A DNA stretch of 64,000 nt. It comes from Peptococcaceae bacterium. Lineage in GTDB: Bacteria > Bacillota > Peptococcia > Peptococcales > BICA1-8. Shown here piece by piece: positions 1 to 64,000 of this stretch. The notes under the pieces were generated by a model. It made no database searches. It was not told the origin of the DNA and saw only the letters and a list, made by a program, of their open reading frames with translations. A program made the position numbers and the translations under genes. The stretch spans positions 168,542 through 232,541 of the forward strand of contig JBMNCQ010000055.1 in assembly GCA_049366715.1 (NCBI GenBank), read 5' to 3'. The first letter of the stretch is position 1. Every line of letters begins with the position of its first letter.

Positions 1-1569
1 TGACTCGAGGAAAAAGCCGTCGCCGCTTCTGGAAATCCCCAGGGTCTGGGCAACTTTTTCCGCATCCGTCCTTGGTTCTAAAGCGGTATTTAAAATCACC
101 ATATCGACAGGAATTTCCCGGTATTGACCCAGCAGGGTGTCTTCGGCCTTGACGACCAGCTGCCCGTCTTTTGGGGCGACTTCCGCACCTTTACCCCGGA
201 TAAAATGTACGCCTTCCTCCTGCACCCGGTTGTAAAATTCTTCATAGCCTTTACCAAAAGTACGCATATCTATATAAAATTCATATACCTCGGCATCCGC
301 CGTATGATCCTTAACCATATGGGAGAACTTCACCGAACTCATACAGCACACCCTGGAACAGTATTTATTATAGTTTTCATCTCTGCTGCCGACACAGTGG
401 ATAATCGCGACACTCTTAGGATCCGTCCCGTCGGCTAAAACAATATGACCGGAAGTAGGTCCGGAAGCATTGGTCATCCGTTCAAACTGTAAACCGTTGA
501 TCACATTGGGTAAACGTCCGTAACCATATTGAGGGGCCCGCTTGGCATCGAATAAATCAAAACCGGTAGCCAGGATAATCGAGCCAACCTGTAATTCATG
601 AATTGTTTCCTGCTGGTTGAAATTAATGGCCTTGCGCCCGCAGGCTTTAACACAGGCTAAAGTACATTTCTTACGGGTTAAGAACAGACAGTTTTGGTCA
701 TCGATAACAGCTTTTAAAGGCACTGCCTGGGGAAAAGGAATATAGGCGGCACTCCGTTTACTCAACCCTTCATCAAATTCATGATCAATGCGGTTTTTCA
801 TGATACAGGCATTTTGACAGTCTCCGCAGCCGGTACATTTCTCATGGTTAATATAACGCGGTTTTTCTTTGACCGTTACGGTAAAGTTCCCTACGTAGCC
901 GTCAACCTTGATGACTTCCGAGCTGGTTAAGAGCTCTATATGGGGATTTTGACCGACGTCAACCATCTTAGGAGTCAGTATACAAGCAGCACAGTCTAAG
1001 GTAGGAAAGGTTTTGTCAAATTTAGCCATATTGCCGCCTATGTACTGTTTCTGTTCAACGAGATAGACTTTATGCCCGGCTTCCGCTACCTGCAATGCGG
1101 CCTGAATTCCGGCAATGCCTGCTCCGATGACCATTGTGGCATCATTTACCGGCACTTCCCTTTCCTCAATGGCTTCATGCAATTTCACCCTCTTTACGGC
1201 ACCTTTTATTAAGGACAGTGCTTTTTGAGTAGCTTCTTCCTTGTCCTTTGTCACCCAGGAAACATGTTCCCGGATATTGGCCATTTCCAGGAGATAACCA
1301 TTCAGACCGGCTCCTTCCAGAGCTTTACGGAACGTCGGCTCATGCATTCTGGGCGAACATGCCGCGACAACAACCCTGTCGAGCCCTTTTTCCTTAATAT
1401 CTGTCTTGATCATTTCCTGACCGGGGTCTGAACACATATACTTATAATCCTTGGCGACGACTACTTCATCCAGCTTTCCTATTTCCTCGGCAACCTTCGC
1501 ACAGTTTACCACTCCATTAATATTAGAGCCGCAGTGACAAACATATACCCCAATTTTTTGCCTGTCCAT
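1..1569 (-). CDS. hdrA: heterodisulfide reductase subunit A-like FAD/Fe-S oxidoreductase; C-terminus lies outside the window
   Basis: Absent from ORF track (no stop in window). Hand translation of minus strand from ATG at 1569 (GGGAGGGAG 7 nt upstream) stays open to nt 1: MDRQKIGVYVCHCGSNINGVV..., VIGAGIAGIQAAL (FAD fold), CTGCGDCQNAC (4Fe-4S). Directly downstream of hdrC-hdrB. Confidence 0.85.
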   Translation of the reverse strand, partial: MDRQKIGVYVCHCGSNINGVVNCAKVAEEIGKLDEVVVAKDYKYMCSDPGQEMIKTDIKEKGLDRVVVAACSPRMHEPTFRKALEGAGLNGYLLEMANIREHVSWVTKDKEEATQKALSLIKGAVKRVKLHEAIEEREVPVNDATMVIGAGIAGIQAALQVAEAGHKVYLVEQKQYIGGNMAKFDKTFPTLDCAACILTPKMVDVGQNPHIELLTSSEVIKVDGYVGNFTVTVKEKPRYINHEKCTGCGDCQNACIMKNRIDHEFDEGLSKRSAAYIPFPQAVPLKAVIDDQNCLFLTRKKCTLACVKACGRKAINFNQQETIHELQVGSIILATGFDLFDAKRAPQYGYGRLPNVINGLQFERMTNASGPTSGHIVLADGTDPKSVAIIHCVGSRDENYNKYCSRVCCMSSVKFSHMVKDHTADAEVYEFYIDMRTFGKGYEEFYNRVQEEGVHFIRGKGAEVAPKDGQLVVKAEDTLLGQYREIPVDMVILNTALEPRTDAEKVAQTLGISRSGDGFFLES

Positions 1570-1585
1570 TTTTTAGCTCCCTCCC

Positions 1586-2455
1586 TTAAACAATTTTTTC
1601 CAACACTTTTGAATTAGAGATGATGCCCTTTTTCAGGCCTAAGTGATTCTTATTAAGTCCCAGGGCTAAACCCATTAATTGGGTAAAATATGTTACCGGC
1701 AGAGCTTTACTGCGTTTATAGCGTTTATTAACCTGATCCTGGTAGGCATCAAGGTTTAACTGACACATGGGACAGGTAACAACTACCATATCTGCACCGG
1801 CCCCGCGGGCTTCTTCCAGAATTGAATCCACCATTTTAAAAGCCAGCTCCGGCTGGGTAGTTATTAAGCTTCCTCCACAACAGTGCGTCTTCTGACTAAA
1901 AGGTAATACCTTGGCTCCCAGTGCCTCCATTAAAAGATCGAGTCCCCGGGGATCTTCAGGGTCATCAAAGCCCAAAGGTCTGACAAGCTGGCAGCCGGAA
2001 TAACTAACGACCTTCAATTCTTGCAAGGGTTTCGTGACCATACTTTGTACCTGCTCTAACCCGATGTCCTCAAGAATAACTTCTAAAAGATGCCGTACTT
2101 TAGGCATTCCTGTCAGGCGCAGGCCGACTTCACCAAAGATTTCCGTTACTTTTTCCCGGATCTCCTTGTACTTAATCATATTACTCTGAACCTTTTTCAA
2201 ACTCATATAACAGGCATTACAAGGTACGATCAAATCTCCCCTGCCTTCGGCTGCTGCAATAGCTAAATTTCTGGCCGGCAATACTTGAGCCTGAAGCTGA
2301 TTTAAAGAAGGGGTGATTGTCGCCCCGCAGCAATTCCAATCGGGGACATCCTTAAGTTCCATCCCCAGATTGCCGGCAACCCCTTTTACGGATTCATCAT
2401 AATCCCTGGCTGAAGCATGCAGTGAGCAGCCGGGATAATATTGATACATCATCAA
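1586..2455 (-). CDS. hdrB: heterodisulfide reductase subunit B (two CCG-type Cys-rich domains)
   Basis: 289 aa; motifs PDWNCCGA, CNACY, KTHCCGG, CPMCQ; 4-nt overlap with hdrC stop. Confidence 0.85.
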   Translation of the reverse strand: MMMYQYYPGCSLHASARDYDESVKGVAGNLGMELKDVPDWNCCGATITPSLNQLQAQVLPARNLAIAAAEGRGDLIVPCNACYMSLKKVQSNMIKYKEIREKVTEIFGEVGLRLTGMPKVRHLLEVILEDIGLEQVQSMVTKPLQELKVVSYSGCQLVRPLGFDDPEDPRGLDLLMEALGAKVLPFSQKTHCCGGSLITTQPELAFKMVDSILEEARGAGADMVVVTCPMCQLNLDAYQDQVNKRYKRSKALPVTYFTQLMGLALGLNKNHLGLKKGIISNSKVLEKIV

Positions 2456-2991
2456 TTTCCACCCCTCTCCTTAGCCAGAGCCAGGATCTTCCTGACCTGG
2501 CCTGTATTCGATATTGACGGCGGTAAAATACCTACTCGGCCTTTCAGAAACATTTTTATACCCAGGGGGGCAAATTCAAGAAGCTTGACCGGGCTGGTCT
2601 TAAAACTAAATTTAAGAATGAGTTCAGACTCGTTCATTCTGCCTCTTTTGGTAATTAAATCCTGAAACGAAGCATAAAAACCTGTGATGTCCCGGGCCTC
2701 TTTCACTCGTTCCTGGGCAGCCAGGGTCTTCAAAATGTACATAATATCCGTAAATTTAATCCCCCGGGGACAGCGGGCCGTACATGAATAACATGAGGCA
2801 CATTTCCAAATATCCAGGCTTCCTAAAACCGTATCCCGCTGGTTGGCCCGGATAAGGGCAATCAACTTGCGGGGGGTATACTGCATGGCATGACTGGTAG
2901 GACACGACCCGGTACATGTGCCGCACTGCATACAGGCCATGATCTTTTCGCCGCCGGGATAACTCATTATTTCTCTTGTAAAATCTTGCAT
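2452..2991 (-). CDS. hdrC: heterodisulfide reductase subunit C (2x[4Fe-4S] ferredoxin-like)
   Basis: 179 aa; CMQCGTCTGSCP and CASCYSCTARCP cluster motifs; AAAGGAGG RBS upstream. Confidence 0.8.
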   Translation of the reverse strand: MQDFTREIMSYPGGEKIMACMQCGTCTGSCPTSHAMQYTPRKLIALIRANQRDTVLGSLDIWKCASCYSCTARCPRGIKFTDIMYILKTLAAQERVKEARDITGFYASFQDLITKRGRMNESELILKFSFKTSPVKLLEFAPLGIKMFLKGRVGILPPSISNTGQVRKILALAKERGGN

Positions 2992-3275
2992 ATCTCCGCC
3001 TCCTTTATTAAAATTTTCTTTATAATTCAGAAAATTCTTCCTGTTATTTAATCATACCAAAAATCACAGCAATGGTTTAATAAATATTTTTTATGATTTA
3101 CTGAGGGTTTTTCTTCTAGAAAGAAATAGTTCATATGCAGTAACAATTACAGGTTTTGCGAAAAAAAGCACAAGAATTTACTCAATTATAACAAAAATTT
3201 ATTTTCGTTATAATTAATATTTACCATTTTAAATTTATTACTGCACCAGCATCCGTTTTCTCTGTCCGGCATGAC

Positions 3276-3317
3276 AAAACTACCGGATCAGGGAGCCGTC
3301 CCTGATCCGGTAGTTTT
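3276..3317. terminator. bidirectional rho-independent terminator
   Basis: AAAACTACCGGATCAGGGA-GCCG-TCCCTGATCCGGTAGTTTT: 19-bp perfect stem with A/T runs on both sides; just downstream of minus-strand ORF ending at 3361. Confidence 0.8.
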
Positions 3318-3360
3318 AATTTGATCGTTAACCTCTGCCGATAACCGGCAAGGTTTTATA

Positions 3361-3777
3361 TTAAGCTTCTAATGATATTTCCGACTGATAATTCCAAAGC
3401 AATTCTGCCAGTTTCTCCCGGGAATTATATTTTTTGAATTTCACAAACTCTTCTCTCAGCCTATCCGTCATCTTTTCTCCTGCCTCTTTTTCACTTGTAC
3501 CTATCGAGATAATAAGAGCATTTTCTTTATTATTCAAGTAACTAACCAAACACTGAACAGAATGTTTATGATCTTGAATATTCATATCGGCATAGCTTTT
3601 TGGGTCAACCTCGATATTATATACCTCATCATGATAAAGCCGCAGTTCGAAAAATACCTGGTTATCCCTGGTAACTAATCTTCCTTCCACCGGTGATATT
3701 AAAAAATCCCGGGAATTCAGCATATAATATGCCAGCGCCTCATCTACCTGTTTTTTGTCTAAGCCAAAATAATTCAA
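3361..3777 (-). CDS. hypothetical protein (138 aa)
   Basis: Clean ORF followed by strong terminator; no motif recognised. Confidence 0.5.
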   Translation of the reverse strand: MNYFGLDKKQVDEALAYYMLNSRDFLISPVEGRLVTRDNQVFFELRLYHDEVYNIEVDPKSYADMNIQDHKHSVQCLVSYLNNKENALIISIGTSEKEAGEKMTDRLREEFVKFKKYNSREKLAELLWNYQSEISLEA

Positions 3778-3870
3778 AATAATTCTCCCCTTATTAATTT
3801 ACATATTATTCCAAATTATTCTTGGCCGCACCGGCGATATCCTGCCCTTTAAGGAAAATATTTCCGATAT

Positions 3871-4929
3871 TTATCCCTTCTGCCTGGCCAGCGCCAGGAG
3901 GAGATCTACCATTCTCCCGTAGCTGTATATTCCTTCTCTCTGTAAATTTGCTTTGAGGTAAGTATCATTTATTTTTGAGGAAATTTTTTCTACAGGTCCT
4001 TCATACCGGTCCCAGAAATCACTGATATATTTTAAATCATCCCGGACACCCCGGTTATATTCTTGGGATAAATCCCGGTAACCCACCGGATTATATCTGT
4101 ATAAAGCATTCATACTATGAATTAAGGCCAGTAAATTCCCTGAGTATTGAAAGTAAATGTCCGGATGCATCGTACAAGTTAAATAGGCAATAAAATTAGC
4201 CTCGTCCTCCCGGGCAAACCCCCTTTGATGAGCCATTTCATGACATGTGGTAGCAGGGAGCATCGGGTCAGGGGTCAAGGTATTGACGTTGGCCTCGGCG
4301 GTAAAAGGAAAATATACTCCTGAAATCCCCGTATAACACATCAGGTGGGAAAGAAACACCCCCTTGGGCCGGCCAAAATCCCCCCCGAGTTCCGGATAAA
4401 TTGCTGCCGCTGTGCGGTACCCCTCTCCGGCCCGCGCAAAAACATCCCGGTCACCTGCAGGGTTGGAGGTTATCCCCTGATCATTTTCAGTAACAAATGG
4501 CCGTAACCGATTAACTTCACCAATGAGCTTCGTACATAATTCCTCCAATTCTTCCACCGACGAAGGCCTTACTTCCAGCCCGGCAATCTCTGCAAAAGGC
4601 TGGCGGTGATAATTCAACCCCCATAACAGGATAAACAGAAAATAGACCAAACTAATTCCCATAGCTGCCCCGCCGAGCAAGCTTTTAACCGGAATTTTTT
4701 TAAAGAAAATGGTCCTGATTATCACGATTATGCTGAAAAAAACCAGGAAAATAATGATTAATTCAGCAAGGGAAAAGGGCAGCAAGCCGGTCAGACGGCT
4801 TAGACCCCTGGCCAGATATTGATAAACGACCCTGGCATAATAGTCTTCGATTAATTCGGGCCGATAAGACAGCGAAAAAGAAATCAAAAATCCCAGGGGC
4901 AGCAAGGCAATAATAAAATATCTTTTCAT
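3871..4929 (-). CDS. membrane-anchored putative Zn-metallopeptidase (DUF3810-like)
   Basis: 352 aa; three N-terminal hydrophobic helices; HEMAHQRGF (HExxH) followed by EDEANF. Confidence 0.6.
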   Translation of the reverse strand: MKRYFIIALLPLGFLISFSLSYRPELIEDYYARVVYQYLARGLSRLTGLLPFSLAELIIIFLVFFSIIVIIRTIFFKKIPVKSLLGGAAMGISLVYFLFILLWGLNYHRQPFAEIAGLEVRPSSVEELEELCTKLIGEVNRLRPFVTENDQGITSNPAGDRDVFARAGEGYRTAAAIYPELGGDFGRPKGVFLSHLMCYTGISGVYFPFTAEANVNTLTPDPMLPATTCHEMAHQRGFAREDEANFIAYLTCTMHPDIYFQYSGNLLALIHSMNALYRYNPVGYRDLSQEYNRGVRDDLKYISDFWDRYEGPVEKISSKINDTYLKANLQREGIYSYGRMVDLLLALARQKG

Positions 4930-5130
4930 TCTGTTTTAACCAACTCTCGTGATCGTTTTTACTGCTATTATAACAAAGTATAAAAGGCTACAATTGAACA
5001 TTTTAACGATAAAACAAACATTTTTGAAAGTCATTTCCGAAAAGCGGAACACTAAGGAAATCGATCCTTTCCTAATTTATTATAATAAAAGAACACCATG
5101 GGTAATATTATTTCCCATAGTGTCCCTGAA

Positions 5131-7236
5131 TTAAATTCCTTTTTCATCCAAAAGCTGCAGATCGTAGCGTTTAATAATATCAATGAGCTTAAGGGGGTAT
5201 TTAGAATCGGTGGCATAACCGGCTCTCTTTAAAGCCCAGGCCCCCATTGTACTGTTATGCATAACCTCGCGGTAAGGCTCATAGCGGGCAGCGGTGAGCA
5301 GGAGCTGTTTATGATCATTCCAGCTTTCTTCCGGGTTATGATAGGCACGGAACTGGGCATCAACCCGGAAGGAATTGCCGTTGTATTCTTCCCAGGTATT
5401 GGATGTAATAGAGCCCGCCGATCCGGTGCCTTTAATGCCGAAAAGGTTATAAGACAACTGTCCTGTATACTTGTCTACAGGAGTTTGCTGACCCCAGCCT
5501 GTCTCCAAAATGGCCTGTGCGGTTTGCAAGGCGGCAGACATTCCTGTATTATTCTGGGATTTCACCGCTAATTGGGAAGCAAATCCCAGAAAATCATTTT
5601 TCGCTGTAACCGGCACGGGAGAATAAATTTTAGCCAGATATATTTTTACCGGTACCGCTTCACTGGTAATCTTTTCTCCTGCCGCAGTAGTACCTACAGC
5701 TTGAATTTTCCATTGACCGCTCTCCCCTGCGCCGGGTGTCCAGGTATATTCAGCCGCAGCATCATCTCCCCGGGCAATCACCTTAATCGTTTTATTATCG
5801 GTCGAAAGCAGCCTGTATTCAATAGCAGTAAGGGGTACATTTGCCACAGATTTTAATTTCACTGCTGCCGTGAGGATCTGATTAGGCCCTACACTCTCCA
5901 GAAGCAATTTCGCAGTCCCTTTTAACTGAACAGGAACAGCTTCCGTAACATGAGAATTACCTGCGGTATCCTTTACTCTGGCCAGGACTTCCCAACTGCC
6001 TGCTAATTCAGGGCCGGGGAACCAGGTATATCCTTCATAACCACGCTGGGCGAGGATTGTTTCCTGACCTGTGCCGCGATTTCTTAATATGTATTCCACC
6101 TGGGTAATGGGGAAGTTTCGGGATACCCACAAAGTAACAGGTTTCTCAATAACTGTCCCCTGTGCTACCCCACGCATGACAAGGCTTCGCTCAACAGCAG
6201 TATTTACTGTGATAACCGGACTTGCATAAACCTGCCCTAAAGAGTCATAGGCAGATACCTTGAAAGCAGTAGGTCCGTTATCCGTTACCTGGGGAGTCCA
6301 GGTAAAAGTACCCTGGGGATCCGCTTCTTCCGTCACCGTTATTTTTCCGGTATTGACATTGGTGACTTCATATTTTACATATTCGGCTAAAAAATTAAGA
6401 TTGGCACCCAGGTCAACATGATCCTGGACAGTCTGCCCCGGTGTTACCCCTGTCAGGCTTACCTGAGGCGCAACAGCCAGCTCGATAGGAACAGCATTCC
6501 CGGCCAGGAACCCCCCGGACTGATCATATACCGCTGCCGTTAAAACCCGCCGCCCGTTATAGGCAGGATCGGGCAGCCAGCCGTACATACCTTGCAGATT
6601 ATTGCCCCGGGCCACTACCGGACCCTTGCCCGTCTGCGGGTCCAGAAGCTGATAGCGGACCTCTGCAGCTCCCGCAGGCAGAATACTGTTCGTAGTCAAC
6701 TGCAAATAGGTTAATCCGTTAACATTCTGCCCTGCTTTAACCATCGGTAAGCTAATATCAAAAAAAGGCGTAAACGAAACAGACGTGGCCGAATCAATAT
6801 TAACCGTCCTGCTGCTATCGTCCCACTCTACCCGGACACCTAAAGCGTTACTGACCAGTCTTAAAGGTACAAAAGTCCGTCCGTCACTGAGTTTAGGAGG
6901 AACATCAATTAAACTGTAATTTGCCGTGCCTTCATTAAACTCTACCAGGCGGTTGTCAATTCTCAATAGAACCGACCGCTCTCCTTTAATGATCTGTACT
7001 GTGTTGGTTTCGGCGTTCCAATTGACAACTGCCCCCAGCCTTTCGGAAACAAAGCGGACCGGAACCAGAGTCCGTCCGTTTTCAATAAGAGGAAGAGGGG
7101 AGACATCAACCGGGTTCCGGTCAATCACCAGTTTAATATTTTCTGCCGCCCCAATAGGGCTAGAAGCCCCCAGCCCAATCATTACTGCCGTCAAAAATAC
7201 GAGACTTTGCACACACCTCTTTAATTTTCCCATCAA
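5131..7236 (-). CDS. secreted cell-wall hydrolase: signal peptide, 2x copper-amine-oxidase-N-like stalk domains, Ig-like repeats, C-terminal N-acetylglucosaminidase domain
   Basis: 701 aa; repeated ...ENGRTLVPVRFVSERLGAVVNWN... / ...DGRTFVPLRLVSNALGVRVEWD...; C-terminal AILETGWGQ...YNLFGIKG glucosaminidase signature. Confidence 0.75.
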   Translation of the reverse strand: MMGKLKRCVQSLVFLTAVMIGLGASSPIGAAENIKLVIDRNPVDVSPLPLIENGRTLVPVRFVSERLGAVVNWNAETNTVQIIKGERSVLLRIDNRLVEFNEGTANYSLIDVPPKLSDGRTFVPLRLVSNALGVRVEWDDSSRTVNIDSATSVSFTPFFDISLPMVKAGQNVNGLTYLQLTTNSILPAGAAEVRYQLLDPQTGKGPVVARGNNLQGMYGWLPDPAYNGRRVLTAAVYDQSGGFLAGNAVPIELAVAPQVSLTGVTPGQTVQDHVDLGANLNFLAEYVKYEVTNVNTGKITVTEEADPQGTFTWTPQVTDNGPTAFKVSAYDSLGQVYASPVITVNTAVERSLVMRGVAQGTVIEKPVTLWVSRNFPITQVEYILRNRGTGQETILAQRGYEGYTWFPGPELAGSWEVLARVKDTAGNSHVTEAVPVQLKGTAKLLLESVGPNQILTAAVKLKSVANVPLTAIEYRLLSTDNKTIKVIARGDDAAAEYTWTPGAGESGQWKIQAVGTTAAGEKITSEAVPVKIYLAKIYSPVPVTAKNDFLGFASQLAVKSQNNTGMSAALQTAQAILETGWGQQTPVDKYTGQLSYNLFGIKGTGSAGSITSNTWEEYNGNSFRVDAQFRAYHNPEESWNDHKQLLLTAARYEPYREVMHNSTMGAWALKRAGYATDSKYPLKLIDIIKRYDLQLLDEKGI

Positions 7237-7320
7237 AATATCTCCTCTTTTTTTCCTTTATTATATAATATTCGACGTTCTTTAGAATATAGTGACGTTT
7301 AATAAAGAAAAAAGTTCCCA

Positions 7321-7366
7321 TAAAAATTAAAGCTAAAGGCATAATATCATCATTACCGCCTTTAGC
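7321..7366 (-). terminator. rho-independent terminator after cyclophilin gene
   Basis: Minus strand: GCTAAAGGC...GCCTTTAGC hairpin followed by TTTAATTTTTA. Confidence 0.6.
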
Positions 7367-7406
7367 CTTAATCTCTAAATAGCGTGCTTATCCCTGTTCC
7401 GTCTCC

Positions 7407-7928
7407 CTAGAGTCTTTCCGGCTCAGGAAATTCGGCACCAAAAGTATCCACACTAACCTTTTTCATTCTTTGATCCTCCAGCGGCTTGTCATTGGCTCCT
7501 GTTTTTACGCCGGCAATGGCATCAACTGTTTCCATACCCTCGATGACCCTGCCGAAAGCTGCATACTCCCCATCCAAATGAGATGAATTCTTGTGCATGA
7601 TAAAAAACTGGGAACCGGCAGAATTAGGCATCATTGACCTGGCCATGGAAATAACGCCCCGTTCGTGTTTTAGATTATTCGGGACTCCGTTCATTTTAAA
7701 CTCACCTTTAATGGCATATCCCGGTCCGCCTGTCCCCATGCCCAGAGGACACCCCCCCTGAATCATAAAGCCGGGAATTACTCTATGGAAAATAAGTCCG
7801 TCATAAAAACCCTGACCGGCCAGAGAAACAAAATTCTGTACGGTATTCGGAGCGATTTCCGGGAAAAGCTCCGCTTTGATTGTACTGCCATCCTCCATTT
7901 CAATTGTTACAACGGGATTTTGACTCAT
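7407..7928 (-). CDS. ppiB: peptidyl-prolyl cis-trans isomerase, cyclophilin type
   Basis: 173 aa; FHRVIPGFMIQGG, SMARS..PNSAGSQFFI cyclophilin signatures. Confidence 0.9.
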   Translation of the reverse strand: MSQNPVVTIEMEDGSTIKAELFPEIAPNTVQNFVSLAGQGFYDGLIFHRVIPGFMIQGGCPLGMGTGGPGYAIKGEFKMNGVPNNLKHERGVISMARSMMPNSAGSQFFIMHKNSSHLDGEYAAFGRVIEGMETVDAIAGVKTGANDKPLEDQRMKKVSVDTFGAEFPEPERL

Positions 7929-7947
7929 TTTATAACATTCCTTTCTT

Positions 7948-8059
7948 TAGTTTAGTTCATAGGTTATAGTTTATTAGTTTATAGTTTATGGGTTATGGGT
8001 TATGGGTTTGAGAACTGAGAACTGAGAACCGAGAACCGATAACTGAGAACCGAAAACTG
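7948..8059. repeat. heptanucleotide repeat block A: 16 phased 7-mers, (RGTTTAT-like)x9 then (AGAACYG)x7
   Basis: Read directly: TAGTTTA GTTCATA GGTTATA GTTTATT AGTTTAT AGTTTAT GGGTTAT GGGTTAT GGGTTTG AGAACTG AGAACTG AGAACCG AGAACCG ATAACTG AGAACCG AAAACTG. Confidence 0.9.
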
Positions 8060-8060
8060 C

Positions 8061-8681
8061 CTATTCGATTACCGTCATTATTTCACTCAGCTCTTTCCTG
8101 GGAGTGGGTTTAGGACTGACTGCCGGCTTACCCAGAGGGATCAAAGCTTTAAGCTGCCACTTTTCTTCTACACCCAGTATTTTTTCTATCTCCGGAGCAG
8201 CTATATTTGGTGCACACATCCAGCATGTACCGTATCCTTTGGCATGGGCAGTCAATAATATGTTTTGAATGGCTGCCCCGATACTCTGAATTCCTACATT
8301 GCCCCGCAGTCTTTGCACTTGTTCTTCCCGGTATCCTAAGGCTTTGAAAGCATCCTCCGAGAGATTCGTCCCGTAAGGCTCCATAAAAACTGCAATTGTA
8401 ACAGGGGCCTGATTAAAAAAAGTAGAATAATGCTTGGCCCCTTTTAGCCGGGCGTGACCGGACTCTTTGATAATCTGATCAATCTTGGCAGACACGGCTT
8501 GAGCCATTTCATCCAGAACTTCTTTATTTTTCACAACAACAAACTTCCACATCTGCCTGTTGGATGCACTGGGAGCCCAGCGGGCAGACTCTATGATCTC
8601 AATGATATCTGCCGGGGGGATTGGTTCGTCCAAAAATTTTCTGATGCTTCTTCTATCCTTAACCGCCTCGCTAATATTCAT
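8061..8681 (-). CDS. nitroreductase family protein
   Basis: 206 aa; RRSIRKF...ARWAPSASNRQ N-terminal nitroreductase signature. Confidence 0.8.
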   Translation of the reverse strand: MNISEAVKDRRSIRKFLDEPIPPADIIEIIESARWAPSASNRQMWKFVVVKNKEVLDEMAQAVSAKIDQIIKESGHARLKGAKHYSTFFNQAPVTIAVFMEPYGTNLSEDAFKALGYREEQVQRLRGNVGIQSIGAAIQNILLTAHAKGYGTCWMCAPNIAAPEIEKILGVEEKWQLKALIPLGKPAVSPKPTPRKELSEIMTVIE

Positions 8682-8756
8682 GTTCTTCCCTCCTTCATGG
8701 TAATATATCCATAATCCTACTAATGAAATCTCACCTGATTATGCTATAATAAAACT

Positions 8757-9129
8757 TGTCTCCGCGGAAGGCAAGAAGCCTGCAGTATCTAGTTTAACCA
8801 ATCAGTTTTTAACCAACACCGGACATAAGGGAGTTTGGGTCTTAGGACCTATGTCAGGCCATATTTAAATAGTGGAAGGCAAAATTTCTAAGCAGAGCAC
8901 CCACCTGCGAGAGCAGGTTAAAAACAAATGGTTGACTTATACCGCGGGCCAAATAGAACTTCAACTTCTAACCTCCAATATGCGGGTTCACAGTTGACCG
9001 GCAGTGCACCTCATTGCCGGGGCACGGTGCAACTCCTGCAACCCGCTCCATACATATGTTTCTGCCCGGGCTATGCTGCTCTATTGCTACATTACGAACC
9101 TGCTTTCTAATCGGAAAAGCAGGTTTTTT
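8757..9129 (+). ncRNA. candidate orphan structured RNA (class unknown)
   Basis: 454-nt non-coding gap. Extended -10 TGCTATAAT at 8742-8750. GNRA hairpin CACCTGC-GAGA-GCAGGT (8900-8916). Helix GCGGGTT (8981-8987)/AACCCGC (9041-9047). Plus-strand terminator at 9098-9129. The only ORF (8928..9110) has no RBS. Confidence 0.3.
9098..9129 (+). terminator. rho-independent terminator (plus-strand oriented)
   Basis: AACCTGCTTTC-TAATCG-GAAAAGCAGGTT followed by TTTTTT. Confidence 0.75.
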
Positions 9130-9135
9130 CTAATT

Positions 9136-9843
9136 TTACTTATTAAGTAATTCCTTCTCAACATTAGTCAGATGATTCAACATTTTTTCCTGAACCAGGG
9201 CTTGGTCCCGCTTAATAAGGGCATCCACTATTTCCTTATGTTCACTCAGCGACTTTTGCGGCCGGGCAGGAATACTCAACGCTTGACAGCGGCTGTCGTT
9301 CAATAAATCTAATAAATCATGCATAACGCGCACAATTACTCTATTTCCCGAGGCCTCGGCAAGTTTCGTATGAAAATCACTATCCTGCTTAGCCAGGATG
9401 ACCAGATCATCTTTGTTCTGCTGTAATGCATCCAGGGTTTCGATCACCAGCTTATTTAGGGAATAGATGTCCTCTTCGCTGCCCCTTTGACAAGTCCAAA
9501 TTGCATTCTGGGTTTCCAGCAGTTTTCTCAGCTCAAATAAGTCCCTTAACGTATTATTTTCGATAAGATTTTTGCCGGCAAAATCTTTCAAAAGATTAGC
9601 CGACGATTCCTTTTCCGTTATAAAAACACCTTGCCCATGCTTAATTACGACCATTCCGGACGCTTCCAGCATCTTTAAAGCCTCTCTTAATGAGGTCCTG
9701 CTAACTCCCATCATCTCGGCTAAAGTGCGTTCCGCCGGCAGCTTATCTCCTGGTTTCAATTCTCCATGCATAATCGCAGTTGTGAGTTGCTTAATTATTC
9801 TTTCATACACATTGGACGGATCTTTTTTAATTGGTCCAAACAA
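9136..9843 (-). CDS. GntR-family transcriptional regulator (FadR/FCD subfamily)
   Basis: 235 aa; N-terminal winged HTH ...LPAERTLAEMMGVSRTSLREALKMLE...; helical C-terminal domain. Confidence 0.85.
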   Translation of the reverse strand: MFGPIKKDPSNVYERIIKQLTTAIMHGELKPGDKLPAERTLAEMMGVSRTSLREALKMLEASGMVVIKHGQGVFITEKESSANLLKDFAGKNLIENNTLRDLFELRKLLETQNAIWTCQRGSEEDIYSLNKLVIETLDALQQNKDDLVILAKQDSDFHTKLAEASGNRVIVRVMHDLLDLLNDSRCQALSIPARPQKSLSEHKEIVDALIKRDQALVQEKMLNHLTNVEKELLNK

Positions 9844-9987
9844 AGCTGCCCCTCCTTTATTATTTTCCTCAAACTCTCCTTGTAAGTATAACCAAGATTT
9901 TCCCCTTATAAAATTCTTTCCAGCCTGCCTGTTCTCCTGCTAATCAGGTGCTAACTTTTTATTTAATATTTCCTATATTTATCTTAA

Positions 9988-10015
9988 ACACTATTAACCC
10001 TTTCTTCATACCATA
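9988..10015 (+). promoter_or_regulatory. mother-cell sigma (sigmaK/E-type) promoter candidate for cotS-like gene
   Basis: AC-N17-CATACCATA, 37 nt upstream of ATG at 10052. Confidence 0.45.
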
Positions 10016-10051
10016 GAGTAAGGAGTCTTAGTAAGGGGGGAAACAATTTTT

Positions 10052-11086
10052 ATGGACCAAAGTATCATCAAAGACTATGTAGCTGATGCCTCCACCGTTT
10101 TGAAACAATATCCGATTCAAGCGCTTTTTATTAAAAAATATCAATATAAAAGCAAAAAAGCAGTTTGGTTTGTCAAAACAAACCAAGCTAATTATGCGTT
10201 AAAAAGATATTGGCTTGATGATAAGCAGTGGAATACGATAATTTCCGCTTATAATTATTTAAGTAAAGAAGTAAATAACGTGGCTCCTTTGTTATCTACT
10301 AAAGACGCTAACCTTTGGACTAAGTATAAAGATAATTATTATATTTTAACAAATTGGGTGAAAGGAAGTACTCCCGATTACACCAATAATGAGGATCTTA
10401 CTAAACTTACCCGGGGAATCGCCGAGCTCCATACGGCAGCTAGAAACTATCCGGCTGCAGATATGGAAAATGCCGATAAATACTTAGGGCGCTGGCCTTT
10501 AGATACCAGAAGAAAACAAGGATTACTGCTGGAATATAAATATGAAGCTGAAAATATCGGTACCCACAGCTTTGCTAAGTTATATCTGAAGCATTATCAA
10601 AGTTTCTTTGAAATTTATGAAGAGGTAGCGGAAGTTTTTGAACATCAGATCTATCAACAATGGGTAAAAAAAACAAAAGAGTACCCCTGTCTTTGTGTAA
10701 ACGGTTTCTCTCCCCATAATTTTTCGTTAGGAGAGAAAAATATCTTATGGCTTTTGCATTTAGATAATATTTGCTTAGACTTACCGGCCAGAGACATTAG
10801 AAAATTAATACTTAAGACCATGTATATCAAGGAAAAATGGTGCCCGGAAACTTTTGCCCTGATCATGAAAAACTATTTAAATATTTTTCCTCTGGCCAAG
10901 GATGAACTCAAAGTACTCCTGGCAGAATTGAAATCACCCCATCTCTTTTTTAATGTCACCACGAATTTTTTCCTGAATCAGAAAGCAAACAGGGAAGCGG
11001 ATTATTATAAAACACATCTCATTAAGACTTTAAAATTTGAACAGGGCAAATTAGACATATTATCTCGTTTCTGGCAACTCCTTTGA
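10052..11086 (+). CDS. cotS: CotS-family spore coat protein (kinase-like fold)
   Basis: 344 aa; phosphotransferase-like layout with LLHLDNICLDLPARDIRKL region; GGGGGG RBS; neighbours are coat-type glycosyltransferases, as in Bacillus cotSA-cotS. Confidence 0.7.
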   Translation: MDQSIIKDYVADASTVLKQYPIQALFIKKYQYKSKKAVWFVKTNQANYALKRYWLDDKQWNTIISAYNYLSKEVNNVAPLLSTKDANLWTKYKDNYYILTNWVKGSTPDYTNNEDLTKLTRGIAELHTAARNYPAADMENADKYLGRWPLDTRRKQGLLLEYKYEAENIGTHSFAKLYLKHYQSFFEIYEEVAEVFEHQIYQQWVKKTKEYPCLCVNGFSPHNFSLGEKNILWLLHLDNICLDLPARDIRKLILKTMYIKEKWCPETFALIMKNYLNIFPLAKDELKVLLAELKSPHLFFNVTTNFFLNQKANREADYYKTHLIKTLKFEQGKLDILSRFWQLL

Positions 11087-11133
11087 GCTTTTCCGCCTCG
11101 TATTCCGGATTTAAGGATTTTAAGAATCTAAGA

Positions 11134-11168
11134 AAAGGCATCTAACTTTTTAAGAGTTAGATGCCTTT
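11134..11168. terminator. bidirectional terminator between convergent cotS-like and P/Y-rich genes
   Basis: AAAGGCATCTAACT-TTTTAAG-AGTTAGATGCCTTT. Confidence 0.75.
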
Positions 11169-11178
11169 GGTTTAGCTG

Positions 11179-11436
11179 TCAACCCGGACACTGTGCTGCA
11201 TAAATTTCTTGCATCATTCTATACATATCCCTGACCATTCTTTGCACTTCCTGAGGCGGATAACCTGTTACAGGGCCCGGCGTGGGAGGCATAGGACCCG
11301 GGCAAGGATAATACGGATATTGCATGGGATACTGCATTTCCATCCCCGGATAATATGGGTATTCCATCCCCATATATGGATATTGCATTTCCGGGCCTTG
11401 GTATGGCATAGGATACTGAGGACACCCTCTATACAT
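11179..11436 (-). CDS. Pro/Tyr/Met-rich small protein, probable spore coat component
   Basis: 85 aa; YPMPYQGPEMQYPYMGMEYPYYPGMEMQYP...; C-terminal helix EVQRMVRDMYRMMQEIY shared with next gene; GGAGGG RBS. Confidence 0.6.
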   Translation of the reverse strand: MYRGCPQYPMPYQGPEMQYPYMGMEYPYYPGMEMQYPMQYPYYPCPGPMPPTPGPVTGYPPQEVQRMVRDMYRMMQEIYAAQCPG

Positions 11437-11492
11437 TCATCATCCCTCCTAAACTAATAATATTTATGATATTAGAATTCTTTTTCATCTCG

Positions 11493-11678
11493 CTATGCTT
11501 GCTCCTGCTCATAGATACACCTGATCATTTCATACATTTCCCCCAGAATTCTGTACATTTCTTCAAAAGTCATTTGCTGCGTAGGCATAGGCGTTGGCAT
11601 GGGCCCCTGATATGGCGGATTCCACGTATCACCCGGCAGGGGTTGAAACCCGGGCTGCATGAACTGTCTATAAAACAT
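11493..11678 (-). CDS. Pro-rich small protein, paralogous C-terminal helix
   Basis: 61 aa; ...PPYQGPMPTPMPTQQMTFEEMYRILGEMYEMIRCIYEQ; AAAGGAGGG RBS. Confidence 0.6.
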   Translation of the reverse strand: MFYRQFMQPGFQPLPGDTWNPPYQGPMPTPMPTQQMTFEEMYRILGEMYEMIRCIYEQEQA

Positions 11679-11709
11679 TAAGAAATCCCTCCTTTCTATT
11701 ACCTATTAA

Positions 11710-11737
11710 CATCATATGCATTTAAGGAATAATAAGT
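11710..11737 (-). promoter_or_regulatory. sigmaK/E-type promoter candidate
   Basis: Minus strand AC-N17-CATATGATG, 32 nt upstream of ATG at 11678. Confidence 0.35.
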
Positions 11738-11752
11738 TTTCAAAAACATTGA

Positions 11753-11917
11753 TTAATATGGAAAACCGCCGTATGGATAATATGGATACGGTGGATATGG
11801 ATAATAAAAGTACGGTGGTCCAGGTGTCAGCAATGAGAAAAAAAGCAGTGGAAACAATACGGTCCCCGGTCCTAGCTGTCTACTCATAGGATAACTTTCC
11901 AAATTATTCCTATACAC
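11753..11917 (-). CDS. Pro/Tyr-rich mini-protein (54 aa, GTG start), below ORF-track cutoff
   Basis: Hand translation: VYRNNLESYPMSRQLGPGTVLFPLLFFSLLTPGPPYFYYPYPPYPYYPYGGFPY*; AAAGGAGGG RBS about 8 nt upstream of GTG. Confidence 0.45.
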   Translation of the reverse strand: MYRNNLESYPMSRQLGPGTVLFPLLFFSLLTPGPPYFYYPYPPYPYYPYGGFPY

Positions 11918-12112
11918 AAGGAATCCCTCCTTTCTCCTGCTGCTAACATAATATGTTTCAGCAAATCAGAAAGAAGAAGACCATATCTTTTAAGATTATT
12001 TACTGATTATCTACGAAGGCTTCTTCTGAAAAATTCAGCCCTGCCCATTAATTAGCCGGACTTTCCTTATTTCTCCGACAAACCCGGTCTATCTAAGATT
12101 AGCGCCGGTTAC

Positions 12113-14059
12113 TCAATGCCCTTCCTTTTTTTGTACAAGGAGATAAGCTAATTGGTTCTTCTTCTTAAAAACGGCATAATAATACTTTTCTGCTAAAATC
12201 GTGAAATGCTCCTTATCCTTCCAGGAATTATCAGGGCCAAAATATTCCTCCCCCCCTTGCTTATATTTAGCAAAATTCAAACCATAATGAACCAAATCAT
12301 CATCGGGGAAATACTCCAGGGCAGATTCAAATAGCTCCAGTGCTTCGGTATATTTCCCCATTTTCAGCATCAGATCTCCTTTAACAAGATTTAAAGTAGG
12401 CGTTGAAGTACTAATCTGGGCTAAATATTGATGTACCAGAGGATTGTCGGTTTTCCAAAAAAAGATCACAGCAGCGCCTAAAGTTTCTAATTTGTTAATA
12501 CATAAACTAAAATCAATGATTTTTTCCGCCCAATCCAGTAAACCTATTTCAATAAATTCCTTTAGCAACGTCCAGCATTGATTTAAATACAGGGAAATAT
12601 CCTCGGCGCCCTTGAAATATCCATTAAGCAAATCCTGATAAACTTGGGCTGCAGATGACTCCAAAAATAATTTCAGGCTTTCTACGGACCTTACTAAAAG
12701 TAAGCTGTCATCTAATCCACAGGCGCAGAGAAAGATATTATTTAAAATCAGGCGGGGATTATTGATTAGATTGATATTCAATAACTCTTCCAGAGCCAGT
12801 GAAAAATAGCTATGATGTATGAAACAATAAGATTTAAAAAATTTCACAAAATCATGAGGTTCAAAATAGTTTAAGATCTCCAGACAGGCTGAATAATTAC
12901 TCCAGAAAGCATAAGTATCCGCAAGTCTGAAATAGTCCTGGACCGTAAAATCATATGTTAAGATGCCGGTAAATACGCTGCTTTTTTTAAAGGTAGCCAG
13001 GGGAACAATTGCCTCTATGGCCTGGTCTCTTATTTCCCGATAACCCAGGGCTTTGCCGTATATCGTTAACGACTCCTCAAATCTGCCCATTTTCTCAAAA
13101 GACTTTCCCATGCTTAATAAGGAATAATAGCTTCCTATCCCCAGTACAGAGGGAAATTTACCGGTTTCCCCCAGCTCCAGGCTTTTTTCATAATAGTTGC
13201 AGGCTTTCTCATATTTGCCCGTTGCGTCCGCTAAGTTACCATATAAATAATAAAGATCCGTATATTCCTTAAACCTTTCCAAACCGCGTTTAATAATCAG
13301 TTCACTTTTTTCATAATCATGTTCCTGCAAATAACTCAAAGCTAGATTGCGATAAACAACGGGCACGTAAGATTCGTCACCTGTAAGGTTAATTAAAGCT
13401 TCCTGGTAATAATTTATGGCTCTTTGATAGTCTCGGAGCAAATAAGATACATTTCCTGAATTGGCAAGTAAATAAGGATTTACAGGATCCTGCGCCAATT
13501 CTTTCCTTAAAATTCTTATCTTTCTGGAAAGTTTTTCAGTAATGTATTCCTCATGATAGCCAAAATGATTGATTACCTGATCGGAATTATAGATGCTGTC
13601 TGCCCTGGTTCTCCTGATACTTGGCAGGACTTGTTCGCAGACTTTACCGCTAAACCGATAATTTTTCCGATTTCTAAATAACCGCACAGCGCTTTCTTTT
13701 AACACATACCCATTCTCTAAAATATTGTTAATCTGCACATAATAACCTTCAGCCTGAGCATTATTCATAAGTTCCCGTATTTCATCCGCACTATTTTTCG
13801 TGAGTTCCTCATCGGCATCGATAACTAGAATCCAGTCACCTTGGGCTGCGTCCAGTGCAATGTTTCTCGCAAAACTAAAATCGTCACACCATAAAAGCTC
13901 AATAATTTTACACTTAAAGTTTTGGGCGATTTCCAGAGTGTTATCAAGGGAACCGCTATCAACCAGTACGATTTCATCAGCTATCTTTTTAATGCTTTTT
14001 AAACAGCGGAAAATATTATTTTCCTCATCTTTAGTGATCATACAGACACTTAGTTTCAC
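12113..14059 (-). CDS. family-2 glycosyltransferase fused to TPR repeats
   Basis: 648 aa; N-terminal MKLSVCMITKDEENNI...DSGSLDNT...DADE (GT2 DxD); long TPR-like C-terminal region. Confidence 0.8.
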   Translation of the reverse strand: MKLSVCMITKDEENNIFRCLKSIKKIADEIVLVDSGSLDNTLEIAQNFKCKIIELLWCDDFSFARNIALDAAQGDWILVIDADEELTKNSADEIRELMNNAQAEGYYVQINNILENGYVLKESAVRLFRNRKNYRFSGKVCEQVLPSIRRTRADSIYNSDQVINHFGYHEEYITEKLSRKIRILRKELAQDPVNPYLLANSGNVSYLLRDYQRAINYYQEALINLTGDESYVPVVYRNLALSYLQEHDYEKSELIIKRGLERFKEYTDLYYLYGNLADATGKYEKACNYYEKSLELGETGKFPSVLGIGSYYSLLSMGKSFEKMGRFEESLTIYGKALGYREIRDQAIEAIVPLATFKKSSVFTGILTYDFTVQDYFRLADTYAFWSNYSACLEILNYFEPHDFVKFFKSYCFIHHSYFSLALEELLNINLINNPRLILNNIFLCACGLDDSLLLVRSVESLKLFLESSAAQVYQDLLNGYFKGAEDISLYLNQCWTLLKEFIEIGLLDWAEKIIDFSLCINKLETLGAAVIFFWKTDNPLVHQYLAQISTSTPTLNLVKGDLMLKMGKYTEALELFESALEYFPDDDLVHYGLNFAKYKQGGEEYFGPDNSWKDKEHFTILAEKYYYAVFKKKNQLAYLLVQKKEGH

Positions 14060-14202
14060 TTAGTCCACATCCTAATATTCCTTTACATACTTTTTATGTT
14101 ATTTCTGCTGACTCTGTGCAAAGAAACCCCCGAATCCTGCAAAATTTTGCCAGGGAAGCGAGGTTTGAAATAATTCGTATGAACTACTGCTTTACCTTTA
14201 CT

Positions 14203-14430
14203 TTAGATCTGCTCATGCTGCTTGCCGAGCAATTCTTCCAATCTTCCTACTCTCTCATTTAATTTTTTAACTTCGGCTAATATCTGCACTAAGACATCAT
14301 TTTTGATATTTTCCTTATATCGAGAGAAGGGCCAGCTTTCCTGCTGTTTATGTACCTTGGCTTTAACGTTGGCAGAGTTCTGCCGATCATATTTTTTTGT
14401 ATTCCAGACATTAGAAGTCATCTTCATCAC
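14203..14430 (-). CDS. hypothetical small protein (start probably 14421)
   Basis: 75-aa ORF upstream of the GT2-TPR gene; GAGGTG RBS favours third ATG (MTSNVW...). Confidence 0.4.
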   Translation of the reverse strand: MMKMTSNVWNTKKYDRQNSANVKAKVHKQQESWPFSRYKENIKNDVLVQILAEVKKLNERVGRLEELLGKQHEQI

Positions 14431-14603
14431 CTCATAATTATTATATGAACATTTCAGAAATTGGTTTAAATCTTCTTCCTCTCCGGCCCCGCAACTTCTC
14501 CGGATATAGGGCTGTCATAATAGCAGCGGGGCCTTATTGTCAAAACTGCGTTTTTGCAAAGCAGCAAAATTTCATTTTTTTAAGAAAATTTCTTACAGTA
14601 TTC

Positions 14604-14631
14604 ACGCTTAAGGCCTGTTTTTCATATCATG
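14604..14631 (+). promoter_or_regulatory. sigmaK/E-type promoter candidate
   Basis: AC-N17-CATATCATG, 54 nt upstream of ATG at 14685. Confidence 0.35.
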
Positions 14632-14684
14632 TAGTAAGTTTGGATCATATTTTTTACCAATAACCGAGAAGGAGGTAGCTACAT

Positions 14685-15380
14685 ATGGAAGACCAATACC
14701 GGCAAGAAGATCAAATCCAGCCCGGTCCCTGCCCTGTTGACTCTCAAACAGGCATACCAATATGTCCCCCGCCGACAGAAATAGATATAATCAAGGTCAA
14801 AAAAATATTTAATGAATGTATGCATACCCAGGTCGAGGAAATTACCATCGACTTCCCTGCCTCTACCCTGGAGCCTGTGACAGAAATGGCCCAGGAAGCC
14901 GAATGTATCTCAGTAGAAGTATTAAATTCTAATTGTATTATTCTGAACGGGGACGATATTGTAAGATTAACCTTTACCTTAGAGGTGACCAGCAGGGTTC
15001 CTCTGGATAGCGGAGGCTTTCAGCAAGAATCTGCGACCCTCACTGTCCAAAAAACTTTCTCCCTGGACAGAGCCAGTGATGACGGGATTGACGTCCAGTG
15101 CCATGTTTTTCCGTCCTGCCTGTTCTGCTTTATTTCCAGCAGAAATGAATTAGGAAACGTCTCTGAAGTGACCTGCTGTGTGGGCGTGCTGATTCTTCTC
15201 AAAGCAGAGGCTGAAGTGCAATTGTTAATTCCAACTTACGGATATCCGGCTCAACCGCCGGAGTGCGGAGAATTTCTCGGTGAATGCCCCACAGATTTTT
15301 CACCGGACTGGCCCCCTTATCCGCCGCAGTTACTTTTCAGTCAATCTACGGCCACAAGAGCCAGAAGAACAAAAAAATAA
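14685..15380 (+). CDS. Cys-rich conserved hypothetical protein, paralog of 21810..22526
   Basis: 231 aa; about 60% identical by eye to the 21810 product (QPGPCP...GIPxCPPPTEIDIIKV.K.FNECMHTQV ... CCVGVLILLK..AEVQLLIPTYGYP..PPEC.EFLGECPTDF.PDWPPYPPQLLF); GAAGGAGG RBS. Confidence 0.75.
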   Translation: MEDQYRQEDQIQPGPCPVDSQTGIPICPPPTEIDIIKVKKIFNECMHTQVEEITIDFPASTLEPVTEMAQEAECISVEVLNSNCIILNGDDIVRLTFTLEVTSRVPLDSGGFQQESATLTVQKTFSLDRASDDGIDVQCHVFPSCLFCFISSRNELGNVSEVTCCVGVLILLKAEAEVQLLIPTYGYPAQPPECGEFLGECPTDFSPDWPPYPPQLLFSQSTATRARRTKK

Positions 15381-15387
15381 GAAATTA

Positions 15388-15416
15388 AAAAGATCAGGTT
15401 TGATCCTGATCTTTTT
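15388..15416 (+). terminator. rho-independent terminator
   Basis: AAAAAGATCAGG-TTTG-ATCCTGATCTTTTT. Confidence 0.75.
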
Positions 15417-15660
15417 AATGCTTCATTGCAAGAAATCCGGGAATTGGACTTAAATCAAAAAAGCCTGCCTATTTTCATCTGCAGTAACTTCATGACCGGA
15501 TCATTCCTTCCTAAAGAAATCCTGTCCGGATCCTGCTCCTAATAATAACCTTTTAGATTGTTAATTCTTAAAACTGCCGAACACTAATTAAGCTCAAATC
15601 ATATGATAGTACTGCATATACCAAAATTAACGCGGGACTTATCATAAGGGGGAATAAAGC

Positions 15661-16269
15661 ATGGACGCAAAAGATATCAGGGATATTTGGCAAAAAGAAG
15701 TAAAAAAACAGACTAATTTTTTTATCAACTATATTAAAGAAGAAATCTTAAAAAGAACCTTTCAAGAAGGGATCTGGATTTTCTCCTTTGATTATAAATT
15801 TAATAATCTTGAAGATTGTTCCCAAGAGCTAATCTCTGAAGTCTTAGCAAACACGAAAAGATATTTTGAGAGCCTTGGATTTATTACCAAGGAAAAAGAA
15901 AATGGTATTTTATTAACTTATGATCCGGATAGTTTACAGGAAAATGCCTTTACCAGAAATTTAATGTTCATCCAAAAAACCAGGATCATGTATAGCAGGT
16001 CCGGGAAAAAGAGTGTTCTTAACGATTTGCTGGCCTTAATTAAAGATAATGCCTTAAGAGAAAAAGAAGTCAGATATCAGCTTACTTTAAATACGCCCAA
16101 TGAAAATTGTCTTAGCATTCATGATGTAAAGGACATTCTTAAAGTTTTAACGGAAAGAGGATTTGAGGTCCGGTTAGAAAAGAAATATGACGTGGAGGAT
16201 TTGGTTATCAATCTCAATAAACCTTTATTTCCTGAACCGGCACAGGTAACTTTGCATATCAACTGGTAA
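15661..16269 (+). CDS. hypothetical protein (202 aa)
   Basis: Clean ORF with GGGGGA RBS; no motif recognised. Confidence 0.5.
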   Translation: MDAKDIRDIWQKEVKKQTNFFINYIKEEILKRTFQEGIWIFSFDYKFNNLEDCSQELISEVLANTKRYFESLGFITKEKENGILLTYDPDSLQENAFTRNLMFIQKTRIMYSRSGKKSVLNDLLALIKDNALREKEVRYQLTLNTPNENCLSIHDVKDILKVLTERGFEVRLEKKYDVEDLVINLNKPLFPEPAQVTLHINW

Positions 16270-16278
16270 AAACTAATC

Positions 16279-17412
16279 TCACGTATTATTTGCTTCAATA
16301 ATATCTTGAAAATAGCGTTTTAACTCCAGAGCTACTCTTTTCCAGGTAAAATGCTGAGTTGACAGCCGGCGGGAATTAGCGGCTAAGCTTTTTAGGAGGC
16401 TTTCATTGCGCAAAAGATTGATGATGGTATTTGCAAATTCTTGCGGGTCCTGATAGTCATTTACGATAACACCATTATAACCGTCTTTGATGACCTCCGC
16501 ATTGCCCCCTTTAGGTGTTGTAATGATCGGCAGGCCGGCCGCCATTGCTTCATAGTGGACCCGTCCTAAAGGTTCTTCCCATTGGCAGGGATTAGCAAAA
16601 ATATCGGCGATAGCATAAAAACGATGAATTTCGTTAGGGGAAATGTTTTTAAAAAGCAGTAATTTCTCCCGGGGAAAGTTCACTGCTTTATCCAGCACCT
16701 TTAGATAACCGGCTTCATCGATGAACCTGCTGTTTCCGACCAAAACCAGACTGCTTTTCGGAAAAAACTTAAGCACTTCCGGTAAAGCCTGCACCAAAAG
16801 ATGCAGTCCCTTCTCCTTTGTCAATCTTCCGACCCCAAGTATGATCTTCTCATCCTTCAAATTCAGACTTGCTCTTATTTCCGCAGCTTTTTCATTCCGG
16901 GGATAAAATTGCTCGGTGTCAACTCCTTCATAAATATGCCTGACCTTATTGATACCTGCCGGAAATATGTTAATTATTTTATCGGTGAGATATTTACTGA
17001 CCGTTACGATCCCGTCATATAATGGAAATAACTCTTTTAACTCTTCTTTTGTCCAGCCCTCTTCAAGAAAATCACTATGCACACTTAAGGTCACTGCCGT
17101 ATTCTTGCAATGCTTGCGCAGCTCTGTTGCCGCACCGGGTCTGTTAAAAATATGAATTAAGTCATAATCTTTTTCCTGCAGCCGATTTAAGACATTTTCA
17201 TAATAAGTGCCCCAAGACTCTCCGGGTATTCTATAAATCTCCCAGTTTTCACCGGCGGTTTTAAAAGGCAGCGTCCTCTCAGCGGAAGAAAAAATACTCA
17301 GACGGACCAGTTTCGGCAAATGTCCCAATATACCTGTTAAATAGGTCTGAATTGCTCCTCCTTTGATGTTGGGCACCGGGAGCTTTTCAGTACTGATCAT
17401 TGCGATCCGCAT
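16279..17412 (-). CDS. GT4-family glycosyltransferase (CotSA-like)
   Basis: Start moved to MRIAMISTEKL (AAGGAG 9 nt upstream); C-terminal EPLGRVHYEAMAAGLPIITT (E-x7-E GT4 motif). Confidence 0.8.
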   Translation of the reverse strand: MRIAMISTEKLPVPNIKGGAIQTYLTGILGHLPKLVRLSIFSSAERTLPFKTAGENWEIYRIPGESWGTYYENVLNRLQEKDYDLIHIFNRPGAATELRKHCKNTAVTLSVHSDFLEEGWTKEELKELFPLYDGIVTVSKYLTDKIINIFPAGINKVRHIYEGVDTEQFYPRNEKAAEIRASLNLKDEKIILGVGRLTKEKGLHLLVQALPEVLKFFPKSSLVLVGNSRFIDEAGYLKVLDKAVNFPREKLLLFKNISPNEIHRFYAIADIFANPCQWEEPLGRVHYEAMAAGLPIITTPKGGNAEVIKDGYNGVIVNDYQDPQEFANTIINLLRNESLLKSLAANSRRLSTQHFTWKRVALELKRYFQDIIEANNT

Positions 17413-17490
17413 TGCTCTCGTCTCCTTATTGCATAACATTCCCGCTTAATGCTTATTTGACATTAACTGTTTCATTATTCTCAAGCGGCG

Positions 17491-17733
17491 CTAAGCACCG
17501 CTGATTTTTATTAAATCCCTTAACACCTTGGCCTCTTCCTCAATATCTAATAGAATCAGTTCTTCCCTGTCATAACTCCTAATATCCACTAATAATGAAT
17601 TATAAATTTCAATATAAATTGTATAGCAATCTTCATTAATTACGGCCGGGAAAACAAAAATTTCCGGAATATCAAGAATTTCTTCTACCAGATAAGCAAG
17701 TTCTCTAATCTTAGTTATTAGTGTTTCATACAT
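17491..17733 (-). CDS. hypothetical acidic small protein (80 aa)
   Basis: ORF with GGGGAG RBS, upstream of the GT4 gene in the same direction. Confidence 0.45.
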   Translation of the reverse strand: MYETLITKIRELAYLVEEILDIPEIFVFPAVINEDCYTIYIEIYNSLLVDIRSYDREELILLDIEEEAKVLRDLIKISGA

Positions 17734-17801
17734 TTAAGCATCTCCCCTTTTCTTAGTGTCTGCCCAAGACTAACCCAGAAAAGTTTTTGTATTATCACTA
17801 A

Positions 17802-17829
17802 TAACATATGACCCGTCAGTATTTAATGT
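17802..17829 (-). promoter_or_regulatory. sigmaK/E-type promoter candidate
   Basis: Minus strand AC-N17-CATATGTTA, 69 nt upstream of ATG at 17733. Confidence 0.4.
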
Positions 17830-17863
17830 GTGTAAATATCCTTTTACGACAAAATTTAGCATC

Positions 17864-18658
17864 TTACTTCCAGGGACATAACTTTTTTTCCAGCTTGTCC
17901 AGTAAATAATATAAGATAAAGCCCAGCAAACCCATAGCCATGATACCGGCAAACATTTCTTCATAAGCCATTCGTGAAAATGCATCCATAATAAAGTAAC
18001 CGATTCCCTTTTGGGTAGCATAGGTCTCGGTCAAAAATAAAACCGCCAGTGCGGTTCCTAGTCCAATTCGCAGAGAAGTCAAAATTTCAGGCAGACAGGC
18101 CGGGAAAAAAACATGCTTATAAAGTTCCCAAAATCCTGAGCCTAGTGATTTCACCGATAATAAATAGCTTAAATCAATATTCTTAGCAGCATCCCGGGTA
18201 GTAACAAGTATTTGAAAGAATACAATCAGAGTAATCAAAAGGATTTTAGAAATGTCCCCGATACCTAAAACAACGAATAAAACAGGCATAAAGACTACTT
18301 TGGGAATAGGATAGGTTATATAAACATAGGGCGCGATTTTCCGGTCCCATTCTTTGTTTTTCCCTAAAAAAAGTCCTAATGGTACACCGGTAAGGGTTGC
18401 GATAAGCATACTAACAACGACTCTGAATAAACTGATGCCGATATGCCGGAGAAGTCCGCCTTGCAATGCAGCCAGAAATGCGGCAAAAGCCTGGGCCGGG
18501 ACAGGAAGGATAGGTTTATTAATAACTCCCGCCAGGATCCACCAGAAAATGATCAGGACCAGTACGGCCGTTAAATGAGTTTTTTTCAAAAAATCAGCGA
18601 TCTTCAGCAGTTTGGTCACCTCCCCGTAAAAGAGACCGCAGGCGGCTGCATAGTTCAT
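17864..18658 (-). CDS. ABC transporter permease (NitT/TauT family); true start uncertain
   Basis: 264 aa, 6 hydrophobic helices. The longest ORF overlaps the ATPase gene by 65 nt and has no RBS, so the real start is probably internal. Confidence 0.8.
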   Translation of the reverse strand: MNYAAACGLFYGEVTKLLKIADFLKKTHLTAVLVLIIFWWILAGVINKPILPVPAQAFAAFLAALQGGLLRHIGISLFRVVVSMLIATLTGVPLGLFLGKNKEWDRKIAPYVYITYPIPKVVFMPVLFVVLGIGDISKILLITLIVFFQILVTTRDAAKNIDLSYLLSVKSLGSGFWELYKHVFFPACLPEILTSLRIGLGTALAVLFLTETYATQKGIGYFIMDAFSRMAYEEMFAGIMAMGLLGFILYYLLDKLEKKLCPWK

Positions 18659-19376
18659 AATATTCTTGCTTGCCTCTGGAGTTAATATCTCCTGCCAGCT
18701 TATTATCCACCGTTTTAATGATTCTCCCCGGTGCGGAAGACATCACAAATATTTTCTGTCCCAGAAAAACAGCTTCTTCAATGCCATGGGTGACCAAAAG
18801 AATGGTCATGCGGGTCTCCTGCCAGATTTGCAGCAGAAGATCCTGCAGTTCTTCCCTGGTTAAAGCATCTAAAGAAGAAAAAGGTTCATCCATGAGTAAA
18901 AGCTCCGGCTCAAGAGCCAGAGCACGGGCAATAGCCACCCGCTGGCGCTGCCCTCCGCTTAACTGAACCGGATATCTCCCGGCCAGGGCCAGAATTCCCA
19001 ACTTATTTAAGATCTTCTCAACATGATTACGAATATCCCCGCTGTTAAACTTACGTATTTCCAAACCCAATGCCGTATTATGCCATACGGTTTTCCACGG
19101 TAATAGACCATAGTCCTGCAGAATAAGGGCAGTTCCTTTATTCGTAACAGAAGCAGGTCCTCCTTTGACTAAAACCTGCCCCCCGAATTCATTTTTCAAC
19201 CCTGCTAAAACATGCAGCAAAGTACTTTTACCACTGCCGGAAGGACCAATCAATACCCCGATTTTACCCTTTTCCAAAGTCAAATCAGCCGACTGCAAAG
19301 CGATAAAAGAATTATCCTGTTGTAAATATTCAACTTGCAGTGATTTAACCTCAAGATAATTTTCAAAATGACCCAC
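18594..19376 (-). CDS. ABC transporter ATP-binding protein
   Basis: Walker A GPSGSGKST, signature LSGGQRQR, Walker B LLLMDEP. Confidence 0.9.
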   Translation of the reverse strand: MGHFENYLEVKSLQVEYLQQDNSFIALQSADLTLEKGKIGVLIGPSGSGKSTLLHVLAGLKNEFGGQVLVKGGPASVTNKGTALILQDYGLLPWKTVWHNTALGLEIRKFNSGDIRNHVEKILNKLGILALAGRYPVQLSGGQRQRVAIARALALEPELLLMDEPFSSLDALTREELQDLLLQIWQETRMTILLVTHGIEEAVFLGQKIFVMSSAPGRIIKTVDNKLAGDINSRGKQEYYELCSRLRSLLRGGDQTAEDR

Positions 19377-19390
19377 TTTGGTACGCTCCT

Positions 19391-19652
19391 ATAGTTTATA
19401 GTTTATTGTTTATAGTTTATGGTTTTTCGTTCTCAGTTCTCAGTTCCCGGCGGGGGTGTGTCAGGGGACGGTTCTTTGACACATTTCTGTCTTGGCCTTA
19501 CATTCCGTTAGTGACCGGCGAAATTCAGATCATAGATTACCGTTCAAAGAGCATGGAGTTCTCGGTTCCCAGATACCGGTTCTCAGTTTTTTTGAGAACT
19601 AAGCACAGCTCTCCTCTGCTTGTTATAAATTCTCCATTCTCCATTCTCCATT
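19391..19652. repeat. heptanucleotide repeat block B inside the ABC transporter operon
   Basis: ATAGTTT ATAGTTT ATTGTTT ATAGTTT ATGGTTT TTCGTTC TCAGTTC TCAGTTC (19391-19446). GAGTTCT CGGTTCC CAGATAC CGGTTCT CAGTTTT (19556-19590). (ATTCTCC)x3 at 19629-19649. Hairpin GTGTCA...TGACAC at 19458-19478. Confidence 0.9.
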
Positions 19653-19655
19653 ATC

Positions 19656-20624
19656 TCAATACAGTCCTTCTGCAATCAGGTCGGGATACGTTATGTTATT
19701 CTTAAGCAGGTCTTTTTCCTGCAGCCAGGTTAAAACATCATTAACTTCCTTTTCTTGCGGAAGCCGGGGTAAGGGAAATAGGGGCAATTTATATTCAGCC
19801 TGAATAGGCTCAGGAACCTTGGCCTGTTCGACCAAGAGACTGCGGTAGGCCTCCGGATCTCTATTATATTCCTCCACTGCCTTACTATAAGCACTGAAGA
19901 AATTTTTAAGAGCAGTTGATTTTTCCCGGATGCTTTCATTAAGCATTACTAAAACCACCTGGGATAAATTGGCCCGGGCAGTATTATCGCCAAAAACTTT
20001 CGCTCCCTGAAATTCTGCGAAAGCAGCCAGCGGATCGGGCAGGGTAGCGGCATCAACCTGTCCGTTCAGAAGCATTTCCAGCCGGACGGGTAATTTAGGC
20101 ACAACCACTTTTTCTACTTGCCGGGGGCTTATCCCCGCTTCCTGTAAAAGTCCGTCTGTCACGTACTCAATAATGGTATTATTGGTTATCCCTATTTTCT
20201 TGCCCTGTAGCTCTTGTAAACTGTCAACTTCCTTCCCGGGGGCCGTTAAAATGGCAAACCGCCCTTCTGCCGGTGTTACACCTGATGTTAAGGTGGTGAT
20301 TTTAATGTCTAAGCCGGAAGCTTTTAAAAGTGCTGCGACAATCAAATCGGTAATTACGCCGTCCAGCTGGCCGGATTGCAAAGCACTCTCTTTTTCCACG
20401 GCACTTTGGAAAGGAACGAGCTCCACCTTAATTTTTTGTTCTGCAAAGAACCCCTTTTGGTCGCCTACAAGAAACGGCATGGTATCTTCAACAGGTAGAA
20501 TCCCTATTTTTAAAATTGTAACCGGCTCTGCCTGCTCCTCTTGTTTTTTAGAACACCCCGGCGTCAGAGCCAGAATGAAGATAAGCACAATGATGAGGGC
20601 AATAATCTTGCTGTTTTTTTGCAT
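19656..20624 (-). CDS. ABC transporter substrate-binding lipoprotein (NMT1/sulfonate-nitrate type)
   Basis: 322 aa; signal peptide plus lipobox LTPGC; periplasmic-binding fold typical of NitT/TauT systems. Confidence 0.8.
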   Translation of the reverse strand: MQKNSKIIALIIVLIFILALTPGCSKKQEEQAEPVTILKIGILPVEDTMPFLVGDQKGFFAEQKIKVELVPFQSAVEKESALQSGQLDGVITDLIVAALLKASGLDIKITTLTSGVTPAEGRFAILTAPGKEVDSLQELQGKKIGITNNTIIEYVTDGLLQEAGISPRQVEKVVVPKLPVRLEMLLNGQVDAATLPDPLAAFAEFQGAKVFGDNTARANLSQVVLVMLNESIREKSTALKNFFSAYSKAVEEYNRDPEAYRSLLVEQAKVPEPIQAEYKLPLFPLPRLPQEKEVNDVLTWLQEKDLLKNNITYPDLIAEGLY

Positions 20625-20641
20625 TGTTATCCTCCATTTAA

Positions 20642-21565
20642 CTAAAATAAGCTGATGATCAACCCTATTGCTACCATAAATCCAAAAAGTGTATTTAATT
20701 TGGCCGTTTTGGCCATAGCCAACATCATTTCAGCAGGTAAACTTTTGCTTCTGAAACCCCGGACAGCGCCGCCGGCATGGGGCAGAGTCAAAAAAACTAA
20801 TAAAAGCCAGGGGCTAAAAACCCCGCTTATCACAAGGCCGGCTATCCAGAGATAAGAGATCGTAAACATTCCTGCCAGAAATCCCACCGCCCGGGATTTG
20901 CCCAGGAGAATAGCCAAAGTTTTGCGTCCGCTTTCTTTATCCCCATCCAGGTCACGAATATTATTGGACATTAATATTGCCCCGATCAGGATCCCCGGAG
21001 GAACCGACAATAAAAATAAGTGCCAATTAAGCAAGCCTGTTTGAATATAAAAAGATATTAAAATGATTACCGGACCCATAAAAAATCCGGCAAATAACTC
21101 CCCGAAGGGTGTATAGGCAATTGGATAAGGCCCTCCGGTATACAGATACCCGACAGCCATACATAATACACCCACCAGAGCAATAACAAAGCTTGTCCGT
21201 AAACAAATGTACAGTCCCAAAAGCAGGGCCGACGCATAAAATGCTAAAGCAATGCCTAACACGGTCCGGGGGCTTATTCCGTAGCGGACAATCGTTCCTC
21301 CGATTCCCACCGACTCAGCCGTATCCAGCCCCCGCTTAAAGTCATAATACTCATTAAACATATTGGTAGCGGTCTGGATAAGAAGACTGGCCGTCAGCAT
21401 GGCTCCGAAGAGCAGAAAATCGATACCCCTTTCCTTTAAAGCAAAAACCGTCCCGATTAATACCGGTACAAAAGCCGCAGTAAGTGTATGGGGGCGTAAA
21501 AGCAGCCACCAGACTTGCCAGCTTGCTTGTTTAACAGTTTGTTCTTTTGGCGCATTAACAGGCAT
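20642..21565 (-). CDS. menA: 1,4-dihydroxy-2-naphthoate polyprenyltransferase (UbiA superfamily)
   Basis: 307 aa, about 8 TM helices; Asp-rich motifs NEYYDFKRGLD and NNIRDLDGD. Confidence 0.8.
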   Translation of the reverse strand: MPVNAPKEQTVKQASWQVWWLLLRPHTLTAAFVPVLIGTVFALKERGIDFLLFGAMLTASLLIQTATNMFNEYYDFKRGLDTAESVGIGGTIVRYGISPRTVLGIALAFYASALLLGLYICLRTSFVIALVGVLCMAVGYLYTGGPYPIAYTPFGELFAGFFMGPVIILISFYIQTGLLNWHLFLLSVPPGILIGAILMSNNIRDLDGDKESGRKTLAILLGKSRAVGFLAGMFTISYLWIAGLVISGVFSPWLLLVFLTLPHAGGAVRGFRSKSLPAEMMLAMAKTAKLNTLFGFMVAIGLIISLF

Positions 21566-21723
21566 TTTTTTCCTCCAAATAATTAAAAATATTCTTCACC
21601 TTTACTTAGTTTGGCAATATATTATTATTAATCCTGACAATTTAATTAAAATCTTTCTCCATCATTTTCAAATTTAACATAATTTTTTTTGAAAGGCTAG
21701 TTAAAAAAAATTTTTACCCTTTA

Positions 21724-21751
21724 ACCATTTTACACTTCTTTTCATAGGATA
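21724..21751 (+). promoter_or_regulatory. sigmaK/E-type promoter candidate
   Basis: AC-N17-CATAGGATA, 59 nt upstream of ATG at 21810. Confidence 0.45.
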
Positions 21752-21809
21752 TATTGAACAAATATATAGGATAAAAATCCTTTTATCAAACTATTAAGGA
21801 GGTTAAAAT

Positions 21810-22526
21810 ATGACTGATAACTTAAGGCAAGAACAGCAGGTTCAACCCGGGCCTTGTCCCCTTGACCCGGAAACCGGTATCCCGGTCTGCCCCCCACCTA
21901 CGGAAATAGACATTATTAAAGTCAATAAAGTTTTTAATGAATGTATGCACACGCAAGTAGTTGAAGGTGTCATTACCGGCTGGACTACTGCCAATACTAC
22001 AGATGCTACTGAAGCGTCCTGTGATTCTGTCTCAGTAAGTAATGTTACCTGTACTGTTTTAAACGGTAACGATATTGTAAGGGTAACCTTTGAGCTTCAG
22101 GTATGTGCAACTGTACCTTTAGACACCGGCGGCGTTCAGAGATTATGTGCAACTGAAACGGTGACCCGGACCTTAGCTATTGAGAGAGCAAGTGAAGAAG
22201 GCTTAAACGTCCAGTGCCATATCTTCCCGGAATGTTTGTTCTGCTATATCTCGGAAAGGGACAGCGCAACCGGCGGGGTAGAAGCCGTAACTTGTTGTGT
22301 AGGTGTGCTGATTTTATTAAAAGTTGATGCTGAAGTACAATTATTAATTCCTACTTATGGGTATCCCGGACCACCGCCCGAATGTGAAGAATTCTTAGGT
22401 GAGTGCCCGACAGACTTTAATCCGGATTGGCCCCCCTATCCCCCTCAGCTGCTGTTTGGTACTTCCGCAGCGAAAAAAGGCAACGGCACATATGTAAGAG
22501 CTCAGAAAAAAGGATGTAAAAAATAA
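21810..22526 (+). CDS. Cys-rich conserved hypothetical protein, paralog of 14685..15380
   Basis: 238 aa; same conserved blocks as the 14685 product; TAAGGAGG RBS. Confidence 0.75.
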   Translation: MTDNLRQEQQVQPGPCPLDPETGIPVCPPPTEIDIIKVNKVFNECMHTQVVEGVITGWTTANTTDATEASCDSVSVSNVTCTVLNGNDIVRVTFELQVCATVPLDTGGVQRLCATETVTRTLAIERASEEGLNVQCHIFPECLFCYISERDSATGGVEAVTCCVGVLILLKVDAEVQLLIPTYGYPGPPPECEEFLGECPTDFNPDWPPYPPQLLFGTSAAKKGNGTYVRAQKKGCKK

Positions 22527-22533
22527 TTATCTT

Positions 22534-22555
22534 CCCCGCGGCAGCGGGGTTTTTT
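22534..22555 (+). terminator. rho-independent terminator
   Basis: CCCCGC-GGCA-GCGGGG-TTTTTT. Confidence 0.85.
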
Positions 22556-22813
22556 GTTATTTATCAGATACCTCTCCGGAAAATAATTACTTTAAGACAC
22601 CCGCCGGGATATTCCTCAGACCGATAAGATACTTTTATGGAGGTGCAGCCCGTTTTTTATTTTTGTGCTTACCCGTCTATTATGTGCAGCTGCAGATAAT
22701 CCGGAGATATTATTCCTTGTTTTACCTCCTGAAAAAAATGGTCTCTCCGGAAATTCCTGCTCTTTATTCAACTATTAACAAATTAATCATAAATTATAAG
22801 TAGAGGTGATAAT

Positions 22814-23218
22814 ATGACAACAAAAAAACCACAGCATCATAAGCAATGTGGTTGGCCATACTACGCAATACAGCAAGCCTCTACAACAAATCAGCCTGCT
22901 CTTACAAATGATCTGGTTATTATCGCAGACTGCGTAGCTAATGCTTATGAGAAACTTAATGACGACTTTCTGAAAGAAAAAAACATCGATTTATTGTGCC
23001 CTAAGATTGATAATAACAACCACTGCATCCAAAAACTCAGTAACTTGATCAAACAATACAACATCACAAAAATCATTACCGTAGAAATGGAATTGAAATG
23101 CTGTGGCATCTTAACAAAGCTGGTCAAGCAAGCTGTCGAAAATACCAATCGGAACATTATCATAAAAGAAAAAATTGTGACCAAAAATGGCCAATTAAAA
23201 GAAAAAGGAACGAAATGA
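22814..23218 (+). CDS. hypothetical protein (134 aa, several Cys)
   Basis: ORF with AGAGGTGA RBS; no family recognised. Confidence 0.45.
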   Translation: MTTKKPQHHKQCGWPYYAIQQASTTNQPALTNDLVIIADCVANAYEKLNDDFLKEKNIDLLCPKIDNNNHCIQKLSNLIKQYNITKIITVEMELKCCGILTKLVKQAVENTNRNIIIKEKIVTKNGQLKEKGTK

Positions 23219-23349
23219 CGATTCAGGTAATTTCATTAATCACCTGCTTACCTGTCACTAGTCCCTGATTACTATAATCTATATTTTATATAACGCAAAG
23301 TATCAGATGGGAACCAAAAAACCGCTAACCACCAGTATGTATACCACCT

Positions 23350-23386
23350 AAAAGCTTGTTGACGGAATACCTGTCAACAAGCTTTT
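23350..23386. terminator. bidirectional terminator
   Basis: AAAAGCTTGTTGAC-GGAATACCT-GTCAACAAGCTTTT. Confidence 0.8.
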
Positions 23387-23401
23387 AAGGTTAGCTCTTG
23401 C

Positions 23402-24184
23402 CTATTTTGCTGTAAATATTTCCGTTACATACAAGGTTGAACCGTTTTTATAATCGACACCAATTCCTACATAAGTGTACCCTTCATTTAAAATAGCTGC
23501 CCGGTGTACGGAACTATTCATAAACCCTTGATGAGCTTTCGTAACACTTGAAGTTTTACCTAAATTTTCACCTGCATAGCGAAAATCTACTCCACCATTT
23601 TTCAGCATTGTAGATACTTTTCCGTAAGTTGGTGATTCATGAGCAAAATAGTTATTCTCGATCATATCGTTTGTTTTAACATCTGCCCATTCCGCAAGCT
23701 CTGCATCATAAATAAGCGGGTCTAAACCTTGAGCGGCTCTTTCTTGATTAATCAGTTCAAACAATTGCTGCTCTTCTGCCGATGTTGCACCGGAATCCTG
23801 TGAAGGCTCCGTTGGATCAGGTTCAGCAGGTGTAGGGTCCGGCTGAGGTTCCGGAGTAGGTGTAGAATGATTACCGTTATAATACTTATTATAATAGTAA
23901 TAGGGATTGGACCAATAATTCGGAGCTGCTGTTGTTGCCGCAGGTTCCTGGGTCTCGGGCTCCGCAGATTCTGTTTCCTCTTCTGTTGCCGGAGCTTGTG
24001 TATCCGTATCGGTATCGGTTCCTGTTCCATAATATTTTGCATACCATTCAGGACTTAACCACTGGTTGGTTGCAGCTTCCACCGGGCTTGTCCCCAAACC
24101 GATAAAAACAAATGCAGATAAAAATAAAACAACTAAGCCGGTTTTAACTAGGCTTCTCAATAAAATCCCCTCCATTTTGATCAT
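23402..24184 (-). CDS. secreted CAP/SCP-domain protein (YkwD-like) with TD-repeat and Pro/Glu-rich linker
   Basis: 260 aa; signal peptide; GTDTDTDTQ and PEPQPDPTPAEPDPTEP linker; C-terminal ...LINQERAAQGL..L......A......M......F.H.S..G... CAP-like domain. Confidence 0.7.
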   Translation of the reverse strand: MIKMEGILLRSLVKTGLVVLFLSAFVFIGLGTSPVEAATNQWLSPEWYAKYYGTGTDTDTDTQAPATEEETESAEPETQEPAATTAAPNYWSNPYYYYNKYYNGNHSTPTPEPQPDPTPAEPDPTEPSQDSGATSAEEQQLFELINQERAAQGLDPLIYDAELAEWADVKTNDMIENNYFAHESPTYGKVSTMLKNGGVDFRYAGENLGKTSSVTKAHQGFMNSSVHRAAILNEGYTYVGIGVDYKNGSTLYVTEIFTAK

Positions 24185-24396
24185 AAATATTACCGTCTTT
24201 CATAATTTTAGCCCCTGAAAATAAAGATAGTGCCGGGGACAACTTAACCTTTGCAGCACGTTGTTTCATTCTAAAGCATTAAAAGTTTCTTGACAACGTT
24301 TATATCGGCTCCCTATATGTATTATATCTCTAGTATCGGGGGCATACTTCTAAAATCCCCCCGCCTTTTAAAGTATCGCCTCCCATCCTATTATTG

Positions 24397-25926
24397 CTAG
24401 ATCCTTCTTCGAAAAGGAAATTGAGGATATGGTTTCCGGCTTTTCATTTCTAATTCTTTAAGGTTTTTCACAAGTGCTTTGTTTTCATCTTCTTTTTCCA
24501 TAAATTTATTTCTCAGCTGATTATTTGTGGCTTTTACTACCTCCAGGCTCTGCCTCAGCTTCAGAACTTCTTCCGTTAAATTTTGCAGTTTCTCAACTTC
24601 CTGTTGCAGCTGTTTTTTTTGGTCCTGCTCCTTTTGCAGAGCCTGCTGCAAATTGTCAATTTCCAGAGCCTGTAAAGCTTCCTTTTCTTGCAGAACATTA
24701 ACCTGGTGCGTTTTTTTACTATTTTCCTCTTCCAGCCTGCTTATTAAGCTATTTAGCCCGGCAATTTTTTCTTCCCGGGACCTGTCATTAACCCTATTCC
24801 TTGCAGAAGATTGCCCGAAATTTTTATAATATTTGATCACTTTCCGCCTTTCCCGGCTTAATGGCGGGTTGACTTCCTCCCCGGACTGCTGACCGGCAGC
24901 ATCCTTCAGCAATAAGAATACCGCCGTACTATCCGGCTCTAGCGCCGCTAAATCAATCCCCGGATATTGATCAATATCCAAAGCTAACCGTTTAGCAAAA
25001 TATTTTACCGGCATGAATTGTGTTGTTAACTGCCGGGCGGCCGCGTACTTGTGGATATACTCATTCTCCTGCCAGAAAATTTCTATTTCCGCACCGTTCA
25101 GATAAATAAGAGGTGATAAAGAGACACCTTCTTTAGATGATATGCACTGTTCTTTGAGCCAGCCGGAATTAAGCCAGACTCCTTTCGTTTTGAACTTCCG
25201 GGTATACATGACTCTGGCATTCATATGCTCCAGCCGCAGCCAGGTGATATGCAGATTACCCTCTTGGTCAAAGAGGGCCGCAGGATTAATATTGATACCT
25301 TGTGAAGATGTTATGACACTTTTTAAGCCCCACTGGCTCTCTTTACCCATCCGGTAAACTAACTGGTACTTTCCTTTCTGATAAATCTGGTAGATGAGAT
25401 AAAGGACATCTCCCTGCGTAACGGCAGCACACCCTCCCGGTCCGTTTCCCCAGCCTTTATCAATAACAAAAGAGTCCTGCCACAGCCCATCTCTTTTAAA
25501 ACAGCACCGGATCTTCCACTCTTTCGTCTGGAAATTTTCCGTAATAATGATTACATACATCTTGTCCCCACTAAAACCTATTTTTTGAAAAGTAATCTTA
25601 TCCCTTTTTTCCAGCCCGATATTAATTATTTCAGGAGAATCTTCGCCCAAAGAATGACATATGATCTGCTCCAGATGATTTTTATAACTAATATAGAAAT
25701 GATTAGCAGGACTTACCCCCATCGTAAATAAACCTGAAAAATCTTTTCTTAGCTCCCGGAAACGGCTTTCTCCAGGATAATAAATATAAAAAGAACCGTC
25801 CTCCACCTTTAGTGTCCATTCTTGCCCGAGTCCTATAATCTCCAGTTGATTAGAGCCAAAAAGACCGTAATTTTCCTCCATTTCAGCACCACCTAAATAA
25901 TTAAACTCCCATTGTATCTTATTCAA
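24397..25926 (-). CDS. hypothetical 509-aa protein: beta-rich N-terminal region plus about 130-aa C-terminal coiled coil
   Basis: C-terminus LQEKEALQALEIDNLQQALQKEQDQKKQLQQEVEKLQNLTEEVLKLRQSLE...; no enzymatic motif. Confidence 0.6.
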   Translation of the reverse strand: MNKIQWEFNYLGGAEMEENYGLFGSNQLEIIGLGQEWTLKVEDGSFYIYYPGESRFRELRKDFSGLFTMGVSPANHFYISYKNHLEQIICHSLGEDSPEIINIGLEKRDKITFQKIGFSGDKMYVIIITENFQTKEWKIRCCFKRDGLWQDSFVIDKGWGNGPGGCAAVTQGDVLYLIYQIYQKGKYQLVYRMGKESQWGLKSVITSSQGININPAALFDQEGNLHITWLRLEHMNARVMYTRKFKTKGVWLNSGWLKEQCISSKEGVSLSPLIYLNGAEIEIFWQENEYIHKYAAARQLTTQFMPVKYFAKRLALDIDQYPGIDLAALEPDSTAVFLLLKDAAGQQSGEEVNPPLSRERRKVIKYYKNFGQSSARNRVNDRSREEKIAGLNSLISRLEEENSKKTHQVNVLQEKEALQALEIDNLQQALQKEQDQKKQLQQEVEKLQNLTEEVLKLRQSLEVVKATNNQLRNKFMEKEDENKALVKNLKELEMKSRKPYPQFPFRRRI

Positions 25927-25976
25927 GCCAAACGGCCGCTATGAAAAAAATTCACTTTAATTTTCAATATAGGATA

Positions 25977-26003
25977 ACAAAAAAAAGCGATTCCCATAAG
26001 ATA
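25977..26003 (+). promoter_or_regulatory. sigmaK/E-type promoter candidate
   Basis: AC-N16-CATAAGATA, 42 nt upstream of ATG at 26045. Confidence 0.45.
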
Positions 26004-26044
26004 TAATGAGTAACCTTAATTACAGTGGAAAGGAGGAACCTCGC

Positions 26045-26194
26045 ATGGCAGAAGCTGTAGGTCAATATGGATATGGATATGGATGTAATGCATTTTGTAA
26101 TGAATTTTTCTTTGAAACATTATTAATGATTATCATTATTATGTGGTTGTTAAAATGGCTCTTTGGATTTGGTTTTGACGGAGCTTACTGTTAG
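26045..26194 (+). CDS. tiny membrane protein, family A (49 aa)
   Basis: MAEAVGQYGYGYGCNAFCNEFFFETLLMIIIIMWLLKWLFGFGFDGAYC; AAAGGAGG RBS; the track ORF 26006..26194 is an N-terminal over-extension. Confidence 0.75.
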   Translation: MAEAVGQYGYGYGCNAFCNEFFFETLLMIIIIMWLLKWLFGFGFDGAYC

Positions 26195-26373
26195 ATTTTA
26201 AAAAATCCCTCTCCTGACCATGGGGACATATCCCAACCTGTAAAATCAGGGATACTCCCTGGCCCGATGTTATCCCTGTAAGAATAGATATTCCCTGTTC
26301 TCTTGAGGAGATATGTCCCTTTTCCATGCTAAGCATTTATGCCAATTTTTTTTCGAAAGGAGGGCCAGTATTT

Positions 26374-26847
26374 ATGCCGCAAGATAGAAATAAAGATCCT
26401 AAAAACATGAGAGGCTTTGACCCCAATACAATTTACTCCCTGTTTGATTCCTTCAACAACTTGAGTAATGCCTTTAAACAACTAAACTTACCCAATATGA
26501 CTAAATTCCTTTATTTTAACCCCCCTAATCCTGCTCATAAGCCTAAAGGAGGTAAAAAATATTTTAAGCCTGCTAAGCCCACTAAACCTGCAAAACCCGG
26601 CAAACCACAAAAACCTCTGAACTTTAACGGTTTTTTGAAAGCCTTTTCCGATGGTTTAAATGCCTTAAATTTTTCGAATCCTTTTAGGCTAAAGAGACAA
26701 CCAGGTTCTTTTCCCCGTTCATCCAGAAGAATCATTGTCAAAAGGACCTTTCTGTCTAATCAATTAATTGTTGTAAAACCGCCGGGGTATACAGAAAAAG
26801 ACACTCCGGAGGAAATCATAACGGAGGAAACCATAACCGAGGAATAA
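26374..26847 (+). CDS. Lys/Pro-rich low-complexity protein (157 aa)
   Basis: Start set at MPQDRNK (AAAGGAGGG 9 nt upstream); HKPKGGKKYFKPAKPTKPAKPGKPQKP tract. Confidence 0.55.
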   Translation: MPQDRNKDPKNMRGFDPNTIYSLFDSFNNLSNAFKQLNLPNMTKFLYFNPPNPAHKPKGGKKYFKPAKPTKPAKPGKPQKPLNFNGFLKAFSDGLNALNFSNPFRLKRQPGSFPRSSRRIIVKRTFLSNQLIVVKPPGYTEKDTPEEIITEETITEE

Positions 26848-26984
26848 ACTCTGTTGAGTGTCTCCTCCAGGCCCTTTATGAACCGAATCTTGCTATTATC
26901 TTCCCTGGTCACTGTACAACACTACCGATCAGGATTAGATCCGTTTCAAAAAATAGAAGAAAGGCACCCAAATGGATGCCTTTT

Positions 26985-27335
26985 TTATTCTTCCTCCACT
27001 TTTGCCATTTCTGCTTCCGCTATTTCTTCAACTACCTCGGCTATCTCTTCTGCTGCCTCATCCATAGGTTCTACCTGTGCTTCCGGCTGATACCCCTTTT
27101 TACTTTTTTCTGCCGGTCTTACCGGTTTTCTAGGTGCAAAAATACCTGCTATTTTACTGCTTCCTTTGGCGACTATTTCTATCTGAGGTGCGAAATTTTC
27201 TATAGAGCTTAAAAGTTGATCAAAGTTATCAGCGAACATCCTTAAATTATTTGTTACTCCCTTTAGATTAGAGACAGTCCTAAGCAAGGGCTTTGTTCTA
27301 CTGAGATTTTCATAACCTTTGCCATACTGTGACAT
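26985..27335 (-). CDS. hypothetical protein with FAD-x2-D-x-LL-x-S-x-E motif and acidic tail (116 aa)
   Basis: AAAGGAGG RBS; motif region SNLKGVTNNLRMFADNFDQLLSSIENFAPQIEIV aligns with the 28125 product; 28 nt downstream of 27364..27777. Confidence 0.6.
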   Translation of the reverse strand: MSQYGKGYENLSRTKPLLRTVSNLKGVTNNLRMFADNFDQLLSSIENFAPQIEIVAKGSSKIAGIFAPRKPVRPAEKSKKGYQPEAQVEPMDEAAEEIAEVVEEIAEAEMAKVEEE

Positions 27336-27363
27336 CTTCTTCCTCCTTTCAATTCAGCAAACA

Positions 27364-27777
27364 TCAATCATAACTGAATAACCATTTTAAAAGCCAAAAA
27401 ATAATAATTTGCATGAAAAGCGCTTCAAAAAAGCAATTATTGTTACATACCCTTTCCGGAAATGCTTCATAACCTACAGCTTCATCTTCTTCCTCCAGGG
27501 TTACCGGATGATTAACTTCAACATTTTCAGCCGGTGGTAAATGAGCTCCTAAACCATAGGCTTTCACCGGTTTTTGAGGCGGAAATACATTTTTCAGAAT
27601 TCCCTTTGTTACTCCTGTAAGAAGACTTTGCCCGGACCTGGGAGTTTTGGGGAATTCTTTGCTGCTATTAACAGGATTCTTCTGCATTTCTTGCTTTGCT
27701 ATGTTTATTTTTTCCCGGGGCTTTTTATCTTGTAAACTGTTGTGCTTTTGATTCCCATAAGTATCTAACTCAGCCAT
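27364..27777 (-). CDS. 137-aa protein whose C-terminus is a family-A tiny-TM module (fusion form)
   Basis: C-terminal CNNNCFFEALFMQIIIFWLLKWLFSYD* matches stand-alone family A peptides; TAGGAGGGG RBS. Confidence 0.7.
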   Translation of the reverse strand: MAELDTYGNQKHNSLQDKKPREKINIAKQEMQKNPVNSSKEFPKTPRSGQSLLTGVTKGILKNVFPPQKPVKAYGLGAHLPPAENVEVNHPVTLEEEDEAVGYEAFPERVCNNNCFFEALFMQIIIFWLLKWLFSYD

Positions 27778-27813
27778 CCTCTGCTACCCCTCCTAAAAAA
27801 ACATTTACACTAA

Positions 27814-27841
27814 TATAATATGTAGAACATTAAGTACTTGT
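27814..27841 (-). promoter_or_regulatory. sigmaK/E-type promoter candidate
   Basis: Minus strand AC-N17-CATATTATA, 37 nt upstream of ATG at 27777. Confidence 0.45.
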
Positions 27842-28066
27842 TTGCAGAATATAGCAATTAACTCAGGGCCACTTACTTTTTTCCCGGTACTTATGAATGA
27901 TAAAAAATCTGAATTGTTACTATTTTTTTACCACTGCATGAGAAAGTAATTTTTTTAACCGGCATCTGTCTCACTTAAATATTGAGAAAACAGTACTGAT
28001 CTAAAATTTGCACTTCTTTAAAATTGCTTCCAATAAAAAATCCACTTTTATATTTTTATATTTGTC

Positions 28067-28094
28067 ACATTTTATGAATTAATTCCATAAAATA
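28067..28094 (+). promoter_or_regulatory. sigmaK/E-type promoter candidate
   Basis: AC-N17-CATAAAATA, 31 nt upstream of ATG at 28125. Confidence 0.45.
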
Positions 28095-28124
28095 AGGTAA
28101 ATCTTAAGCGAAGGAGTGTGACAG

Positions 28125-28712
28125 ATGCCCCGCTACAGAAAAATAACACCTGTAAATATTAATGAGCAAGAACGAATTCTAAGTGAAAAGTTCAATCAGA
28201 ATAGACCTAAGTACAAAAAAACAGTAAGGAGAACCCAGAGACCTAATGAAAATCCTTTATTACCTTTATACCAATTAAAAACCAAACTACAACGTTCTTT
28301 TGAAAATAGAAGCACCCAGGAAGTCGTCTTTGATACTTGTAAAAGTTTAAGAGGGATCTGCGGTCAAGTCCGGTCTTTTGCCGATGAAGTTGATAACCTC
28401 CTAGGTTCGGTAGAATCCATTGTTCCGGTTATGGAAACAGTAGTATCCAGCTATGCCCGTTCTTTAAAAAATAAAGAGCAGCCCATTTTAGAGAAAGATA
28501 AAATCCCTGCGGAGGAAACAAACAAGGCCAAAGAAGACCAAAGTACTGATAACGAAAATCCAATCCGGGAAAATACAGCTGATAAAACTTCCAAAATGCC
28601 TGCCAAAATGCCGTCGGAAATGGAAATCAAAGAGTTCCTGAACAATCCCCTGGTGGCAAGTTTACTACAAAATTTAACGCAAAAGATGATGACAAATAAA
28701 CAGCAGCAGTGA
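28125..28712 (+). CDS. hypothetical 195-aa protein sharing the FAD-x2-D-x-LL-x-S-x-E motif
   Basis: KSLRGICGQVRSFADEVDNLLGSVESIVPVMETV (14/34 identical to the 26985 product by eye); GAAGGAG RBS. Confidence 0.6.
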   Translation: MPRYRKITPVNINEQERILSEKFNQNRPKYKKTVRRTQRPNENPLLPLYQLKTKLQRSFENRSTQEVVFDTCKSLRGICGQVRSFADEVDNLLGSVESIVPVMETVVSSYARSLKNKEQPILEKDKIPAEETNKAKEDQSTDNENPIRENTADKTSKMPAKMPSEMEIKEFLNNPLVASLLQNLTQKMMTNKQQQ

Positions 28713-28833
28713 ACCGGTTCCGTCCGGTTAATCGTCTATAGCTAAGAGCAGGTAGCTCATACAACAGTCAGCCGGTGACACCAGATATTCCTTCACTGAG
28801 CGGCTGTTTTTTTTACCCTTTTTATTTTTCCAC

Positions 28834-28864
28834 AAAAAATACCCCTCGGTAAGGGGTATTTTTA
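28834..28864. terminator. bidirectional terminator
   Basis: AAAAAATACCCCT-CGGT-AAGGGGTATTTTT between convergent genes. Confidence 0.75.
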
Positions 28865-28866
28865 AG

Positions 28867-29067
28867 TTAAAAGGGTAATCCTAATTTGCTTATTAATTTT
28901 TGTGTTAATTCTTCCATTTGCTCCTTGCTTTTTATTCCACCGGCAGCTTCGATTTCTGCGATCACCTCATTTATCACCTTTCTTTTGTCTTCAGGTAAAA
29001 ACATTTCGAATTGAGCAACAATTGCTTTTAACTCCTCAATGCTTTGCGGCATTTGAAATTGATTCAT
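28867..29067 (-). CDS. hypothetical helical small protein (66 aa)
   Basis: ORF 16 nt downstream of 29084..29503; GGGAGG RBS. Confidence 0.5.
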   Translation of the reverse strand: MNQFQMPQSIEELKAIVAQFEMFLPEDKRKVINEVIAEIEAAGGIKSKEQMEELTQKLISKLGLPF

Positions 29068-29083
29068 AATTAACCTCCCGCTT

Positions 29084-29503
29084 TTATTTTATTGTCCTGC
29101 TGTATATAGGAGTATAGGTCTTTTCCTCCCGTAAAGAATTATCTACTCTTCTGGAATACAATACCGTATGCTTTGTTTCAGGTTGAGGGGCTTTTGCCTT
29201 TTTGGTTCTTTTCGGTTCCATAACCCGGGAATATAATACACTATGATTCTCTTTAGGGTCTTCGGCAATTGCTTCAATAACTTTCCTTTCCGGCAGATCT
29301 TCTTCCTTCCCAATCGTTCTGTTAAATAATACTTTTATTTCGTCAGATGTGATCGTATCTTTAACCTCTTCCTCCTCTTTGGATCTTACCGTTCCCCACG
29401 GCCTTAAAAATCCGCTGCCCTGGCTAAAGAATGCCAAAAATACAACAGCTATTAACAGAAAAATACTAAAAGATTTGTTTTCATTATCATAAAGACCAAA
29501 CAT
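29084..29503 (-). CDS. N-terminally anchored protein with three (V/I)(L/P)YSR repeats (139 aa)
   Basis: TM helix FSIFLLIAVVFLAFF; HSVLYSRVMEP..., HTVLYSRRVDN..., YTPIYSRTIK*; AAAGGAGGGAG RBS. Confidence 0.55.
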   Translation of the reverse strand: MFGLYDNENKSFSIFLLIAVVFLAFFSQGSGFLRPWGTVRSKEEEEVKDTITSDEIKVLFNRTIGKEEDLPERKVIEAIAEDPKENHSVLYSRVMEPKRTKKAKAPQPETKHTVLYSRRVDNSLREEKTYTPIYSRTIK

Positions 29504-29564
29504 TTTACTACTCCCTCCTTTTGTCCCAAAGTTTAAAAATTAATGAAAAGCTTTAATTCTGATT

Positions 29565-29591
29565 CATTTTATGCGCAAAAAAATTAAGTGT
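29565..29591 (-). promoter_or_regulatory. sigmaK/E-type promoter candidate
   Basis: Minus strand AC-N16-CATAAAATG, 62 nt upstream of ATG at 29503. Confidence 0.35.
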
Positions 29592-29706
29592 TCCTAGATC
29601 ACATGATTTTTGAATTCCAATTAATTACAATTTGCCCCTTCCTGCTTAGCACGGGAAAATAAAGTTTTACTATATTTTTTAATGCTGAGCGGTAAATTTA
29701 TTTATC

Positions 29707-29734
29707 ACCTTTATGATTTGCCCCTCATAAAATA
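29707..29734 (+). promoter_or_regulatory. sigmaK/E-type promoter candidate
   Basis: AC-N17-CATAAAATA, 32 nt upstream of ATG at 29766. Confidence 0.45.
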
Positions 29735-29765
29735 TAAGCAACGAACAGGCAAGGAGGTCTGGGAA

Positions 29766-29876
29766 ATGAATACCAACTGGCATAATCTCAACATGTATTT
29801 TTTTGAAACGATCCTGATGGTCATAATTATCTTTTGGCTTTTACGCTGGTTATTCAGCAGCAATTACACAGCCTGA
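29766..29876 (+). CDS. tiny membrane protein, family A (36 aa)
   Basis: MNTNWHNLNMYFFETILMVIIIFWLLRWLFSSNYTA; CAAGGAGG RBS; the track ORF 29682..29876 is over-extended. Confidence 0.7.
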   Translation: MNTNWHNLNMYFFETILMVIIIFWLLRWLFSSNYTA

Positions 29877-29889
29877 TCCATTCCAGTGC

Positions 29890-29919
29890 AGAGTAAGTTT
29901 TTAACTTACTCTTTTTTTT
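29890..29919 (+). terminator. rho-independent terminator
   Basis: AGAGTAAGTT-TTT-AACTTACTCT-TTTTTTT. Confidence 0.85.
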
Positions 29920-30009
29920 GGTCAATCCACCGCCAGACATTGATTCTCTTAAAGTATTATATGTATTCGGCTGTAAAAAGTTTATGACTTTTCTTGTAAA
30001 CTTAAATGC

Positions 30010-30036
30010 ACAGTTTAGAGAGTACTTCATAAGATA
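30010..30036 (+). promoter_or_regulatory. sigmaK/E-type promoter candidate
   Basis: AC-N16-CATAAGATA, 47 nt upstream of ATG at 30083. Confidence 0.45.
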
Positions 30037-30082
30037 TTACTGTAAACGATAACTATTACGCTCATGAAAGGAGGATTTTTAC

Positions 30083-30229
30083 ATGGCTGATAAAACTGCT
30101 AGCCAATTTGGTTTCTTTGGTGGGGAGTGTTTCTTTAACGAATGCTTCTTCGAAACTCTTTTAATGATAATCATAATTTACTGGCTTTTAAGGTGGTTAT
30201 TTGGTTTTAACTACTATGGTGCTGTTTAA
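30083..30229 (+). CDS. tiny membrane protein, family A (48 aa); not in ORF track
   Basis: MADKTASQFGFFGGECFFNECFFETLLMIIIIYWLLRWLFGFNYYGAV; AAAGGAGG RBS. Confidence 0.8.
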   Translation: MADKTASQFGFFGGECFFNECFFETLLMIIIIYWLLRWLFGFNYYGAV

Positions 30230-30286
30230 AAATTAAGCCGAGCACAAATGTCCCGGGAAAATATGTTCTTGAAAGGGGGCCTTTAC

Positions 30287-30406
30287 ATGGCAGACGGGTA
30301 CGGAAGTTGCTTTTTTAACGAATGTTTCTTTGAAACATTATTAATGATTATTATTATCTACTGGCTCTTAAGGTGGTTATTCGGCTTTAACGGCTTTGGT
30401 GTTTAA
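30287..30406 (+). CDS. tiny membrane protein, family A (39 aa); not in ORF track
   Basis: MADGYGSCFFNECFFETLLMIIIIYWLLRWLFGFNGFGV; AAAGGGGG RBS. Over the 26 shared codons it differs from the 30083 copy at 11 codons, all synonymous. Confidence 0.8.
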   Translation: MADGYGSCFFNECFFETLLMIIIIYWLLRWLFGFNGFGV

Positions 30407-30419
30407 GGCTTCTCAGATA

Positions 30420-30455
30420 AAGGGTAAAGATGGATTCCACCTTTACCCTTTTATT
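30420..30455 (+). terminator. rho-independent terminator
   Basis: AAGGGTAAAG-ATGGATTCCAC-CTTTACCCTT-TTATT. Confidence 0.7.
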
Positions 30456-30516
30456 AACTGGCAAATTCAAATTTTTAGGAAGTGAAATTTTACATAAGAG
30501 GGGGTTTTGATTAATA

Positions 30517-30645
30517 ATGACTGAAGAAAGCAGACAATACGGATATGGCGGCTTTCCTTTCGGGGGCTACTGGTGGATTTGGATAATAATAGGTGTATTA
30601 TTTTTCTTATTCTTCTTTGGCGGATGCGGCTTTGGTCCCTGCTAA
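30517..30645 (+). CDS. tiny membrane protein, family B-like / YjcZ-like (42 aa); not in ORF track
   Basis: MTEESRQYGYGGFPFGGYWWIWIIIGVLFFLFFFGGCGFGPC; AGAGGGGG RBS. Confidence 0.65.
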   Translation: MTEESRQYGYGGFPFGGYWWIWIIIGVLFFLFFFGGCGFGPC

Positions 30646-30685
30646 AATTTTTTTATCTAATATTAAAAATGAGAGGAGAATCATC

Positions 30686-30802
30686 ATGGCTGATAATGTT
30701 GCCGGTCAATTTGGTTTTGGCTACGGTTACCAATGGCTGGTTTGGGTGGCTATAATCGCCTTGGTCATTTACTTATTCGCATTTCCTTGCTGTGGAATAT
30801 AA
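30686..30802 (+). CDS. tiny membrane protein, family B / YjcZ-like (38 aa)
   Basis: MADNVAGQFGFGYGYQWLVWVAIIALVIYLFAFPCCGI; GAGAGGAG RBS; the track ORF 30593..30802 is over-extended. Confidence 0.75.
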   Translation: MADNVAGQFGFGYGYQWLVWVAIIALVIYLFAFPCCGI

Positions 30803-30834
30803 AAAAAAGGGCAGATAATACTGCCCTTTTTTTA
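30803..30834 (+). terminator. rho-independent terminator
   Basis: AAAAGGGCAG-ATAATA-CTGCCCTTTT-TTT. Confidence 0.85.
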
Positions 30835-30841
30835 TACATTA

Positions 30842-30869
30842 ACCGTTTATTAAAAAATATCATAGTATA
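30842..30869 (+). promoter_or_regulatory. sigmaK/E-type promoter candidate
   Basis: AC-N17-CATAGTATA, 44 nt upstream of ATG at 30913. Confidence 0.45.
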
Positions 30870-30912
30870 TATTGTAAACAAAATATAGCCACTCTGGAGA
30901 GGGGGTTAGCAT

Positions 30913-31035
30913 ATGGCTGATAATGTTGCCGGTCAATTCGGTTACGGTTTTGGCAACCAATGGCTGGTTTGGGTAGCTTTAATCGCTTTGATCATCTATG
31001 TGATCTGCTTCCCATACGGCGGGGGATACTGTTAG
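30913..31035 (+). CDS. tiny membrane protein, family B / YjcZ-like (40 aa); not in ORF track
   Basis: MADNVAGQFGYGFGNQWLVWVALIALIIYVICFPYGGGYC; GAGAGGGGG RBS. Confidence 0.8.
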   Translation: MADNVAGQFGYGFGNQWLVWVALIALIIYVICFPYGGGYC

Positions 31036-31121
31036 CCTTAATGAGAAGGGGTAGCGGTTCCAAACATGAACAACTAATACTAAGTCTTTATGAATTATCT
31101 ATCCTGAAAGGAGGTCACTAT

Positions 31122-31250
31122 ATGGCTGATAATGTTGCCGGTCAATTCGGTTACGGTTACGATTACGGTTCCCAATGGCTGGTCTGGGTAGCTTTAATCG
31201 CTTTGATCATCTATATTTTCTGCACCCCATACGGGGGCGGCTGGTGTTAA
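31122..31250 (+). CDS. tiny membrane protein, family B / YjcZ-like (42 aa)
   Basis: MADNVAGQFGYGYDYGSQWLVWVALIALIIYIFCTPYGGGWC; AAAGGAGG RBS; the track ORF 30960..31250 is over-extended. Confidence 0.8.
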   Translation: MADNVAGQFGYGYDYGSQWLVWVALIALIIYIFCTPYGGGWC

Positions 31251-31354
31251 TCTCGAGCCCAAGGGAGCATTAAATCCCTTCGGCTTAACCTTAAAAAGTT
31301 ACTACGTAATATCGGATACTGATTTATGATCTTTGGAAAGGAGGTTAATCACAT

Positions 31355-31477
31355 ATGACGGATAATGTTGCCGGTCAATTCGGTTTTGGTTATGGCAGTC
31401 AGTGGCTGATCTGGGTAGCTTTAATCGCTTTGATCATCTATATTTTCTGCACCCCATACGGCGGAGGATGCTGCTAA
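31355..31477 (+). CDS. tiny membrane protein, family B / YjcZ-like (40 aa); not in ORF track
   Basis: MTDNVAGQFGFGYGSQWLIWVALIALIIYIFCTPYGGGCC; AAAGGAGG RBS; shares a 52-nt identical run with the 31122 copy. Confidence 0.8.
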   Translation: MTDNVAGQFGFGYGSQWLIWVALIALIIYIFCTPYGGGCC

Positions 31478-31517
31478 TCTAATAAAAAGGGATTCTTAAC
31501 GCCCTTTCCGGAATGTC

Positions 31518-31557
31518 AAAAAAAACCATGTTTCAAAATTTTGAAACATGGTTTTTT
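31518..31557. terminator. bidirectional terminator
   Basis: AAAAAAAACCATGTTTCAAA-AT-TTTGAAACATGGTTTTTT between convergent genes. Confidence 0.85.
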
Positions 31558-31579
31558 GATATTCCCTATCCTTTAATAG

Positions 31580-31921
31580 TCAGACAATCTGAACCAGTGC
31601 TTTATCCACATCATCGGCAATCGTAAAAATTTTATCAAGTTTTGCAAATCCGATTATCTTTTTCACATACTCCGTCATACCTGCATACACAATTTGGCCC
31701 TGCCCCTGATTCATATATTTAAATAAAGAAATGAGCATTCCCAACCCCGAAGAATCAAGCATAGGCACCTGAGACAAATCCAATACCAACTTATTAGCCT
31801 GAGAATTCTTTAATTCCTCTTTAATCTTCTCCTTTAAATCATTTGAGTACAATAAGGTTACTTCACCTTTAATGCTGGCCACTAAAATATCTTTCTCCTG
31901 GTTTAATACTAATTCAGCCAT
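31580..31921 (-). CDS. STAS-domain anti-sigma-factor antagonist (SpoIIAA/RsbV-like), orphan
   Basis: 113 aa; ...LVLDLSQVPMLDSSGLGMLISLFK... (conserved phosphorylatable Ser context DSSGLG). Confidence 0.8.
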   Translation of the reverse strand: MAELVLNQEKDILVASIKGEVTLLYSNDLKEKIKEELKNSQANKLVLDLSQVPMLDSSGLGMLISLFKYMNQGQGQIVYAGMTEYVKKIIGFAKLDKIFTIADDVDKALVQIV

Positions 31922-32125
31922 TCTTTACACCTTCCTTTATTCTCCTTCTTACTGACTTTCTTTTTTATACGCAGGGAACGAATAAGAATATATAGTTTTT
32001 ATTTTTCGCCAAAAAACAGAAAAACCCTTTAATTCTACATATTCTTACCTTTTTTAGTAATAATAATTTGTGATAGTCATAATAAGTCGGAATCTTGATC
32101 AACATATACCAAAGCGGGGATTTGC

Positions 32126-33751
32126 ATGAAGATAAAAAAGTTAAAGTTTTTGCAGTTTTTAATCAGTCAAAAACCCCTTAAACCCTTCTGGGACAATGAA
32201 AACACCAGAAGCCGCAGCAACGGAGATCAGAATAATGAGAAACTGACCGCCAGCTTGGAAAAAAATATAAAAATGCTGAAAAGTACCTTGGGAGAAAGCA
32301 GCGATATCGTATATCACAGATTTACCATGGGTACGGAAGGAAGACCGGAAGCTGTCCTGATTATGGTTGACGGTATAGTAGATAAAAATACGGTTAATAA
32401 TTTTGTGATCAAAACACTGATGATTGATAGTCAAGTTACGAACAATAAAAGCGGGCTCTACCCCAACTATACCATCGACACGATTAAAAATACCCTGGTG
32501 TCCGTCGGAGGCATACAAGAGGCTGTCTTCCTCAGGGATATTATAGACAATATTCTGGCCGGGGATACTGTCTTAGTAATAAACGGTTTTAATATCGGAC
32601 TCATCATCAGTACCAGGGGCTGGAAAAGCCGGGGCATTGAGCAGCCTGAAACAGAGTCAGGGGTTCGCGGCCCTCATGACGGCTTCACCGAAACACTGCG
32701 CATAAATACGGCCTTAATCCGCCGCCGGATCAGAAATCCCGCTCTTACTTTTGAATCTTTTATCATTGGGAAACGGACCAAAACCGATATCGCTGTCGTT
32801 TACTTAAAAGGCATCGTTAAGCCCGGCTTAGTGGAAGAAATAAAAAAGCGCTTACAAAGGATAGATAATGATGCCATCCTGGAATCTGGATATATCGAAC
32901 AGTTCATTGAGGATGCTCCCCTTTCTCCTTTCAGTACCATAGGTAATACCGAAAGGCCGGACATCGTAGCAGCAAAACTTTTGGAAGGACGGGCAGCAAT
33001 TATCACCGATGGAACACCGGTAATTCTTACCATGCCGATGATTTTTTTGGAAAGCTTTCAAGCCGCGGAAGACTATTACTCCCGCCCCTATTATGTAAGT
33101 ATCGTAAGAGCCCTGAGGTTCCTTTCTTTTTTTATAAGTGTCTTTGGCCCGGCTTCTTTTGTAGCCTTAACAAGCTTTCACCAGGAATTGATACCCACAC
33201 CGTTATTGCTAACCATGGCTGCGGCCCGGGAAGGTACTCCTTTCCCCTCCGTCATTGAAGCAACTCTCATGGGGATAGCTTTTGAAATCCTGAGGGAAGC
33301 CGGTATCCGCCTGCCCCGGCCTGTTGGTACGGCCATCAGCATCGTAGGGGCATTGGTAATTGGGGATGCGGTAGTATCGGCAGGATTAATCGGCGCTCCC
33401 ATGGTTATTGTCGTAGCCATCACAGCCATTGCTTCCTTCGTCGTCCCCCCTCAGGCCGACGTCGGGGGAATAGCCAGAATCATCCTGGTGTTTATGGCCG
33501 GTTTTTTAGGGGCCTTCGGTATCATGATCGGCCTTTTAGGAGGACTGATCCATATTTGTGCCTTAAGATCTTTTGGTACACCTTACTTTTCTCCTTTTGC
33601 CCCGCTTAAAATTTCCGATCTCAAAGATACTATTGTCCGGTTTCCTTTGTGGGCCATGCTCACCAGACCTTCCAGCATGGGCTGGAATAACCCTGTTAGA
33701 GAAGACTTGGGGAATATGCCGGCCCCACCCCAGAAAAAGAAACAGCCTTAG
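32126..33751 (+). CDS. spore germination protein, GerA-family A subunit
   Basis: 541 aa; soluble N-terminal domain plus C-terminal TM bundle; typical blocks RRRIRNP, ESGYIEQFIED, FPSVIEA. Confidence 0.85.
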   Translation: MKIKKLKFLQFLISQKPLKPFWDNENTRSRSNGDQNNEKLTASLEKNIKMLKSTLGESSDIVYHRFTMGTEGRPEAVLIMVDGIVDKNTVNNFVIKTLMIDSQVTNNKSGLYPNYTIDTIKNTLVSVGGIQEAVFLRDIIDNILAGDTVLVINGFNIGLIISTRGWKSRGIEQPETESGVRGPHDGFTETLRINTALIRRRIRNPALTFESFIIGKRTKTDIAVVYLKGIVKPGLVEEIKKRLQRIDNDAILESGYIEQFIEDAPLSPFSTIGNTERPDIVAAKLLEGRAAIITDGTPVILTMPMIFLESFQAAEDYYSRPYYVSIVRALRFLSFFISVFGPASFVALTSFHQELIPTPLLLTMAAAREGTPFPSVIEATLMGIAFEILREAGIRLPRPVGTAISIVGALVIGDAVVSAGLIGAPMVIVVAITAIASFVVPPQADVGGIARIILVFMAGFLGAFGIMIGLLGGLIHICALRSFGTPYFSPFAPLKISDLKDTIVRFPLWAMLTRPSSMGWNNPVREDLGNMPAPPQKKKQP

Positions 33752-33777
33752 AACAGGAGAAAGGTAAGGTATGCAGT

Positions 33778-34947
33778 ATGAACAGCCTGATCAAAATATT
33801 ATCCGTCCTGATGCTCTCCCTTGCCCTGCCTGTTTCAGGCTGCTGGGACCGTAAAGAACTGGACCAACTGGCTATCGTATCCAGTATAGCCTACGATACC
33901 GCTGCGGAACCCGAAGGGATTACCGTAACTGCCCAATTAATCCTTTCCGGCAAAGTTTCTGCCCCGGGAACGGGCGGCGGCGGCGGGGAAAAAACTCCGG
34001 TCCGGGTAATCCAAGCCACAGCGACAACACCCTTTGCCGCTGTCAGAAACATGTCTTTACAGTCTGAAGAAAAACCCTATTTTTCCCATAATCCCATCCT
34101 CGTCATGGGCCGGGGAATTGCTGAAAAAGGGGTTTCACCAATATTGGATTTCCACTTCCGGGATCCCGAACATAGAAGAACCGGCTATTTCCTGGTAGCA
34201 GAAGGAAAAGGACAGGATATTATTGCCATTGGAACTGAGCAAGAGGAGATTCCGGGAATGTTCATCAAAAACATGCTGGAAACGGCTAATTTCAATACTT
34301 CAAAGATAGCACTGATCACCGAACAAGAATTTATGGAAAGACTGATGAGTAAAACCACCTCGCCCTATGCCACTTTGATTAAAACTTCCGAAGATGGGAA
34401 AGAAAAGACTTTGCGTCTGACAGGTACGGCGGTCTTTAAAAGGGATAAGCTGGCAGGTAAATTCGATTACCGGGAAAGCCGCGGTCTTTTATGGATATTG
34501 GGAAAAGTCAAAAGCGGTATTATCGTAGTCCCCTGCTCAGAACACAACGGTGAAATCGGCCTGGAGATCATCCGCGCCAAAAGCAAAATTATTCCGGAAA
34601 TTACGGAAAACTCCATCAAGATAACCATCAAGGTCAGTGAAGAAGGAAATCTGGGAGATCAAAGCTGTTCGGAGGATTTAACAACACCTGCCGCCTGGCA
34701 GGAATTAGAAAAAAAACAGGCTGCGGCTATTAAGGAAGAAATGATGGCCGCCGTTGCCAAGTCCCGGGAACTTAACAGCGATGTATTTGGCTTTGGGGAT
34801 GCCGTTCACCGCAAATATCCCCAGCTGTGGCGCGATGAACTGGAAGAAAACTGGGACGATTATTATCCTGAACTGGAAATTGAAATCATAGTGGAGGCCA
34901 GGCTGCGCCGGCCCGGGATGATTACCAAGCCCGCCGTACCGCAGTAA
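33778..34947 (+). CDS. Ger(x)C-family germination lipoprotein
   Basis: 389 aa; signal peptide with lipobox VSGCWDRKELD, the hallmark start of GerAC-type proteins. Confidence 0.85.
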   Translation: MNSLIKILSVLMLSLALPVSGCWDRKELDQLAIVSSIAYDTAAEPEGITVTAQLILSGKVSAPGTGGGGGEKTPVRVIQATATTPFAAVRNMSLQSEEKPYFSHNPILVMGRGIAEKGVSPILDFHFRDPEHRRTGYFLVAEGKGQDIIAIGTEQEEIPGMFIKNMLETANFNTSKIALITEQEFMERLMSKTTSPYATLIKTSEDGKEKTLRLTGTAVFKRDKLAGKFDYRESRGLLWILGKVKSGIIVVPCSEHNGEIGLEIIRAKSKIIPEITENSIKITIKVSEEGNLGDQSCSEDLTTPAAWQELEKKQAAAIKEEMMAAVAKSRELNSDVFGFGDAVHRKYPQLWRDELEENWDDYYPELEIEIIVEARLRRPGMITKPAVPQ

Positions 34948-35110
34948 ATGACTTGGCAGCCATGGAGAATAGAGAGTTGAGATCGGAGTATTACAGCCAA
35001 GCAGCGGCACCGCACCAGGAGCCGCTAAGAGAAAACTATGGAAACAACAATAAGCCGGAAATTTTTTAACTGGTTTCTGTAACTAGTCACGGACCGGGGG
35101 GGATAAGTCT

Positions 35111-36214
35111 ATGCAGTTGGAAGGAGGTAAAATTGATAATTTCAGCTTATTTTTCCTCATCATCGGCTTTACTATTGGTTCTACGACCATAATCAGTCCT
35201 ACACCCGGAGCAGGACATGACTCATGGCTGGCGGTACTGGCCGGGATGCTGGAAGGAGTTTGCTATGCCGCGGTTTTTTTATCTTTAGCCCGGAAATTCC
35301 CCGGTAAGAATCTCATTGAGATCATTAACCTGGTTTTCGGCAGATTTTGGGGCAAAATTATTTCCCTCGGCTACTTATGGTATTTTCTCCACCTGGGTTC
35401 TTTGGTCTTAAGAAACTTTGGGGACTTTTTTAATTTGATGGTCTTTCCCAAAACCCCTATGGTGATTATCATCGGTCTGACGATACTGGTTACTGCCTCT
35501 GCGGTCAGGAACGGTGTCGAAGTTATCACAAGATGCAGTGTGGTTTTAGTTCCCTTGATCTTAGCGGCTTATATTTTTGATACACTGTTTATTATTCCTA
35601 AAATGGACCTGAGCAAGCTTTTACCAGTCTTCGACCTGCCTGTAAAAGACTTTATCAAGGCCAGCCATGCTGCAGCCACTTTCCCTTTTGGCGAAACGAT
35701 ACTCCTCTTAATGACGACGGCCTATGTTACCGATTACAAAAAAACCAGAAGTTATTTTATCAGCGCCCTGATTTTCATCAGCTGCTTTTTTTCTCTGGCA
35801 GCCGCCCGAAACACTGCAGTGCTCGGCACGTCGGCAGACATTCACCTCTATCCTTCTTATGAAGCAATACGTCTCATAGAAGTAGGCAGTATTTTAACCC
35901 GGTTGGAAGTGATTATAGACTTTACTATTTTTTTTATGGGCTTTGTTAAAATAGCCGTATGCTATTACGGAACGGCACTAGGTACTGCTCAGCTCTTAAA
36001 TTTACGTTCTTACCTGCCCCTTGTTATACCAATCGGCATAATTATGACTATTTTAAGCCTTACGCAATTTGAATCAGCCAGCGCAAATATTGAATGGGCA
36101 GCCAATTTTTATCCCTACTACAGCCTGCCCTTTCAAATCGGCCTTCCTCTCCTGGCCCTGATTATCACCTTTTTTAACAAAAAAACCCCTCAGAAGGCAG
36201 GTGAAAGCAGATGA
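35111..36214 (+). CDS. GerA-family B subunit (APC-type spore germination permease), copy 1
   Basis: 367 aa, 10 TM; N-terminal ...ISPTPGAGHDSWLAVL... Confidence 0.8.
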   Translation: MQLEGGKIDNFSLFFLIIGFTIGSTTIISPTPGAGHDSWLAVLAGMLEGVCYAAVFLSLARKFPGKNLIEIINLVFGRFWGKIISLGYLWYFLHLGSLVLRNFGDFFNLMVFPKTPMVIIIGLTILVTASAVRNGVEVITRCSVVLVPLILAAYIFDTLFIIPKMDLSKLLPVFDLPVKDFIKASHAAATFPFGETILLLMTTAYVTDYKKTRSYFISALIFISCFFSLAAARNTAVLGTSADIHLYPSYEAIRLIEVGSILTRLEVIIDFTIFFMGFVKIAVCYYGTALGTAQLLNLRSYLPLVIPIGIIMTILSLTQFESASANIEWAANFYPYYSLPFQIGLPLLALIITFFNKKTPQKAGESR

Positions 36215-37317
36215 AGCTGGAAGGAGGCAGAATATCATCCGGTCAGCTGGTTTTCCTCGTCATTTCTTTTAATCTTGGTACGGCCTTGTTAGCCAGTCCT
36301 TCCTCCCAGGCAGGGCACGATGCCTGGTTAACAATACTTGGCGGAATGGCGGAGGGAATTTTCTGCGCCTATGTTTTCACCAGCCTGGCTAGAAAATTTC
36401 CCGGGAAGACCTTAGTCCGGTACAATGATTTAATTTTCGGCCCTGTGATCGGTAAACTGATTTCCCTGGCTTATCTCAGCTACTTTTTTATCATAGCAAC
36501 ATTAACTTTGCGATTATTCGGTGATTTTTTCAGCGGACTGATTTTTCCCCAAACACCGATTATTGTGACAATCGGCCTCCTTGTCTTGATCTGCGCCTCG
36601 GGAGTACGAAACGGCATCGAGGTCCTGGCCCGCTGCAGCCAGGTTTTACTGCCCTTCGTCTTTCTAAATATCTTTATCACTACAATAGCAAGCATTAAAG
36701 ACATCGATATAAACAATTTCCTACCCCTTATGGATATACCTTTAAGGGATTTCCTCAGCGTCTGCTGTTTCTCCAGAGCTTTACCCTTTGGAGCAACCGC
36801 TACTTTTCTAATGATATTCGCTGCTGTAAATAATCAAAAAAAAATGCCGCCTTTTTTTCTCCTGGGCCTATTTATTTCCGGGCTGATATTAATTATCACA
36901 GCCATACGGAATACCGGCTTATTAGGCCCGACCACTACAATATCTACCTACTCTTCTTACCAGGCTACCCGGTTAGTCACTATCGGTGAGGTATTCACCC
37001 GGCTGGAAATATTAGTGGCCATAAATTTTTTAGCTATGGGATTTATTGCAATTTCTTTAGGCTATTATGCAGTTACCCTCGGCGTGGCCCAAATATTCGG
37101 GCTGAAAACTTATCTGCCCTTAGTGATCCCCCTGGGAGTTCTCCTGGTGGTGTTCAGTATTACCCAGTTTGCCAACTATTTTGAATACTTCCGCTTCAGC
37201 AGCAGAATATTACCTTATGCAGGCCTGCCTTTGGAATTAGGCATACCTTTACTTTCTTTACTTATTGTTAAACTTAGAAATATTGCCCCGCAAGAAACTA
37301 AGAAAAAAAAGGAATAA
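36211..37317 (+). CDS. GerA-family B subunit, copy 2 (tandem paralog)
   Basis: 368 aa; ATGA start/stop overlap with copy 1; roughly 45% identical by eye (SLARKFPGK, FGDFF, ASGVRNGIEV). Confidence 0.8.
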   Translation: MKLEGGRISSGQLVFLVISFNLGTALLASPSSQAGHDAWLTILGGMAEGIFCAYVFTSLARKFPGKTLVRYNDLIFGPVIGKLISLAYLSYFFIIATLTLRLFGDFFSGLIFPQTPIIVTIGLLVLICASGVRNGIEVLARCSQVLLPFVFLNIFITTIASIKDIDINNFLPLMDIPLRDFLSVCCFSRALPFGATATFLMIFAAVNNQKKMPPFFLLGLFISGLILIITAIRNTGLLGPTTTISTYSSYQATRLVTIGEVFTRLEILVAINFLAMGFIAISLGYYAVTLGVAQIFGLKTYLPLVIPLGVLLVVFSITQFANYFEYFRFSSRILPYAGLPLELGIPLLSLLIVKLRNIAPQETKKKKE

Positions 37318-37334
37318 AAGGATGGAGACCGAAA

Positions 37335-37568
37335 ATGGATATAATACTTTTAGTGCTCCTATTTGGAGGAATATGTATCTTTGAAATCCCGGGACTGGTT
37401 TATCGTAAATACTGGAAAGAATTGCTGAGTTTTCTGCTTTTATTAGGACTGGCCTTTATAATGAGTACCTTATCCGTACTGGACATCACCATTCCCAGCC
37501 CCGCCAAAGGGATTGAAATCGCCGTAACCTTCTTTTTCGATATGTTTAAACATCTGACCGGCTCTTAA
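37335..37568 (+). CDS. small two-TM membrane protein (77 aa) trailing the ger operon
   Basis: AAGGATGGAG RBS; hydrophobic ORF 17 nt after the second B subunit. Confidence 0.5.
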   Translation: MDIILLVLLFGGICIFEIPGLVYRKYWKELLSFLLLLGLAFIMSTLSVLDITIPSPAKGIEIAVTFFFDMFKHLTGS

Positions 37569-37595
37569 AGGAACCGGGATGAAAAATATAGCTCC

Positions 37596-38009
37596 CTAAT
37601 CTACTTGTTTGACTAACTTTATGGCTTCTTTAATCAGCTCATTTAACGGCCGGCTCACAAAACCTACCAATTCTACATGGGGCTGATTTACCGGCAAAAG
37701 AATTTTGCGGCATTTAAGTACTGCTACTATTTCTGCAATCTGAGGTGTTATTTCACCCATCAGAGCATTGGGCACAATAATTCCCAAAGGCCCCATAACG
37801 ATGTCTGCTTCCGGAGCACTTACCCGGATCGCGTTTACCCCGGTAGCACCCCGGTTCGCTCCTGCTTTTACCATGGCAGCAGTAGCTATGGCGTTGGTGC
37901 CTAAAGCCCAGATTTCCAAATTAGCATTCATTTCTTTAACTAAGCCTTGTATTAACTGGGCTCCCATACCCCCGCCCATTCCATCTATGACAGCAATCCG
38001 CATAATCAT
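37596..38009 (-). CDS. DUF3842-like protein
   Basis: 137 aa; MRIAVIDGMGGGMGAQLI N-terminus typical of this family as I recall it. Confidence 0.55.
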   Translation of the reverse strand: MIMRIAVIDGMGGGMGAQLIQGLVKEMNANLEIWALGTNAIATAAMVKAGANRGATGVNAIRVSAPEADIVMGPLGIIVPNALMGEITPQIAEIVAVLKCRKILLPVNQPHVELVGFVSRPLNELIKEAIKLVKQVD

Positions 38010-38021
38010 TCGCTCCTTTTC

Positions 38022-38283
38022 GTGACAGGTGACTGGTAAGGTTCAGTTTATAGAGCATTGTTTATGAGTTTATAGTTTATAGACTATAGTTCTCAGTTCT
38101 CAGATATCGGTTCTCAGTTAATCTTAAAAACCGAGTATAGCTTATTGGCTATCTGTTCCAGGTACTGTCACAAAGTAGAACTATAGCTTACTGCCGCTGC
38201 CCGATCTCTACTTTGTACCGGTGATTAGTTACTATGAACTACATTCTATGTTCTATAAACTATTATGTTCTATATTCTTACTA
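38022..38283. repeat. heptanucleotide repeat block C: forward array, about 100-bp core with hairpin, inverted array
   Basis: 38022-38119: GTGACAG GTGACTG GTAAGGT TCAGTTT ATAGAGC ATTGTTT ATGAGTT TATAGTT TATAGAC TATAGTT CTCAGTT CTCAGAT ATCGGTT CTCAGTT. 38221-38283: GTGATTA GTTACTA TGAACTA CATTCTA TGTTCTA TAAACTA... (nnnnCTA, the inverse of TAGnnnn). Core hairpin ACAAAGTAGA/TCTACTTTGT. Confidence 0.85.
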
Positions 38284-38748
38284 CTAGTTATTATGTGGTA
38301 AATATCTTAAAATGGCTGCGGCAATAAGACCCCCGATGATTGCTGTTACTAACTGGGGAAAACTCAGAGCCTGGGCAACTTTGGGAGGAACCTGGATAAT
38401 AAATTTTACCGCCCCTGCCAATAGGCAGAATTTTAAAATAGCACCTACTGCAATCCCGACTAAATCGTTTGTCTTACGGGCCCAGTAAAACCCATAACAA
38501 TAAACGATATTGCCCAGCATAATAAAGGGAACAGCGATAGCCAGCGGCATAATTCCCTGAGTAAAGGCCAAAACCGGTGTCAATAGACCGATAATAACCC
38601 CGCTGCTTACACCTGCATAACCTACGGCTAAAATTAAAATCGCGTTAATGGCAGGTCCTGTTAACCACTGTAATTTTATTTGCTGAACAGCCAGTGCTAC
38701 CGCCAATAAAATAGCAGTCCTTGTTAAAATTTTTGTACTAATATTCAT
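38284..38748 (-). CDS. small polytopic membrane protein (ECF S-component-like vitamin/precursor transporter?)
   Basis: Start set at MNISTKIL (GAGGTGG RBS); 5 TM helices, about 154 aa; the family call is a weak guess. Confidence 0.6.
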   Translation of the reverse strand: MNISTKILTRTAILLAVALAVQQIKLQWLTGPAINAILILAVGYAGVSSGVIIGLLTPVLAFTQGIMPLAIAVPFIMLGNIVYCYGFYWARKTNDLVGIAVGAILKFCLLAGAVKFIIQVPPKVAQALSFPQLVTAIIGGLIAAAILRYLPHNN

Positions 38749-38922
38749 AATATCCACCTCATAAACCATTTTAAGGTAAATAGGAGGCGGTGTCTAGAGG
38801 GTAGATGCAGAGTCCGTCTTTGTTCGCCGGAAAATTAAACGACAAGTGAACACTTACCGGCTAATAAAATTGGGTTCCGGAAGAAGGATTCGGTCAGACA
38901 GAGCAATATCTTATGCTGCCGC

Positions 38923-40392
38923 TCACTTAGCAGCTTTATCTGTTCCGCTGTCTTCCCCGCTTTGTCCTGCGAATTCCCCTGCTGAAGTTTCTTCTGTACT
39001 GCCTGCGTATTCAGCCTTGACCTGTTCCTGCTTAGTTCCGGGTTCTTCAGGCTTCTTCATTTTAAAAGCAGGCTTAACAAAAATCCTGCCCATAGTATTA
39101 CGTAAGGTTAGAGTATTAAAGACAAATTCTTGCCACGCCGGATGACCCGCCTGAGAATCATTTCCCTTCCCTTCGCCTTGGGCCTGGGATTTGACAAATT
39201 CCTGCTTAATGGCAAACAGAGCAAAAGCGGCCGCCACTAAAGCCAATCCTGCCGTAGTTCCAAAAGTGAGTAAATTGCTTTTTTCCATTAAAATGCCAAA
39301 AACGGGCGGGCCGACGGCTACGCCAAAAAACCTTACTGCTCCGTAGAGAGCGGTAATCATCCCCCGTTCCTCCATCACTACGGTACTGGTTATGATGGTA
39401 TTCAAACAGGTTAGAACCAAGCCTCCCCCTATGCCGCCGATAGCCAGGGCACCTATAAAAAAATACAAATTTTCAATAAAAAAAGGAACTGCCATATTTG
39501 ATGCTCCTAAAAATACTAAACCCATTACCACAAATAATTTATAGTTATGGTTATTGCGCTGGGTAATAATTCCCGTTAGCAGCGATGTTGTAGAAATAGC
39601 CAGAACAGGTATCGCCAGAACTAAACCTTTTGTTACACCTTCCAACCCATACCTTTTCTCTAAATAATCGGATAGATAAAAAAGTGTTCCAAAAAGAACA
39701 TACAAAGCAACTGCTCCGGCAAAAAAAGCACCGATCAAATGAATGCCTTTCCCTTGAAAGATTCCTTTTAAAGCAGCTAAGTATTGTTTGACGGTTTGTC
39801 CCTTTTTGTCGGTGGTCGGGTCTTTCACTAAAAACCATACTGCCAGGGCAGTAGGAATACATAAAACAGGAAATACAAAAAATGTTGCATACCAGGCAAT
39901 CAGACCGACAAGAGATCCTAATATGGGGCTGACTACTTTTCCCAGACCGTTGGAAGCTTCCAGAATCCCTAAAGCTTTACTTCTCTCCCCTGTTACAAAG
40001 ATATCGCTGGACAAAGCCATGGCAATAGGGGCTGTCCCGGCCGCACCTATACCTTGCAGAATCCGGCCTGCCATGATGATTAAGTAGGACTTATTGAAGA
40101 TCAGTACGCCCAGCAGAGCAACTACTCCTCCTAAGCCATATAAAATCAAAGAAGGAACGATAATCATCTTTCTACTTATTCTATCTGATAAAAAACCTGC
40201 AATGGGTATCACTAAACCTGCAGGTACGGAAAACAATGTTATAACCAGGCTGACCTTAAACTGGGATATATTTAAGGCCTCCTTCATCTGCGGCAAAACC
40301 GGTATGAGCATCGAATTACCAAGTACCATGATCAAAGGTACTCCAGCCAGGGCTGCCAAGGTAATACGGCTTTTCGCTTTCAAAAAAATCAC
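38923..40392 (-). CDS. MFS transporter with about 90-aa hydrophilic C-terminal tail
   Basis: 489 aa; 12 TM; GFLSDRISRK (MFS loop 2-3 motif). Confidence 0.85.
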   Translation of the reverse strand: MIFLKAKSRITLAALAGVPLIMVLGNSMLIPVLPQMKEALNISQFKVSLVITLFSVPAGLVIPIAGFLSDRISRKMIIVPSLILYGLGGVVALLGVLIFNKSYLIIMAGRILQGIGAAGTAPIAMALSSDIFVTGERSKALGILEASNGLGKVVSPILGSLVGLIAWYATFFVFPVLCIPTALAVWFLVKDPTTDKKGQTVKQYLAALKGIFQGKGIHLIGAFFAGAVALYVLFGTLFYLSDYLEKRYGLEGVTKGLVLAIPVLAISTTSLLTGIITQRNNHNYKLFVVMGLVFLGASNMAVPFFIENLYFFIGALAIGGIGGGLVLTCLNTIITSTVVMEERGMITALYGAVRFFGVAVGPPVFGILMEKSNLLTFGTTAGLALVAAAFALFAIKQEFVKSQAQGEGKGNDSQAGHPAWQEFVFNTLTLRNTMGRIFVKPAFKMKKPEEPGTKQEQVKAEYAGSTEETSAGEFAGQSGEDSGTDKAAK

Positions 40393-40515
40393 TCCTTATC
40401 GGCAAGAAATTTAGTCTAAACAAAAATATTTTGCCCGAAAAAAACAAAAAAAATCATCTCATTGATGATGATTTTTACTTCACTTTCTGAGCGCAGAGTT
40501 TTTCTGAAGAAATTT

Positions 40516-40971
40516 TCACTTTATAAATAACTCAATGATTTTTATGAAGATCGCTGCCAGACCTGCTGCCATCAATGGTCCTACCGGAATTCCTTTGAAA
40601 ATTATTATTCCGATAATCGCGCCAACTACTAAGCCTGACATAAGCTCCGGCTGCAGTTTTAACATATCTAAGCCTTCACCGTTCATATAAGTGGCTAAAG
40701 CGCCGCCTACTGCACAAAGAATACCCTGCCAGCTAAAAATCCCTTTCATTAAATCCTTGAAAGTCATTTGTTCACTGGCAAAAGGCACCAAAACTGATAA
40801 AAGTAAAAAAAGCAGCCCTATTTCCAGGCCTCTGCGCTCAATTAAAGGAAAGTAGTGCTGCAGGCGGGTAAGTTTTAATACCAATAATATACACGCTGAA
40901 GTAGCCAGTAAACTGGACTGGCCTAAAATCCCGATTAAAATCAAAACGAGCAGTAAACCTTCACCCCACAT
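40516..40971 (-). CDS. DUF441 / UPF0756 family membrane protein
   Basis: Start set at MWGEGLLLV (GGAGG 5 nt upstream); pattern GILGQSSL...LKL..L..YFP.IE..GL.IG...L resembles Bacillus YtwI-type proteins. Confidence 0.7.
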   Translation of the reverse strand: MWGEGLLLVLILIGILGQSSLLATSACILLVLKLTRLQHYFPLIERRGLEIGLLFLLLSVLVPFASEQMTFKDLMKGIFSWQGILCAVGGALATYMNGEGLDMLKLQPELMSGLVVGAIIGIIIFKGIPVGPLMAAGLAAIFIKIIELFIK

Positions 40972-40990
40972 AAAAACCTCCGAAACAAGC

Positions 40991-41199
40991 ACTAGTGATC
41001 AGCGAAGTGACTAACGAGAAAAACTAATCACTATTACACTAATCACTAGGAATCTAATCTAATATTATTCAGAAAAAATTCATCTATGACAATGGAATAA
41101 TTTAGAACATAGATTACCGGCCCTAGCGCATAGTTCATCGAACATAAATTAGAGCGGATATGATATCGGCCGGAGCTCAGAGAACCGGGAACTGAGTAC
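40991..41199. repeat. heptanucleotide repeat block D in a divergent promoter region
   Basis: ACTAGTG ATCAGCG AAGTGAC TAACGAG AAAAACT AATCACT ATTACAC TAATCAC TAGGAAT CTAATCT. CATAGATTACCG (41108-41119) is identical to 19531-19542. GCTCAGAGAACCGGGAACTGAG lies at 41175-41196. Confidence 0.7.
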
Positions 41200-41290
41200 A
41201 ATTATTTTAAAATTAGAAAAATCATCCATTTCTAAAAATTTTTTTGGTGAATAATAATAACTATAACTTTGGAATTAAGGTGGAAACAAG

Positions 41291-41554
41291 ATGCTGAAAA
41301 TAGTTTTAGGAATGGGAATTTTAAGAATAATATCTGCTTTAATAGAATTATCTGCCGCTTTATTAATGCTGTATTTTAACCGGGTTGAAACTGCATTTAA
41401 AATAAATGCCTGCTTAGCATTAATCGGTCCTTTAATTATGATCAGCGTAACATCTTTAGGATTAATCGGTCTGGCCGGCAAAATATCCGTAAGGCAAATA
41501 TTTTTTATTTTTTCAGGTGTAGGTCTAATATTTTACGGTTTAAACAAGATCTGA
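41291..41554 (+). CDS. YqhV-like (DUF2619) small membrane protein
   Basis: 87 aa; GMGILRIISALIELSAALLMLYFNRVE..A..IN..LALIGP pattern as in B. subtilis YqhV. Confidence 0.7.
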   Translation: MLKIVLGMGILRIISALIELSAALLMLYFNRVETAFKINACLALIGPLIMISVTSLGLIGLAGKISVRQIFFIFSGVGLIFYGLNKI

Positions 41555-41649
41555 TCAATTTATCTAAAATTACAAATCATAAAAATCCTTCAAAAGAACA
41601 AACTATGATTGTAAGAAAATTTAAGTTTTTGAAGGAGGCCCTTTATATT

Positions 41650-41886
41650 ATGACTATTGGGACTAAAATGCATACGACTTTAGCCAGCTTGGAGAGTGCT
41701 AAAGCAAGTATGAAAACTTTTGCTTTAGAAACAGAAGATAAAACCGCAAAGCAGATGTTTGCTCAGTATGCTCAACAATTGGAGAGTATCTGTCAAGGCA
41801 TGTCGTCCCGTTGTAACTATATTGAGCAGCAAGAACCTCAATATAAGGTTTATCAAAATATGATGCAGCCTCAGCAACAAAAATAA
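41650..41886 (+). CDS. DUF1657-family protein (spore associated)
   Basis: Start set at MTIGTKMHTTLASLESAKASMKTFALETEDK.AKQMF (GAAGGAGG RBS); ends ...EQQEPQYKVY, typical of the family. Confidence 0.7.
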   Translation: MTIGTKMHTTLASLESAKASMKTFALETEDKTAKQMFAQYAQQLESICQGMSSRCNYIEQQEPQYKVYQNMMQPQQQK

Positions 41887-41956
41887 CACAAAATAGCTGT
41901 CTTCTTTCCCTCCCCAAAAAGGGAACGTCTCCCGAAAGACGTTCCCTTTTTTATGA

Positions 41957-42211
41957 TTACTTTTTTAATTTATCCATTAAAATCTTTTCATCATAATCGG
42001 TAATATCATATTCATCTATGGCATCTTTCAGATATTGCGGCGACCATATCAGCTTTAAATCTTCCAGGTATTCAAAACTGAGGCTTTTTGAGCATTCACA
42101 TAATTCTTCTAAAATAGCTATTTTATTGCCTTCTTTATTATTAATAATTCCTTTAATCATATACAATTTATCTTTTTCTTTTCCTGTCATCACTATTGCT
42201 CCACTCTTCAT
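41957..42211 (-). CDS. hypothetical small protein (84 aa)
   Basis: ORF downstream of and co-directional with 42316..43290; no motif recognised. Confidence 0.4.
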   Translation of the reverse strand: MKSGAIVMTGKEKDKLYMIKGIINNKEGNKIAILEELCECSKSLSFEYLEDLKLIWSPQYLKDAIDEYDITDYDEKILMDKLKK

Positions 42212-42315
42212 CTACTATTACCCCCTGCATAATTTTTTTTACTATAATTTATGATAAGTTTTAAATTTGTGTTCAAAAAACTATCTGTGAATAAATTATA
42301 CTAACCGGTGCCGGC

Positions 42316-43290
42316 TTATTTATTCAGGTCGAAAATGCCTCTAGACCTAAGAGAGGTTATTAGGCCCAGCGTTCCTAAAGCAAATAAGACAGCGGCGCCT
42401 CCATAATAAATATATTTGAGGCCGGTATGAATAAAATTGCTGGCCCCAACAAGAACTGCAGCATAAATGAAATAGGGCGTAATCCGTGTTTTGCCAAGAA
42501 TTCTTCGTTGTGCATCCTGCCAGTTCCTTTCCTGATGCTCCATACGTTTGAGGATTAAATCTTTGATATCGGCATCTTGAGGATATTTCCCGGCTTCCCT
42601 GGAAATTCTAATTAATTCTTTGCAGTCCCAAAGGATAATGTTTCTCTTGTCTTTTATCAGGTCGCAAAATATCCTGGCATCATCCCGAAAGTCTGTCGTA
42701 GATATAATAAGACCCCGAATATATTTCCGCTTACTCATGGCCCGGGAAAGCTCGCGGACATACCTGGACCCAACCGTATCCTCTCCGTCTAATAAATGAC
42801 ATTGTACTAAAGTCAGTTCACCTTGATACTTACAAATAAAATTTATCCCTTCACTTTCCAGGTAATCAGTTTTTGTTAATTCCGTAAAATCTCCCAGCTT
42901 AGCTAACACTGCAAATATAAAACTCACAAAGCTTTCTTTATCCATAGCTTTTAAACTCTTCACAAACTCCTCATTGGCCAGTTTGGCATTTTCCTTTTGT
43001 ATTACCTGAGCCAGTCGTATTTTCTCCACTCTTTTCGCCAGGAAATGATAGCATCCCAAAACCGAAATACCGGCGAATAAAGAAATTAAAACTTTATTTC
43101 CTCCGGTAAACACAAGAAAAGTAAAGAAAGATCCCCCTAACACAAGAATCCTGTAAATAAAGAAATTAAACCAACGGGTATACGCTGCCTGGCCTTTGTA
43201 CAATTGTTTTAAATAATAATCCTCTACCCTGCTTTTTTTGATACTTCTGTAAATATTAAAAACAGACTTTTTCACTTTTAATACCTCCAA
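42316..43290 (-). CDS. membrane protein with central restriction-endonuclease-like (Mrr_cat-type) domain
   Basis: 324 aa; 2 N-terminal and 2 C-terminal TM helices; ...GINFICKYQGELTLVQCHLLDGEDTVGSRYVRELSRAM......GLIISTTDFRDDA resembles the D-(E/Q)xK core of Mrr-like nucleases. Confidence 0.55.
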   Translation of the reverse strand: MEVLKVKKSVFNIYRSIKKSRVEDYYLKQLYKGQAAYTRWFNFFIYRILVLGGSFFTFLVFTGGNKVLISLFAGISVLGCYHFLAKRVEKIRLAQVIQKENAKLANEEFVKSLKAMDKESFVSFIFAVLAKLGDFTELTKTDYLESEGINFICKYQGELTLVQCHLLDGEDTVGSRYVRELSRAMSKRKYIRGLIISTTDFRDDARIFCDLIKDKRNIILWDCKELIRISREAGKYPQDADIKDLILKRMEHQERNWQDAQRRILGKTRITPYFIYAAVLVGASNFIHTGLKYIYYGGAAVLFALGTLGLITSLRSRGIFDLNK

Positions 43291-43565
43291 TTATTCATCT
43301 AGTAAAAAGGATGACCAAAAAAAGAGCGGCTTAAACACCGGTATGTATCCATTCCGTACCCTTTGGCAGTACTAAGAATAACATCATCTGTCCCGCATAC
43401 AGATGTCAATTTCTGCTGAGACAACGGTTCAGTTCCGGGGTACAGAATCCGGCCCGCAGTTTTACCACCGGTCAGCCGGTCTTCCCCAAAATATGTATCC
43501 CGTTATGTATAAAAACTTTTTCTCAATTATAAACTAAAAAAAAAACTAAAAACGGGAGGATAGAT

Positions 43566-43754
43566 ATGAATCAGCATAAAGAAGATCTGCAAAAAACTTT
43601 ATGGAACCACCAGGATAAAATGATCGCCTATCAAATGTATACGCAAGGCTATGATGACCCTGTTACTGCTTATCAAATACTGACCGGCCAAGAAGGCCCG
43701 ACTGCTCTGCAAGAAGCAGAACAAAAGGACTTCGCAGATTTTGCGGAAGAATAG
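43566..43754 (+). CDS. hypothetical acidic small protein (62 aa)
   Basis: GGGAGGA RBS; no motif recognised. Confidence 0.45.
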   Translation: MNQHKEDLQKTLWNHQDKMIAYQMYTQGYDDPVTAYQILTGQEGPTALQEAEQKDFADFAEE

Positions 43755-43869
43755 CTACCGTCAATTAAGAGCAGATATTATTGCCAAAACCATGCTGACA
43801 AAGTACTCACGTATATTTCCCGGCAAATTGGTGCAAAATGATGATAACGAAAAATAGGAGGTGCTGATC

Positions 43870-44034
43870 ATGAGCAACAGCCGTATTAAATGTAAGGTAG
43901 AGGAATGTGTTTATAATTCTCAAGGACTTTGTGACGCCGATAATATCGAAGTTATGTCATCCGCGGGAAGCATGAAAGTAGGAACAAACGCCGAAACAAT
44001 GTGTTCAACTTTTCGCTACCAAAATCTCACGTAA
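43870..44034 (+). CDS. DUF1540-family small Cys protein (54 aa); not in ORF track
   Basis: MSNSRIKCKVEECVYNSQGLCDADNIEVMSSAGSMKVGTNAETMCSTFRYQNLT; TAGGAGGTG RBS. Confidence 0.7.
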   Translation: MSNSRIKCKVEECVYNSQGLCDADNIEVMSSAGSMKVGTNAETMCSTFRYQNLT

Positions 44035-44267
44035 AGGACGGTTCTCACCCGCCCCATTTGGATAATAACTCACGATAAGAAACCTAGGCCTTAAGTACTG
44101 CAGATACTCCCCGGCCTGGGTTTTAAATTTTTTGTCGAAAAAAGAGGGGATTTTTGGGAAGGAAAATACCTGTTTAAAAAGAAAATATATTATTAACTTA
44201 TTTTTGTAAACGATTTAAACAGGAAAATCTCAACGGACTCTCAGGGATAAGTAAAAAGGTAACTAAA

Positions 44268-45473
44268 ATGGAAGAAGTGATATTGAAAATGGGGAAAAAC
44301 TTATTGGACAATTTTTTTGCGACTCTGACTCAAGGCGGTTTTAGCGTTAGATATTGGGACGGAGAAGAAATAGCGTACGGCAGTTCCCCGCCCCGGGTAA
44401 AAATTATTTTTAATGAACCTCTACCGCTAAGTTTTAACCTAACTGACCCGATGGTTACTTTGGGTGAAGCCTATATGGATGAAATTATTGATTTTGAAGG
44501 CAGCATGGATGAAATTATGAAACTCATTGATCTAAATAAGGATAATTTCTCCGTAAAGACAAAAGGCATCCTCGGTAATGCTGTTAAAACCGCTAATACT
44601 CTCGCCCTAAAATTAACGCAAAAGAGCAACATCCATCATCACTATGATTTAGGAAATGATTTTTTTGCTTTGTGGCTGGATGAATCTATGAGTTACTCCT
44701 GTGGTTATTTTAAAAATCCTGCCGACACTCTGTATCAGGCTCAGATGCAAAAAATAGATCATACTTTGAAAAAATTACAGTTAAAACCGGGTGAAAAATT
44801 ACTGGATATCGGCAGCGGCTGGGGACAATTAATTATTAGAGCTGCGCAGGCCTATGATGTTCAAGCTGTAGGAATAACCTTAAGCGAGGAACAATACCAG
44901 GCAACATTGGAGCAAATAAAAAGTAAACACCTGGAGGATAAAGTAGCAGTGAAGCTTCAGGATTATTTAGATTTGCAGGAAGAAATATATCAATTTGATA
45001 AAATTGTAAGCGTGGGCATGTTTGAACATGTAGGCCGGGAAAATTTGCCTAAATACATGGAAAAAGTAAGCAATCTTTTGAAACCGGGAGGCTTGTCTCT
45101 TCTGCATTCTATCATGGGAACCAATGAAAAAGGTGTGAATTCCTGGATAACCAAGTATATTTTCCCCGGTGGTTATATACCTTCCTTACGGGAAACCATC
45201 TGGCTTTTACCCCAGTACGATTTTCATCTTCTGCATGCCGAAAGCTTACGGATGCATTACGCTATGACTCTGGACCGCTGGCATAAGAACTATCTTAAAA
45301 ATTGGGATACTGTGCAAGAAAAATTCGGTCGTAAATTTGCCCGGATGTGGAGTTTATACTTACAAGGATGTGCGGCAAATTTTCGGGTTTCCGGACTGAA
45401 CATTTATCAACTGCTATTTTCCAAAGGATTAAATAACAACTTAAATTTAAATATGGAGTATATCTATAGCTGA
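44268..45473 (+). CDS. cfa: cyclopropane-fatty-acyl-phospholipid synthase
   Basis: 401 aa; HYDLGNDFF, SCGYF, SAM motif LLDIGSGWG, FEHVG. Confidence 0.9.
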   Translation: MEEVILKMGKNLLDNFFATLTQGGFSVRYWDGEEIAYGSSPPRVKIIFNEPLPLSFNLTDPMVTLGEAYMDEIIDFEGSMDEIMKLIDLNKDNFSVKTKGILGNAVKTANTLALKLTQKSNIHHHYDLGNDFFALWLDESMSYSCGYFKNPADTLYQAQMQKIDHTLKKLQLKPGEKLLDIGSGWGQLIIRAAQAYDVQAVGITLSEEQYQATLEQIKSKHLEDKVAVKLQDYLDLQEEIYQFDKIVSVGMFEHVGRENLPKYMEKVSNLLKPGGLSLLHSIMGTNEKGVNSWITKYIFPGGYIPSLRETIWLLPQYDFHLLHAESLRMHYAMTLDRWHKNYLKNWDTVQEKFGRKFARMWSLYLQGCAANFRVSGLNIYQLLFSKGLNNNLNLNMEYIYS

Positions 45474-45557
45474 AAATACGAATAACCGGAGAGGACCAGG
45501 AGGCCGCCTGATCCTCCCTATTTCCTGCTCCGTTTCTTTTTTCGCTTGCCTCTTCAT

Positions 45558-46298
45558 TCATTCTTCCCCCGGCTTAGTACCCACATGAACCGTGACAGCA
45601 CCCCCGCCCAAACCAAAATAGGCAACCTGTTCTAAGCCTGCCGCCCAGAAAATCGCTTTCAGTTTTTCCTGATCGGGGAATTTTTTTAATGATTCCGGCA
45701 GCCAGGTATAGGCGGGATATTTATCATCAATCGCTCTGCCTTTATCTACAATTCTGCCGATAAGGGGAACGAGATTAAAAAAATACAGATTGAAACCCAT
45801 TCTTAAAAAGGGGTTTAAGGGCCTGGATACTTCCAGACAAACTACTTTACCGCCGGGTTTTACAACCCGCGCCATTTCTTCAATGGCCCGGGAGATATTG
45901 ATCACATTCCGTAAAGCAAAACCATTTGTCGCAGCGTTAAAAGTATCATCGGCAAAAGGCAGTTCCAGAGCATCACCTTGGACAAAAGTAACATTTTGCA
46001 AACCACCGGCACCGGCTTTTTTATTTGCGATCTCCAGCATTTTCTCGGAAAAGTCCAGACCGTACACTTTTCCGTACGGACCTACGGTATCCCTTAACTT
46101 AAGCGTTAATTCACCTGTTCCGCAGCAAATGTCCAACGCAGAACCCCCGGTTTTTAAGCCTGTTTTCTTCAGCATAAATTTTTGCCACCGTGGCAGCATG
46201 CCCCAAGTCATAATTAAATTCATCACATCATAATTTTTGGCGATGGAATTAAAAAGGTTTTTTACATATTTATCCTTATCAGAAAATTGATTCACCAT
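45558..46298 (-). CDS. ubiE: demethylmenaquinone / ubiquinone-menaquinone methyltransferase
   Basis: Start set at MVNQFSDKDKYV (GAGGAGAG RBS); YDVMN, LDICCGTG SAM motif, NGFALRNV. Confidence 0.85.
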   Translation of the reverse strand: MVNQFSDKDKYVKNLFNSIAKNYDVMNLIMTWGMLPRWQKFMLKKTGLKTGGSALDICCGTGELTLKLRDTVGPYGKVYGLDFSEKMLEIANKKAGAGGLQNVTFVQGDALELPFADDTFNAATNGFALRNVINISRAIEEMARVVKPGGKVVCLEVSRPLNPFLRMGFNLYFFNLVPLIGRIVDKGRAIDDKYPAYTWLPESLKKFPDQEKLKAIFWAAGLEQVAYFGLGGGAVTVHVGTKPGEE

Positions 46299-46424
46299 AT
46301 CTTCTCTCCTCAAACATATCTTAAATGTCCTCTCCGAAAATATACTCATTAAAATAGTTTAACATTATTAAAATAAGCAGTCTACGGGAATTATATAATT
46401 ACTACTTTCAGGTGGTGAATAAAA

Positions 46425-46589
46425 TTGCTTACCTTACTACTAGGCGGCATTACCTTAATAATCGCAGGTATAGCTTACATCTTACCCCACAAATTCACCT
46501 TAATAGCAAATAAATCCCTATCAAAATCAACAGGGATTATCATGATCATCATCGGATTCTGTCTGATTTTTCGCGCCCTTACACTCTAA
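46425..46589 (+). CDS. possible 54-aa two-TM mini-protein (TTG start)
   Basis: Hand translation LLTLLLGGITLIIAGIAYILPHKFTLIANKSLSKSTGIIMIIIGFCLIFRALTL*; AGGTGGTG RBS 7 nt upstream; weak evidence only. Confidence 0.3.
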   Translation: MLTLLLGGITLIIAGIAYILPHKFTLIANKSLSKSTGIIMIIIGFCLIFRALTL

Positions 46590-46600
46590 AAACAGGTATC

Positions 46601-48196
46601 CTAATCTCCCAATTCCTTGGGGAACACAACCGTTACCGTAGTACCGCCGGATTTATTACCGGTAATATTCAACTTGGCTCCATGACCTTCAACTATCCTG
46701 TAACATACCGATAAGCCCAGTCCCGTACCATTCTGCTTCGTCGTGATAAAGGGCGTACCGATCTTATCCATGATTTCTTTCGGAATACCTTTCCCATTAT
46801 CTTTGATCTCCAACAAGACATCATCCTGTTGATTTTCTAAAGTGATATAAAGGTTTCCCCCCGAGGGCATGGCTTCAATAGCATTATGGGTTAAGTTCAG
46901 GAACAATTGCTTTATTTCATTTTCATCAACTAAAAGTCTGACATCATCCATTTTAACACGTAGATTGACCTTAGCTAAAGTCGCATCCCTCTCGATCAAT
47001 ATTAACTGTCTTTCCAGAACTTGTTTTAAATCACATTTCGTTTTCGCCCGGCTTGATTTTTTGGATATGGAAAGGAAATCGGCAATGATTGAATTACAGC
47101 GGTCAATTTCCGAGATTAATAAATCCAGCTGACCGCTTGTCAGCTTTTCATCAGATTTTTGAGCAAGCTGCAGAAAGCCACGGATTGTGGTCAGGGGATT
47201 TTTTATCTCATGGGCAATACTTGCCCCCATCTGCCCCACAAGATTCAGTCTTTCCAAATTTCTAATTTTTTCATTGATGAATTCTTCGGAAGTAACATCA
47301 TAAAAAATTGCCATGGCATAAATGATGTGACTGCCTTCCAGATCATAAATAGGATGGGCAATAACCTCCAATAGTTTGCTATCCCTGATTATCTTTTCTT
47401 TAAAATAAGCTTTGCCCGTATGTAAAGAATCCAGGATCAACAGCTCCTGATAATTATAATTATTGAATACTTTATCCATAAACTCCTCATACGGCCGTCC
47501 TACGTAGTCTTCGGGGAAATCATTTTTAAGCCTGGCATAATCAAGGGCAGCCTGATTAATATGAACAATCCGCTCTTCTTTATTGATAACCGCTATGCAA
47601 AGAGGCATTTCGTTAATCAGCTTTCCTAAAAGGGAACTCTGCTCTATGAGTTTTTCCTGGGTCCGATATAAGTTAATCCTGATATTACTTTCGATTTTAA
47701 CGAAATTACCGATTAACCAGCCAATTAAAATATAAATAACTAAAAACATTAAATCCGTTTCTATGCTATAACCCAGGGGCAGCTTATTGATATAGATTAA
47801 GTCAATAAGCAGATTGGCTAAACCTGCTATTGCCGAAACCGTTAAACTTGTTCGTAAATTAAATTTTATAGCGGAGATAATGATCGGGATCAGATATAAA
47901 AATCTTAATTCAAAGTAACCCGTATTGAGAAATAAAAAGGTAATCATTAAAAAATCTAAAATAATAATGGCAAAGTCCAGCCGGTAATTCTGCCTGCCTA
48001 AATGAACACTAAAGTAGCCGATGCTTAATAAGAAAACAATTATTAAAAAAGTTACTACAAAAGCCTGCACCATGTTATAGCTTTCAAAACCAAAGTATTT
48101 GAAAATTATAATTAATGTCATTAAGCTAAAGATCACCTGAACCGTAAATATATAATTGTTAATTGTTTCTTCCCTCATGCGGTCCATTAAAAGCAC
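46601..48196 (-). CDS. membrane sensor histidine kinase (multi-TM, PAS, HisKA, HATPase), orphan
   Basis: 531 aa; H-box SIAHEIKNPLTTI; N box NLTHNAIEA; G boxes DNGKGIP, GTGLGLS; no adjacent response regulator. Confidence 0.9.
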   Translation of the reverse strand: MLLMDRMREETINNYIFTVQVIFSLMTLIIIFKYFGFESYNMVQAFVVTFLIIVFLLSIGYFSVHLGRQNYRLDFAIIILDFLMITFLFLNTGYFELRFLYLIPIIISAIKFNLRTSLTVSAIAGLANLLIDLIYINKLPLGYSIETDLMFLVIYILIGWLIGNFVKIESNIRINLYRTQEKLIEQSSLLGKLINEMPLCIAVINKEERIVHINQAALDYARLKNDFPEDYVGRPYEEFMDKVFNNYNYQELLILDSLHTGKAYFKEKIIRDSKLLEVIAHPIYDLEGSHIIYAMAIFYDVTSEEFINEKIRNLERLNLVGQMGASIAHEIKNPLTTIRGFLQLAQKSDEKLTSGQLDLLISEIDRCNSIIADFLSISKKSSRAKTKCDLKQVLERQLILIERDATLAKVNLRVKMDDVRLLVDENEIKQLFLNLTHNAIEAMPSGGNLYITLENQQDDVLLEIKDNGKGIPKEIMDKIGTPFITTKQNGTGLGLSVCYRIVEGHGAKLNITGNKSGGTTVTVVFPKELGD

Positions 48197-48464
48197 TTCC
48201 TTTAATTAAATACCACGATCAAAAAAGTACTTGCCGGCTATAACAAACAATTATTATTTCGACATATATAAATTATTTCCTTTTTTATGATTTAAAGGAG
48301 GCAATTTCCCCTTGATCCTAGAATAATTATTCCTACCCCAAAAATATTGATTTTATGCATAAAAATGCTGATTTTTGGCTAAAGTAAACAAAAATATTTT
48401 ATGGAAGAGGCTTGGCCTTTCCATAAAAAAAGCAGGTCTCCCGGACCTGCTCTTTCCTGCATGA

Positions 48465-48623
48465 TTACTTACTTCCGTCGAAAGTATGACATTGGGTCAG
48501 TTCAGAGTTTTGCGCTGCTCTTCCGCCGCCATCAACATTAACTTCAATCGCTGTTGCATGACAGTTTTCATTCTTCCAATATTTACAGTTCGAAACAGTA
48601 CATCTAACATTCTGCAGTGCCAT
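48465..48623 (-). CDS. DUF1540-family small Cys protein (52 aa)
   Basis: Start set at MALQNVRCTVSNCKYWKNENCHATAIEVNVDG... (GGAAGGAGGTGG RBS); the track ORF is 8 codons longer. Confidence 0.7.
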   Translation of the reverse strand: MALQNVRCTVSNCKYWKNENCHATAIEVNVDGGGRAAQNSELTQCHTFDGSK

Positions 48624-48793
48624 AGTATCCACCTCCTTCCCACACATATAGTATGGTTAGAGGCTGCCGTTACTATTCTGTAAATTAAAACCTCTTAACT
48701 CTTCGCTCTTTCAAAAAACACCGGAATCCCGACGCTTAGTACGTATTCACATCTTTATCTGCAGCATGCAGGACCTGCCGGCCGGCAAGTCTC

Positions 48794-49750
48794 TTATGAT
48801 TTGATCTCAATATTATTATTTAAGGTATATGGCTGAAATACTGCCTTCTCTACCTGATGATCATCAGGATTTAGAATTACAGTAGCATGATGAAGAAACC
48901 TGTCCCTTACAAAATAGCGCAAATCAGTAAATCTCCCGATTAATCTATTATTTTCTACTTTATAACCGATATGGCAGAAAGGTGTAAATTCTTTAAATAT
49001 TTTTCCCATCTTGGTTTTTTCTAATTCTTCCTTTATTTCTTCGGCAACCAGCTTAAGCTTTTTATGAATCTTTATTTTACAAGTTAACAGGTTGATCTGC
49101 CCGACAATATTTTTATGATTTAAACTGACAATAAAATCCCATTTAACTAAACCGATAAAAGCAGGCATAACGACTAATCTCTCCAGATAACCGGAATAAT
49201 ATCCTTTTATTAAGGCTTCTGCCCTGCGGCGCATTAAAAATCTCAAAAATAAATAGCTGATATTTATGCCCAGCGCCGGATAAATCAGGAACGTTGCCCC
49301 CCGATAGCCGCCATAAATAGTTAAGACACTGGCAGCTATTAAGACAGGGTCAGAAATCATTAAAAGATTCAGGGTATACTTCTTTTTACTGAAAGGATAA
49401 AAGAGCATGACTCCATAAGAGTTGAGCAAATCCAAAAAAGTATGGCTCAGAGCACCTAATAAAGCCCATAAACCTAGGAGAATTATACCATATTGCGGAA
49501 AAACAAAATGCAGAGTTCCCCCGATTAATGCTGCAAAACAAAGTAAGCCCGGCAGTGAATGGGAAATACCACGGTGATGTTTTAAATATATATAATCTCC
49601 CCAGTATTGAAAGATAATATCTAAGTCAGGAGAAACCGCTCCCAGTATTGCGGCCACCAAAAACGGGCTGCTCACAGAAACATCGGCTCCTGCTGCTACC
49701 GCTACTGCTGCACCTGCAATGCCATGAGTAACCGGATCCATTCCTCCCAC
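48794..49750 (-). CDS. membrane-bound metal-dependent hydrolase (YdjM/DUF457-like)
   Basis: 318 aa; MDPVTHG...SPDLD....HRGISHS signature at the N-terminus. Confidence 0.7.
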   Translation of the reverse strand: MGGMDPVTHGIAGAAVAVAAGADVSVSSPFLVAAILGAVSPDLDIIFQYWGDYIYLKHHRGISHSLPGLLCFAALIGGTLHFVFPQYGIILLGLWALLGALSHTFLDLLNSYGVMLFYPFSKKKYTLNLLMISDPVLIAASVLTIYGGYRGATFLIYPALGINISYLFLRFLMRRRAEALIKGYYSGYLERLVVMPAFIGLVKWDFIVSLNHKNIVGQINLLTCKIKIHKKLKLVAEEIKEELEKTKMGKIFKEFTPFCHIGYKVENNRLIGRFTDLRYFVRDRFLHHATVILNPDDHQVEKAVFQPYTLNNNIEIKS

Positions 49751-50050
49751 CTCCTGTTAGACGATCGTTCATAATACCTGGTTGACAGGTTGATTTCGTC
49801 CTCTATTTTTACAAATTTCGACAAATACCAGTATAACATAAAAAACAACCGGCAGGCCTATGTAATATTTGTTAAAAAGAGCTGTAACCACAACTCCGGC
49901 TCATTTCTACAGTTGGTCAATTCATAAAATCATCATGATTATAATTTAAAAATACGAACAGACGATGAAGATTAAGTAAAAAAATGCACAGGCTAAAGAA
50001 GCCTTGTGCTTAAATAATTGACCCAAGGTGTTTTTAAATTCATTTCTGCG

Positions 50051-50076
50051 AAAAAAAAACACGGCCGCAGCCGTTT
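50051..50076 (-). terminator. rho-independent terminator after pyrD
   Basis: Minus strand AACGGC-TGCG-GCCGTG followed by TTTTTTTTT; a second hairpin plus T-run lies at about 49978-50009. Confidence 0.7.
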
Positions 50077-50087
50077 GCGTTTTCTTC

Positions 50088-50996
50088 TTAATTAAGTGCC
50101 CCGATTAAGCTGGTCATATCTGCTATTTTTTCTTTCTCCAGCCATTCTTCCAGGTCCCTGATAATCTCCAGGGGTGTAAAGGGATTAATAAAATTACCGG
50201 CTCCCACCGCCACTGCCGAAGCACCGGCCAGGATAAACTCCAGGGCATCCCGGAAATTTGTGATTCCTCCCATGCCGATCAGGGGAATTTTTACCGCTTG
50301 ATAAACCTGGTAAACCATTCTAACTGCTATCGGTTTAACCGCCGGGCCCGATAATCCTCCCATTATATTGGCTAAGACCGGCTTGCGTTTTTCAATATCT
50401 ATCGCCATTCCTAAGACGGTATTGATCAAAGAAATCACGTCGGCGCCTGCGTTTTCCACAGCTCTGGCGATTTCCGTAATATCGGTAACATTAGGTGACA
50501 ATTTTACGATTAAAGGTAAGCTGGTTTGCTTTCTTACCCTTTTGACAACCTCGGCGGCCAAATGAGGATCGGTGCCAAAGGCCATTCCTCCTCCTTTGAT
50601 ATTGGGGCAGGATATGTTTATTTCCAGACCGTGGACTCCCTCTACTCCGTCCAGGCGGGCTGCAAGATCGGCGAACTCCTGCAAGGAATAACCCGATATA
50701 TTGACAAATACCTTAGTAGCAAATTTATTCAGCCAGGGAATCTCTTCAGAAATGACTTTGGCTACTCCCGGGTTTTGCAGACCAATGCTGTTTAACATCC
50801 CGGCCGGTGTTTCTGCCAGACGGGGAGCCGGATTGCCGGGTTTGGGCTCCAGAGTGGTGCCTTTCGTCATAATACCGCCTAATAAACCGAGATCATAAAA
50901 TTCATTGTATTCCCTGCCGAATCCGAAACAACCTGAAGCAGTTAATACCGGGTTTTTCAACTCCAGACCTGCAAGGTTTACTTTAAGACTGCTCAT
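50088..50996 (-). CDS. pyrD: dihydroorotate dehydrogenase B, catalytic subunit
   Basis: 302 aa; class-1B DHODH blocks [32 protein letters not shown]. Confidence 0.95.
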
Positions 50997-51792
50997 TAAA
51001 AATCACCTCACTACCTGCAAAAACCGGACCGTCCTGACAAACCCTTTGATAGCTGCTGCTTCCATTTTTAGCCTTTGTCGTACAAACACATCCTAAACAG
51101 GCCCCGATACCGCAGGCCATCCGCTCCTCCAGGGAAACCTGGCAGGGAACGGAATGCTCCTGAGAAACAGCAACTACCTTTTTCAGCAGAGGCTCCGGAC
51201 CGCAGCCAAAAACATGTTCAAGCTCAGATTGCTGAAGAAGCTCCTCCAGCAAAGAAGATACAAAGCCCCGGTGTCCGGCAGAACCGTCGTCGGTAGCAAC
51301 CTTCAGTAAAACTCCTGATTTTTGATATTCTCTGCTATTTAAAAGCAGTTCTTTCGTCCGGGCACCTAAAAGAACATGTACCTGCCGGGATTTCGGCAGC
51401 AGTTCTTCCACCAGAGCCAGCAAAGGGGCTATTCCGCACCCGCCGCCGACAACTGCAACCTCATCATATTGCGCTTTGAGGACAAAGCCCCGGCCCAGCG
51501 GCCCCATGACCTCAATGCCTCCTCCGGAAATCATGCTGAGAAGCTTAGTCCCTTTACCGATCACTTGATAGATTAAGGTAACGGTACCTTCGCCGGTGTT
51601 TATCCTGTTGATGCTGACAGGTCTTTTTAAAAGCGGGTCTACCGTCGGAGATACTTTAAGCATGATAAACTGCCCCGGTTTAGCAGCCTGAGCCACCTCA
51701 GGACAGGCCAGGGTTATCTGGTAGAAATCCGGTACTATTTTTTTGTTTTCGAGAATCTCAGCCTCTATGCAGTGAATCATCCTATTGCCCAC
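50983..51792 (-). CDS. pyrK: dihydroorotate dehydrogenase B, electron-transfer (FAD/2Fe-2S) subunit
   Basis: 269 aa; C-terminal C-x5-CGIGACLGC...C cluster motif; overlaps the pyrD start. Confidence 0.9.
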
Positions 51793-51830
51793 CCTCCTTC
51801 GTTATACTACACACTCTCACCGGCCCACAG

Positions 51831-52406
51831 CTATTGTCTGCTGCCGGGTTTTGTTATCTCTATCCCCTGCCGGCATAGAGGACAATCTTCAGGTTGAAAT
51901 GTATCGATTTCTAATTTAATCAGGGATTGATAAGGAACTGTAAGCTTAACAGCTGTACTGCTTCTATCAATAATCGAACCTACTCCGATTACTTCCGCCC
52001 CTAAATTCTGCAAGAGCTCCACAACCTCCTGGGAGGAACCGCCGGTGGTAATCACATCCTCTATAACCAGAGCCTTTTGTCCCTTATGAACACGAAATCC
52101 TCTTCTTAAAGTCATTTTTCCATTTTCCCGTTCTGCAAATATTCCCGGTACTCCCAGGCTCCCGGCAACTTCATAAGCTGCAATTACCCCGCCGAGAGCA
52201 GGTCCTACAACGATTTGCGGCTCAGCTTTTCTAAACTTTTCCGCCAGGTCTTTACAAACCGTTGCTGCCACAAGAGGCTCCTGTAAAAGCAGAGCACACT
52301 GGACATACCCGTTACTATGAAGCCCTGAAGATAATTTAAAATGTCCTGTTTTTAAGGCCTGGGTCTTATGCAAAAGATCCAGTATTTCATCCCTCTTTAA
52401 CGTCAC
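51831..52406 (-). CDS. pyrE: orotate phosphoribosyltransferase
   Basis: 191 aa; PRPP-binding VIEDVITTGGS. Confidence 0.9.
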   Translation of the reverse strand: MTLKRDEILDLLHKTQALKTGHFKLSSGLHSNGYVQCALLLQEPLVAATVCKDLAEKFRKAEPQIVVGPALGGVIAAYEVAGSLGVPGIFAERENGKMTLRRGFRVHKGQKALVIEDVITTGGSSQEVVELLQNLGAEVIGVGSIIDRSSTAVKLTVPYQSLIKLEIDTFQPEDCPLCRQGIEITKPGSRQ

Positions 52407-53116
52407 TTGATCTCCTCCATTTCCATCATTACTTTTTGCGCTGCCAAATCCGGGTCGGCATGTTGCGTGATCGGCCGTCCCACCACGATATAATCAGCCC
52501 CCCCGGCTATTGCTTCCTGAGGGGTTGTGATCCGCTTTTGGTCCTGAGCAGGAGCCCATAAAGGTCTGATACCGGGACACACCGTTAAAAAATCGTCCCC
52601 GCAGGCTTTTTTAAGAAACGCAGCTTCCCGGGCAGAACAGACAACACCGTCTAACCCGGATTTCCGGCAAAGTCTGCCCCAGTTTACTACAGTATCATTT
52701 ACGGAATACTTAAACCCCATTTGCGCAAATTTTTCCTCACTGAAGCTGGTCAAAACCGTTACCCCGATAACCTTCGGCCGGGGTAAGCCTTTTTGAGCCG
52801 TAATATCCTTTACCGCTTCCACTGTCTTACAGAGCATATCCGCCCCCCCTGCAGCATGGACATTAAAAATATCCACCCCCAAGCCCGCCGCCCATTTAGC
52901 AGCCTGGGCAACAGTATTGGGTATATCATGAAACTTTAAATCCAAAAAAATTTTCCTGTTCTGCTGTTTTAAATAATCAATGACGGCTCCTCTGCTGTTT
53001 AAAAATAATTCCAGCCCGACTTTATAAAAAACCACCGTATCACCCAACCGGTCGATTAGCTTCTGCGCCGCGGCAAAATCGGGTTTATCCAGGGCTACAA
53101 TTAATTTTTCCTTCAT
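52403..53116 (-). CDS. pyrF: orotidine-5'-phosphate decarboxylase
   Basis: 237 aa; LDLKFHDIPNT, VVGRPI. Confidence 0.95.
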   Translation of the reverse strand: MKEKLIVALDKPDFAAAQKLIDRLGDTVVFYKVGLELFLNSRGAVIDYLKQQNRKIFLDLKFHDIPNTVAQAAKWAAGLGVDIFNVHAAGGADMLCKTVEAVKDITAQKGLPRPKVIGVTVLTSFSEEKFAQMGFKYSVNDTVVNWGRLCRKSGLDGVVCSAREAAFLKKACGDDFLTVCPGIRPLWAPAQDQKRITTPQEAIAGGADYIVVGRPITQHADPDLAAQKVMMEMEEIK

Positions 53117-53140
53117 AGCTTAACCCTCCAGTTCCTTGCG

Positions 53141-53252
53141 TAGTTAGTTTATAGAACATAGTTTATAGGGCATGGTTTATGGTTTATAAGTTGCGGTTCA
53201 CCGAATATAGCGTGTAGTTTATAAATCATTAATTTGCAATTCTCCATTATAA
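53141..53252. repeat. heptanucleotide repeat block E between carB and pyrF
   Basis: 16 phased 7-mers: TAGTTAG TTTATAG AACATAG TTTATAG GGCATGG TTTATGG TTTATAA GTTGCGG TTCACCG AATATAG CGTGTAG TTTATAA ATCATTA ATTTGCA ATTCTCC ATTATAA. Confidence 0.85.
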
Positions 53253-53269
53253 ACGCACCGCCCGTTTTT

Positions 53270-56200
53270 TTACTCTTTCCCTATTGCGCTGTTATATTTC
53301 TGTAAAGGCTTAACCCTGATCATCGACTCCAACACTTGTACAACTGCCAGAACCAGGTCCAGGGAAGTTAAGCACGGCACATTAAATTCTACCGCTGCCC
53401 TGCGGATTCTAAACCCGTCCCGGGCCGGCACCTTGCCTTTTGTTAAGGTATTGATTACCAGGTCAATTTCCCCGCTCTTGATCACATCTACTACATGGGG
53501 GCTGCCTTCTTTAATTTTATTTACCCCTTGAACCTTTAAGCCTTCTCGCTGCAGAAAATCCGCCGTACCTTGGGTGGCAACTATGGAAAAACCCAAATCC
53601 TGCAGTCTTTTCAACAAGGGCAAGGCTTCCGGCTTATCCTTATCGGCAATAGTCGCTAAAACCCTTCCTCTTCTGGGAATGATATACCCGGCAGCCAGTA
53701 AAGCTTTATACAATGCTTTGGTATAATCCTTATCCAGACCTAAAACTTCCCCGGTAGATTTCATTTCCGGCCCTAAAGAAGTTTCCACATCAATCAGTTT
53801 ATTAAAGGAGAATACCGGCATTTTTACCGCAACTAAGTCTTTAGGCGGTACCAGACCCGGCTGATAGCCCAGTTCCCGCAAAGACTTACCTAAAATGACC
53901 TGCGTAGCAAGATGGACCATAGGGATCCCGGTTACTTTGCTCAGATAAGGGATCGTTCTGCTGGAACGGGGATTAACCTCGATCACATAAACTTCATCCT
54001 CGTGAATAACATACTGGATATTAACAAGACCCACTATTCTCAATTCCTTGGCAAGCTTCTGCGTATGCCCGACAAGCTTATTTATTTCCTGCTCCTTTAA
54101 CGACAGGGCAGGATACATAGCCGTACTGTCGCCCGAATGAACACCGGCCCTTTCAACATGTTCCATGATTCCCGGAATAAGAACTTCAGAGCCGTCACTA
54201 ATTGCATCTACCTCTACCTCTTTGCCGGTCAGGTACCTGTCCACAAGAACCGGATGGTCCGGTGATATTTTTACCGCATTTTCCAGGTATTCTTCCAACT
54301 CCGCCAAATTGTAAACAATCTCCATTGCTCTGCCTCCCAAAACATAGGAAGGCCGCACCAGAACAGGGAATCCTAAATCTGCCGCTATTTTTTTGGCCTC
54401 ACCGGCATTACGGGCTGTCTTTCCTAAAGGACGGGCAATCTTTAATTTTTCCAATACCCTGTCAAATTTTTCCCTGTCTTCGGCAATATCGATATCTTCA
54501 ACCTGAGTTCCTAAAATCTTTATTCCCGCATCGCAAAGAGGCCTGGCTAAATTAACCGCAGTCTGTCCGCCGAATTGCACGATGACCCCGGCAGGCTCTT
54601 CCCTGGCAATAACATTAAGGACATCTTCCCTGGTCAAAGGCTCAAAATACAGCCTGTCCGAGGTATCAAAGTCGGTACTGACCGTTTCGGGATTATTGTT
54701 TATGACAATAGATTCATAACCGATATCTTTAAGGGCCCTGGCACAGTGAACCGAACAGTAATCAAATTCAATCCCCTGCCCGATTCTGATGGGGCCGCTT
54801 CCCAGTACCAGTATCTTCTCCCGGCCGGAACCGCCCCCGGCTTCGTCCCGCTCATTATAAGATGAATAATAGTAAGGTGTCAGCGCCTCAAATTCCCCCG
54901 CACATGTATCGACCATTTTAAAAGCAGCCTTAAGATCAAATTGATCTCTTAAGTCCCTGATTTCATCTTCCGTCAGCTGCCAGCAGCGGGCAATCTGCTT
55001 ATCACTAAATCCCAATTCCTTGGCTTCCCCGAGGATATCGGCAGACAGCTTATTTTGCGGAAGTATTTCCTTCTCCCACTTGACCATTCTAACCAGTTTG
55101 GCTAAAAAAAAGTGATCGATCTCTGTTAGTTCCCGGAGCTTTTCCGGGGAATAATTTCTCCGTAAGGCTTCACCCAGCAAAAACAATCTTTCGTCATCGG
55201 GATTCTTCAGCCTATTTTCCAGCTCTCCCGGTTCTATCTCATGATATTTGTCATTTAAAAGCCCGGTTACATCTAATTCCAAAGACCGGATACCTTTTAA
55301 TAAAGCCGCCTCAAAACTGCGCCCGATTGCCATAACCTCACCGGTGGCTTTCATCTGGGAGCCTAAGCTTCTGTTGCCGGCCTGAAACTTATCAAAAGGC
55401 CAGCGGGGTATTTTCACGACGATATAATCCAGAGCCGGTTCAAAGGCCGCCAAAGTTTTACCTGTTACCGCATTGGCAATTTCATCAAGATGATATCCCA
55501 GGGCAATTTTAGCTGCGATCTTGGCGATGGGATATCCTGTAGCCTTGGAAGCCAAGGCACTGGACCTGCTTACTCTGGGGTTAACCTCAATGACGATATA
55601 TTCCAGACTGGCGGGGCTTAAAGCAAACTGAATATTACAACCCCCTTCAATGCCTAAAGCGCGGATGATCTTCAGAGATGCCGTCCGCAGCATTTGGTAC
55701 TCCGGATCTGTTAAGGTCTGACTTGGAGCAACGACAATGCTGTCACCGGTATGGACACCCACAGGATCAAAATTTTCCATATTACAGATCGTTATACAGG
55801 TATCATTAGCATCCCGCATTACTTCATATTCAATTTCCTTCCAGCCTTTAACACTTTTTTCAATTAATACTTGATTAATGGCACTATATTTGAGACCTTT
55901 GGCCACGATTTCTTTTAATTCATCATCATTATTGGCAAAACCGCCGCCGGAGCCGCCCAGGGTATAAGCCGGCCTTACTATGACCGGATACCCGATTTTG
56001 CCGGCAAGCTCCAGAGCCTCACTGAAATTTTCCGCTATGCCGCTATCCGGTACCGGTTCATTGATCTCCCCTAACAGCTCCTTAAATAGCTCTCTGTCTT
56101 CAGCCTTCTGAATGGCCTCTAAAGGTGTACCTAATAATTCTACCCCTGCTTTGGCCAGTATTCCGCTTTCGGCTAATTCTTTGGCCAGATTTAAGCCAAC

Positions 56201-56479
56201 CTGCCCTCCTAAAGTAGCCAGTAATCCCTGGGGCTGTTCCGTATAAATGATTTCTTCTAAAAACTCAATCGTTAAAGGCTCAAAATATACCCGGTCCGCC
56301 ATATGTTCATCCGTCATAATCGTGGCAGGATTACTATTGACCAGCACGACCTCCAGACCTTCCTCTTTTAAGGCCCGGCAGGCCTGCGTTCCGGCGTAAT
56401 CAAATTCTGCCGCCTGACCGATAATGATCGGTCCCGAACCGATTACTAAAACCTTTTTAATATCCTGACGTTTCGGCAT
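53270..56479 (-). CDS. carB: carbamoyl-phosphate synthase large subunit
   Basis: 1069 aa; duplicated ATP-grasp halves, MGS-like C-terminus. Confidence 0.97.
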
Positions 56480-56555
56480 GGATACACCTCCTGTTATTAT
56501 TATGAATCAGCTTGATAACTTATCTCCTAGGCTAACTATATTCACCCCAAAGTAA

Positions 56556-57632
56556 CTATTTACTCATAAGTTTTGCCAGAAATTCTTCAAAAAGATACGC
56601 AGAATCCTGGGGTCCCGGCGCAGCTTCCGGGTGATATTGGACACTTGCCAGGGGAAGGCTTTTATGCCGTAAACCTTCCACCGTATTATCATTTAAATTC
56701 ATATGGGTGATTTCTACGTCCTGATTCAGACTGGCAGGATTAACTGCAAAACCATGATTTTGCGAGGTAATATACACTTTACCGGTACGAAGGTCCTTTA
56801 CCGGGTGATTGCCGCCCCGGTGTCCGAACTTAAGCTTATAGGTTTCTCCTCCTAAAGCCAGGCCAAGGAGCTGATGCCCCATACAGATACCGAAAATGGG
56901 AAGCTTCCTGGTGATTAATTCTTTGATCGTTTCAACTGCCCAGGGTACATCCTGGGGGTCCCCGGGTCCGTTGGAAAGCAGGATTCCGTCAGGTTTATGC
57001 TTTAATATTTCCGGGGCCGTCATATCGGCAGGGACAACAATAACCGTACAGCCCCTCCGCTGAAGTTTGCGGAGAGAATTATTCTTGACCCCGAAATCCA
57101 TAACGACTACCCGCTGCGGCCCGCCGGGAAGAATATAGGGAAAAGGGGTACTCACCTCTTTGATCAGCTTTTGCCCGGAAAGAGCCGGAACCTGCTTAAC
57201 CAATTTTAATAATTCCTCTACATCTGTCCCGTCATTACAAATAATTCCGGCCATTGTTCCCCGGGTTCGCAGATGCTTGGTTACAGCTCTGGTGTCAATG
57301 CCCGCTAAGCCGATTAATTCGTTCTCCGTCAGAAATTTTTGCAGATCCTGGTCAGCCCGCCAGCTGCTCGGGTCGGCACATCCTTCCTTTACAATAATGC
57401 CCCGGGCAAAAACCTTTTTACTTTCCCAATCGGTATTATTTGTTCCGTAATTACCGAGCAAAGGATAGGTGAAATTGATGATTTCCCCTGCATAGGAAGG
57501 ATCGGTGAGTATTTCCTGATAACCCACCATGCTGGTATTAAACACAATTTCACCTTGAGCTTTTCCCAAAGAGCCTAAGGCCCTGCCGGAAAATACCGTA
57601 CCATCTTCTAATACCAGATTTGCTTTACTCAT
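56556..57632 (-). CDS. carA: carbamoyl-phosphate synthase small (glutaminase) subunit
   Basis: Start set at [11 protein letters not shown] (AAAGGTGA RBS); catalytic GICMGHQ, HGF. Confidence 0.95.
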   Translation of the reverse strand: MSKANLVLEDGTVFSGRALGSLGKAQGEIVFNTSMVGYQEILTDPSYAGEIINFTYPLLGNYGTNNTDWESKKVFARGIIVKEGCADPSSWRADQDLQKFLTENELIGLAGIDTRAVTKHLRTRGTMAGIICNDGTDVEELLKLVKQVPALSGQKLIKEVSTPFPYILPGGPQRVVVMDFGVKNNSLRKLQRRGCTVIVVPADMTAPEILKHKPDGILLSNGPGDPQDVPWAVETIKELITRKLPIFGICMGHQLLGLALGGETYKLKFGHRGGNHPVKDLRTGKVYITSQNHGFAVNPASLNQDVEITHMNLNDNTVEGLRHKSLPLASVQYHPEAAPGPQDSAYLFEEFLAKLMSK

Positions 57633-58914
57633 ATATTTCACCTTTTTCCATGATTATTTTTCCTGCTTTAATGGTCATTACCGGCCACCCTTTTAGTTCC
57701 CACCCGTCATAGGGATTATTTTTCCCCAGGGAGAAAAACTCTTTCGTATTCACTTTTTGCGTGAGACCGGGATCAATAATCGTGATATCTGCCGTTTTGC
57801 CTTTTTTTAAAGTGCCTCGGTCCAAGCCTAAGATCTGAGCCGGTAGTGTACTCATTGCTTTTACCAGCTGCAGGAGACTAAGGTGTCCCTGCAGATACAG
57901 CTTATCCCACACCAGCGGTACGGCAGTTTCCAAACCACTAATGCCGAAAGGTGCATATTCATATTCAACCTCTTTCTCTTCTGCCGCATGGGGTGCATGA
58001 TCCGTAACGATACAGTCTATTGTTCCGTCCCGGAGGGCTTCAATTAATGCCTGGACATCATCCTGAGTTCTTAAAGGGGGATTTACTTTCGTACTGGTGT
58101 TATACCCGATTACCGCTTCATGATTCAGGGTTAGATGATGGGGGGTAGCCTCTGCCGTAACCTTCACGCCTCTGGCTTTAGCCCGGCGGATGATTTCCAC
58201 ACCGCCGCGGGTCGTGACATGGGCAATATGAATTCTGCTTTTGGTCAATTCAGCTAAACGAACGTCCCGGTCAATAATGATCTCTTCTGCTTCTTTCGGG
58301 ATCCCTGCTAAACCCAGTCCGGTACTGACCAGTCCTTCATTCATCACACCTGCGCCTACCAGATCATCATCCTCACAGTGGCTTATCACTAATAAATTCA
58401 GCATTTTAGCATAATCTAACGCCCGGCGCAGGACACCGGAGTTTTTTACTGTTTTTCCGTCATCAGATAAAGCGGCCGCCCCATGTTCCTGCAAAATTGC
58501 AAATTCGGCAATTTCTTTACCTTCCTGGCCTTTCGTGATACTTGCGATGGGATATACATTAACCAGATCATAGCTTTTCGCCCTGGCCCGGATCAATTCC
58601 AGAACTCCTTCGGTATCTGCCACGGGCTGGGTATTAGGCATACAGGCAATTCCGGTAAATCCTCCCCGGGCAGCCGCCCTGCAGCCGGTAAGAATCGTTT
58701 CTTTATGCTCCTGCCCGGGCTCTCTTAGATGAACATGGATATCGATCAACCCGGGAACAACTACTTTATTAACCCCGTCAATCATTTTCGCCTCTGCAGA
58801 AAGAGGTAAATCTTTGGCAATCTCCTTAATCACTCCATCTTCTACCCTAATATCCAATTGCTCGCAAATATTCTGACTGGGATCAACAACCAGACCATTC
58901 TTAATCAGTAACAT
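57625..58914 (-). CDS. pyrC: dihydroorotase
   Basis: Start set at [12 protein letters not shown] (GGGGGGAGG 8 nt upstream); [10 protein letters not shown] metal-binding motif; overlaps the pyrB stop. Confidence 0.95.
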
Positions 58915-59836
58915 TAACTCTGCCTCCCCCCATGGCATAAAGTAGTGCCATTCTCACTGCCACACCATTTGTGACCTGTTCTTCAATTACCGATTGACAG
59001 CTTTCGGCCACTTCACCCGTTATTTCAATTCCTCTATTCATTGGTCCGGGATGCATGACTAAAGCATCCTCCCGGGCCAGCCTTAATTTAGATTTATTTA
59101 ATCCATACAGCTTGGCATACTCCCTTACCGAAGGAAAGAGACCTTTCTTTTGCCGTTCTAATTGTATCCTGAGCATTATAACAACGTCTGCATCCTGCAG
59201 AGCCTTCTCCATATCCCAGGTAACGGTAACACCAAGTTGTTCCACTTGTGAAGGCAGCAGCGTCGGCGGACCGCAAACCCAGACATCCCCCCCGAGGAGG
59301 TTCAAGCCGATAATATTGGAACGGGCTACTCTACTGTGCAGCACATCGCCGATAATGGCAATTTTTCTACCTTCAATACTGCCTTTACGTTCAAGAATCG
59401 TATACATATCCAGAAGCCCTTGGGTAGGATGTTCATGGGTTCCGTCCCCGGCATTAATTACCCGGGCTTTAACAGCTTTGGCCAAAATATGATGGGCCCC
59501 GCTGGACGGATGACGCATTACAACAACATCAGCGCCCATGCTGTCAATGGTTTTAGCCGTATCCCGCAAGCTCTCTCCTTTCGCCACACTACTTGAGCCG
59601 GCCGCGATATTAATCACATCCGCACCCATATATTTTCCTGCCAGTTCAAAAGAAGTCCGGGTCCGGGTACTGTTTTCATAAAACAGGTTAATTACGGCTC
59701 TCCCCCTCAAAGTAGGTACTTTTTTTATTTCCCTGCCGATAATTTCTTTCATAGACTTGGTATTGATAAATATTTCCTTAATTTCTTGCACGGTTAAATC
59801 GGACAGGCTAAGCAAATTCTTACTGGCAATACCCAC
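58901..59836 (-). CDS. pyrB: aspartate carbamoyltransferase catalytic subunit (GTG start)
   Basis: 311 aa; [23 protein letters not shown]. Confidence 0.95.
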
Positions 59837-59873
59837 GAAATATACCCCCTTTGGATAAGTTAATGTATAAAAA

Positions 59874-60048
59874 TAGTTTATAGTTTGGTGATTAGTAATT
59901 AGTGACTGGTGACTGGTAACTAATCATAGTATCAGTAAAGTTCATAGAGCATAGTTTATCGTTTAGTGACTAGTGATTAGTAACTGGCATAGTTAAGTTT
60001 ATAGTTTATAGTTCTCAGTTCTCAGTTCTCAATTAGTTAGTTAGTGAC
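59874..60048. repeat. heptanucleotide repeat block F in the pyrB leader: 25 phased 7-mers (175 nt)
   Basis: TAGTTTA TAGTTTG GTGATTA GTAATTA GTGACTG GTGACTG GTAACTA ATCATAG TATCAGT AAAGTTC ATAGAGC ATAGTTT ATCGTTT AGTGACT AGTGATT AGTAACT GGCATAG TTAAGTT TATAGTT TATAGTT CTCAGTT CTCAGTT CTCAATT AGTTAGT TAGTGAC. Confidence 0.9.
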
Positions 60049-60170
60049 CGGCAAGTTTTTTGAGCAGATGTATCACTCAAAGTATTCCCTAAGAAACAGA
60101 TCCTAATAGTTTCACATTGCGCTGCTTCCGGATAAGCAATTGGTTTATTGCCCTATTTAAGTCTGATCTA

Positions 60171-60297
60171 TAAAAAGCCGGGTCTGTTCGACCCGGCAAG
60201 TTTCCTAAAAATAAGCTGCAGGTGACAGCAGAACTTACTACTCTACGATCAGTCACCAACACTGTCCTTGCCGGCCTCTCCGGACCGATTTAAAGGC
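60171..60297 (-). promoter_or_regulatory. PyrR-type transcription attenuator 1 (binding loop, antiterminator, terminator)
   Basis: Minus-strand RNA: CCUUUAAAUCGGUCCGGAGAGGCCGGCAAGGACAG (60263-60297) resembles the PyrR binding-loop consensus (UCCAGAGAGGCU...CAAGG). CCGGCAAG can pair with CUUGCCGG of the terminator GCCGGGUC-GAACA-GACCCGGC-UUUUUA (60171-60197). Confidence 0.7.
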
Positions 60298-60380
60298 TCC
60301 TTTATTTATTTGTCTACATCTCTAAGCTCTCGTTTATTTATTGCTCTACAGCTCCAAGCTGTTATTCTGTAGTATTTATA

Positions 60381-60530
60381 TAAAAAACCGGGTCTTTTCG
60401 ACCCGGCAAGTATATTAAGCAATACGAATGATAGCAGAATGAACTTATCCTTATGCTGGCAGCCACTGATTAACAAGTCGTAACCGTCACTGCTGTCCTT
60501 GCCGGCCTCTCCGGACCGATTTAAAGGCTT
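60381..60530 (-). promoter_or_regulatory. PyrR-type transcription attenuator 2 (distal tandem copy)
   Basis: Same architecture: GCCUUUAAAUCGGUCCGGAGAGGCCGGCAAGGACAG (60494-60530) and terminator CUUGCCGGGUC-GAAAA-GACCCGG-UUUUUUA (60381-60410). The 35-nt binding-loop segment is identical to attenuator 1. Confidence 0.7.
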
Positions 60531-60739
60531 ATTATTTATTTATTTCATTATATCCTTAGCAAAAGATAAAGACAAGCTATTTTACTAAAAATCATATTAT
60601 TGCTATAATATTTCTCTGAGGTTACTTTTTTGGTCAGGAGTTCTCTTTCTGGCTACTTTGCCGGTCAGTTTGTCTGCCCGGTAAGCTTCGCCACTGGCTA
60701 ACCTGACCAACCCATGAGAAAAGAATAGAGGAGATTATT

Positions 60740-61372
60740 ATGATAATAAAAGGCATATTATTTGACTTAGACGGAACATTATTAAACACGAACGAATTAA
60801 TTATCGAAACTTTTCAATATACATATAAAAATGTCTTGGGCCTGGACGTACCTCGGGAAGAGATTGTCCGGTATTTCGGGGAGCCGTTAATTGATACTCT
60901 GGCTAAGTACGGTCCGGATAAAGTTGAGCTTTTAGTTAAAACCTACCGGGACTACAACTTTAAAAGACATGATGAAATTACTACTATTTTTCCCGGTGTC
61001 AAAGAAACAGTCATCCGGTTAAAAGAAAAAGGCTATCTCCTGGCGGTAGTAACCTCCAAAAAGAATACCGGGGCCAAAAAAGGTCTGGACCTTTTCGGTC
61101 TTACAGCCTATATGGATTTTCTGGTAGGGTATGACGACACCAAGAAGCATAAACCTGACCCCGACCCTATTCATAAAGCTTTACAAGGTCTTGATTTACA
61201 GCCGGCAGAAGCTCTTATGGTAGGGGACAGCCATTATGATATATTATGCGGTAAAAACGCGGGGACGCAAACGGCAGTAGTTAAATATACTGAACACGCC
61301 TTGGAAAAATTACTGGAATTAAAGCCCGATTATATTTTGCATGAACTCAAGGATCTCCTCAATATTCTTTAA
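60740..61372 (+). CDS. HAD-superfamily phosphatase (PpaX / phosphoglycolate phosphatase-like)
   Basis: 210 aa; motif I FDLDGTL, motif II VTSK, motif IV GDSHYD. Confidence 0.8.
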   Translation: MIIKGILFDLDGTLLNTNELIIETFQYTYKNVLGLDVPREEIVRYFGEPLIDTLAKYGPDKVELLVKTYRDYNFKRHDEITTIFPGVKETVIRLKEKGYLLAVVTSKKNTGAKKGLDLFGLTAYMDFLVGYDDTKKHKPDPDPIHKALQGLDLQPAEALMVGDSHYDILCGKNAGTQTAVVKYTEHALEKLLELKPDYILHELKDLLNIL

Positions 61373-61474
61373 AACCGGCTATTCCCCACAGAAAATCCTG
61401 ACCCACCGGCTATTCTCCACAGAAAACTTACTTACAAGCTTCAACTTGCAAATAATCTTCTCCCTGAGAATCAT

Positions 61475-62869
61475 TCAAATTCCGTATTTTTTTTTCTTGC
61501 GGACGAGTGTCGAAACATCTATCCCTAGCTGAGCAGCCGTATTCCTCAAGGGTCCGCAAACGGTCAAGGCCTTTTTTATCACTTCATATTCTACCTGTTC
61601 CAGGATTTTTTTCAGCTCAAAGGATTCATAATAATCAGGAGTAGAAATATACTGGGTATGATCAGCAGACTGTTTAATGAAATGGGGAACACATACTTCA
61701 TCAATCATATTACCTTCTGCCAGCACGACCATTCTTTCTAAGACATTTTTGAGCTCCCGCACATTTCCGGGCCAGTTATAATTCACTAAAAGCTCCACAA
61801 CCTGGGGACTTATTTTTTTATTAAATCCAAATTTGTCATTTTTCATTTTAATAAAATGAACGATCAGAGGAACGATATCCTCTTTTCGTTCCCTGAGAGG
61901 GGGAATAAAAATAGGAATGACATTTAAACGGTAATATAAATCCTGTCTGAATTTGTTATCTTTAATGAGTTTTTCCAAATCGTTGTTGGTAGCGGCAATA
62001 ATTCTGGTATTAATCGTAACTGTTTTTGTACCCCCGACCCTATACATCTTGTTATACTGCAAAACATCCAGGAGCTTAACCTGGGTTTCTTTAGTTATTT
62101 CACCAATTTCATCTAAAAACAGAGTTCCTCCGTTTGCCAATTCGAACATACCCCGCTTACCACTTTTGGAGGCCCCGGTAAATGCCCCCGGTTCATAGCC
62201 GAATAGTTCAGACTCCAGTAATGATTCCGGAATAGCGCTGCAGTTAATATGGATAAAGGGCCGCTGACGGGAAGAACCTCCGGCATCATGGATATACCTG
62301 GCGATCAGATCCTTACCGACACCCGATTCCCCCTGAATAAGCACAGGTGAACTCACATGAGATATCCGCACAGCAAGACGCAGAATATTTTGTACGACCG
62401 GACTATTGGCTACGATAATATTTTCCCGGTAATCCCGCTTCATCTTCCACAGCAGCTGCCTGTATTCATTATTGAGAGCATTTGTGCTTTTCAGCTTTTC
62501 TTGCAGATTAAGCAGTTCCGTAATATCCCGGACATTGGAAAAAATCCTGACTAAACATCCTTCATCATCAAATATCGGAATACTGGTGACAAGGGCCGAT
62601 ACCCCATTATAATAGTCAATTACCTTCGTAACAGGCTTCCGGGTCTTGGCCACTTCCGGAGAACAGGCATCAGGAATTTCCCTGTTTCTAATCAGACTTC
62701 GCATATCATAGCCGATAACTTTGTCTTTACATAACCCTGAGATGCGCAAATATGCCTCATTACAATAGATTGCCTTTCCCTGACAATCAGTAATAAAAAT
62801 CCCGTCATATGAGGCATCAATTATCTTTTGCAGCAACTCATTTTCGACTTTTAACTGCTTGCAATTCAT
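61475..62869 (-). CDS. sigma54-dependent transcriptional activator (PAS, AAA+, Fis-type HTH)
   Basis: 464 aa; Walker A GESGVGKD, sigma54-contact loop EPGAFTGA, Walker B LFLDEIGE, C-terminal HTH NTAAQLGIDVSTLVRK. Confidence 0.9.
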   Translation of the reverse strand: MNCKQLKVENELLQKIIDASYDGIFITDCQGKAIYCNEAYLRISGLCKDKVIGYDMRSLIRNREIPDACSPEVAKTRKPVTKVIDYYNGVSALVTSIPIFDDEGCLVRIFSNVRDITELLNLQEKLKSTNALNNEYRQLLWKMKRDYRENIIVANSPVVQNILRLAVRISHVSSPVLIQGESGVGKDLIARYIHDAGGSSRQRPFIHINCSAIPESLLESELFGYEPGAFTGASKSGKRGMFELANGGTLFLDEIGEITKETQVKLLDVLQYNKMYRVGGTKTVTINTRIIAATNNDLEKLIKDNKFRQDLYYRLNVIPIFIPPLRERKEDIVPLIVHFIKMKNDKFGFNKKISPQVVELLVNYNWPGNVRELKNVLERMVVLAEGNMIDEVCVPHFIKQSADHTQYISTPDYYESFELKKILEQVEYEVIKKALTVCGPLRNTAAQLGIDVSTLVRKKKKYGI

Positions 62870-62883
62870 ATATATACCCCCAC

Positions 62884-62927
62884 ATATGCACTAATGCATA
62901 CAATTATATGCATTAGTGCATACAATT
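62884..62927. promoter_or_regulatory. tandem 22-bp repeat with palindromic cores: candidate enhancer (UAS) / operator for the sigma54 activator
   Basis: ATATGCACTAATGCATACAATT | ATATGCATTAGTGCATACAATT. The cores ATGCACTAATGCAT and ATGCATTAGTGCAT are reverse complements. They sit 15 nt upstream of the activator ATG and about 110-150 nt upstream of the -24/-12 promoter. Confidence 0.5.
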
Positions 62928-63034
62928 CCTCCAGCAGCAACGGAAAATAAATAATTATTACAAAAATTTTTCCCTTTTTTTTCACTACTAACCCCGCTCC
63001 GGACTATACTAATATCCCTTGTGAAAGCTATAGC

Positions 63035-63050
63035 CGGCATGCATCTTGCA
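63035..63050 (+). promoter_or_regulatory. sigma54 (-24/-12) promoter candidate
   Basis: CGGCATGCATCTTGCA versus consensus TGGCACG-N4-TTGCW: GG and GC are exactly 12 nt apart and the TTGCA is complete. Confidence 0.6.
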
Positions 63051-63201
63051 TTAACTATATGTGTATTCACTAAATTCTGTGCAGTCCTGTCGGATAATCG
63101 GTAAACTAAATTCCTGTTCAATCCTAAAAGACCTTTTATGTCTCTTTAGCTGACAGGTTGAGTTTACCGAGCCTGCGCAGAAGAATAGGAGGTGAAGCTT
63201 G

Positions 63202-63321
63202 ATGCTAAACATCCAAGCAGCGCATGACCTGGTAAGGACAACGAAATTCAGATACCTGCAAAATCTTTACCGGATGTTATCGAAAAAAGCGACAAAAGCT
63301 GCGGATTATAAGCAAAGCTGA
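63202..63321 (+). CDS. 39-codon ORF downstream of the sigma54 promoter (micro-protein or part of an sRNA)
   Basis: MLNIQAAHDLVRTTKFRYLQNLYRMLSKKATKAADYKQS; TAGGAGGTGA RBS 7 nt upstream; followed by the 20-bp hairpin terminator. Confidence 0.4.
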   Translation: MLNIQAAHDLVRTTKFRYLQNLYRMLSKKATKAADYKQS

Positions 63322-63334
63322 CCATACCCATGAT

Positions 63335-63377
63335 CCAACCTAAGAAAGACCTGCTGCGCAGGTCTTTTTTAGGTTGG
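63335..63377. terminator. bidirectional terminator (20-bp stem)
   Basis: CCAACCTAAGAAAGACCTGC-TGC-GCAGGTCTTTTTTAGGTTGG between convergent transcription units. Confidence 0.85.
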
Positions 63378-63418
63378 ATGCTAAAAGTTCCTGAATACAC
63401 GAAATAACCCCGCACCGG

Positions 63419-63946
63419 TTAACGATATCCTCCGACATTAGGACCAAAAGGATAACCATAGCCCTCTTGTGATCCTGCAAGTATCCAGTATACAGCAATT
63501 GCTGCACCCTCACCGATCAAATCCTGACAGAATTTACCCTGTTCCCTGCTATGCCATTGAAAATCCTTTACCAGCTGACCACAATTTACTTCACCGAATT
63601 TTTCCTGAAAAGTTTTTGGTATTTGATTAAACAACCTGTATACACCCTGTTCGCCGTTAAGCTGTTCAATTCTATCTGCAATTTTTTCCCCGGCCAGTGG
63701 ATTGGTGCGCCCATGAACGCTGCTTACCGCTAAAATCGCCCCGCTTAAAGCACCGCAGTTGTTTCCGGACAGCCCGATCCCTCCGCCAAACCCGGTTGCT
63801 AAAGCAATTACTGAAGGCGGTAAATCTGACAAGCCTAAATCCAACACTGCTTTCAATACACATTCCGCACAATTCATCCCTGTTTTAAAATAATCCCGGG
63901 CCTTCTCCCTGGCCGCCTTAATCAGTTCTTCATTATTTCTCTTCAT
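63419..63946 (-). CDS. C_GCAxxG_C_C-family redox-active protein
   Basis: 175 aa; GMNCAECV..., GNNCGALSGA, CGQLV, FCQDL Cys pattern of this family. Confidence 0.75.
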   Translation of the reverse strand: MKRNNEELIKAAREKARDYFKTGMNCAECVLKAVLDLGLSDLPPSVIALATGFGGGIGLSGNNCGALSGAILAVSSVHGRTNPLAGEKIADRIEQLNGEQGVYRLFNQIPKTFQEKFGEVNCGQLVKDFQWHSREQGKFCQDLIGEGAAIAVYWILAGSQEGYGYPFGPNVGGYR

Positions 63947-64000
63947 TCTTAAACACCCCCTGTATCTTTTCTAGCTCTCTTTTAAAAGTCCTTTCTTCCT

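What the first reader, a model, noticed from the sequence alone, without database searches (positions are those of the whole stretch)
9988..30869. Recurrent AC-N16/17-CATAnnnT(A/G) motif upstream of at least 12 coat-like genes (mother-cell sigmaK/E regulon signature)
The motif lies 31-69 nt upstream of each start codon, on the correct strand, at these positions:
- 9988 (cotS-like)
- 11710
- 14604 and 21724 (both Cys-rich paralogs)
- 17802
- 25977
- 27814
- 28067
- 29565
- 29707
- 30010
- 30842

The B. subtilis sigmaK consensus is AC-16/17 bp-CATAnnnTA, and B. subtilis cotS is sigmaK-dependent. Finding the motif in front of the cotS homolog and the orphan genes ties the orphans to late mother-cell expression.

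Caveat: I looked only where I expected promoters. By rough estimate the motif should occur by chance a handful of times in 128 kb of AT-rich sequence.
Basis: partly seen in the sequence, partly recalled or inferred. Interest (0 to 1): 0.6.

Follow-up and report, generated by a model that had tools for sequence, protein, structure and literature searches.

The report
SigmaK-type promoters, spore-surface gene island
A 21-kb stretch of an uncultured spore-forming Clostridia genome holds at least 14 independent late-sporulation (sigmaK-type) promoters, the densest such cluster in the genome, which marks about 25 mostly unknown genes as likely spore-surface components; the type of regulation is ordinary, the genes are new.

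Summary
All 12 listed motifs exist, and two more promoter-like copies were missed (14439-14465 minus, 15581-15608 plus).

- **Density:** 9.9-31.3 kb holds 18 exact matches against 2.3 expected. It is the densest 20-kb stretch of the 4.15-Mb genome (17 matches; the next best elsewhere has 7).
- **Independence:** the 14 promoter regions share no sequence beyond the motif.
- **Genome-wide placement:** matches favour the sense side of gene starts (61 against 25 antisense). This holds only for -35 AC and a 16/17-nt spacer.
- **Marker genes:** exact matches also precede sigK, dpaA, yabG and ytaF.
- **Sigma factors:** the genome's sigmaK carries the Arg that reads the -35 C, and its sigmaE carries Gln.
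- **Relatives:** in genomes of other genera, orthologs of motif-bearing genes keep the motif (16 of 22). Orthologs of motif-less island genes lack it (0 of 17).

SigmaK is therefore the best reading, and the sigmaE half is not supported.

This is a new member of a known promoter class. Its value is in annotating an orphan spore-surface island conserved across an uncultured family. The scan has reported similar sigmaK-type clusters in other genomes.

The parts
9988..10015 (+). SigmaK-type promoter P1 (ACACTATTAACCCTTTCTTCATACCATA), 36 nt before the cotS-like gene
   Evidence: Exact match. The -35 AACAC and -10 CATACCATAGAGTA are conserved in 4 of 4 orthologous loci from other genera, while the flanks cannot be aligned.
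10052..11086 (+). CotS-family spore coat kinase-like protein, 344 aa
   Evidence: NCBIfam TIGR02906 spore_CotS, 193.5 bits against a cut-off of 172.7.
11710..11737 (-). SigmaK-type promoter P2. It drives the Pro/Tyr/Met-rich mini-proteins 11678..11493 (61 aa) and probably 11436..11179 (85 aa).
   Evidence: Exact match. The ortholog in G005 keeps the motif at -61. The second gene has no promoter of its own, here or in the relative.
14439..14465 (-). It lies ahead of the 72-aa ORF 14421..14203, and the GT2-TPR glycosyltransferase 14059..12113 may be read through from it.
   Evidence: Exact match. GT2 plus TPR domains by Pfam. GT2-TPR has only a one-mismatch site at 14090-14117.
14604..14631 (+). 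SigmaK-type promoter P4, ahead of Cys-rich paralog A (14685..15380, 231 aa)
   Evidence: Exact match. See P7 for conservation in the family.
15581..15608 (+).
   Evidence: Exact match. The one weak ortholog found (32% identity, G007) has no exact match.
17802..17829 (-). SigmaK-type promoter P6, ahead of the 80-aa ORF 17733..17491 and the GT4 glycosyltransferase 17412..16279
   Evidence: Exact match. GT4 by Pfam Glycos_transf_1, 1.7e-36. GT4 has no promoter match of its own.
17864..21565 (-). Housekeeping insert without the motif: ABC permease, ATPase, binding protein and a UbiA/MenA-type prenyltransferase. It serves as an internal negative control.
   Evidence: Best PWM scores upstream are 4.2 and 5.5, within the background range.
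21724..21751 (+). SigmaK-type promoter P7, ahead of Cys-rich paralog B (21810..22526, 238 aa)
   Evidence: Exact match. 17 of 20 upstream regions of family members, in 8 genera of the family and one further family, hold the exact motif (at -78 to -88 upstream of the closest orthologs, -55 to -98 over all). The other 3 keep a perfect -10 with a one-base-changed -35. Information content peaks at AC and the -10, while the spacer carries 0-0.6 bit.
25977..26003 (+). SigmaK-type promoter P8, ahead of the tiny hydrophobic protein 26045..26194 (49 aa) and 26374..26847
   Evidence: Exact match. Orthologs in G007 and G001 keep the motif at -70 and -72.
27814..27841 (-). SigmaK-type promoter P9, ahead of 27777..27364 (137 aa) and 27335..26985 (116 aa)
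   Evidence: Exact match. The second gene lacks its own motif here and in relatives, 0 of 3.
28067..28094 (+). SigmaK-type promoter P10, ahead of 28125..28712 (195 aa)
   Evidence: Exact match. The ortholog in G001 keeps the motif at -83.
29565..29591 (-). SigmaK-type promoter P11, ahead of 29503..29084 (139 aa) and 29067..28867 (66 aa)
   Evidence: Exact match. The ortholog in G001 keeps the motif.
29707..29734 (+). SigmaK-type promoter P12, ahead of the tiny hydrophobic protein 29766..29876 (36 aa)
   Evidence: Exact match. An RBS (GGAGG) and ATG lie 31 nt downstream.
30010..30036 (+). SigmaK-type promoter P13, ahead of the tiny hydrophobic proteins 30083..30229 and 30248..30406
   Evidence: Exact match; context.
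30842..30869 (+). SigmaK-type promoter P14. It follows a terminator (30806-30830) and precedes three tandem 40-42-aa Gly/Tyr-rich membrane mini-protein genes (30913, 31122, 31355).
   Evidence: Exact match; sequence and ORFs.
22814..25926 (.). Island genes without an exact motif: 134-aa orphan (+), CAP-domain protein 24160..23402 (-) and the 509-aa coiled-coil protein 25926..24397 (-)
   Evidence: No exact match. Orthologs in relatives also lack it: CAP 0 of 1, 509-aa protein 0 of 5. They presumably use another promoter type.

Best explanation
Window 9988-31477 is a spore-surface (coat or outer-layer) gene island. The genome is an uncultured spore-forming Clostridia MAG, Peptococcales-like by the names of its relatives' records. 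The island is organised as about 14 short transcription units, each headed by its own sigmaK-type promoter: -35 (A/C)AC, a 16-17-nt spacer, and -10 CATAnnATA.

Inferred mechanism: late in sporulation, pro-sigmaK is processed in the mother cell. RNA polymerase carrying sigmaK reads the -35 C through the region-4.2 arginine, and reads the CATA-type -10. It starts transcription a few nucleotides downstream, giving leaders of roughly 20-60 nt ahead of strong GGAGG ribosome-binding sites.

The products are a CotS-family kinase, two glycosyltransferases, two Cys-rich all-beta paralogs, Pro/Tyr-rich mini-proteins, and families of tiny hydrophobic or Gly/Tyr-rich peptides. Under this reading they are made together in the mother cell and deposited on the developing spore.

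Shown here: the motif, its enrichment, its placement, its conservation, the sigma genes, and the marker genes that carry the motif. Inferred: recognition by sigmaK, the timing, and the spore-surface destination of the orphan products.
For: 1. **Density.** There are 18 exact matches in 21.4 kb against 2.3 expected. This is the top 20-kb bin of the genome, with 17 against a mean of 2.0 and a next-best of 7 elsewhere (P = 8e-11). Shuffles give 6.2 per window against 24 observed.

2. **Placement.**
- Genome-wide, 61 intergenic matches lie 10-150 nt upstream of a same-strand start, against 25 in the antisense arrangement.
- Scrambled -10 controls give 12-21. Other -35 dinucleotides with the true -10 give 9-68, but none shows the sense-over-antisense excess.
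- Other spacers give 15-33.
- Among all 16 possible -35 dinucleotides, only AC shows a strong sense excess. CA, one base offset from it, shows a weak one (47 against 33).
- Distances to the start codon peak at 30-60 nt.

3. **Positions not used in the search are also conserved.** A is at -10 position 7 in 13 of 14 sites, and A or C precedes AC in 14 of 14.

4. **Independence.** The 14 promoter regions show no mutual BLAST similarity, and their spacers are 34% identical.

5. **Regulon markers.** Exact matches precede the following:
- sigK (TIGR02846, over the cut-off)
- dpaA (TIGR02853, 328 against 319.65 bits)
- yabG (TIGR02855, 374 against 270.4)
- ytaF (TIGR02840)
- a LysM L,D-transpeptidase
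- a SodC-like protein
- an alanine racemase

dpaA, a yabG-like gene and sigK P2 are sigmaK-dependent in C. difficile (PMC3789822). ykuD and yjcZ are in the B. subtilis sigmaK regulon (PMC517825).

6. **Sigma specificity.** Own sigmaK has GISRSYISR and own sigmaE has GISQSYISR. This matches the reported Arg/Gln determinant for -35 C against T (PMC3789822).

7. **Phylogenetic footprint.**
- The cotS promoter is conserved in 4 of 4 genera.
- The Cys-rich family has the exact motif in 17 of 20 upstream regions.
- Orthologs of motif-bearing genes keep the motif in 16 of 22 cases, and orthologs of motif-less genes in 0 of 17 (Fisher P = 2e-6).

8. **Sigma-70-type sites** are not enriched in the island: 59 against 51 +/- 6.8.
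Against:
- Most of the 454 genome-wide matches are chance. Total counts equal those of scrambled controls, so any single site could be a false positive.
- SigmaE and sigmaK share their -10, so dual recognition cannot be excluded. A SipL/SPOCS-LysM protein, whose C. difficile and B. subtilis counterparts are sigmaE-dependent (from my own knowledge, not checked here), also carries two matches.
- The genome is 85% complete, and spoIVA and spoIIIAA were not found.
- Several island genes lack the motif: the CAP protein, the 509-aa protein and the first two tandem Gly/Tyr-rich mini-protein genes (30517, 30686).
- Only the CotS homolog has independent evidence of being a coat protein.
Confidence: 0.85

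Rival explanations
1. The promoters are read by sigmaE, the early mother-cell sigma, or by both sigmaE and sigmaK. The island would then be expressed from engulfment onwards rather than only late.
For: SigmaE and sigmaK share very similar -10 elements (PMC3789822). sigK itself, which has the motif, is first transcribed by sigmaE in B. subtilis and C. difficile. A SPOCS-LysM (SipL-like) gene carries two matches.
Against: - The -35 is AC, not ATA.
- AT and AA at the -35 position show no sense enrichment (56 against 72, and 68 against 66).
- Own sigmaE carries Gln, not Arg, at the specificity position.
- spoIIID and spoIID have no exact match upstream.
- dpaA and yabG, which are late genes, do have one.
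Confidence: 0.08
2. The motif is the binding site of another regulator or an alternative sigma factor, such as one of the other sigma-70-family paralogs seen in the genome. It would only resemble the sigmaK consensus.
For: Several further sigma-like genes exist. No experiment ties the motif to sigmaK in this lineage.
Against: - The two-block structure, the fixed 16/17-nt spacing and the 30-60-nt distance to start codons are those of a promoter.
- The sequence equals the experimentally defined sigmaK consensus of both Bacilli and Clostridia.
- It precedes sigK, dpaA and yabG.
Confidence: 0.04
3. The clustering is a by-product of AT-rich intergenic composition, or of duplicated DNA in which paralogous genes were copied together with their upstream regions.
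For: The island is rich in short genes and so in intergenic DNA, and several gene families are paralogous (Cys-rich pair, tiny peptides).
Against: - Scrambled controls of the same composition give 0-7 matches in the island, against 18 (difference between the 'all' and 'excluding cluster' counts).
- The 14 regions show no pairwise similarity.
- Presence and absence are conserved gene by gene across genera.
- The motif heads at least 9 unrelated gene families.
Confidence: 0.02

Closest known systems
SigmaK-dependent promoters of Bacillus subtilis (41 mapped promoters; regulon of 103 genes in 63 transcription units; Eichenberger et al. 2004, PMC517825)
   Same: - The same two-block consensus: -35 AC and -10 CATAnnnTA.
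- Many short transcription units for coat and spore-surface genes, glycosyltransferases and tiny proteins (yjcZ).
- ykuD, and from established knowledge cotS, spoVF (dpaA) and yabG, belong to that regulon. Their homologs carry the motif here.
   Different: - The organism is an uncultured Clostridia lineage.
- Apart from CotS, dpaA, yabG, ytaF and the L,D-transpeptidase, the driven genes have no B. subtilis homologs.
- No clear GerE ortholog was found, so the sigmaK-GerE feed-forward step may be absent.
- 14 promoters are packed into 21 kb.
SigmaK-dependent promoters of Clostridioides difficile (24 mapped start sites; Saujet et al. 2013, PMC3789822)
   Same: - -35 AC for sigmaK against ATA for sigmaE, with a shared -10.
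- Arg in sigmaK against Gln in sigmaE in region 4.2.
- dpaA, a yabG-like gene, sigK P2, bclA genes and coat genes under sigmaK.
   Different: - Here sigK appears uninterrupted: one 245-aa open frame, so no skin-like insertion.
- It keeps an N-terminal pro-sequence like that of B. subtilis (comparison from memory).
- The driven coat genes are unrelated to the C. difficile cot and cde genes.
B. subtilis cotSA-cotS-ytxO and cge/sps spore-surface loci
   Same: A CotS-family kinase and a GT4 glycosyltransferase (CotSA is GT4) lie in one sigmaK-controlled neighbourhood. Glycosyltransferases are mixed with small structural proteins.
   Different: The gene order, operon structure and partner genes differ. 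Here cotS is monocistronic with its own promoter, and the GT4 lies 5 kb away behind an 80-aa orphan.

Membership tests
SigmaK-dependent promoter class | -35 AC and -10 CATAnnnTA separated by 16-17 nt | tested here: met
   14 promoter-like exact matches. A is at -10 position 7 in 13 of 14 sites, and A or C precedes AC in 14 of 14.
SigmaK-dependent promoter class | Located upstream of genes, in sense orientation, more often than chance | tested here: met
   61 sense against 25 antisense. Scrambled -10 controls give 12-21. The excess is seen only for the 16/17-nt spacer (other spacers 15-33) and, among all -35 dinucleotides, strongly only for AC. In the island, 11 of 26 called genes carry it against 50 of 3708 elsewhere.
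SigmaK-dependent promoter class | A sigK gene is present whose region 4.2 carries the Arg that specifies the -35 C, while sigmaE has Gln | tested here: met
   sigK matches TIGR02846 at 314.6 bits against a cut-off of 298.65, with no internal stops. The sequence is GISRSYISR in sigmaK and GISQSYISR in sigmaE. The determinant is as quoted in PMC3789822. Which residue of the 9-mer is the determinant rests on my memory of the B. subtilis sequences.
SigmaK-dependent promoter class | Precedes orthologs of experimentally sigmaK-dependent genes | tested here: met
   sigK, dpaA, yabG, a YkuD-type L,D-transpeptidase and the CotS-family gene (PMC3789822, PMC517825).
SigmaK-dependent promoter class | The transcription start lies a few nucleotides downstream of the -10, and expression depends on sigK and occurs late in the mother cell | not testable with these tools
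CotS family spore coat protein (10052-11086) | Scores above the curated cut-off of TIGR02906 | tested here: met
   193.5 bits against 172.7, aligned over model positions 1-313 of 314. It does not reach the CotI equivalog cut-off (165.9 against 550).
SipL/SpoVID SPOCS-domain proteins (a source's name for homologs of the Cys-rich paralogs) | Match to Pfam PF12673, or a profile match to a bona fide SPOCS protein | tested here: not met
   - No Pfam hit at E <= 1 for either paralog or for two named homologs.
- hhalign of the 40-sequence profile against the genome's own 3x SPOCS-LysM protein gives probability 0.1%.
- The AF2 model (pLDDT 82.6) has no PDB match; the best TM-score is 0.25.
YjcZ-like tiny sporulation proteins (a first-reader label for the tandem 38-42-aa genes) | Match to a curated family model | tested here: not met
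   No NCBIfam or Pfam hit at E <= 0.1 for any of the five peptides tested. The resemblance is one of size, composition and regulation only.

The most novel reading that the evidence does not exclude
The island encodes the main building blocks of a so far undescribed spore outer layer, shared by an uncultured family of anaerobic Clostridia with relatives in Desulforudis, Syntrophothermus and Syntrophomonadaceae. It would be assembled from a Cys-rich all-beta protein family with no solved structural relative, Pro/Tyr-rich mini-proteins, and several families of 36-52-aa hydrophobic peptides. All of these would be co-expressed from sigmaK promoters and possibly modified by the co-located CotS-type kinase and two glycosyltransferases.
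Probability: 0.45. Interest if true: 0.55.

Novelty: new member of a known kind. Interest (0 to 1): 0.35.

Why it matters
The promoter class itself is textbook. What it offers here is a cheap and fairly specific functional handle on genes that no database can name.

- It ties about 25 orphan genes, in at least 9 unrelated families, to late mother-cell expression.
- It defines a conserved spore-surface island in a family known only from metagenomes (deep-subsurface and anaerobic habitats, judging by the names of the relatives' records).
- It shows that the AC/CATA code, and its Arg/Gln sigma determinant, hold in this lineage.

This gives a starting list for spore proteomics or heterologous expression. 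It also gives a rule (motif plus conservation across genera) for predicting sigmaK regulons in uncultured spore formers.

Tried and rejected
- **Canonical sigmaE genes as a contrast set.**
  - spoIIIAA and spoIVA were not found in this 85%-complete genome.
  - spoIIID and spoIID upstream regions have no exact match.
  - I could not define a clean sigmaE motif from two genes.
- **GerE.** The only small LuxR-type ORF (C4:325183-325305, 31 bits) is a weak match with no motif upstream. It was not called GerE.
- **Whole-genome totals in three relatives.** Counts equal the reversed-pattern control. Totals are uninformative, because the signal lies in placement.
- **SPOCS identity of the Cys-rich paralogs.** Pfam, hhalign and a PDB fold search were all negative.
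- **Family assignment of the small proteins.** No Pfam or NCBIfam hits.
- **PWM search for weaker promoters ahead of the remaining island genes.**
  - Only 22770-22796(+), ahead of the 134-aa ORF, scores high (12.2, about the 98th percentile). It lies only 17 nt from the annotated ATG.
  - The CAP and 509-aa genes have nothing.
- **Leader hairpin of the Cys-rich genes.** It forms, but is no more stable than shuffled sequence (z -0.1 to -1.6).
- **Caveat on gene calls.** My gene caller is a home-made dicodon model. It misses several tiny island genes, so the genome-wide promoter counts are conservative.

Full report
**Context**

The window is G000:C55:168542-232541 of a 4.15-Mb assembly in 108 contigs. 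The assembly has 41.7% G+C, 85% completeness and 4.8% contamination.

Relatives found through one island protein are all uncultured. Their record names are Clostridiaceae bacterium BRH_c20a, Peptococcaceae bacterium BICA1-8, a Peptococcales bacterium, and Clostridia or Bacillota MAGs.

The genome carries the following sporulation genes:
- an uninterrupted sigK, and the sigE and sigG genes next to each other
- spoIIID and spoIID
- dpaA, yabG and ytaF

spoIVA and spoIIIAA were not found, which in an 85%-complete genome does not show absence.

**1. The observation**

An exact two-strand scan finds 24 matches to AC-N16/17-CATAnnnT(A/G) in the window. The gap from the motif's end to the start codon is 30-68 nt.

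Two more promoter-like copies were missed:
- 14439-14465(-), ahead of a 72-aa ORF
- 15581-15608(+), ahead of a 202-aa ORF

Four other matches in the region are not credible promoters:
- 27449(+) lies antisense inside an ORF.
- 30907-30933(-) and 31116-31142(-) are simply the reverse complement of the conserved gene start ATGGCTGATAATGTTGCCGGT.
- 29955-29981(-) points at no gene.

**2. More than chance**

| Test | Observed | Expected or control |
|---|---|---|
| Matches in the window | 24 | 6.2 (dinucleotide shuffles) |
| Matches in 9.9-31.3 kb | 18 | 2.3 (genome rate: 454 matches, 0.109 per kb) |
| Matches in the best 20-kb bin | 17 | genome mean 2.0, sd 1.8; best bin elsewhere 7 |

The Poisson probability for 18 against 2.3 is 8e-11. 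Over all 20-kb bins of the genome, the four best all lie in this region.

Sigma-70-type sites are not enriched in the same stretch: 59 against 51 +/- 6.8.

**3. It behaves as a promoter class genome-wide**

I built a home-made dicodon gene caller (3734 genes, 83% coverage). With it, 61 matches are intergenic and lie 10-150 nt upstream of a same-strand start, against 25 in the mirror arrangement (binomial P = 1e-4).

- Scrambled -10 controls give 12-21 sense hits. Other -35 dinucleotides with the true -10 give 9-68, without a sense-over-antisense excess.
- Spacers of 12-15 or 18-21 nt give 15-33.
- Among all 16 possible -35 dinucleotides, only AC has a strong sense excess. CA, one base offset from it, has a weak one (47 against 33).
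- Distances to the start codon peak at 30-60 nt.
- Total counts are not above the controls, here or in three relatives. About 85% of genome-wide matches are therefore chance, and the signal is positional.

**4. The 14 island sites are independent, and more alike than the search required**

They show no pairwise BLAST similarity, and their spacers are 34% identical. Positions the pattern left free are nevertheless conserved. A occupies -10 position 7 in 13 of 14 sites, giving CATAnnATA, and A or C precedes AC in 14 of 14.

The 14 sites head at least 9 unrelated gene families. Genes directly downstream of a headed gene have no site of their own: the 85-aa, GT4, 157-aa, 116-aa and 66-aa genes. 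This fits short operons.

The ABC-transporter/menA block in the middle of the island has none, nor do the flanking GntR, STAS and gerA genes. These act as internal negative controls.

**5. Which sigma**

Saujet et al. 2013 state that in C. difficile, as in B. subtilis, sigmaE and sigmaK share very similar -10 elements and differ at -35: ATA for sigmaE, AC for sigmaK. They add that a Gln in sigmaE against an Arg in sigmaK in region 4.2 sets this specificity (PMC3789822).

- **Own sigma factors.** In this genome sigmaK reads GISRSYISR and sigmaE reads GISQSYISR.
- **Marker genes.** Exact matches precede sigK itself, dpaA, yabG, ytaF, a LysM L,D-transpeptidase of the YkuD type, a SodC-like protein and an alanine racemase. 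Of these, dpaA, the yabG-like gene and sigK P2 are sigmaK-dependent in C. difficile (PMC3789822), and ykuD is in the B. subtilis sigmaK regulon (PMC517825).
- **SigmaE genes.** spoIIID and spoIID, which are sigmaE genes in B. subtilis, have no exact match.

I therefore read the sites as sigmaK promoters. Dual use by sigmaE cannot be excluded without experiments.

**6. Conservation**

The cotS-like promoter (AACAC...CATACCATAGAGTA) is conserved in 4 of 4 orthologous loci from other genera, and the flanks do not align.

For the Cys-rich family, 17 of 20 upstream regions hold the exact motif (at -78 to -88 upstream of the closest orthologs, -55 to -98 over all). These come from 8 genera of the family and one further family. 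The other three keep a perfect -10 with a one-base change in the -35. Column information peaks at AC and the -10 and drops to 0-0.6 bit in the spacer.

Across nine fetched loci of relatives:
- Orthologs of genes that carry the motif here carry it there in 16 of 22 cases.
- Orthologs of island genes that lack it here (GT2-TPR, CAP, the 509-aa protein, and the 116-aa, 66-aa and 85-aa proteins) lack it in 17 of 17 cases.
- Fisher's test gives P = 2e-6. Kin are not independent, so this P is only indicative.

The island itself is syntenic in relatives: cotS-like, Cys-rich pair, CAP, 509-aa protein, tiny peptides and GT2-TPR.

**7. What the genes are**

| Gene or group | Result |
|---|---|
| 10052-11086 | CotS-family member (TIGR02906 above the cut-off) |
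| 12113-14059 | GT2 glycosyltransferase with TPR repeats |
| 16279-17412 | GT4 glycosyltransferase |
| 23402-24160 | CAP-domain protein |
| All other island products | No Pfam or NCBIfam hit |

The Cys-rich paralogs belong to a family of 51 proteins. They occur only in uncultured Clostridia and in Desulforudis, Syntrophothermus and Syntrophomonadaceae records. One source calls two of them 'SipL SPOCS domain-containing'. I could not confirm this:
- Pfam gives no hit.
- hhalign against the genome's own SPOCS-LysM protein gives 0.1% probability.
- A confident AF2 model (pLDDT 82.6; six long strands) has no PDB relative, with TM-score at most 0.25.

'Coat-like' is thus demonstrated for one gene and inferred for the rest.

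**8. Verdict**

It remains untested experimentally.

This is a new member of a known kind. The same scan has already reported sigmaK-type promoter clusters ahead of spore-surface genes in other Clostridia genomes.

The modest added value is twofold. This is the densest cluster in the genome. And it labels a family-conserved island of orphan genes as a candidate spore outer-layer module.

Noticed in passing
window 21752-21809; L018, L021, L022, L023, L026, L030, L033 leaders: The 5' leaders of the Cys-rich genes in most relatives hold a short inverted repeat, (A/T)(A/T)AGGA-N3-7-TCCT(A/T)(A/T). It lies about 15-35 nt after the -10, and its flanking bases change in a paired way (TTAGGA/TCCTAA, TAAGGA/TCCTTA, AAAGGA/TCCTTT). 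The RNA hairpin is weak (z -0.1 to -1.6), so it could instead be a dimeric regulator site or an SD-like mRNA-stabilising element.
   Followed up: partly
window 29955-30036: Two exact motif matches lie back to back: 29955-29981 on the minus strand and 30010-30036 on the plus strand. The minus-strand one faces the 3' end of the tiny gene 29766-29876 and has no ORF of its own. It is either chance or an antisense promoter.
   Followed up: no
G000:C37:44278 (own genome, outside the window): An exact motif lies 69 nt ahead of a 473-aa protein. The protein has a long run of collagen-like GxT triplets (GATGAAGVTGATG...), partly masked by N, which recalls BclA-type exosporium glycoproteins. Sugar-modifying genes close by (C37:113599, 115190) also carry the motif.
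   Followed up: no
G000:C59:112845 and G000:C65:147235 (own genome): Further paralogs of island families lie elsewhere in the genome: a Met/Pro/Tyr-rich 65-aa mini-protein and a third Cys-rich paralog. Each has its own exact sigmaK-type motif.
   Followed up: partly
G000:C33:14159-14860: sigK is one open frame with no intervening element. It keeps an N-terminal pro-sequence (MSFELIGNLATSFIRTLLLLISY/LTNDSFPQPL), like B. subtilis pro-sigmaK. Its own upstream region has an exact AC/CATA match, which suggests autoregulation.
   Followed up: partly
window 17864-21565: An ABC transporter (permease, ATPase, binding protein) plus a UbiA/MenA-type prenyltransferase operon without sporulation promoters lies between the two Cys-rich paralogs. 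In relatives the two Cys-rich genes are adjacent (for example G003:C117 and G007:C8), so the block looks inserted, or the pair split, in this genome.
   Followed up: partly
window 30517-31477: There are five tandem 38-42-aa Gly/Tyr-rich membrane mini-protein genes. Only the last three follow the exact motif at 30842. The first two (30517, 30686) sit behind a terminator with no recognisable sigmaK-type site.
   Followed up: partly

Follow-up and report, generated by a model that had tools for sequence, protein, structure and literature searches.

Gene content of the island

The locus lies in a window of 64,000 nucleotides (the whole stretch of DNA analysed) from the metagenome-assembled genome (MAG) of an uncultured Peptococcaceae. 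From the YkwD/CAP gene to the STAS/gerA genes, an island of about 7 kb (24397–31557) carries 16 genes. A GGAGG-like ribosome-binding site (RBS) is present 5–12 nt before the start of 16 out of 16. The first-pass annotation had counted about 17 genes with such a site at nearly all units; the genes are indeed there, RBS-supported calls bring their number to 16, and the features listed were found where they had been placed, small corrections aside. Several of the longest open reading frames (ORFs) start too early, as seen for G1, A1 and G3 (494, 49 and 157 aa, respectively, from the RBS-supported start). PGAP called 13 of the 16 genes, all as hypothetical proteins.

23402..24184, minus strand, YkwD-type CAP-domain protein (TIGR02909, 1.5e-39; Pfam CAP), outside the interval first annotated
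24397..25881, minus strand, G1, 494 aa, RBS-supported start
26045..26194, plus strand, A1, 49-aa family A tiny membrane protein, RBS GGAAAGGAGG, invariant core FFETLLMIIIIxWLL(K/R)WLF
26374..26847, plus strand, G3, 157-aa Lys/Pro-rich soluble protein, RBS AAAGGAGGG
26985..27335, minus strand, F1, 116 aa, F-domain TKPL-RTV...R-FAD-F-QLL-S-E
27364..27777, minus strand, A2, 137 aa, Pro/Lys-rich N-terminus, C-terminal family A transmembrane segment (tail-anchored form)
28125..28712, plus strand, F2, 195 aa, helical and disordered, F-domain within a long helix (64–117) of the AF2 model
28867..29067, minus strand, G7, 66-aa soluble helical protein
29084..29503, minus strand, G8, 139 aa, N-terminal membrane anchor, three (V/I)(L/H)(Y/F)SR repeats
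29766..29876, plus strand, A3, 36-aa family A, RBS CAAGGAGG, absent from PGAP
30083..30229, plus strand, A4, 48-aa family A
30287..30406, plus strand, A5, 39-aa family A, RBS GAAAGGGGG, absent from PGAP, terminator 3'
30517..30645, plus strand, B0, 42-aa Gly/Tyr-rich tiny membrane protein, tail with Cys
30686..30802, plus strand, B1, 38-aa family B, absent from PGAP, terminator 3'
30913..31035, plus strand, B2, 40-aa family B
31122..31250, plus strand, B3, 42-aa family B
31355..31477, plus strand, B4, 40-aa family B, bidirectional terminator at 31522-31555

None of the 16 island proteins matched Pfam or NCBIfam, the YjcZ model TIGR01732 included. Searched with profiles, 5.8 billion proteins yielded 16 clusters for family A and 17 for family B, all derived from metagenomes or MAGs and every one annotated as 'hypothetical'. 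Family A turned up at 14 loci in a set of 185,579 species genomes, and G7 at five loci in 241 million metagenome records. The viral contigs searched contained no relatives of the tiny proteins, and no Rfam family reached the threshold over 23000–33000. The proteins belong to no described family, in line with the earlier statement that the set could not be mapped onto any described coat module. The companion claim that no product has a recognisable domain agrees with the Pfam and NCBIfam results but fails for G1.

G1 had been described as a 509-aa coiled-coil protein. The coiled-coil helix is present (residues 366–480), but the RBS-supported protein is shorter and is predicted to begin with a BNR-like beta-propeller (approximately 12–302), followed by a linker, the helix and a conserved C-terminal YPxFPFxRR tail. 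Phmmer returned ten orthologue-type matches below 1e-30 together with repeat proteins carrying BNR_4, that is, transitive BNR_4 matches. The AF2 model has a pLDDT of 81, and Foldseek retrieved glycosidase and lectin propellers with a probability of 1.0 and moderate target-normalised TM-scores of 0.5–0.6. From these models, G1 appears to be a lectin/glycosidase-type propeller on a coiled-coil stalk, a fold type that binds or processes carbohydrates; the matches could also reflect the general propeller fold alone.

Membrane proteins are predicted for 11 of the 16 products, nine of them tiny (36–49 aa). The size and membrane type reported earlier were confirmed, but nine tiny proteins were found instead of ten, and the two families are related to one another. 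Family A comprises A1, A3, A4 and A5, and its near-invariant 19-residue transmembrane core recurs as the C-terminus of A2; family B comprises B1–B4, with B0 as a relative. All of them, A2 included, combine a head rich in Gly, Tyr, Phe and Cys with a single hydrophobic helix and a short tail, often ending in Cys. Kyte-Doolittle hydropathy (19-residue window) exceeded 1.7 for all nine tiny proteins, for A2 and for the N-terminus of G8.

The remaining proteins noticed earlier were recovered as well: the Lys/Pro-rich protein is G3, the two proteins sharing FAD-x2-D-x-LL are F1 and F2, and the membrane protein with three xLYSR-type repeats is G8, in which two repeats fit the scan pattern and the third, PIYSR, was read from the sequence. 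G8 orthologues contain 3–7 repeats. F2 shows conserved motifs at both termini.

Transcription units and promoter motifs

Strong hairpins running into a T-run (-10 to -17 kcal/mol) were detected 3' of F1, F2, G7, A3, A5, B1 and B4. From the terminator positions, about nine transcription units were delineated: A1-G3, A2-F1, F2, G8-G7, A3, A4-A5, B0-B1, B2-B4 and G1. G3 is probably co-transcribed with A1, while A2 and G8 are the first genes of their operons.

25977..26003, plus strand, motif of the A1-G3 unit, ACAAAAAAAAGCGATTCCCATAAGATA, 41 nt before A1
26960..26983, both strands, bidirectional intrinsic terminator serving G3 and F1, -14.3 kcal/mol
27814..27841, minus strand, motif of the A2-F1 unit, ACAAGTACTTAATGTTCTACATATTATA, 36 nt before A2
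28067..28094, plus strand, motif of F2, ACATTTTATGAATTAATTCCATAAAATA, kept in L005, L007, L014 and L017
29565..29591, minus strand, one-mismatch motif of the G8-G7 unit, CATAAAATG
29707..29734, plus strand, motif of A3, 31 nt before A3
29890-29912, terminator of A3 (hairpin and T-run)
30010..30036, plus strand, motif of the A4-A5 unit, 46 nt before A4
30842..30869, plus strand, motif of the B2(-B3-B4) unit, 43 nt before B2, kept before the final family B gene of L005, L007 and L009

The sigma-K-type motif AC-N16/17-CATAnnnTA (for the two-block sigma-K motif, see PMC517825) occurs 18 times on both strands of the window. Nine copies fall within the 7.4-kb island, where a first-order Markov model predicts 0.37, and more than three copies were obtained in 0 of 1000 simulations. 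Sigma-70-type sites were not enriched (27 found versus 24 ± 5 expected). Six exact copies are located 30–47 nt before the starts of A1, A2, F2, A3, A4 and B2; with the one-mismatch version of G8, 6–7 of the approximately nine units therefore carry the motif. No convincing motif was found at G1 or at the B0-B1 unit. The motif is clearly enriched, but it does not precede almost every unit as had been proposed.

The motif is also maintained 5' of orthologues in distant genomes, including before family A genes in gut lineages. It was found 5' of 22 of 47 family A, 6 of 14 family B and 5 of 5 F2-type genes, against a background of 3.5%. The F2 motif stands at an unchanged distance in five lineages. 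The G8 footprint ACAC-N16-GCATAttATG is kept in six lineages, with the mismatch in all of them. In the window, a YutH/CotS-like gene, up238 and further small ORFs are also preceded by the motif. The assignment to sigma-K follows a consensus defined in Bacillus, and sigma-E and sigma-K motifs are alike. This consensus reportedly goes back to Helmann and Moran in 2002.

Gene order in related genomes

All 16 genes have relatives, arranged in a conserved order, in about seven lineages of uncultured Clostridia/Peptococcaceae. The order G7-G8-A-B-STAS-gerA is found in loci L001, L005, L007, L009 and L012. F2 (orthologues with 39–49% identity in L005, L007, L014 and L017) is immediately upstream of G7 in L014 and L017, L014 being without a G8 match; in most relatives F2 and G7 are separated by the glycosyltransferase cluster. 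The string A-F1-G1-CAP occurs in L004 and L018, and L017 shows A-F1-G1 up to the contig end, which falls within G1. F1 homologues in these three loci (44–60% identity) invariably have a family A gene on one side and G1 on the other; every gut-lineage locus has an F1 homologue too. G1 keeps the CAP gene as its downstream partner even in distant genomes (pair in L004, L018, L030 and L032). The A2 orthologue of L018 shares both the YGLGA motif and the transmembrane core. The A-G3 pair recurs in L011, where a weak G3 homologue with the common C-terminal motif IIVKRTFLSNQLIV immediately follows a family A gene.

Of the partners of the tiny proteins, G7 is the best conserved, with 43–74% identity in all related loci, and a divergent family A gene adjoins it at every G7 locus found. 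B0 orthologues (70–84% identity) were detected in L001-L003, L005 and L007-L010, and pattern matches in L025 and L021. The gut-type locus L021 has a compact arrangement, G7 | A-F-A'-B0, next to a SpoIIM-like gene; the remaining gut-type loci show G7 | A-F-A'.

Synteny in related genomes, proposed earlier as a check, was found as several conserved strings and not as one unit. Judged from gene order, the island is a composite of A2-F1-G1-CAP, A1-G3, and F2 / G8-G7 / A-B-STAS-gerA. The spore-related surroundings noted earlier are confirmed by YkwD/CAP (TIGR02909), YutH/CotS-like, GT2-TPR and GT4 glycosyltransferase and gerA genes in the window; relatives add YabG, YheC/D and SpoIIM.

Proposed role and known systems

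Conserved unnamed genes, mostly for tiny membrane proteins behind sigma-K-type promoters, most likely form a lineage-specific spore-envelope gene set of new protein families. With a probability of about 60%, they are late mother-cell sporulation genes whose products reside at the outer forespore membrane/coat or polysaccharide-layer interface. Both sporulation-specific expression and spore location are predictions drawn from promoter motifs and the surrounding genes. The earlier proposal of a spore coat, crust or exosporium role is supported as a spore-related reading but not in its crust/exosporium specificity: the predicted membrane anchoring of 11 of the 16 products would place them at the outer forespore membrane or the base of the coat.

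The sigma-K-type promoters would drive the genes late in the mother cell. A/B/B0 and A2 may insert into the membrane surrounding the forespore as tail-anchored micro-proteins and form a dense anchoring layer, putatively cross-linkable through Tyr and Cys. The soluble helical or disordered G7, F1, F2 and G3 could serve as adaptors or scaffolds, and G8 would be an N-terminally anchored repeat protein. G1, with the adjacent YkwD/CAP protein, would hold its lectin-like propeller on the stalk, where it might bind or trim the spore-surface glycan that the GT2-TPR and GT4 glycosyltransferases encoded nearby would synthesise. The near-invariant family A core suggests a specific membrane partner rather than a generic anchor, which counts against this reading.

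Other explanations were weighed. That the ORFs arose by chance in AT-rich DNA, non-coding or decaying, would fit the G+C content of 0.35–0.41, below that of the flanks, and the lack of database families. It is refuted, with a negligible residual probability, by the RBS at every gene, the orthologues in about seven lineages with their order kept, and a dN/dS of approximately 0.10–0.13 at saturated synonymous sites (between-genome pairs; mean dS ~0.77 versus dN 0.16–0.22, dN below dS in 455 of 455); the confident G1 model also argues against it. The ORFs of the island are genuine genes, kept under purifying selection. A role of A/B/B0 as timed holin-like peptides, permeabilising membranes for late mother-cell lysis and spore release while G7 and the F proteins act as inhibitors or chaperones until then, is unlikely. 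The very small size, hydrophobicity and copy number, the late-type promoters, a glucosaminidase gene in the neighbouring cluster of L004 and the ever-present small soluble partners, which would suit an antidote role, speak for it. However, no lysin gene consistently adjoins, the charged C-terminal tail typical of holins is absent, no relatives turned up in viral contigs, and the fusion of the family A helix to a long Pro/Lys-rich domain in A2 suggests anchoring. The near-invariant core under strong purifying selection also better suits a structural interaction.

In every environmental lineage whose sequence extends far enough, the A-B cluster adjoins STAS and gerA, as expected if the tiny proteins were accessory subunits of the GerA-type germinant receptor or of a STAS partner-switching module. 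This is nevertheless very improbable: in gut lineages the module lies elsewhere, by SpoIIM, hcp and miaA, without gerA or STAS, and in the window STAS is encoded on the other strand, past a bidirectional terminator. Moreover, the tiny genes have mother-cell-type promoters. Ger receptors are produced by the forespore under sigma-G control and occupy the inner membrane of the spore, beyond the reach of mother-cell proteins. Type I toxins or bacteriocin/cannibalism peptides, apart from spore structure, would match tandem hydrophobic paralogues below 50 aa, several of which have a promoter and a terminator to themselves. They are hardly credible here given the Rfam result, the missing double-glycine leader, related loci with neither peptidase nor immunity gene, a stable gene order of non-mobile genes, conserved sigma-K-type promoters and, again, the lack of matches in viral contigs; ABC transporter genes were noticed in the window only beyond the island, where they pair with an NMT1-type substrate-binding protein.

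The spore-envelope reading has precedents in SpoVM and CmpA, small mother-cell proteins of coat anchoring and control (PMC10730256), and in the YjcZ-family tiny sporulation membrane proteins (PMC11796252). The likeness of B0 to YjcZ is limited to layout, B0 giving no TIGR01732 match. The protein families of the island are new, but their kind is already known: coat genes specific to a lineage, and tiny membrane proteins of sporulation.

Gene content of the island

The window is part of a 243.8-kb contig of a MAG named 'Peptococcaceae bacterium'. Six-frame ORF analysis and direct sequence inspection resolved 16 genes between the YkwD/CAP gene and the STAS gene, each of them (16/16) with a GGAGG-like ribosome-binding site, and gene starts were adjusted to agree with these sites.

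Genes of the island and its flanks (window coordinates, strand, product)
23402-24184, minus strand: YkwD/CAP gene, flanking the island
24397-25881, minus strand: G1, 494 aa, beta-propeller and coiled coil
26045-26194, plus strand: A1, 49 aa, tiny-protein family A
26374-26847, plus strand: G3, 157 aa, Lys/Pro-rich
26985-27335, minus strand: F1, 116 aa, F-domain protein
27364-27777, minus strand: A2, 137 aa, C-terminal family A helix
28125-28712, plus strand: F2, 195 aa, F-domain protein
28867-29067, minus strand: G7, 66 aa, soluble, helical
29084-29503, minus strand: G8, 139 aa, N-terminal anchor and repeats
29766-29876, plus strand: A3, 36 aa, family A
30083-30229, plus strand: A4, 48 aa, family A
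30287-30406, plus strand: A5, 39 aa, family A
30517-30645, plus strand: B0, 42 aa, related to family B
30686-31477, plus strand: B1-B4, 38-42 aa, family B
31580-31921, minus strand: STAS gene, flanking the island

Hydropathy analysis predicted one membrane helix in A1-A5, B0-B4 and G8, and the remaining five proteins as soluble. When the 16 products were scanned against Pfam and NCBIfam, a check proposed with the first-pass annotation, nothing significant emerged; the flanking genes matched TIGR02909 (YkwD), CAP and STAS as expected. The earlier statement that no product has a recognisable enzymatic or DNA-binding domain agrees with these family collections but is too strong for G1, which displays a beta-propeller fold (AF2/Foldseek, see below). 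No description of families A, B and B0, the F-domain, G7, G8 or G3 was found in the literature. In the PGAP annotation, 13 of the 16 genes are hypothetical proteins and three of the nine tiny genes, A3, A5 and B1 (30686-30802), were apparently missed, as judged by the locus-tag series (ACOWWO_135xx) and exact-sequence look-ups. All three have a ribosome-binding site, and their parent families have orthologues under purifying selection.

The core of family A, FFETLLMIIIIxWLLRWLF, spans 19 residues, 14 of which are invariant across 19 sequences, a conservation that implies interaction with a partner. In A2 and its orthologue in the related locus L018, this helix terminates a longer Pro/Lys-rich protein, so that it behaves like a membrane anchor at the C-terminus. 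Families A and B have in common the N-terminal motif MADNVAGQ(F/Y)G, and many proteins of both carry a Cys at the C-terminus or within a few residues of it. Profile-to-profile comparison related the two families with 95% probability and an E-value of 1.7e-8, a value that may be inflated by composition bias.

The (V/I)(L/H)(Y/F)SR repeat of G8 occurs three times in the window and seven times in loci L009 and L012, so that the size of G8 spans 120 to about 200 aa according to copy number (3-7). The AF2 model of F2 was helical with disordered linkers and placed the FAD-x2-D-x-LL motif within a long helix; it consists mostly of isolated helices, with a pTM of 0.27. A profile search of PDB sequences with G7 returned nothing.

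The propeller-stalk protein G1

When the first 350 residues of G1 served as query, an exhaustive phmmer search detected 10 orthologue-type proteins below 1e-30. It also reached hundreds of repeat proteins, of which the sampled ones carry BNR_4 or BNR_2, the BNR_4-carrying proteins being matched at 1e-15 to 1e-24. A word-indexed search retrieved only G1 itself, with coiled-coil words swamping the candidate list. G1 has no Pfam BNR match (BNR_4 PF15892, BNR_2) and lies below every Pfam threshold; its orthologues P0044 and P0049 reach BNR_4 at E 0.003-0.005, scoring about 17 bits where the cut-off is 27.3. The AF2 model (pLDDT 81) shows an all-beta domain followed by a single 115-residue helix. 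Foldseek matched it, with probability 1.0 and E-values of 1e-8 to 1e-6, to 5muk (BT3686), 4irt, 3h6j and PLL lectins (5c9l PLL), the matches comprising the glycoside hydrolase BT3686, PLL/PHL fucose lectins, putative neuraminidases and polysaccharide lyases. Among PDB sequences, a profile search retrieved 4irt at 2.5e-5, and also 5muk. A fold like that of solved members and transitive sequence links both place the N-terminal domain of G1 among the beta-propellers, with a fold common to BNR_4/sialidase-like and PLL-type lectin propellers.

The alignment of the G1 family (13 sequences) contains invariant F, W, Y, D, N, H, G and P, among them W122, W134, D141, W184, N197, D205 and H211. No Arg was found in its invariant or nearly invariant columns, and the family therefore lacks the conserved catalytic Arg triad of the sialidase type. 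In contrast to BNR and PLL propellers, that of G1 carries a coiled coil of 115 residues with a conserved basic-aromatic tail, and its gene has a YkwD/CAP partner gene in sporulation loci. CAP genes adjoin G1-type genes even in distant loci, one of which also carries YabG, YheC/D and sugar-nucleotide genes. The tail, YP-x-FPF-x-RR(K/I), follows the coiled coil at 24397-24440 and in the orthologues; a function as a peptide for targeting or anchoring is conceivable.

Promoters, gene order and conservation

The motif AC-N16/17-CATAnnnTA, which we take to be the sigma-K consensus (Helmann and Moran 2002), occurs 18 times on both strands of the 64-kb window. Nine copies fall within the 7.4-kb island, against 0.37 expected under a first-order Markov model, and none of 1000 Markov simulations gave more than three. 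Six units, beginning with A1, A2, F2, A3, A4 and B2, have the strict motif 30-47 nt upstream, and the G8-G7 unit has a copy with one mismatch; no motif of this type was found for G1 or B0-B1. The island thus presents the motif at the upstream distance suitable for members of the sigma-K regulon, for which a motif with two blocks is documented (PMC517825). Sigma-70-type sites occurred at chance level without enrichment, and sigma-E-type patterns had zero matches within the island.

The promoter signature is retained in relatives. It was detected upstream of 22 of 47 family A genes, 6 of 14 family B genes and all five F2-type genes, compared with 3.5% of random windows. An aligned footprint of the motif precedes G8 in six lineages, and the motif is also kept upstream of family A genes in gut lineages. 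In the gut-lineage promoters (L019-L029, before the first family A gene), the -10 box CATAGGATA is directly followed downstream by a conserved block, TAATGTGAGTGAG, which may be a candidate binding site for a second regulator, e.g. a GerE-like protein.

A generic terminator scan found 9 terminators against 7.6 expected and missed several clear hairpins; it was repeated with ViennaRNA. Strong intrinsic terminators were identified after F1 (common with G3), F2, G7, A3, A5, B1 and B4. They delimit about nine transcription units, short and alternating in strand, in agreement with the arrangement claimed by the first-pass annotation.

Most of the nine motif copies outside the island also precede genes, namely the YutH/CotS-like gene at 10052, genes at 15661 and 21810, and small ORFs at 14203-14430, 17491-17733 and 41957-42211. 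The product of the first (10052-11086, plus strand, 344 aa) had no match in the Pfam copy used. Its homologue in L004, 72% identical, is assigned to PF27663 Spore_coat_YutH in a precomputed table, the two Pfam copies being apparently of different release. The gene at 21810-22526 (plus strand; strict motif at 21724-21751) encodes a 238-aa Cys-rich protein, paralogous to a 231-aa protein at 14685-15380 (plus strand), with which it shares the N-terminal motif PGPCP...PPPTEIDIIKV. No Pfam or NCBIfam match was obtained for the 238-aa protein and no Pfam match for the 231-aa protein. L004 carries two paralogues, 52-65% identical, near a YutH-like gene, and the pair probably represents further undescribed spore-surface proteins. 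The ORFs at 14203-14430 (75 aa) and 17491-17733 (80 aa), both on the minus strand, lie directly downstream of strict motifs (14439-14465 and 17802-17829) and adjoin GT2-TPR and GT4 glycosyltransferase genes. A 1.3-kb gap between long ORFs (40995-42315, 33% G+C) holds an 87-aa multi-helix membrane ORF (41291-41554, plus strand), a 93-aa ORF and an 84-aa ORF (41957-42211, minus strand) with a strict motif 34 nt upstream. These ORFs are candidates for additional small genes of late sporulation.

Profile searches of 5.8 billion proteins yielded 16 clusters of family A and 17 of family B, all of metagenome or MAG origin and none named. Scanning 185,579 species genomes for family A gave 14 loci. These belong to about five species of environmental MAGs and to several MAGs of gut Peptococcaceae, and none of the carriers detected has been cultured. 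The source environments are Opalinus Clay borehole (BRH) samples, subsurface and bioreactor samples for L001-L012, and gut samples for L019-L024. When 241 million metagenome records were scanned for G7, five loci emerged, each with a family A gene beside G7 and usually also an F-domain gene.

The synteny comparison proposed at first reading showed conserved gene strings in related genomes. From hit contexts and local tblastn, several lineages share a fixed array of G7(-), G8(-), three A(+), B0(+), two B(+), STAS(-) and gerA. In most relatives a glycosyltransferase cluster (one GT2 and two GT2-TPR) lies between the F2 orthologue and G7, while L014 and L017 have F2-G7-(G8)-A-B-STAS-gerA without this insertion, tblastn giving no G8 match in L014. 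A second string, A(2)-F1-G1-CAP, was recognised by tblastn with the window proteins in L004 and L018, and L017 carries A(2)-F1-G1 until the contig ends inside G1. The A-G3 pair is present in L011. Gut-type loci hold G7(-) beside A, F-domain and A' genes; L021 additionally has a B0-like gene and adjoins a SpoIIM-like gene. The A and B0 relatives of the gut lineages contain Cys-rich CGCGCG tracts. In L007 (11225-12373), L009 (11341-12489) and L010 (10584-11732), the interval from the tiny-gene cluster to gerA also holds a response-regulator/PP2C (SpoIIE-domain) phosphatase gene, which adjoins STAS and makes up a partner-switching pair with it; in the window, L001 and L005 this gene is absent and STAS alone remains.

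Between genomes, synonymous change is about 0.77 (saturated) and non-synonymous change 0.16-0.22. The latter was the lower in 455 of 455 between-genome pairs, with a dN/dS of about 0.1. This ratio and the kept gene order refute chance ORFs as an explanation. A phage origin was rejected, as 2.9 million viral contigs contained no family A relative.

Interpretation and comparison with known systems

From these data we infer the expression, location and biochemistry of the island products; on the most economical account, the genes form a late mother-cell set serving the spore envelope. The membrane surrounding the forespore would contain the tiny tail-anchored proteins, with the small helical proteins serving as adaptors. 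The propeller-on-stalk protein G1, together with YkwD, would bind or act on a spore glycan made by the neighbouring glycosyltransferases. A more specific version holds that A, B and B0 form one unrecognised superfamily of tail-anchored micro-proteins (MADNVAGQ(F/Y)G head, near-invariant helix and Cys tail) which would build a cross-linked layer within or upon the outer forespore membrane, jointly with G7 and the F-domain proteins as dedicated soluble partners. This would be a distinct way of anchoring coat and spore glycan in a Peptococcaceae clade including gut members, comparable in role to SpoVM/SpoIVA and unrelated to them. Its probability is put at roughly 0.15.

A holin-like function of the tiny peptides in mother-cell lysis has a low probability. 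That the tiny genes encode toxin or bacteriocin peptides is unlikely, since their gene order is stable, their promoters are of the late type, neither transporter nor immunity gene nor RNA partner was found, and the viral contigs searched held no relatives. A relaxed-threshold Rfam scan for known RNA families gave only sub-threshold terminator-like matches and no family at threshold. Of the hallmarks of a class II bacteriocin cluster, the A and B alignments lack a double-glycine leader, and neither the island nor the related loci showed a dedicated exporter, peptidase or immunity gene. That the module serves the germinant receptor as an accessory was rejected, since the gut loci carry it away from gerA and its promoters are of the mother-cell type.

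At least five new protein families (A/B/B0, F-domain, G7, G8 and G3) are defined by the locus, together with a propeller-stalk protein paired with YkwD. All have comparative support for function and co-inheritance, and a conserved late-sporulation promoter signature. Spore envelopes are almost unknown at the molecular level beyond Bacillus and C. difficile, and tiny proteins are systematically missed, as by PGAP here. The compact G7 | A-F-A'(-B0) arrangement of gut Peptococcaceae offers a candidate minimal set. If the proteins do build or anchor outer spore layers, this would explain the attachment of the clade's glycosylated spore surface, and the few micro-proteins known to organise bacterial cell envelopes would gain a new class. 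Lineage-specific orphan coat genes as such are expected in spore-formers.

Nearest in mode of action among known systems are SpoVM/CmpA and the tiny sporulation proteins of the YjcZ type (PMC10730256, PMC11796252), none of them homologous. YjcZ proteins are sporulation-associated and often overlooked in annotation (PMC11796252). The family (TIGR01732, 'tiny_TM_bacill', Bacillus) resembles A/B/B0 in layout only: fewer than 50 aa, a Gly-rich head, one hydrophobic helix and several paralogues. Against TIGR01732 (26 positions, curated cut-off 21.35 bits), B0, B1-B4, A5 and a B0-like relative had no match at E <= 1 or E <= 10 (E <= 10 for B0 and the B0-like relative), and A1-A4 none at E <= 0.1, while a YjcZ-like sequence used as positive control scored 49.1 bits (E 3.3e-13). 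Membership was therefore rejected. The transmembrane cores also differ (the family A core and WLVWVALIALIIY), and families A and B have the MADNVAGQ(F/Y)G head, Cys-ending tails and a fixed order beside their G7 and F partners.

In B. subtilis, SpoVM and CmpA are very small mother-cell proteins that link the outer forespore membrane to coat proteins (PMC10730256). They anchor and check coat assembly and are tiny like the A/B proteins, to which no homology was detected. SpoVM is a single-copy amphipathic surface helix under sigma-E, whereas the A/B proteins have fully hydrophobic, predicted membrane-spanning helices, many copies and sigma-K-type promoters. The CD1980.2 family of C. difficile, multicopy small membrane proteins promoting sporulation, is a further, recently described precedent, likewise not homologous; its 58-aa members are under c-di-GMP riboswitch control, act on sporulation initiation and have, according to the paper, no homologues outside C. 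difficile (bioRxiv 10.64898/2026.06.10.731418). In contrast, the island promoters are of the late mother-cell type, and no riboswitch was found with Rfam.

The CGCGCG tracts of the gut-lineage A and B0 relatives recall CdeC/CdeM of C. difficile and CotY/ExsY of Bacillus, Cys-rich, low-complexity coat or exosporium proteins that could cross-link outer spore layers. Those proteins are larger than A/B/B0, soluble and devoid of a membrane anchor, and no homology to A/B/B0 was detected. The island families are new and very rare, and the kind to which they belong is already known: lineage-specific late sporulation genes, including micro-proteins.

Follow-up and report, generated by a model that had tools for sequence, protein, structure and literature searches.

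A rare family of tiny predicted membrane proteins, with a tail-anchored form, in Peptococcaceae-like spore-forming Bacillota

Genes and features of the locus

The window analysed here, a 64-kb stretch of a Peptococcaceae metagenome-assembled genome (MAG), contains an island of very small genes, among which a six-frame motif scan finds exactly five copies of what we call family A. Four of these are stand-alone genes for proteins of 36-49 aa, and the fifth, A5, is part of a larger protein. The features of the island, in order of position, are as follows:

25977..26003, plus strand: sigma-K-type promoter motif (AC-N16-CATAAGATA) upstream of A1
26045..26194, plus strand: A1, 49 aa, stand-alone, subtype A-i, with an AGGAGG ribosome-binding site and the core motif matched
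26960..26983, minus strand: terminator-like hairpin closing the A5-X unit
26985..27335, minus strand: X, 116 aa, long-helix protein, immediately downstream of A5
27364..27777, minus strand: A5, 137 aa, subtype A-iii, with the family-A motif at the extreme C-terminus
27814..27841, minus strand: sigma-K-type promoter motif for the A5-X operon
28067..28094: sigma-K-type motif for X2
28125..28712, plus strand: X2, 195 aa, X paralogue, the two with the common core L(K/R)G...R-FAD...LL-S-E...P
28867..29067, minus strand: s66, 66 aa, module partner with the motif FEMFLPEDKR
29084..29503, minus strand: tm139, 139 aa, conserved module partner with one N-terminal hydrophobic segment
29707..29734, plus strand: sigma-K-type promoter motif upstream of A2
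29766..29876, plus strand: A2, 36 aa, stand-alone, subtype A-ii, N-terminus H-x-LN-x-YFFE, no Cys
29890..29912, plus strand: terminator-like hairpin with T-run after A2
30010..30036, plus strand: sigma-K-type promoter motif upstream of the A3-A4 pair
30083..30229, plus strand: A3, 48 aa, stand-alone, subtype A-i, with ORF, ribosome-binding site and AlphaFold2 (AF2) model
30287..30406, plus strand: A4, 39 aa, stand-alone, subtype A-i, with ORF and ribosome-binding site
30419..30451, plus strand: strong hairpin, then a U-rich run, terminator of the A3-A4 unit (-20 kcal/mol, z = -3.7)
30517..30645, plus strand: family C, 42 aa, tiny membrane protein with a YWWIWIII core
30686..30802, 30913..31035, 31122..31250 and 31355..31477, plus strand: family B, four tiny membrane protein genes
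31580..31921, minus strand: STAS-domain gene, context of the tiny-gene cluster
32126..37317, plus strand: gerA-type germinant-receptor operon, context of the tiny-gene cluster

The five copies lie where the sequence-only reading had placed them, and the strong ribosome-binding sites that it had noted are present at every start, as AGGAGG, GGAGG or AAGGGGG located 6-10 nt 5' of the initiation codon. Its remark that two copies are absent from the ORF track and two are hidden in over-extended ORFs agrees with the mechanical ORF list, in which A1 and A2 lie inside ORFs of 62 and 64 aa, while a 60-aa cut-off excludes A3 (48 aa) and A4, whose enclosing ORF has 52 aa. The family-A genes are real. A1 has a Gly/Tyr-rich N-tail, the subtype A-ii relatives of A2 are P0027-P0047, and A5 is annotated in the source MAG as the hypothetical protein MFZ7103667.1.

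The sigma-K-type motif AC-N16-17-CATANNNTA occurs 18 times in the window, with 3.8 occurrences expected, mostly upstream of genes of this island. Across loci it is found ahead of 24 of the 45 distinct family-A genes and begins 56-98 nt before the start codon, and an extended conserved stretch, CATAnGATATTAnTGTG, is also present. In Bacillus subtilis, sigma-K and sigma-E promoters have the -10 element in common and differ at -35, C versus T (PMC517825), and among 27 non-redundant -10 sites found here the -35 position is AC in 22 and the sigma-E-type AT in none. This pattern suggests transcription of family A by sigma-K, the consensus matched being borrowed from B. subtilis. The 57-nt gap between A3 and A4 contains neither a promoter nor a terminator motif, and A4 is therefore probably co-transcribed with A3.

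The core, its helix and the tail-anchored form

The four stand-alone copies and the C-terminus of A5 have in common the core N-x2-FFE(T/A)(L/I)(L/F)M-x-III-x-WLL(K/R)WLF, which is invariant across 21 sequences. Variants are represented in the digester-MAG lineage (FVTLLQ...LLCWLF and FETLLQ...LLCWLF), and the E and R of the core are thus not absolutely required. Of the motif proposed from the letters of the window, the part running from FFE to WLL(K/R)WLF stands, and the uniform C-x3-C ahead of it does not: A1 has C-x3-C three residues ahead of FFE, A3 and A4 have C-x4-C and A5 has C-x3-C, all immediately ahead of FFE, and A2 has no Cys. Two or more Cys within the 12 residues before the core are found in just 17 of 73 family members, and 40 of the 73 have none, so that a CxxxC is not conserved as a family feature, and the Cys pair is a lineage-specific trait of some members, not a hallmark of the family.

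Selection on the peptide, which had been proposed from the A3 and A4 copies, is evident both within and beyond the window. Over 26 codons (30134..30211 versus 30314..30391) the two copies differ at 11 codons and 12 nucleotides, all of the changes being synonymous, exactly as had been counted, and when 12 substitutions were placed at random, an all-synonymous outcome was obtained in 0 of 200,000 trials. Nor does the pattern relax as homologues are added: taken together, the window and 22 related loci give 45 distinct genes, whose core has a pN/pS of 0.23 over 990 pairs, with synonymous sites already saturated (pS = 0.86). The family-A core is under strong purifying selection.

Each protein consists of a short, disordered, low-complexity N-tail, one near-invariant helix (FFETLLM-x-III-x-WLL(R/K)WLF) and a C-tail, 2-24 residues long with a median of 7, in which Gly, Cys and aromatic residues are abundant. 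In environmental lineages the N-tail is rich in Gly, Tyr and Phe, in gut lineages in Cys, Gly and Asn. For A3, AF2 predicts a helix at residues 20-45 (pLDDT ~85), and the Kyte-Doolittle mean of the family helix is 1.8-2.25 with a hydrophobic moment of about 0.1, in agreement with the original reading of these genes as encoding tiny membrane proteins, the core being predicted to form a single hydrophobic, non-amphipathic helix. Its variable positions group on one face (permutation p = 0.005), with F23, E24, L27, I30, W34, L35, W38 and L39 invariant or nearly so and I31 mostly Ile, and most of the helix surface therefore looks like a packing interface. An acidic residue is positioned near one membrane edge, and a basic residue between two Trp near the other. 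We read the helix as a specific helix-helix interaction and anchoring module, not a generic hydrophobic span. Membrane location and topology we infer from such features: the short forms, with flank charges of about -1.2 N-terminal and +0.8 C-terminal to the helix, suggest an N-out/C-in orientation, and the fusions, with their charged N-domain of about 100 aa, fit N-in tail anchoring more easily.

In A5, the N-domain is disordered and charged, with a YGLGAxxPP motif that is common to its fusion orthologues, found in at least four MAGs (in L004, L011, L012 and P0019-P0034). None of these proteins has an N-terminal signal sequence, and their sole hydrophobic segment ends 3-10 residues from the C-terminus. 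The family-A helix thus occurs in two settings, by itself, with multiple paralogues in each genome, and as the C-terminal tail anchor of a conserved protein of ~110-190 aa. The pairing of a family-A gene with X immediately after it is conserved across species. X (AF2 helix 11-66, pLDDT up to 92) belongs to a rare family whose members are all hypothetical, and it has no detectable homology to the fusion N-domain (hhalign probability 0.1%), so the link between A and X is one of adjacency alone.

Distribution, genomic context and possible role

No match to family A is found in Pfam, NCBIfam (including TIGR01732), PHROGs or PADLOC, a literature search found no paper with the motif, and every homologue with a source name is 'hypothetical'. 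The claim that the family is undescribed is thus upheld, with no confident match to a characterised family. Representation is sparse: one set of 5.8 billion proteins yields 16 clusters, another of 1.84 billion yields 36 representatives, and 185,579 species genomes yield 15 loci from about nine MAG species, while 12 loci come from metagenomes and none from viral sequences. The carriers are Peptococcaceae-like genomes from metagenomes, all uncultivated MAGs, with at least seven copies each in BRH_c20a and Betzabe_MAG005. As judged by these searches, family A is a rare, lineage-restricted and previously undescribed family of Peptococcaceae-like spore-forming Bacillota.

In six species the gene order is X2, then s66 and tm139 (divergent), then copies of A, C and B, then STAS and gerA. 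The gerA operon is present beside the tiny-gene cluster in five of them (the window, BRH_c20a, Clostridia AS01, Betzabe_MAG005 and the digester MAG), while the sixth is represented by a short contig, L010, that ends at STAS, before any gerA. In four species A is followed by X, p509 and a CAP-domain gene, and in gut MAGs a minimal set (s66, divergent from A-i, X, A-ii and C) adjoins spoIIM. The s66 gene is divergent from the family-A genes in all lineages, the gut MAGs included. Family C co-occurs with A in every lineage, the N-tail compositions of the two changing in parallel from lineage to lineage, and both B and C are co-located, co-oriented and co-inherited with A. Family B (core WLVWVALIALII) has the N-terminus MADNVAGQ(F/Y)G in common with A, and the two are related by profile (hhalign probability 95.8%, E = 7e-9), while for C (core WWIWIII) the probability is just 5%. 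The transmembrane cores of both differ from that of A, and neither has the Glu, the Arg or a tail-anchored fusion form. By synteny, the module around family A is conserved and wholly uncharacterised, with a gerA operon usually adjoining.

A sporulation link, suggested earlier from the sequence, is strengthened by the sigma-K-type promoter motifs and by the gerA, spoIIM and coat-like genes in synteny with family A. We think it reasonably probable that family A represents late mother-cell single-pass micro-proteins, YjcZ-like in architecture without being members of that family, whose helix serves as an interaction and anchoring module of the spore envelope. Sigma-K-type promoters would drive their synthesis in the mother cell late in sporulation, and the peptides would be located at the interface with the coat or in the outer membrane of the forespore, where their sticky tails may tether or organise material. 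In this envelope role they may work alongside two further tiny families, B and C, which are co-inherited with A, as well as X and X2, both long-helix proteins, and the small s66, as putative interaction partners.

The recurrent gerA neighbourhood could instead point to germination, with the tiny A, B and C proteins modulating the adjacent GerA-type receptor or germinant access, by analogy with small receptor-associated subunits or with the sigma-K-dependent GerP coat proteins controlling germinant permeability. The cluster is directly upstream of gerA-gerC-gerB in five species, and in the digester MAG its genes point the same way as gerA with no other gene in between. We consider this unlikely: GerA receptors are forespore (sigma-G) inner-membrane proteins while the motif found here is typical of mother-cell (sigma-K) promoters, in five species a divergent STAS gene lies between the tiny genes and gerA, and loci away from gerA exist both in the same genomes (L001, L004 and L006) and as the minimal gut-MAG module (L013-L022). 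Similarly unlikely is that families A, B and C, linked mutually by profile comparison, are YjcZ members too far diverged for HMM detection. The two groups have the same architecture, both are present as multiple paralogues in spore formers, and B. subtilis yjcZ belongs to the sigma-K regulon (PMC517825), but the YjcZ model TIGR01732 is blind to A, B and C even at E<=10, while giving 53 bits (cut-off 21.35) with a YjcZ-like control, Pfam gives no match, and the FFET...WLLRWLF core has no counterpart in control sequences. The resemblance to YjcZ noted at the outset thus holds for architecture and regulation, not for membership, and the Glu/Trp core stays outside described families.

Small, single-helix, multi-copy proteins with an apparently late mother-cell promoter type could also be membrane-damaging peptides, type I toxin-like or holin-like, aiding, for example, the programmed mother-cell lysis that ends sporulation, and a sigma-K-like motif on the minus strand, at 29981..29955, would direct antisense transcription across A2. 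To this we give little credence, as nothing occludes the strong Shine-Dalgarno sites, neither a conserved antisense RNA nor an Rfam match is found, sigma-70-like promoters are not enriched (23 versus 17 expected), the tandem same-strand arrays are inside a conserved structural-looking module, and the same helix tail-anchors a larger protein. Toxin sequences drift, and such an extensive invariant packing face is atypical of them. It is very improbable that the genes encode precursors of RiPPs or bacteriocins, with the conserved region as leader or core peptide. Tandem, multi-copy small ORFs with Gly- or Cys-rich segments and a common N-terminus would suit such precursors, but no locus has a gene for a maturase, radical-SAM protein, lanthipeptide synthetase, peptidase-C39 or ABC exporter, conservation peaks in a 19-residue hydrophobic helix and not in a leader or cleavage motif, and tail-anchored fusions exist.

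Comparison with known systems

Like tail-anchored membrane proteins in general, A5 has no signal sequence and is hydrophobic only near its C-terminus, but its anchor is a sequence-invariant module also found as free-standing genes. The YjcZ family of Bacillus (TIGR01732, 'tiny_TM_bacill') is similar in its size of fewer than 50 aa, in its single hydrophobic helix set between a Gly/Tyr-rich N-tail and a short C-tail, in being present as several paralogues per genome in endospore formers, and in its sigma-K connection. Family A differs from YjcZ in its near-invariant helix carrying Glu, Arg/Lys and two Trp, in its additional use as tail anchor on a larger protein and in being found only in Peptococcaceae-like MAGs. 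We know of no mechanism for YjcZ, and membership would therefore explain little, and to our knowledge the module of X, X2, s66, tm139, B and C is not known from Bacillus.

The closest functional analogy for the proposed role is SpoVM, the 26-aa coat-anchoring peptide of Bacillus subtilis, which is made in the mother cell, under sigma-E, associates with the outer forespore membrane and tethers coat material. SpoVM and family A are not similar in sequence, and the helix of SpoVM is amphipathic and in-plane (hydrophobic moment 0.30, Kyte-Doolittle mean 0.9 in the matching calculation), while that of family A, with values of at most 0.1 and ~2, is predicted to be fully hydrophobic and membrane-spanning.

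Family A in the window and in public data

Five copies of the tiny single-helix membrane proteins (family A) had been proposed from the sequence alone, and all are confirmed:

26045..26194, plus strand: A1, 49 aa, MAEAVGQYGYGYGCNAFCNEFFFETLLMIIIIMWLLKWLFGFGFDGAYC
29766..29876, plus strand: A2, 36 aa, MNTNWHNLNMYFFETILMVIIIFWLLRWLFSSNYTA
30083..30229, plus strand: A3, 48 aa, MADKTASQFGFFGGECFFNECFFETLLMIIIIYWLLRWLFGFNYYGAV
30287..30406, plus strand: A4, 39 aa, MADGYGSCFFNECFFETLLMIIIIYWLLRWLFGFNGFGV
27364..27777, minus strand: A5, a 137-aa fusion with the core at its C-terminal end, ...ERVCNNNCFFEALFMQIIIFWLLKWLFSYD

Every start (A1-A5) is preceded by AGGAGG, GGAGG or AAGGGGG, and a six-frame scan finds these five copies of the motif and no others in the 64 kb. 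As had also been remarked, a mechanical ORF list hides the stand-alone genes, A1 and A2 being buried in ORFs of 62 and 64 aa, and A3 and A4 falling below 60 aa. In the source MAG annotation (locus tags ACOWWO_135xx) A5 is listed as MFZ7103667.1, a 'hypothetical' protein; a collection of 15 billion proteins lacks the exact peptides of A1, A2 and A4, and the assemblies index has no gene on record for the A3 product, despite the presence of neighbour genes from the same MAG. The deposited annotation of 29766..31477 has three genes between tm139 (a 139-aa protein, 29084..29503, minus strand) and two annotated copies of the neighbouring family B (accession numbering from MFZ7103669, the 66-aa protein s66, to MFZ7103677, GerA), and since six tiny ORFs can be discerned there, three or more of them lack annotation. 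Micro-proteins of less than 50 aa are systematically overlooked by annotation, and family A presents a clean, selection-validated case.

As to selection, the codon count of the sequence-only reading proved exact: A3 and A4 differ at 11 of 26 codons (FNECFFETLLMIIIIYWLLRWLFGFN), by 12 nucleotides, all changes being synonymous, and in 200,000 trials with 12 substitutions placed at random the peptide was never preserved. Its claim of purifying selection holds with more homologues aligned, the 24-codon core showing a pS of 0.86 (uncorrected and saturated), a pN of 0.19 and a ratio of 0.23 over 990 pairs, drawn from 45 distinct family-A genes of the window and related loci. The all-synonymous changes and the low pN/pS together indicate that the family-A genes are translated and strongly constrained; the copies are old paralogues rather than recent duplicates.

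No described family is recognised, in agreement with the first impression: A1-A5 have no significant match in Pfam-A, NCBIfam, PHROG or PADLOC, the best sub-threshold matches being DUF997 (E = 0.011; 16 bits, cut-off 26) and phrog_15069 (E = 9e-4), with no other match in these four databases reaching even that level. With eight neighbours added to A1-A5, the same four libraries yield nothing beyond a CAP domain, a STAS domain and compositional matches below threshold. The family is also rare. A profile from the five window copies retrieves only 16 clusters among 5.8 billion proteins, none with a Pfam domain and all those with a source name 'hypothetical'; an exhaustive HMMER search retrieves 36 proteins at E<=1e-3 among 1.84 billion representatives; and a small-ORF-independent scan of unannotated DNA detects 15 loci, from about nine species, among 185,579 species genomes, the carriers all being MAGs labelled Peptococcaceae, Peptococcales, Clostridia, Clostridiaceae or Bacillota. 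A further search, of 241 million metagenome records, yielded 12 loci. No relatives were found in viral contigs, and a literature search with the motif strings returned no matching paper.

By alignment, the invariant core is N-x2-F-F-E-(T/A)-(L/I)-(L/F)-M-x-I-I-I-x-W-L-L-(R/K)-W-L-F, and the family splits into three subtypes.

Subtypes of family A (L, loci in other genomes; P, homologous proteins)
A-i: N-tail M(A/T)DNVAGQYGGGG...; window A1, A3, A4
A-ii: short N-terminus H-x-LN-x-YYFE; window A2; P0027-P0047
A-iii: predicted tail-anchored, about 110-190 aa; window A5; L004, L011, L012; P0019-P0034

The A-i versions from gut MAGs are longer and Cys/Gly/Asn-rich. In A-iii, an NP(L/I)xxLxKxLKGI segment is conserved, along with a (T/S)YGLGAxxPP motif, and the family-A helix stands at the extreme C-terminus. 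The conserved CxxxC that had been put forward as a character of the family did not survive wider sampling: in 40 of 73 members the 12 residues ahead of the core contain no Cys at all, and the spacing varies even among the window copies. With only 17 of 73 members having at least two Cys there, the feature, considered as a metal- or redox-active site, is rejected as family-defining.

The conserved helix

AlphaFold2, supplied with the family alignment, predicts for A3 one helix, residues 20-45, with a core pLDDT of about 85 and a disordered N-tail. In the best 19-residue windows, family A has a hydrophobic moment of 0.01-0.10 and a Kyte-Doolittle mean of 1.8-2.25, versus 0.30 and 0.9 for SpoVM, an amphipathic anchor of the coat, and with such high hydropathy and low moment the helix is predicted to span the membrane rather than lie on its surface. 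Between the Glu and the Arg/Lys lie twelve apolar residues, and each of the two predicted membrane interfaces has an aromatic belt, made of F22/F23 and of W34/W38. Across 53 distinct cores, per-position entropy marks F23, E24, L27, I30, W34, L35, W38 and L39 as essentially invariant, with I31 mostly Ile; the variable positions 22, 25, 26, 29, 33 and 36 fall together on a single face of the helix (permutation p = 0.005), as expected of a helix that exposes only a narrow stripe to lipid and keeps a large surface for specific packing. The flank charges, about -1.2 on the N side and about +0.8 on the C side, weakly favour an N-out/C-in orientation of the short forms; in the fusions, the length and charge of the N-domain speak for N-in tail anchoring.

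An anaerobic-digester MAG (L023) carries a divergent lineage of the family at 4250..4387 and 5001..5126, with Arg replaced by Cys and Met by Gln and, in one of the two copies, Glu also replaced by Val (WFVTLLQVIIILFLLCWLF). The charged residues are thus not absolutely required in family A.

Gene neighbourhood and putative promoters

The only neighbours with a match to a known family encode the CAP-domain protein (23402..24184), the STAS-domain protein (31580..31921) and gerA-gerC-gerB (32126..37317). The uncharacterised neighbours include:

26985..27335, minus strand: X, 116 aa
28125..28712, plus strand: X2, 195 aa, a paralogue of X
28867..29067, minus strand: s66
30517..30645, plus strand: family C, one copy, with a YWWIWIII core
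30686..31477, plus strand: family B, four tandem copies, MADNVAGQFG...WLVWVALIALII...

Comparison of the window proteins with all fetched loci by tblastn reveals recurrent arrangements. Module 1 has the order X2; s66 and tm139 on the opposite strand; several A, one C and B copies; STAS on the opposite strand; and gerA-gerC-gerB-gerB. It is found in the window, in BRH_c20a, Clostridia AS01 and Betzabe_MAG005, in a Peptococcales MAG whose contig ends at STAS and, without STAS, in an anaerobic-digester MAG. Module 2, present in four species, runs from a family-A gene (fusion or stand-alone) through X and a 500-aa coiled-coil protein to the CAP-domain protein. A minimal set is seen in gut Peptococcaceae MAGs, with s66 divergent from A-i, X, A-ii and C, and adjoins spoIIM. 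Taken together, these arrangements indicate that A, X, s66 and C are co-inherited across the whole range of family A.

X always lies directly 3' of a family-A gene. Its predicted structure is a single long helix from residue 11 to residue 66, in which pLDDT reaches 92 within the L(K/R)G...R-FAD...LL-S-E...P core that X shares with X2, the two making up a rare undescribed protein family with a predicted single long helix. The possibility that the N-domain of A5-type fusions is homologous to X was rejected (hhalign probability 0.1%), and so adjacency alone links A and X; the PDB matches of the X profile, designed coiled coils only, were judged compositional. In one digester-MAG protein (L023 4484..4918) the X domain is tandemly duplicated. 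The 509-aa protein at 24397..25926 (minus strand), with an unrecognised N-terminal domain, a C-terminal coiled coil and no above-threshold Pfam match, adjoins X and the CAP-domain protein (23402..24184) in four species.

X and families B and C are each as rare as family A, and entirely 'hypothetical' in public data. An N-terminal MADNVAGQ(F/Y)G is common to A and B, and hhalign probabilities are 95.8% for A versus B, 92% for B versus C and 5% for A versus C. The N-tails of A-i and C are 13-19% Cys, Asn/Gly-rich, Tyr-poor and 32-53 aa long in the gut MAGs (L013-L022); in environmental MAGs (window, L002, L005, L010) they have 0-4% Cys, are rich in Gly, Tyr and Phe and measure about 18-20 aa. 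These parallel shifts suggest a common environment and a matrix-like or cross-linking role.

As to expression, CATAAGATA and CATAAAATA, found 5' of window genes, were recognised as the mother-cell -10 element, and AC-N16-17-CATANNNTA occurs 18 times in the window versus 3.8 expected.

Sigma-K-type motifs in the window
25977, plus strand: directly upstream of A1
29707, plus strand: directly upstream of A2
30010, plus strand: directly upstream of A3
27841, minus strand: directly upstream of A5
28067, plus strand: directly upstream of X2
30842, plus strand: directly upstream of a family-B copy
21724, plus strand: directly upstream of a Cys-rich 238-aa gene (21810..22526)
9988 and 15581, plus strand: further motifs
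14465 and 17829, minus strand: further motifs

Over all loci, 24 of 45 distinct family-A genes have the motif, starting 56-98 nt before the start codon, and those without it are mostly operon-internal. Sigma-E and sigma-K promoters have a common -10 element and differ by T versus C at one -35 position (Eichenberger et al., PMC517825), and yjcZ is a member of the sigma-K regulon (PMC517825). Among 27 non-redundant -10 sites, around which conservation reaches to CATAnGATATTAnTGTG, the -35 position has AC in 22 and AT in none. With AC, never AT, at -35 and the shared -10, the motifs, as consensus matches only, point to sigma-K, and on this indirect evidence family A is probably expressed late in the mother cell. 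Sigma-70-like promoters were not enriched in the scan.

Several sigma-K-type motifs precede other unannotated or coat-like genes, and the Cys-rich 238-aa protein has two homologues in locus L001. The window has the appearance of an island of late-sporulation genes.

Apparent transcription units of the family-A copies
A1: alone
A5-X, minus strand: terminal hairpin 26983..26960
A2: alone, terminal hairpin 29890..29912
A3-A4: terminal hairpin 30419..30451, -20 kcal/mol

A generic terminator scan gave no enrichment; the individual terminators behind A2, X and A4 are convincing. A minus-strand sigma-K-type motif at 29955..29981 would direct transcription towards tm139 (29503..29084) and, on the way, across A2 (29766..29876) in antisense; it may serve as the promoter of tm139-s66, A2 having been inserted into the leader, or may have arisen by chance. 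Between A1 and the gene at 26362 lies a structured region of 144 nt (26192..26335, plus strand; -36.8 kcal/mol, z = -2.5), in which a long-range inverted repeat, GGGGACATATCC / GGAGATATGTCCC, surrounds two inner hairpins, and which has no Rfam match. Over the 21-33 kb region, nothing at E<=1 approaches any Rfam gathering score.

Possible role and relation to known proteins

It is firmly supported that family A consists of real, rare, unannotated single-helix membrane micro-proteins of spore formers, encoded within a conserved uncharacterised module. This module (A, B, C, X, X2, s66 and tm139) is apparently specific to late sporulation. Its carriers, all uncultivated, come from the deep subsurface, from anaerobic digesters and from the gut, and belong to a little-studied branch of the spore formers. 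The invariant helix may serve for specific interaction and anchoring, both in the free peptides and as the tail anchor of a larger protein, and the outer forespore membrane or the coat interface may be where family A acts together with B, C, X and s66. A more far-reaching proposal, which we consider improbable, is that FFETLLM-x-III-x-WLLRWLF is a portable assembly tag, by which A, B and C would build a hetero-oligomeric lattice in the outer forespore membrane with A5, X and X2 plugged in. The larger A5 would plug in by the same helix, X and X2 would do so through A5-type proteins or directly, and the cross-linkable Tyr- or Cys-rich tails would make the first matrix layer. If true, this would be a new, SpoVM-independent means by which Peptococcaceae-like bacteria couple the assembly of the coat or outer layers to the membrane.

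Of the other roles conceivable for such proteins, an accessory function in germination would fit the recurrent gerA neighbourhood; however, the promoter type and the existence of family-A loci without gerA speak against it. A RiPP or bacteriocin precursor is disfavoured by the lack of maturation or export genes in the window and in the loci with inspected gene tables. For a toxin- or holin-like role, a toxin-type check gave no Rfam match, no enrichment of sigma-70-like promoters and one antisense sigma-K-like motif, opposite A2. Divergent membership of the YjcZ family is disfavoured by the HMM that defines it: TIGR01732 (curated cut-off 21.35 bits) has no match to A1-A5, B or C, even at E<=10, and scores two composed YjcZ-like control sequences, not authentic YjcZ proteins, at 53.2 and 47.3 bits.

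Among known proteins, the YjcZ/TIGR01732 tiny sporulation membrane proteins nevertheless remain the closest kind, and the resemblance noticed in the sequence-only reading stands in architecture and paralogy and, as far as the promoter motif goes, in apparent regulation, though not in membership. Family A is likewise tiny, with a Gly/Tyr-rich N-tail followed by one predicted transmembrane helix (by sequence, AF2 and hydropathy). As the defining HMM misses it, it is filed as a new variant beside the YjcZ class. To our knowledge, the function of YjcZ-type proteins is unknown even in Bacillus. With SpoVM the likeness is one of functional analogy only, and an amphipathic surface peptide of that kind was rejected for family A on its low moment and high hydropathy. 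A5 resembles tail-anchored proteins in that it lacks an N-terminal signal peptide and is hydrophobic in one segment only, right at the C-terminal end; its core stops 3 residues short of the stop codon, its N-terminal 110 residues are charged and of low complexity, and with this layout repeated in 8 orthologues it is classed as a predicted tail-anchored membrane protein. Family A broadens the YjcZ-type class, and its tail-anchored fusions and near-invariant helix, with its Glu, its Arg, its two Trp and its conserved face, offer concrete handles on function.
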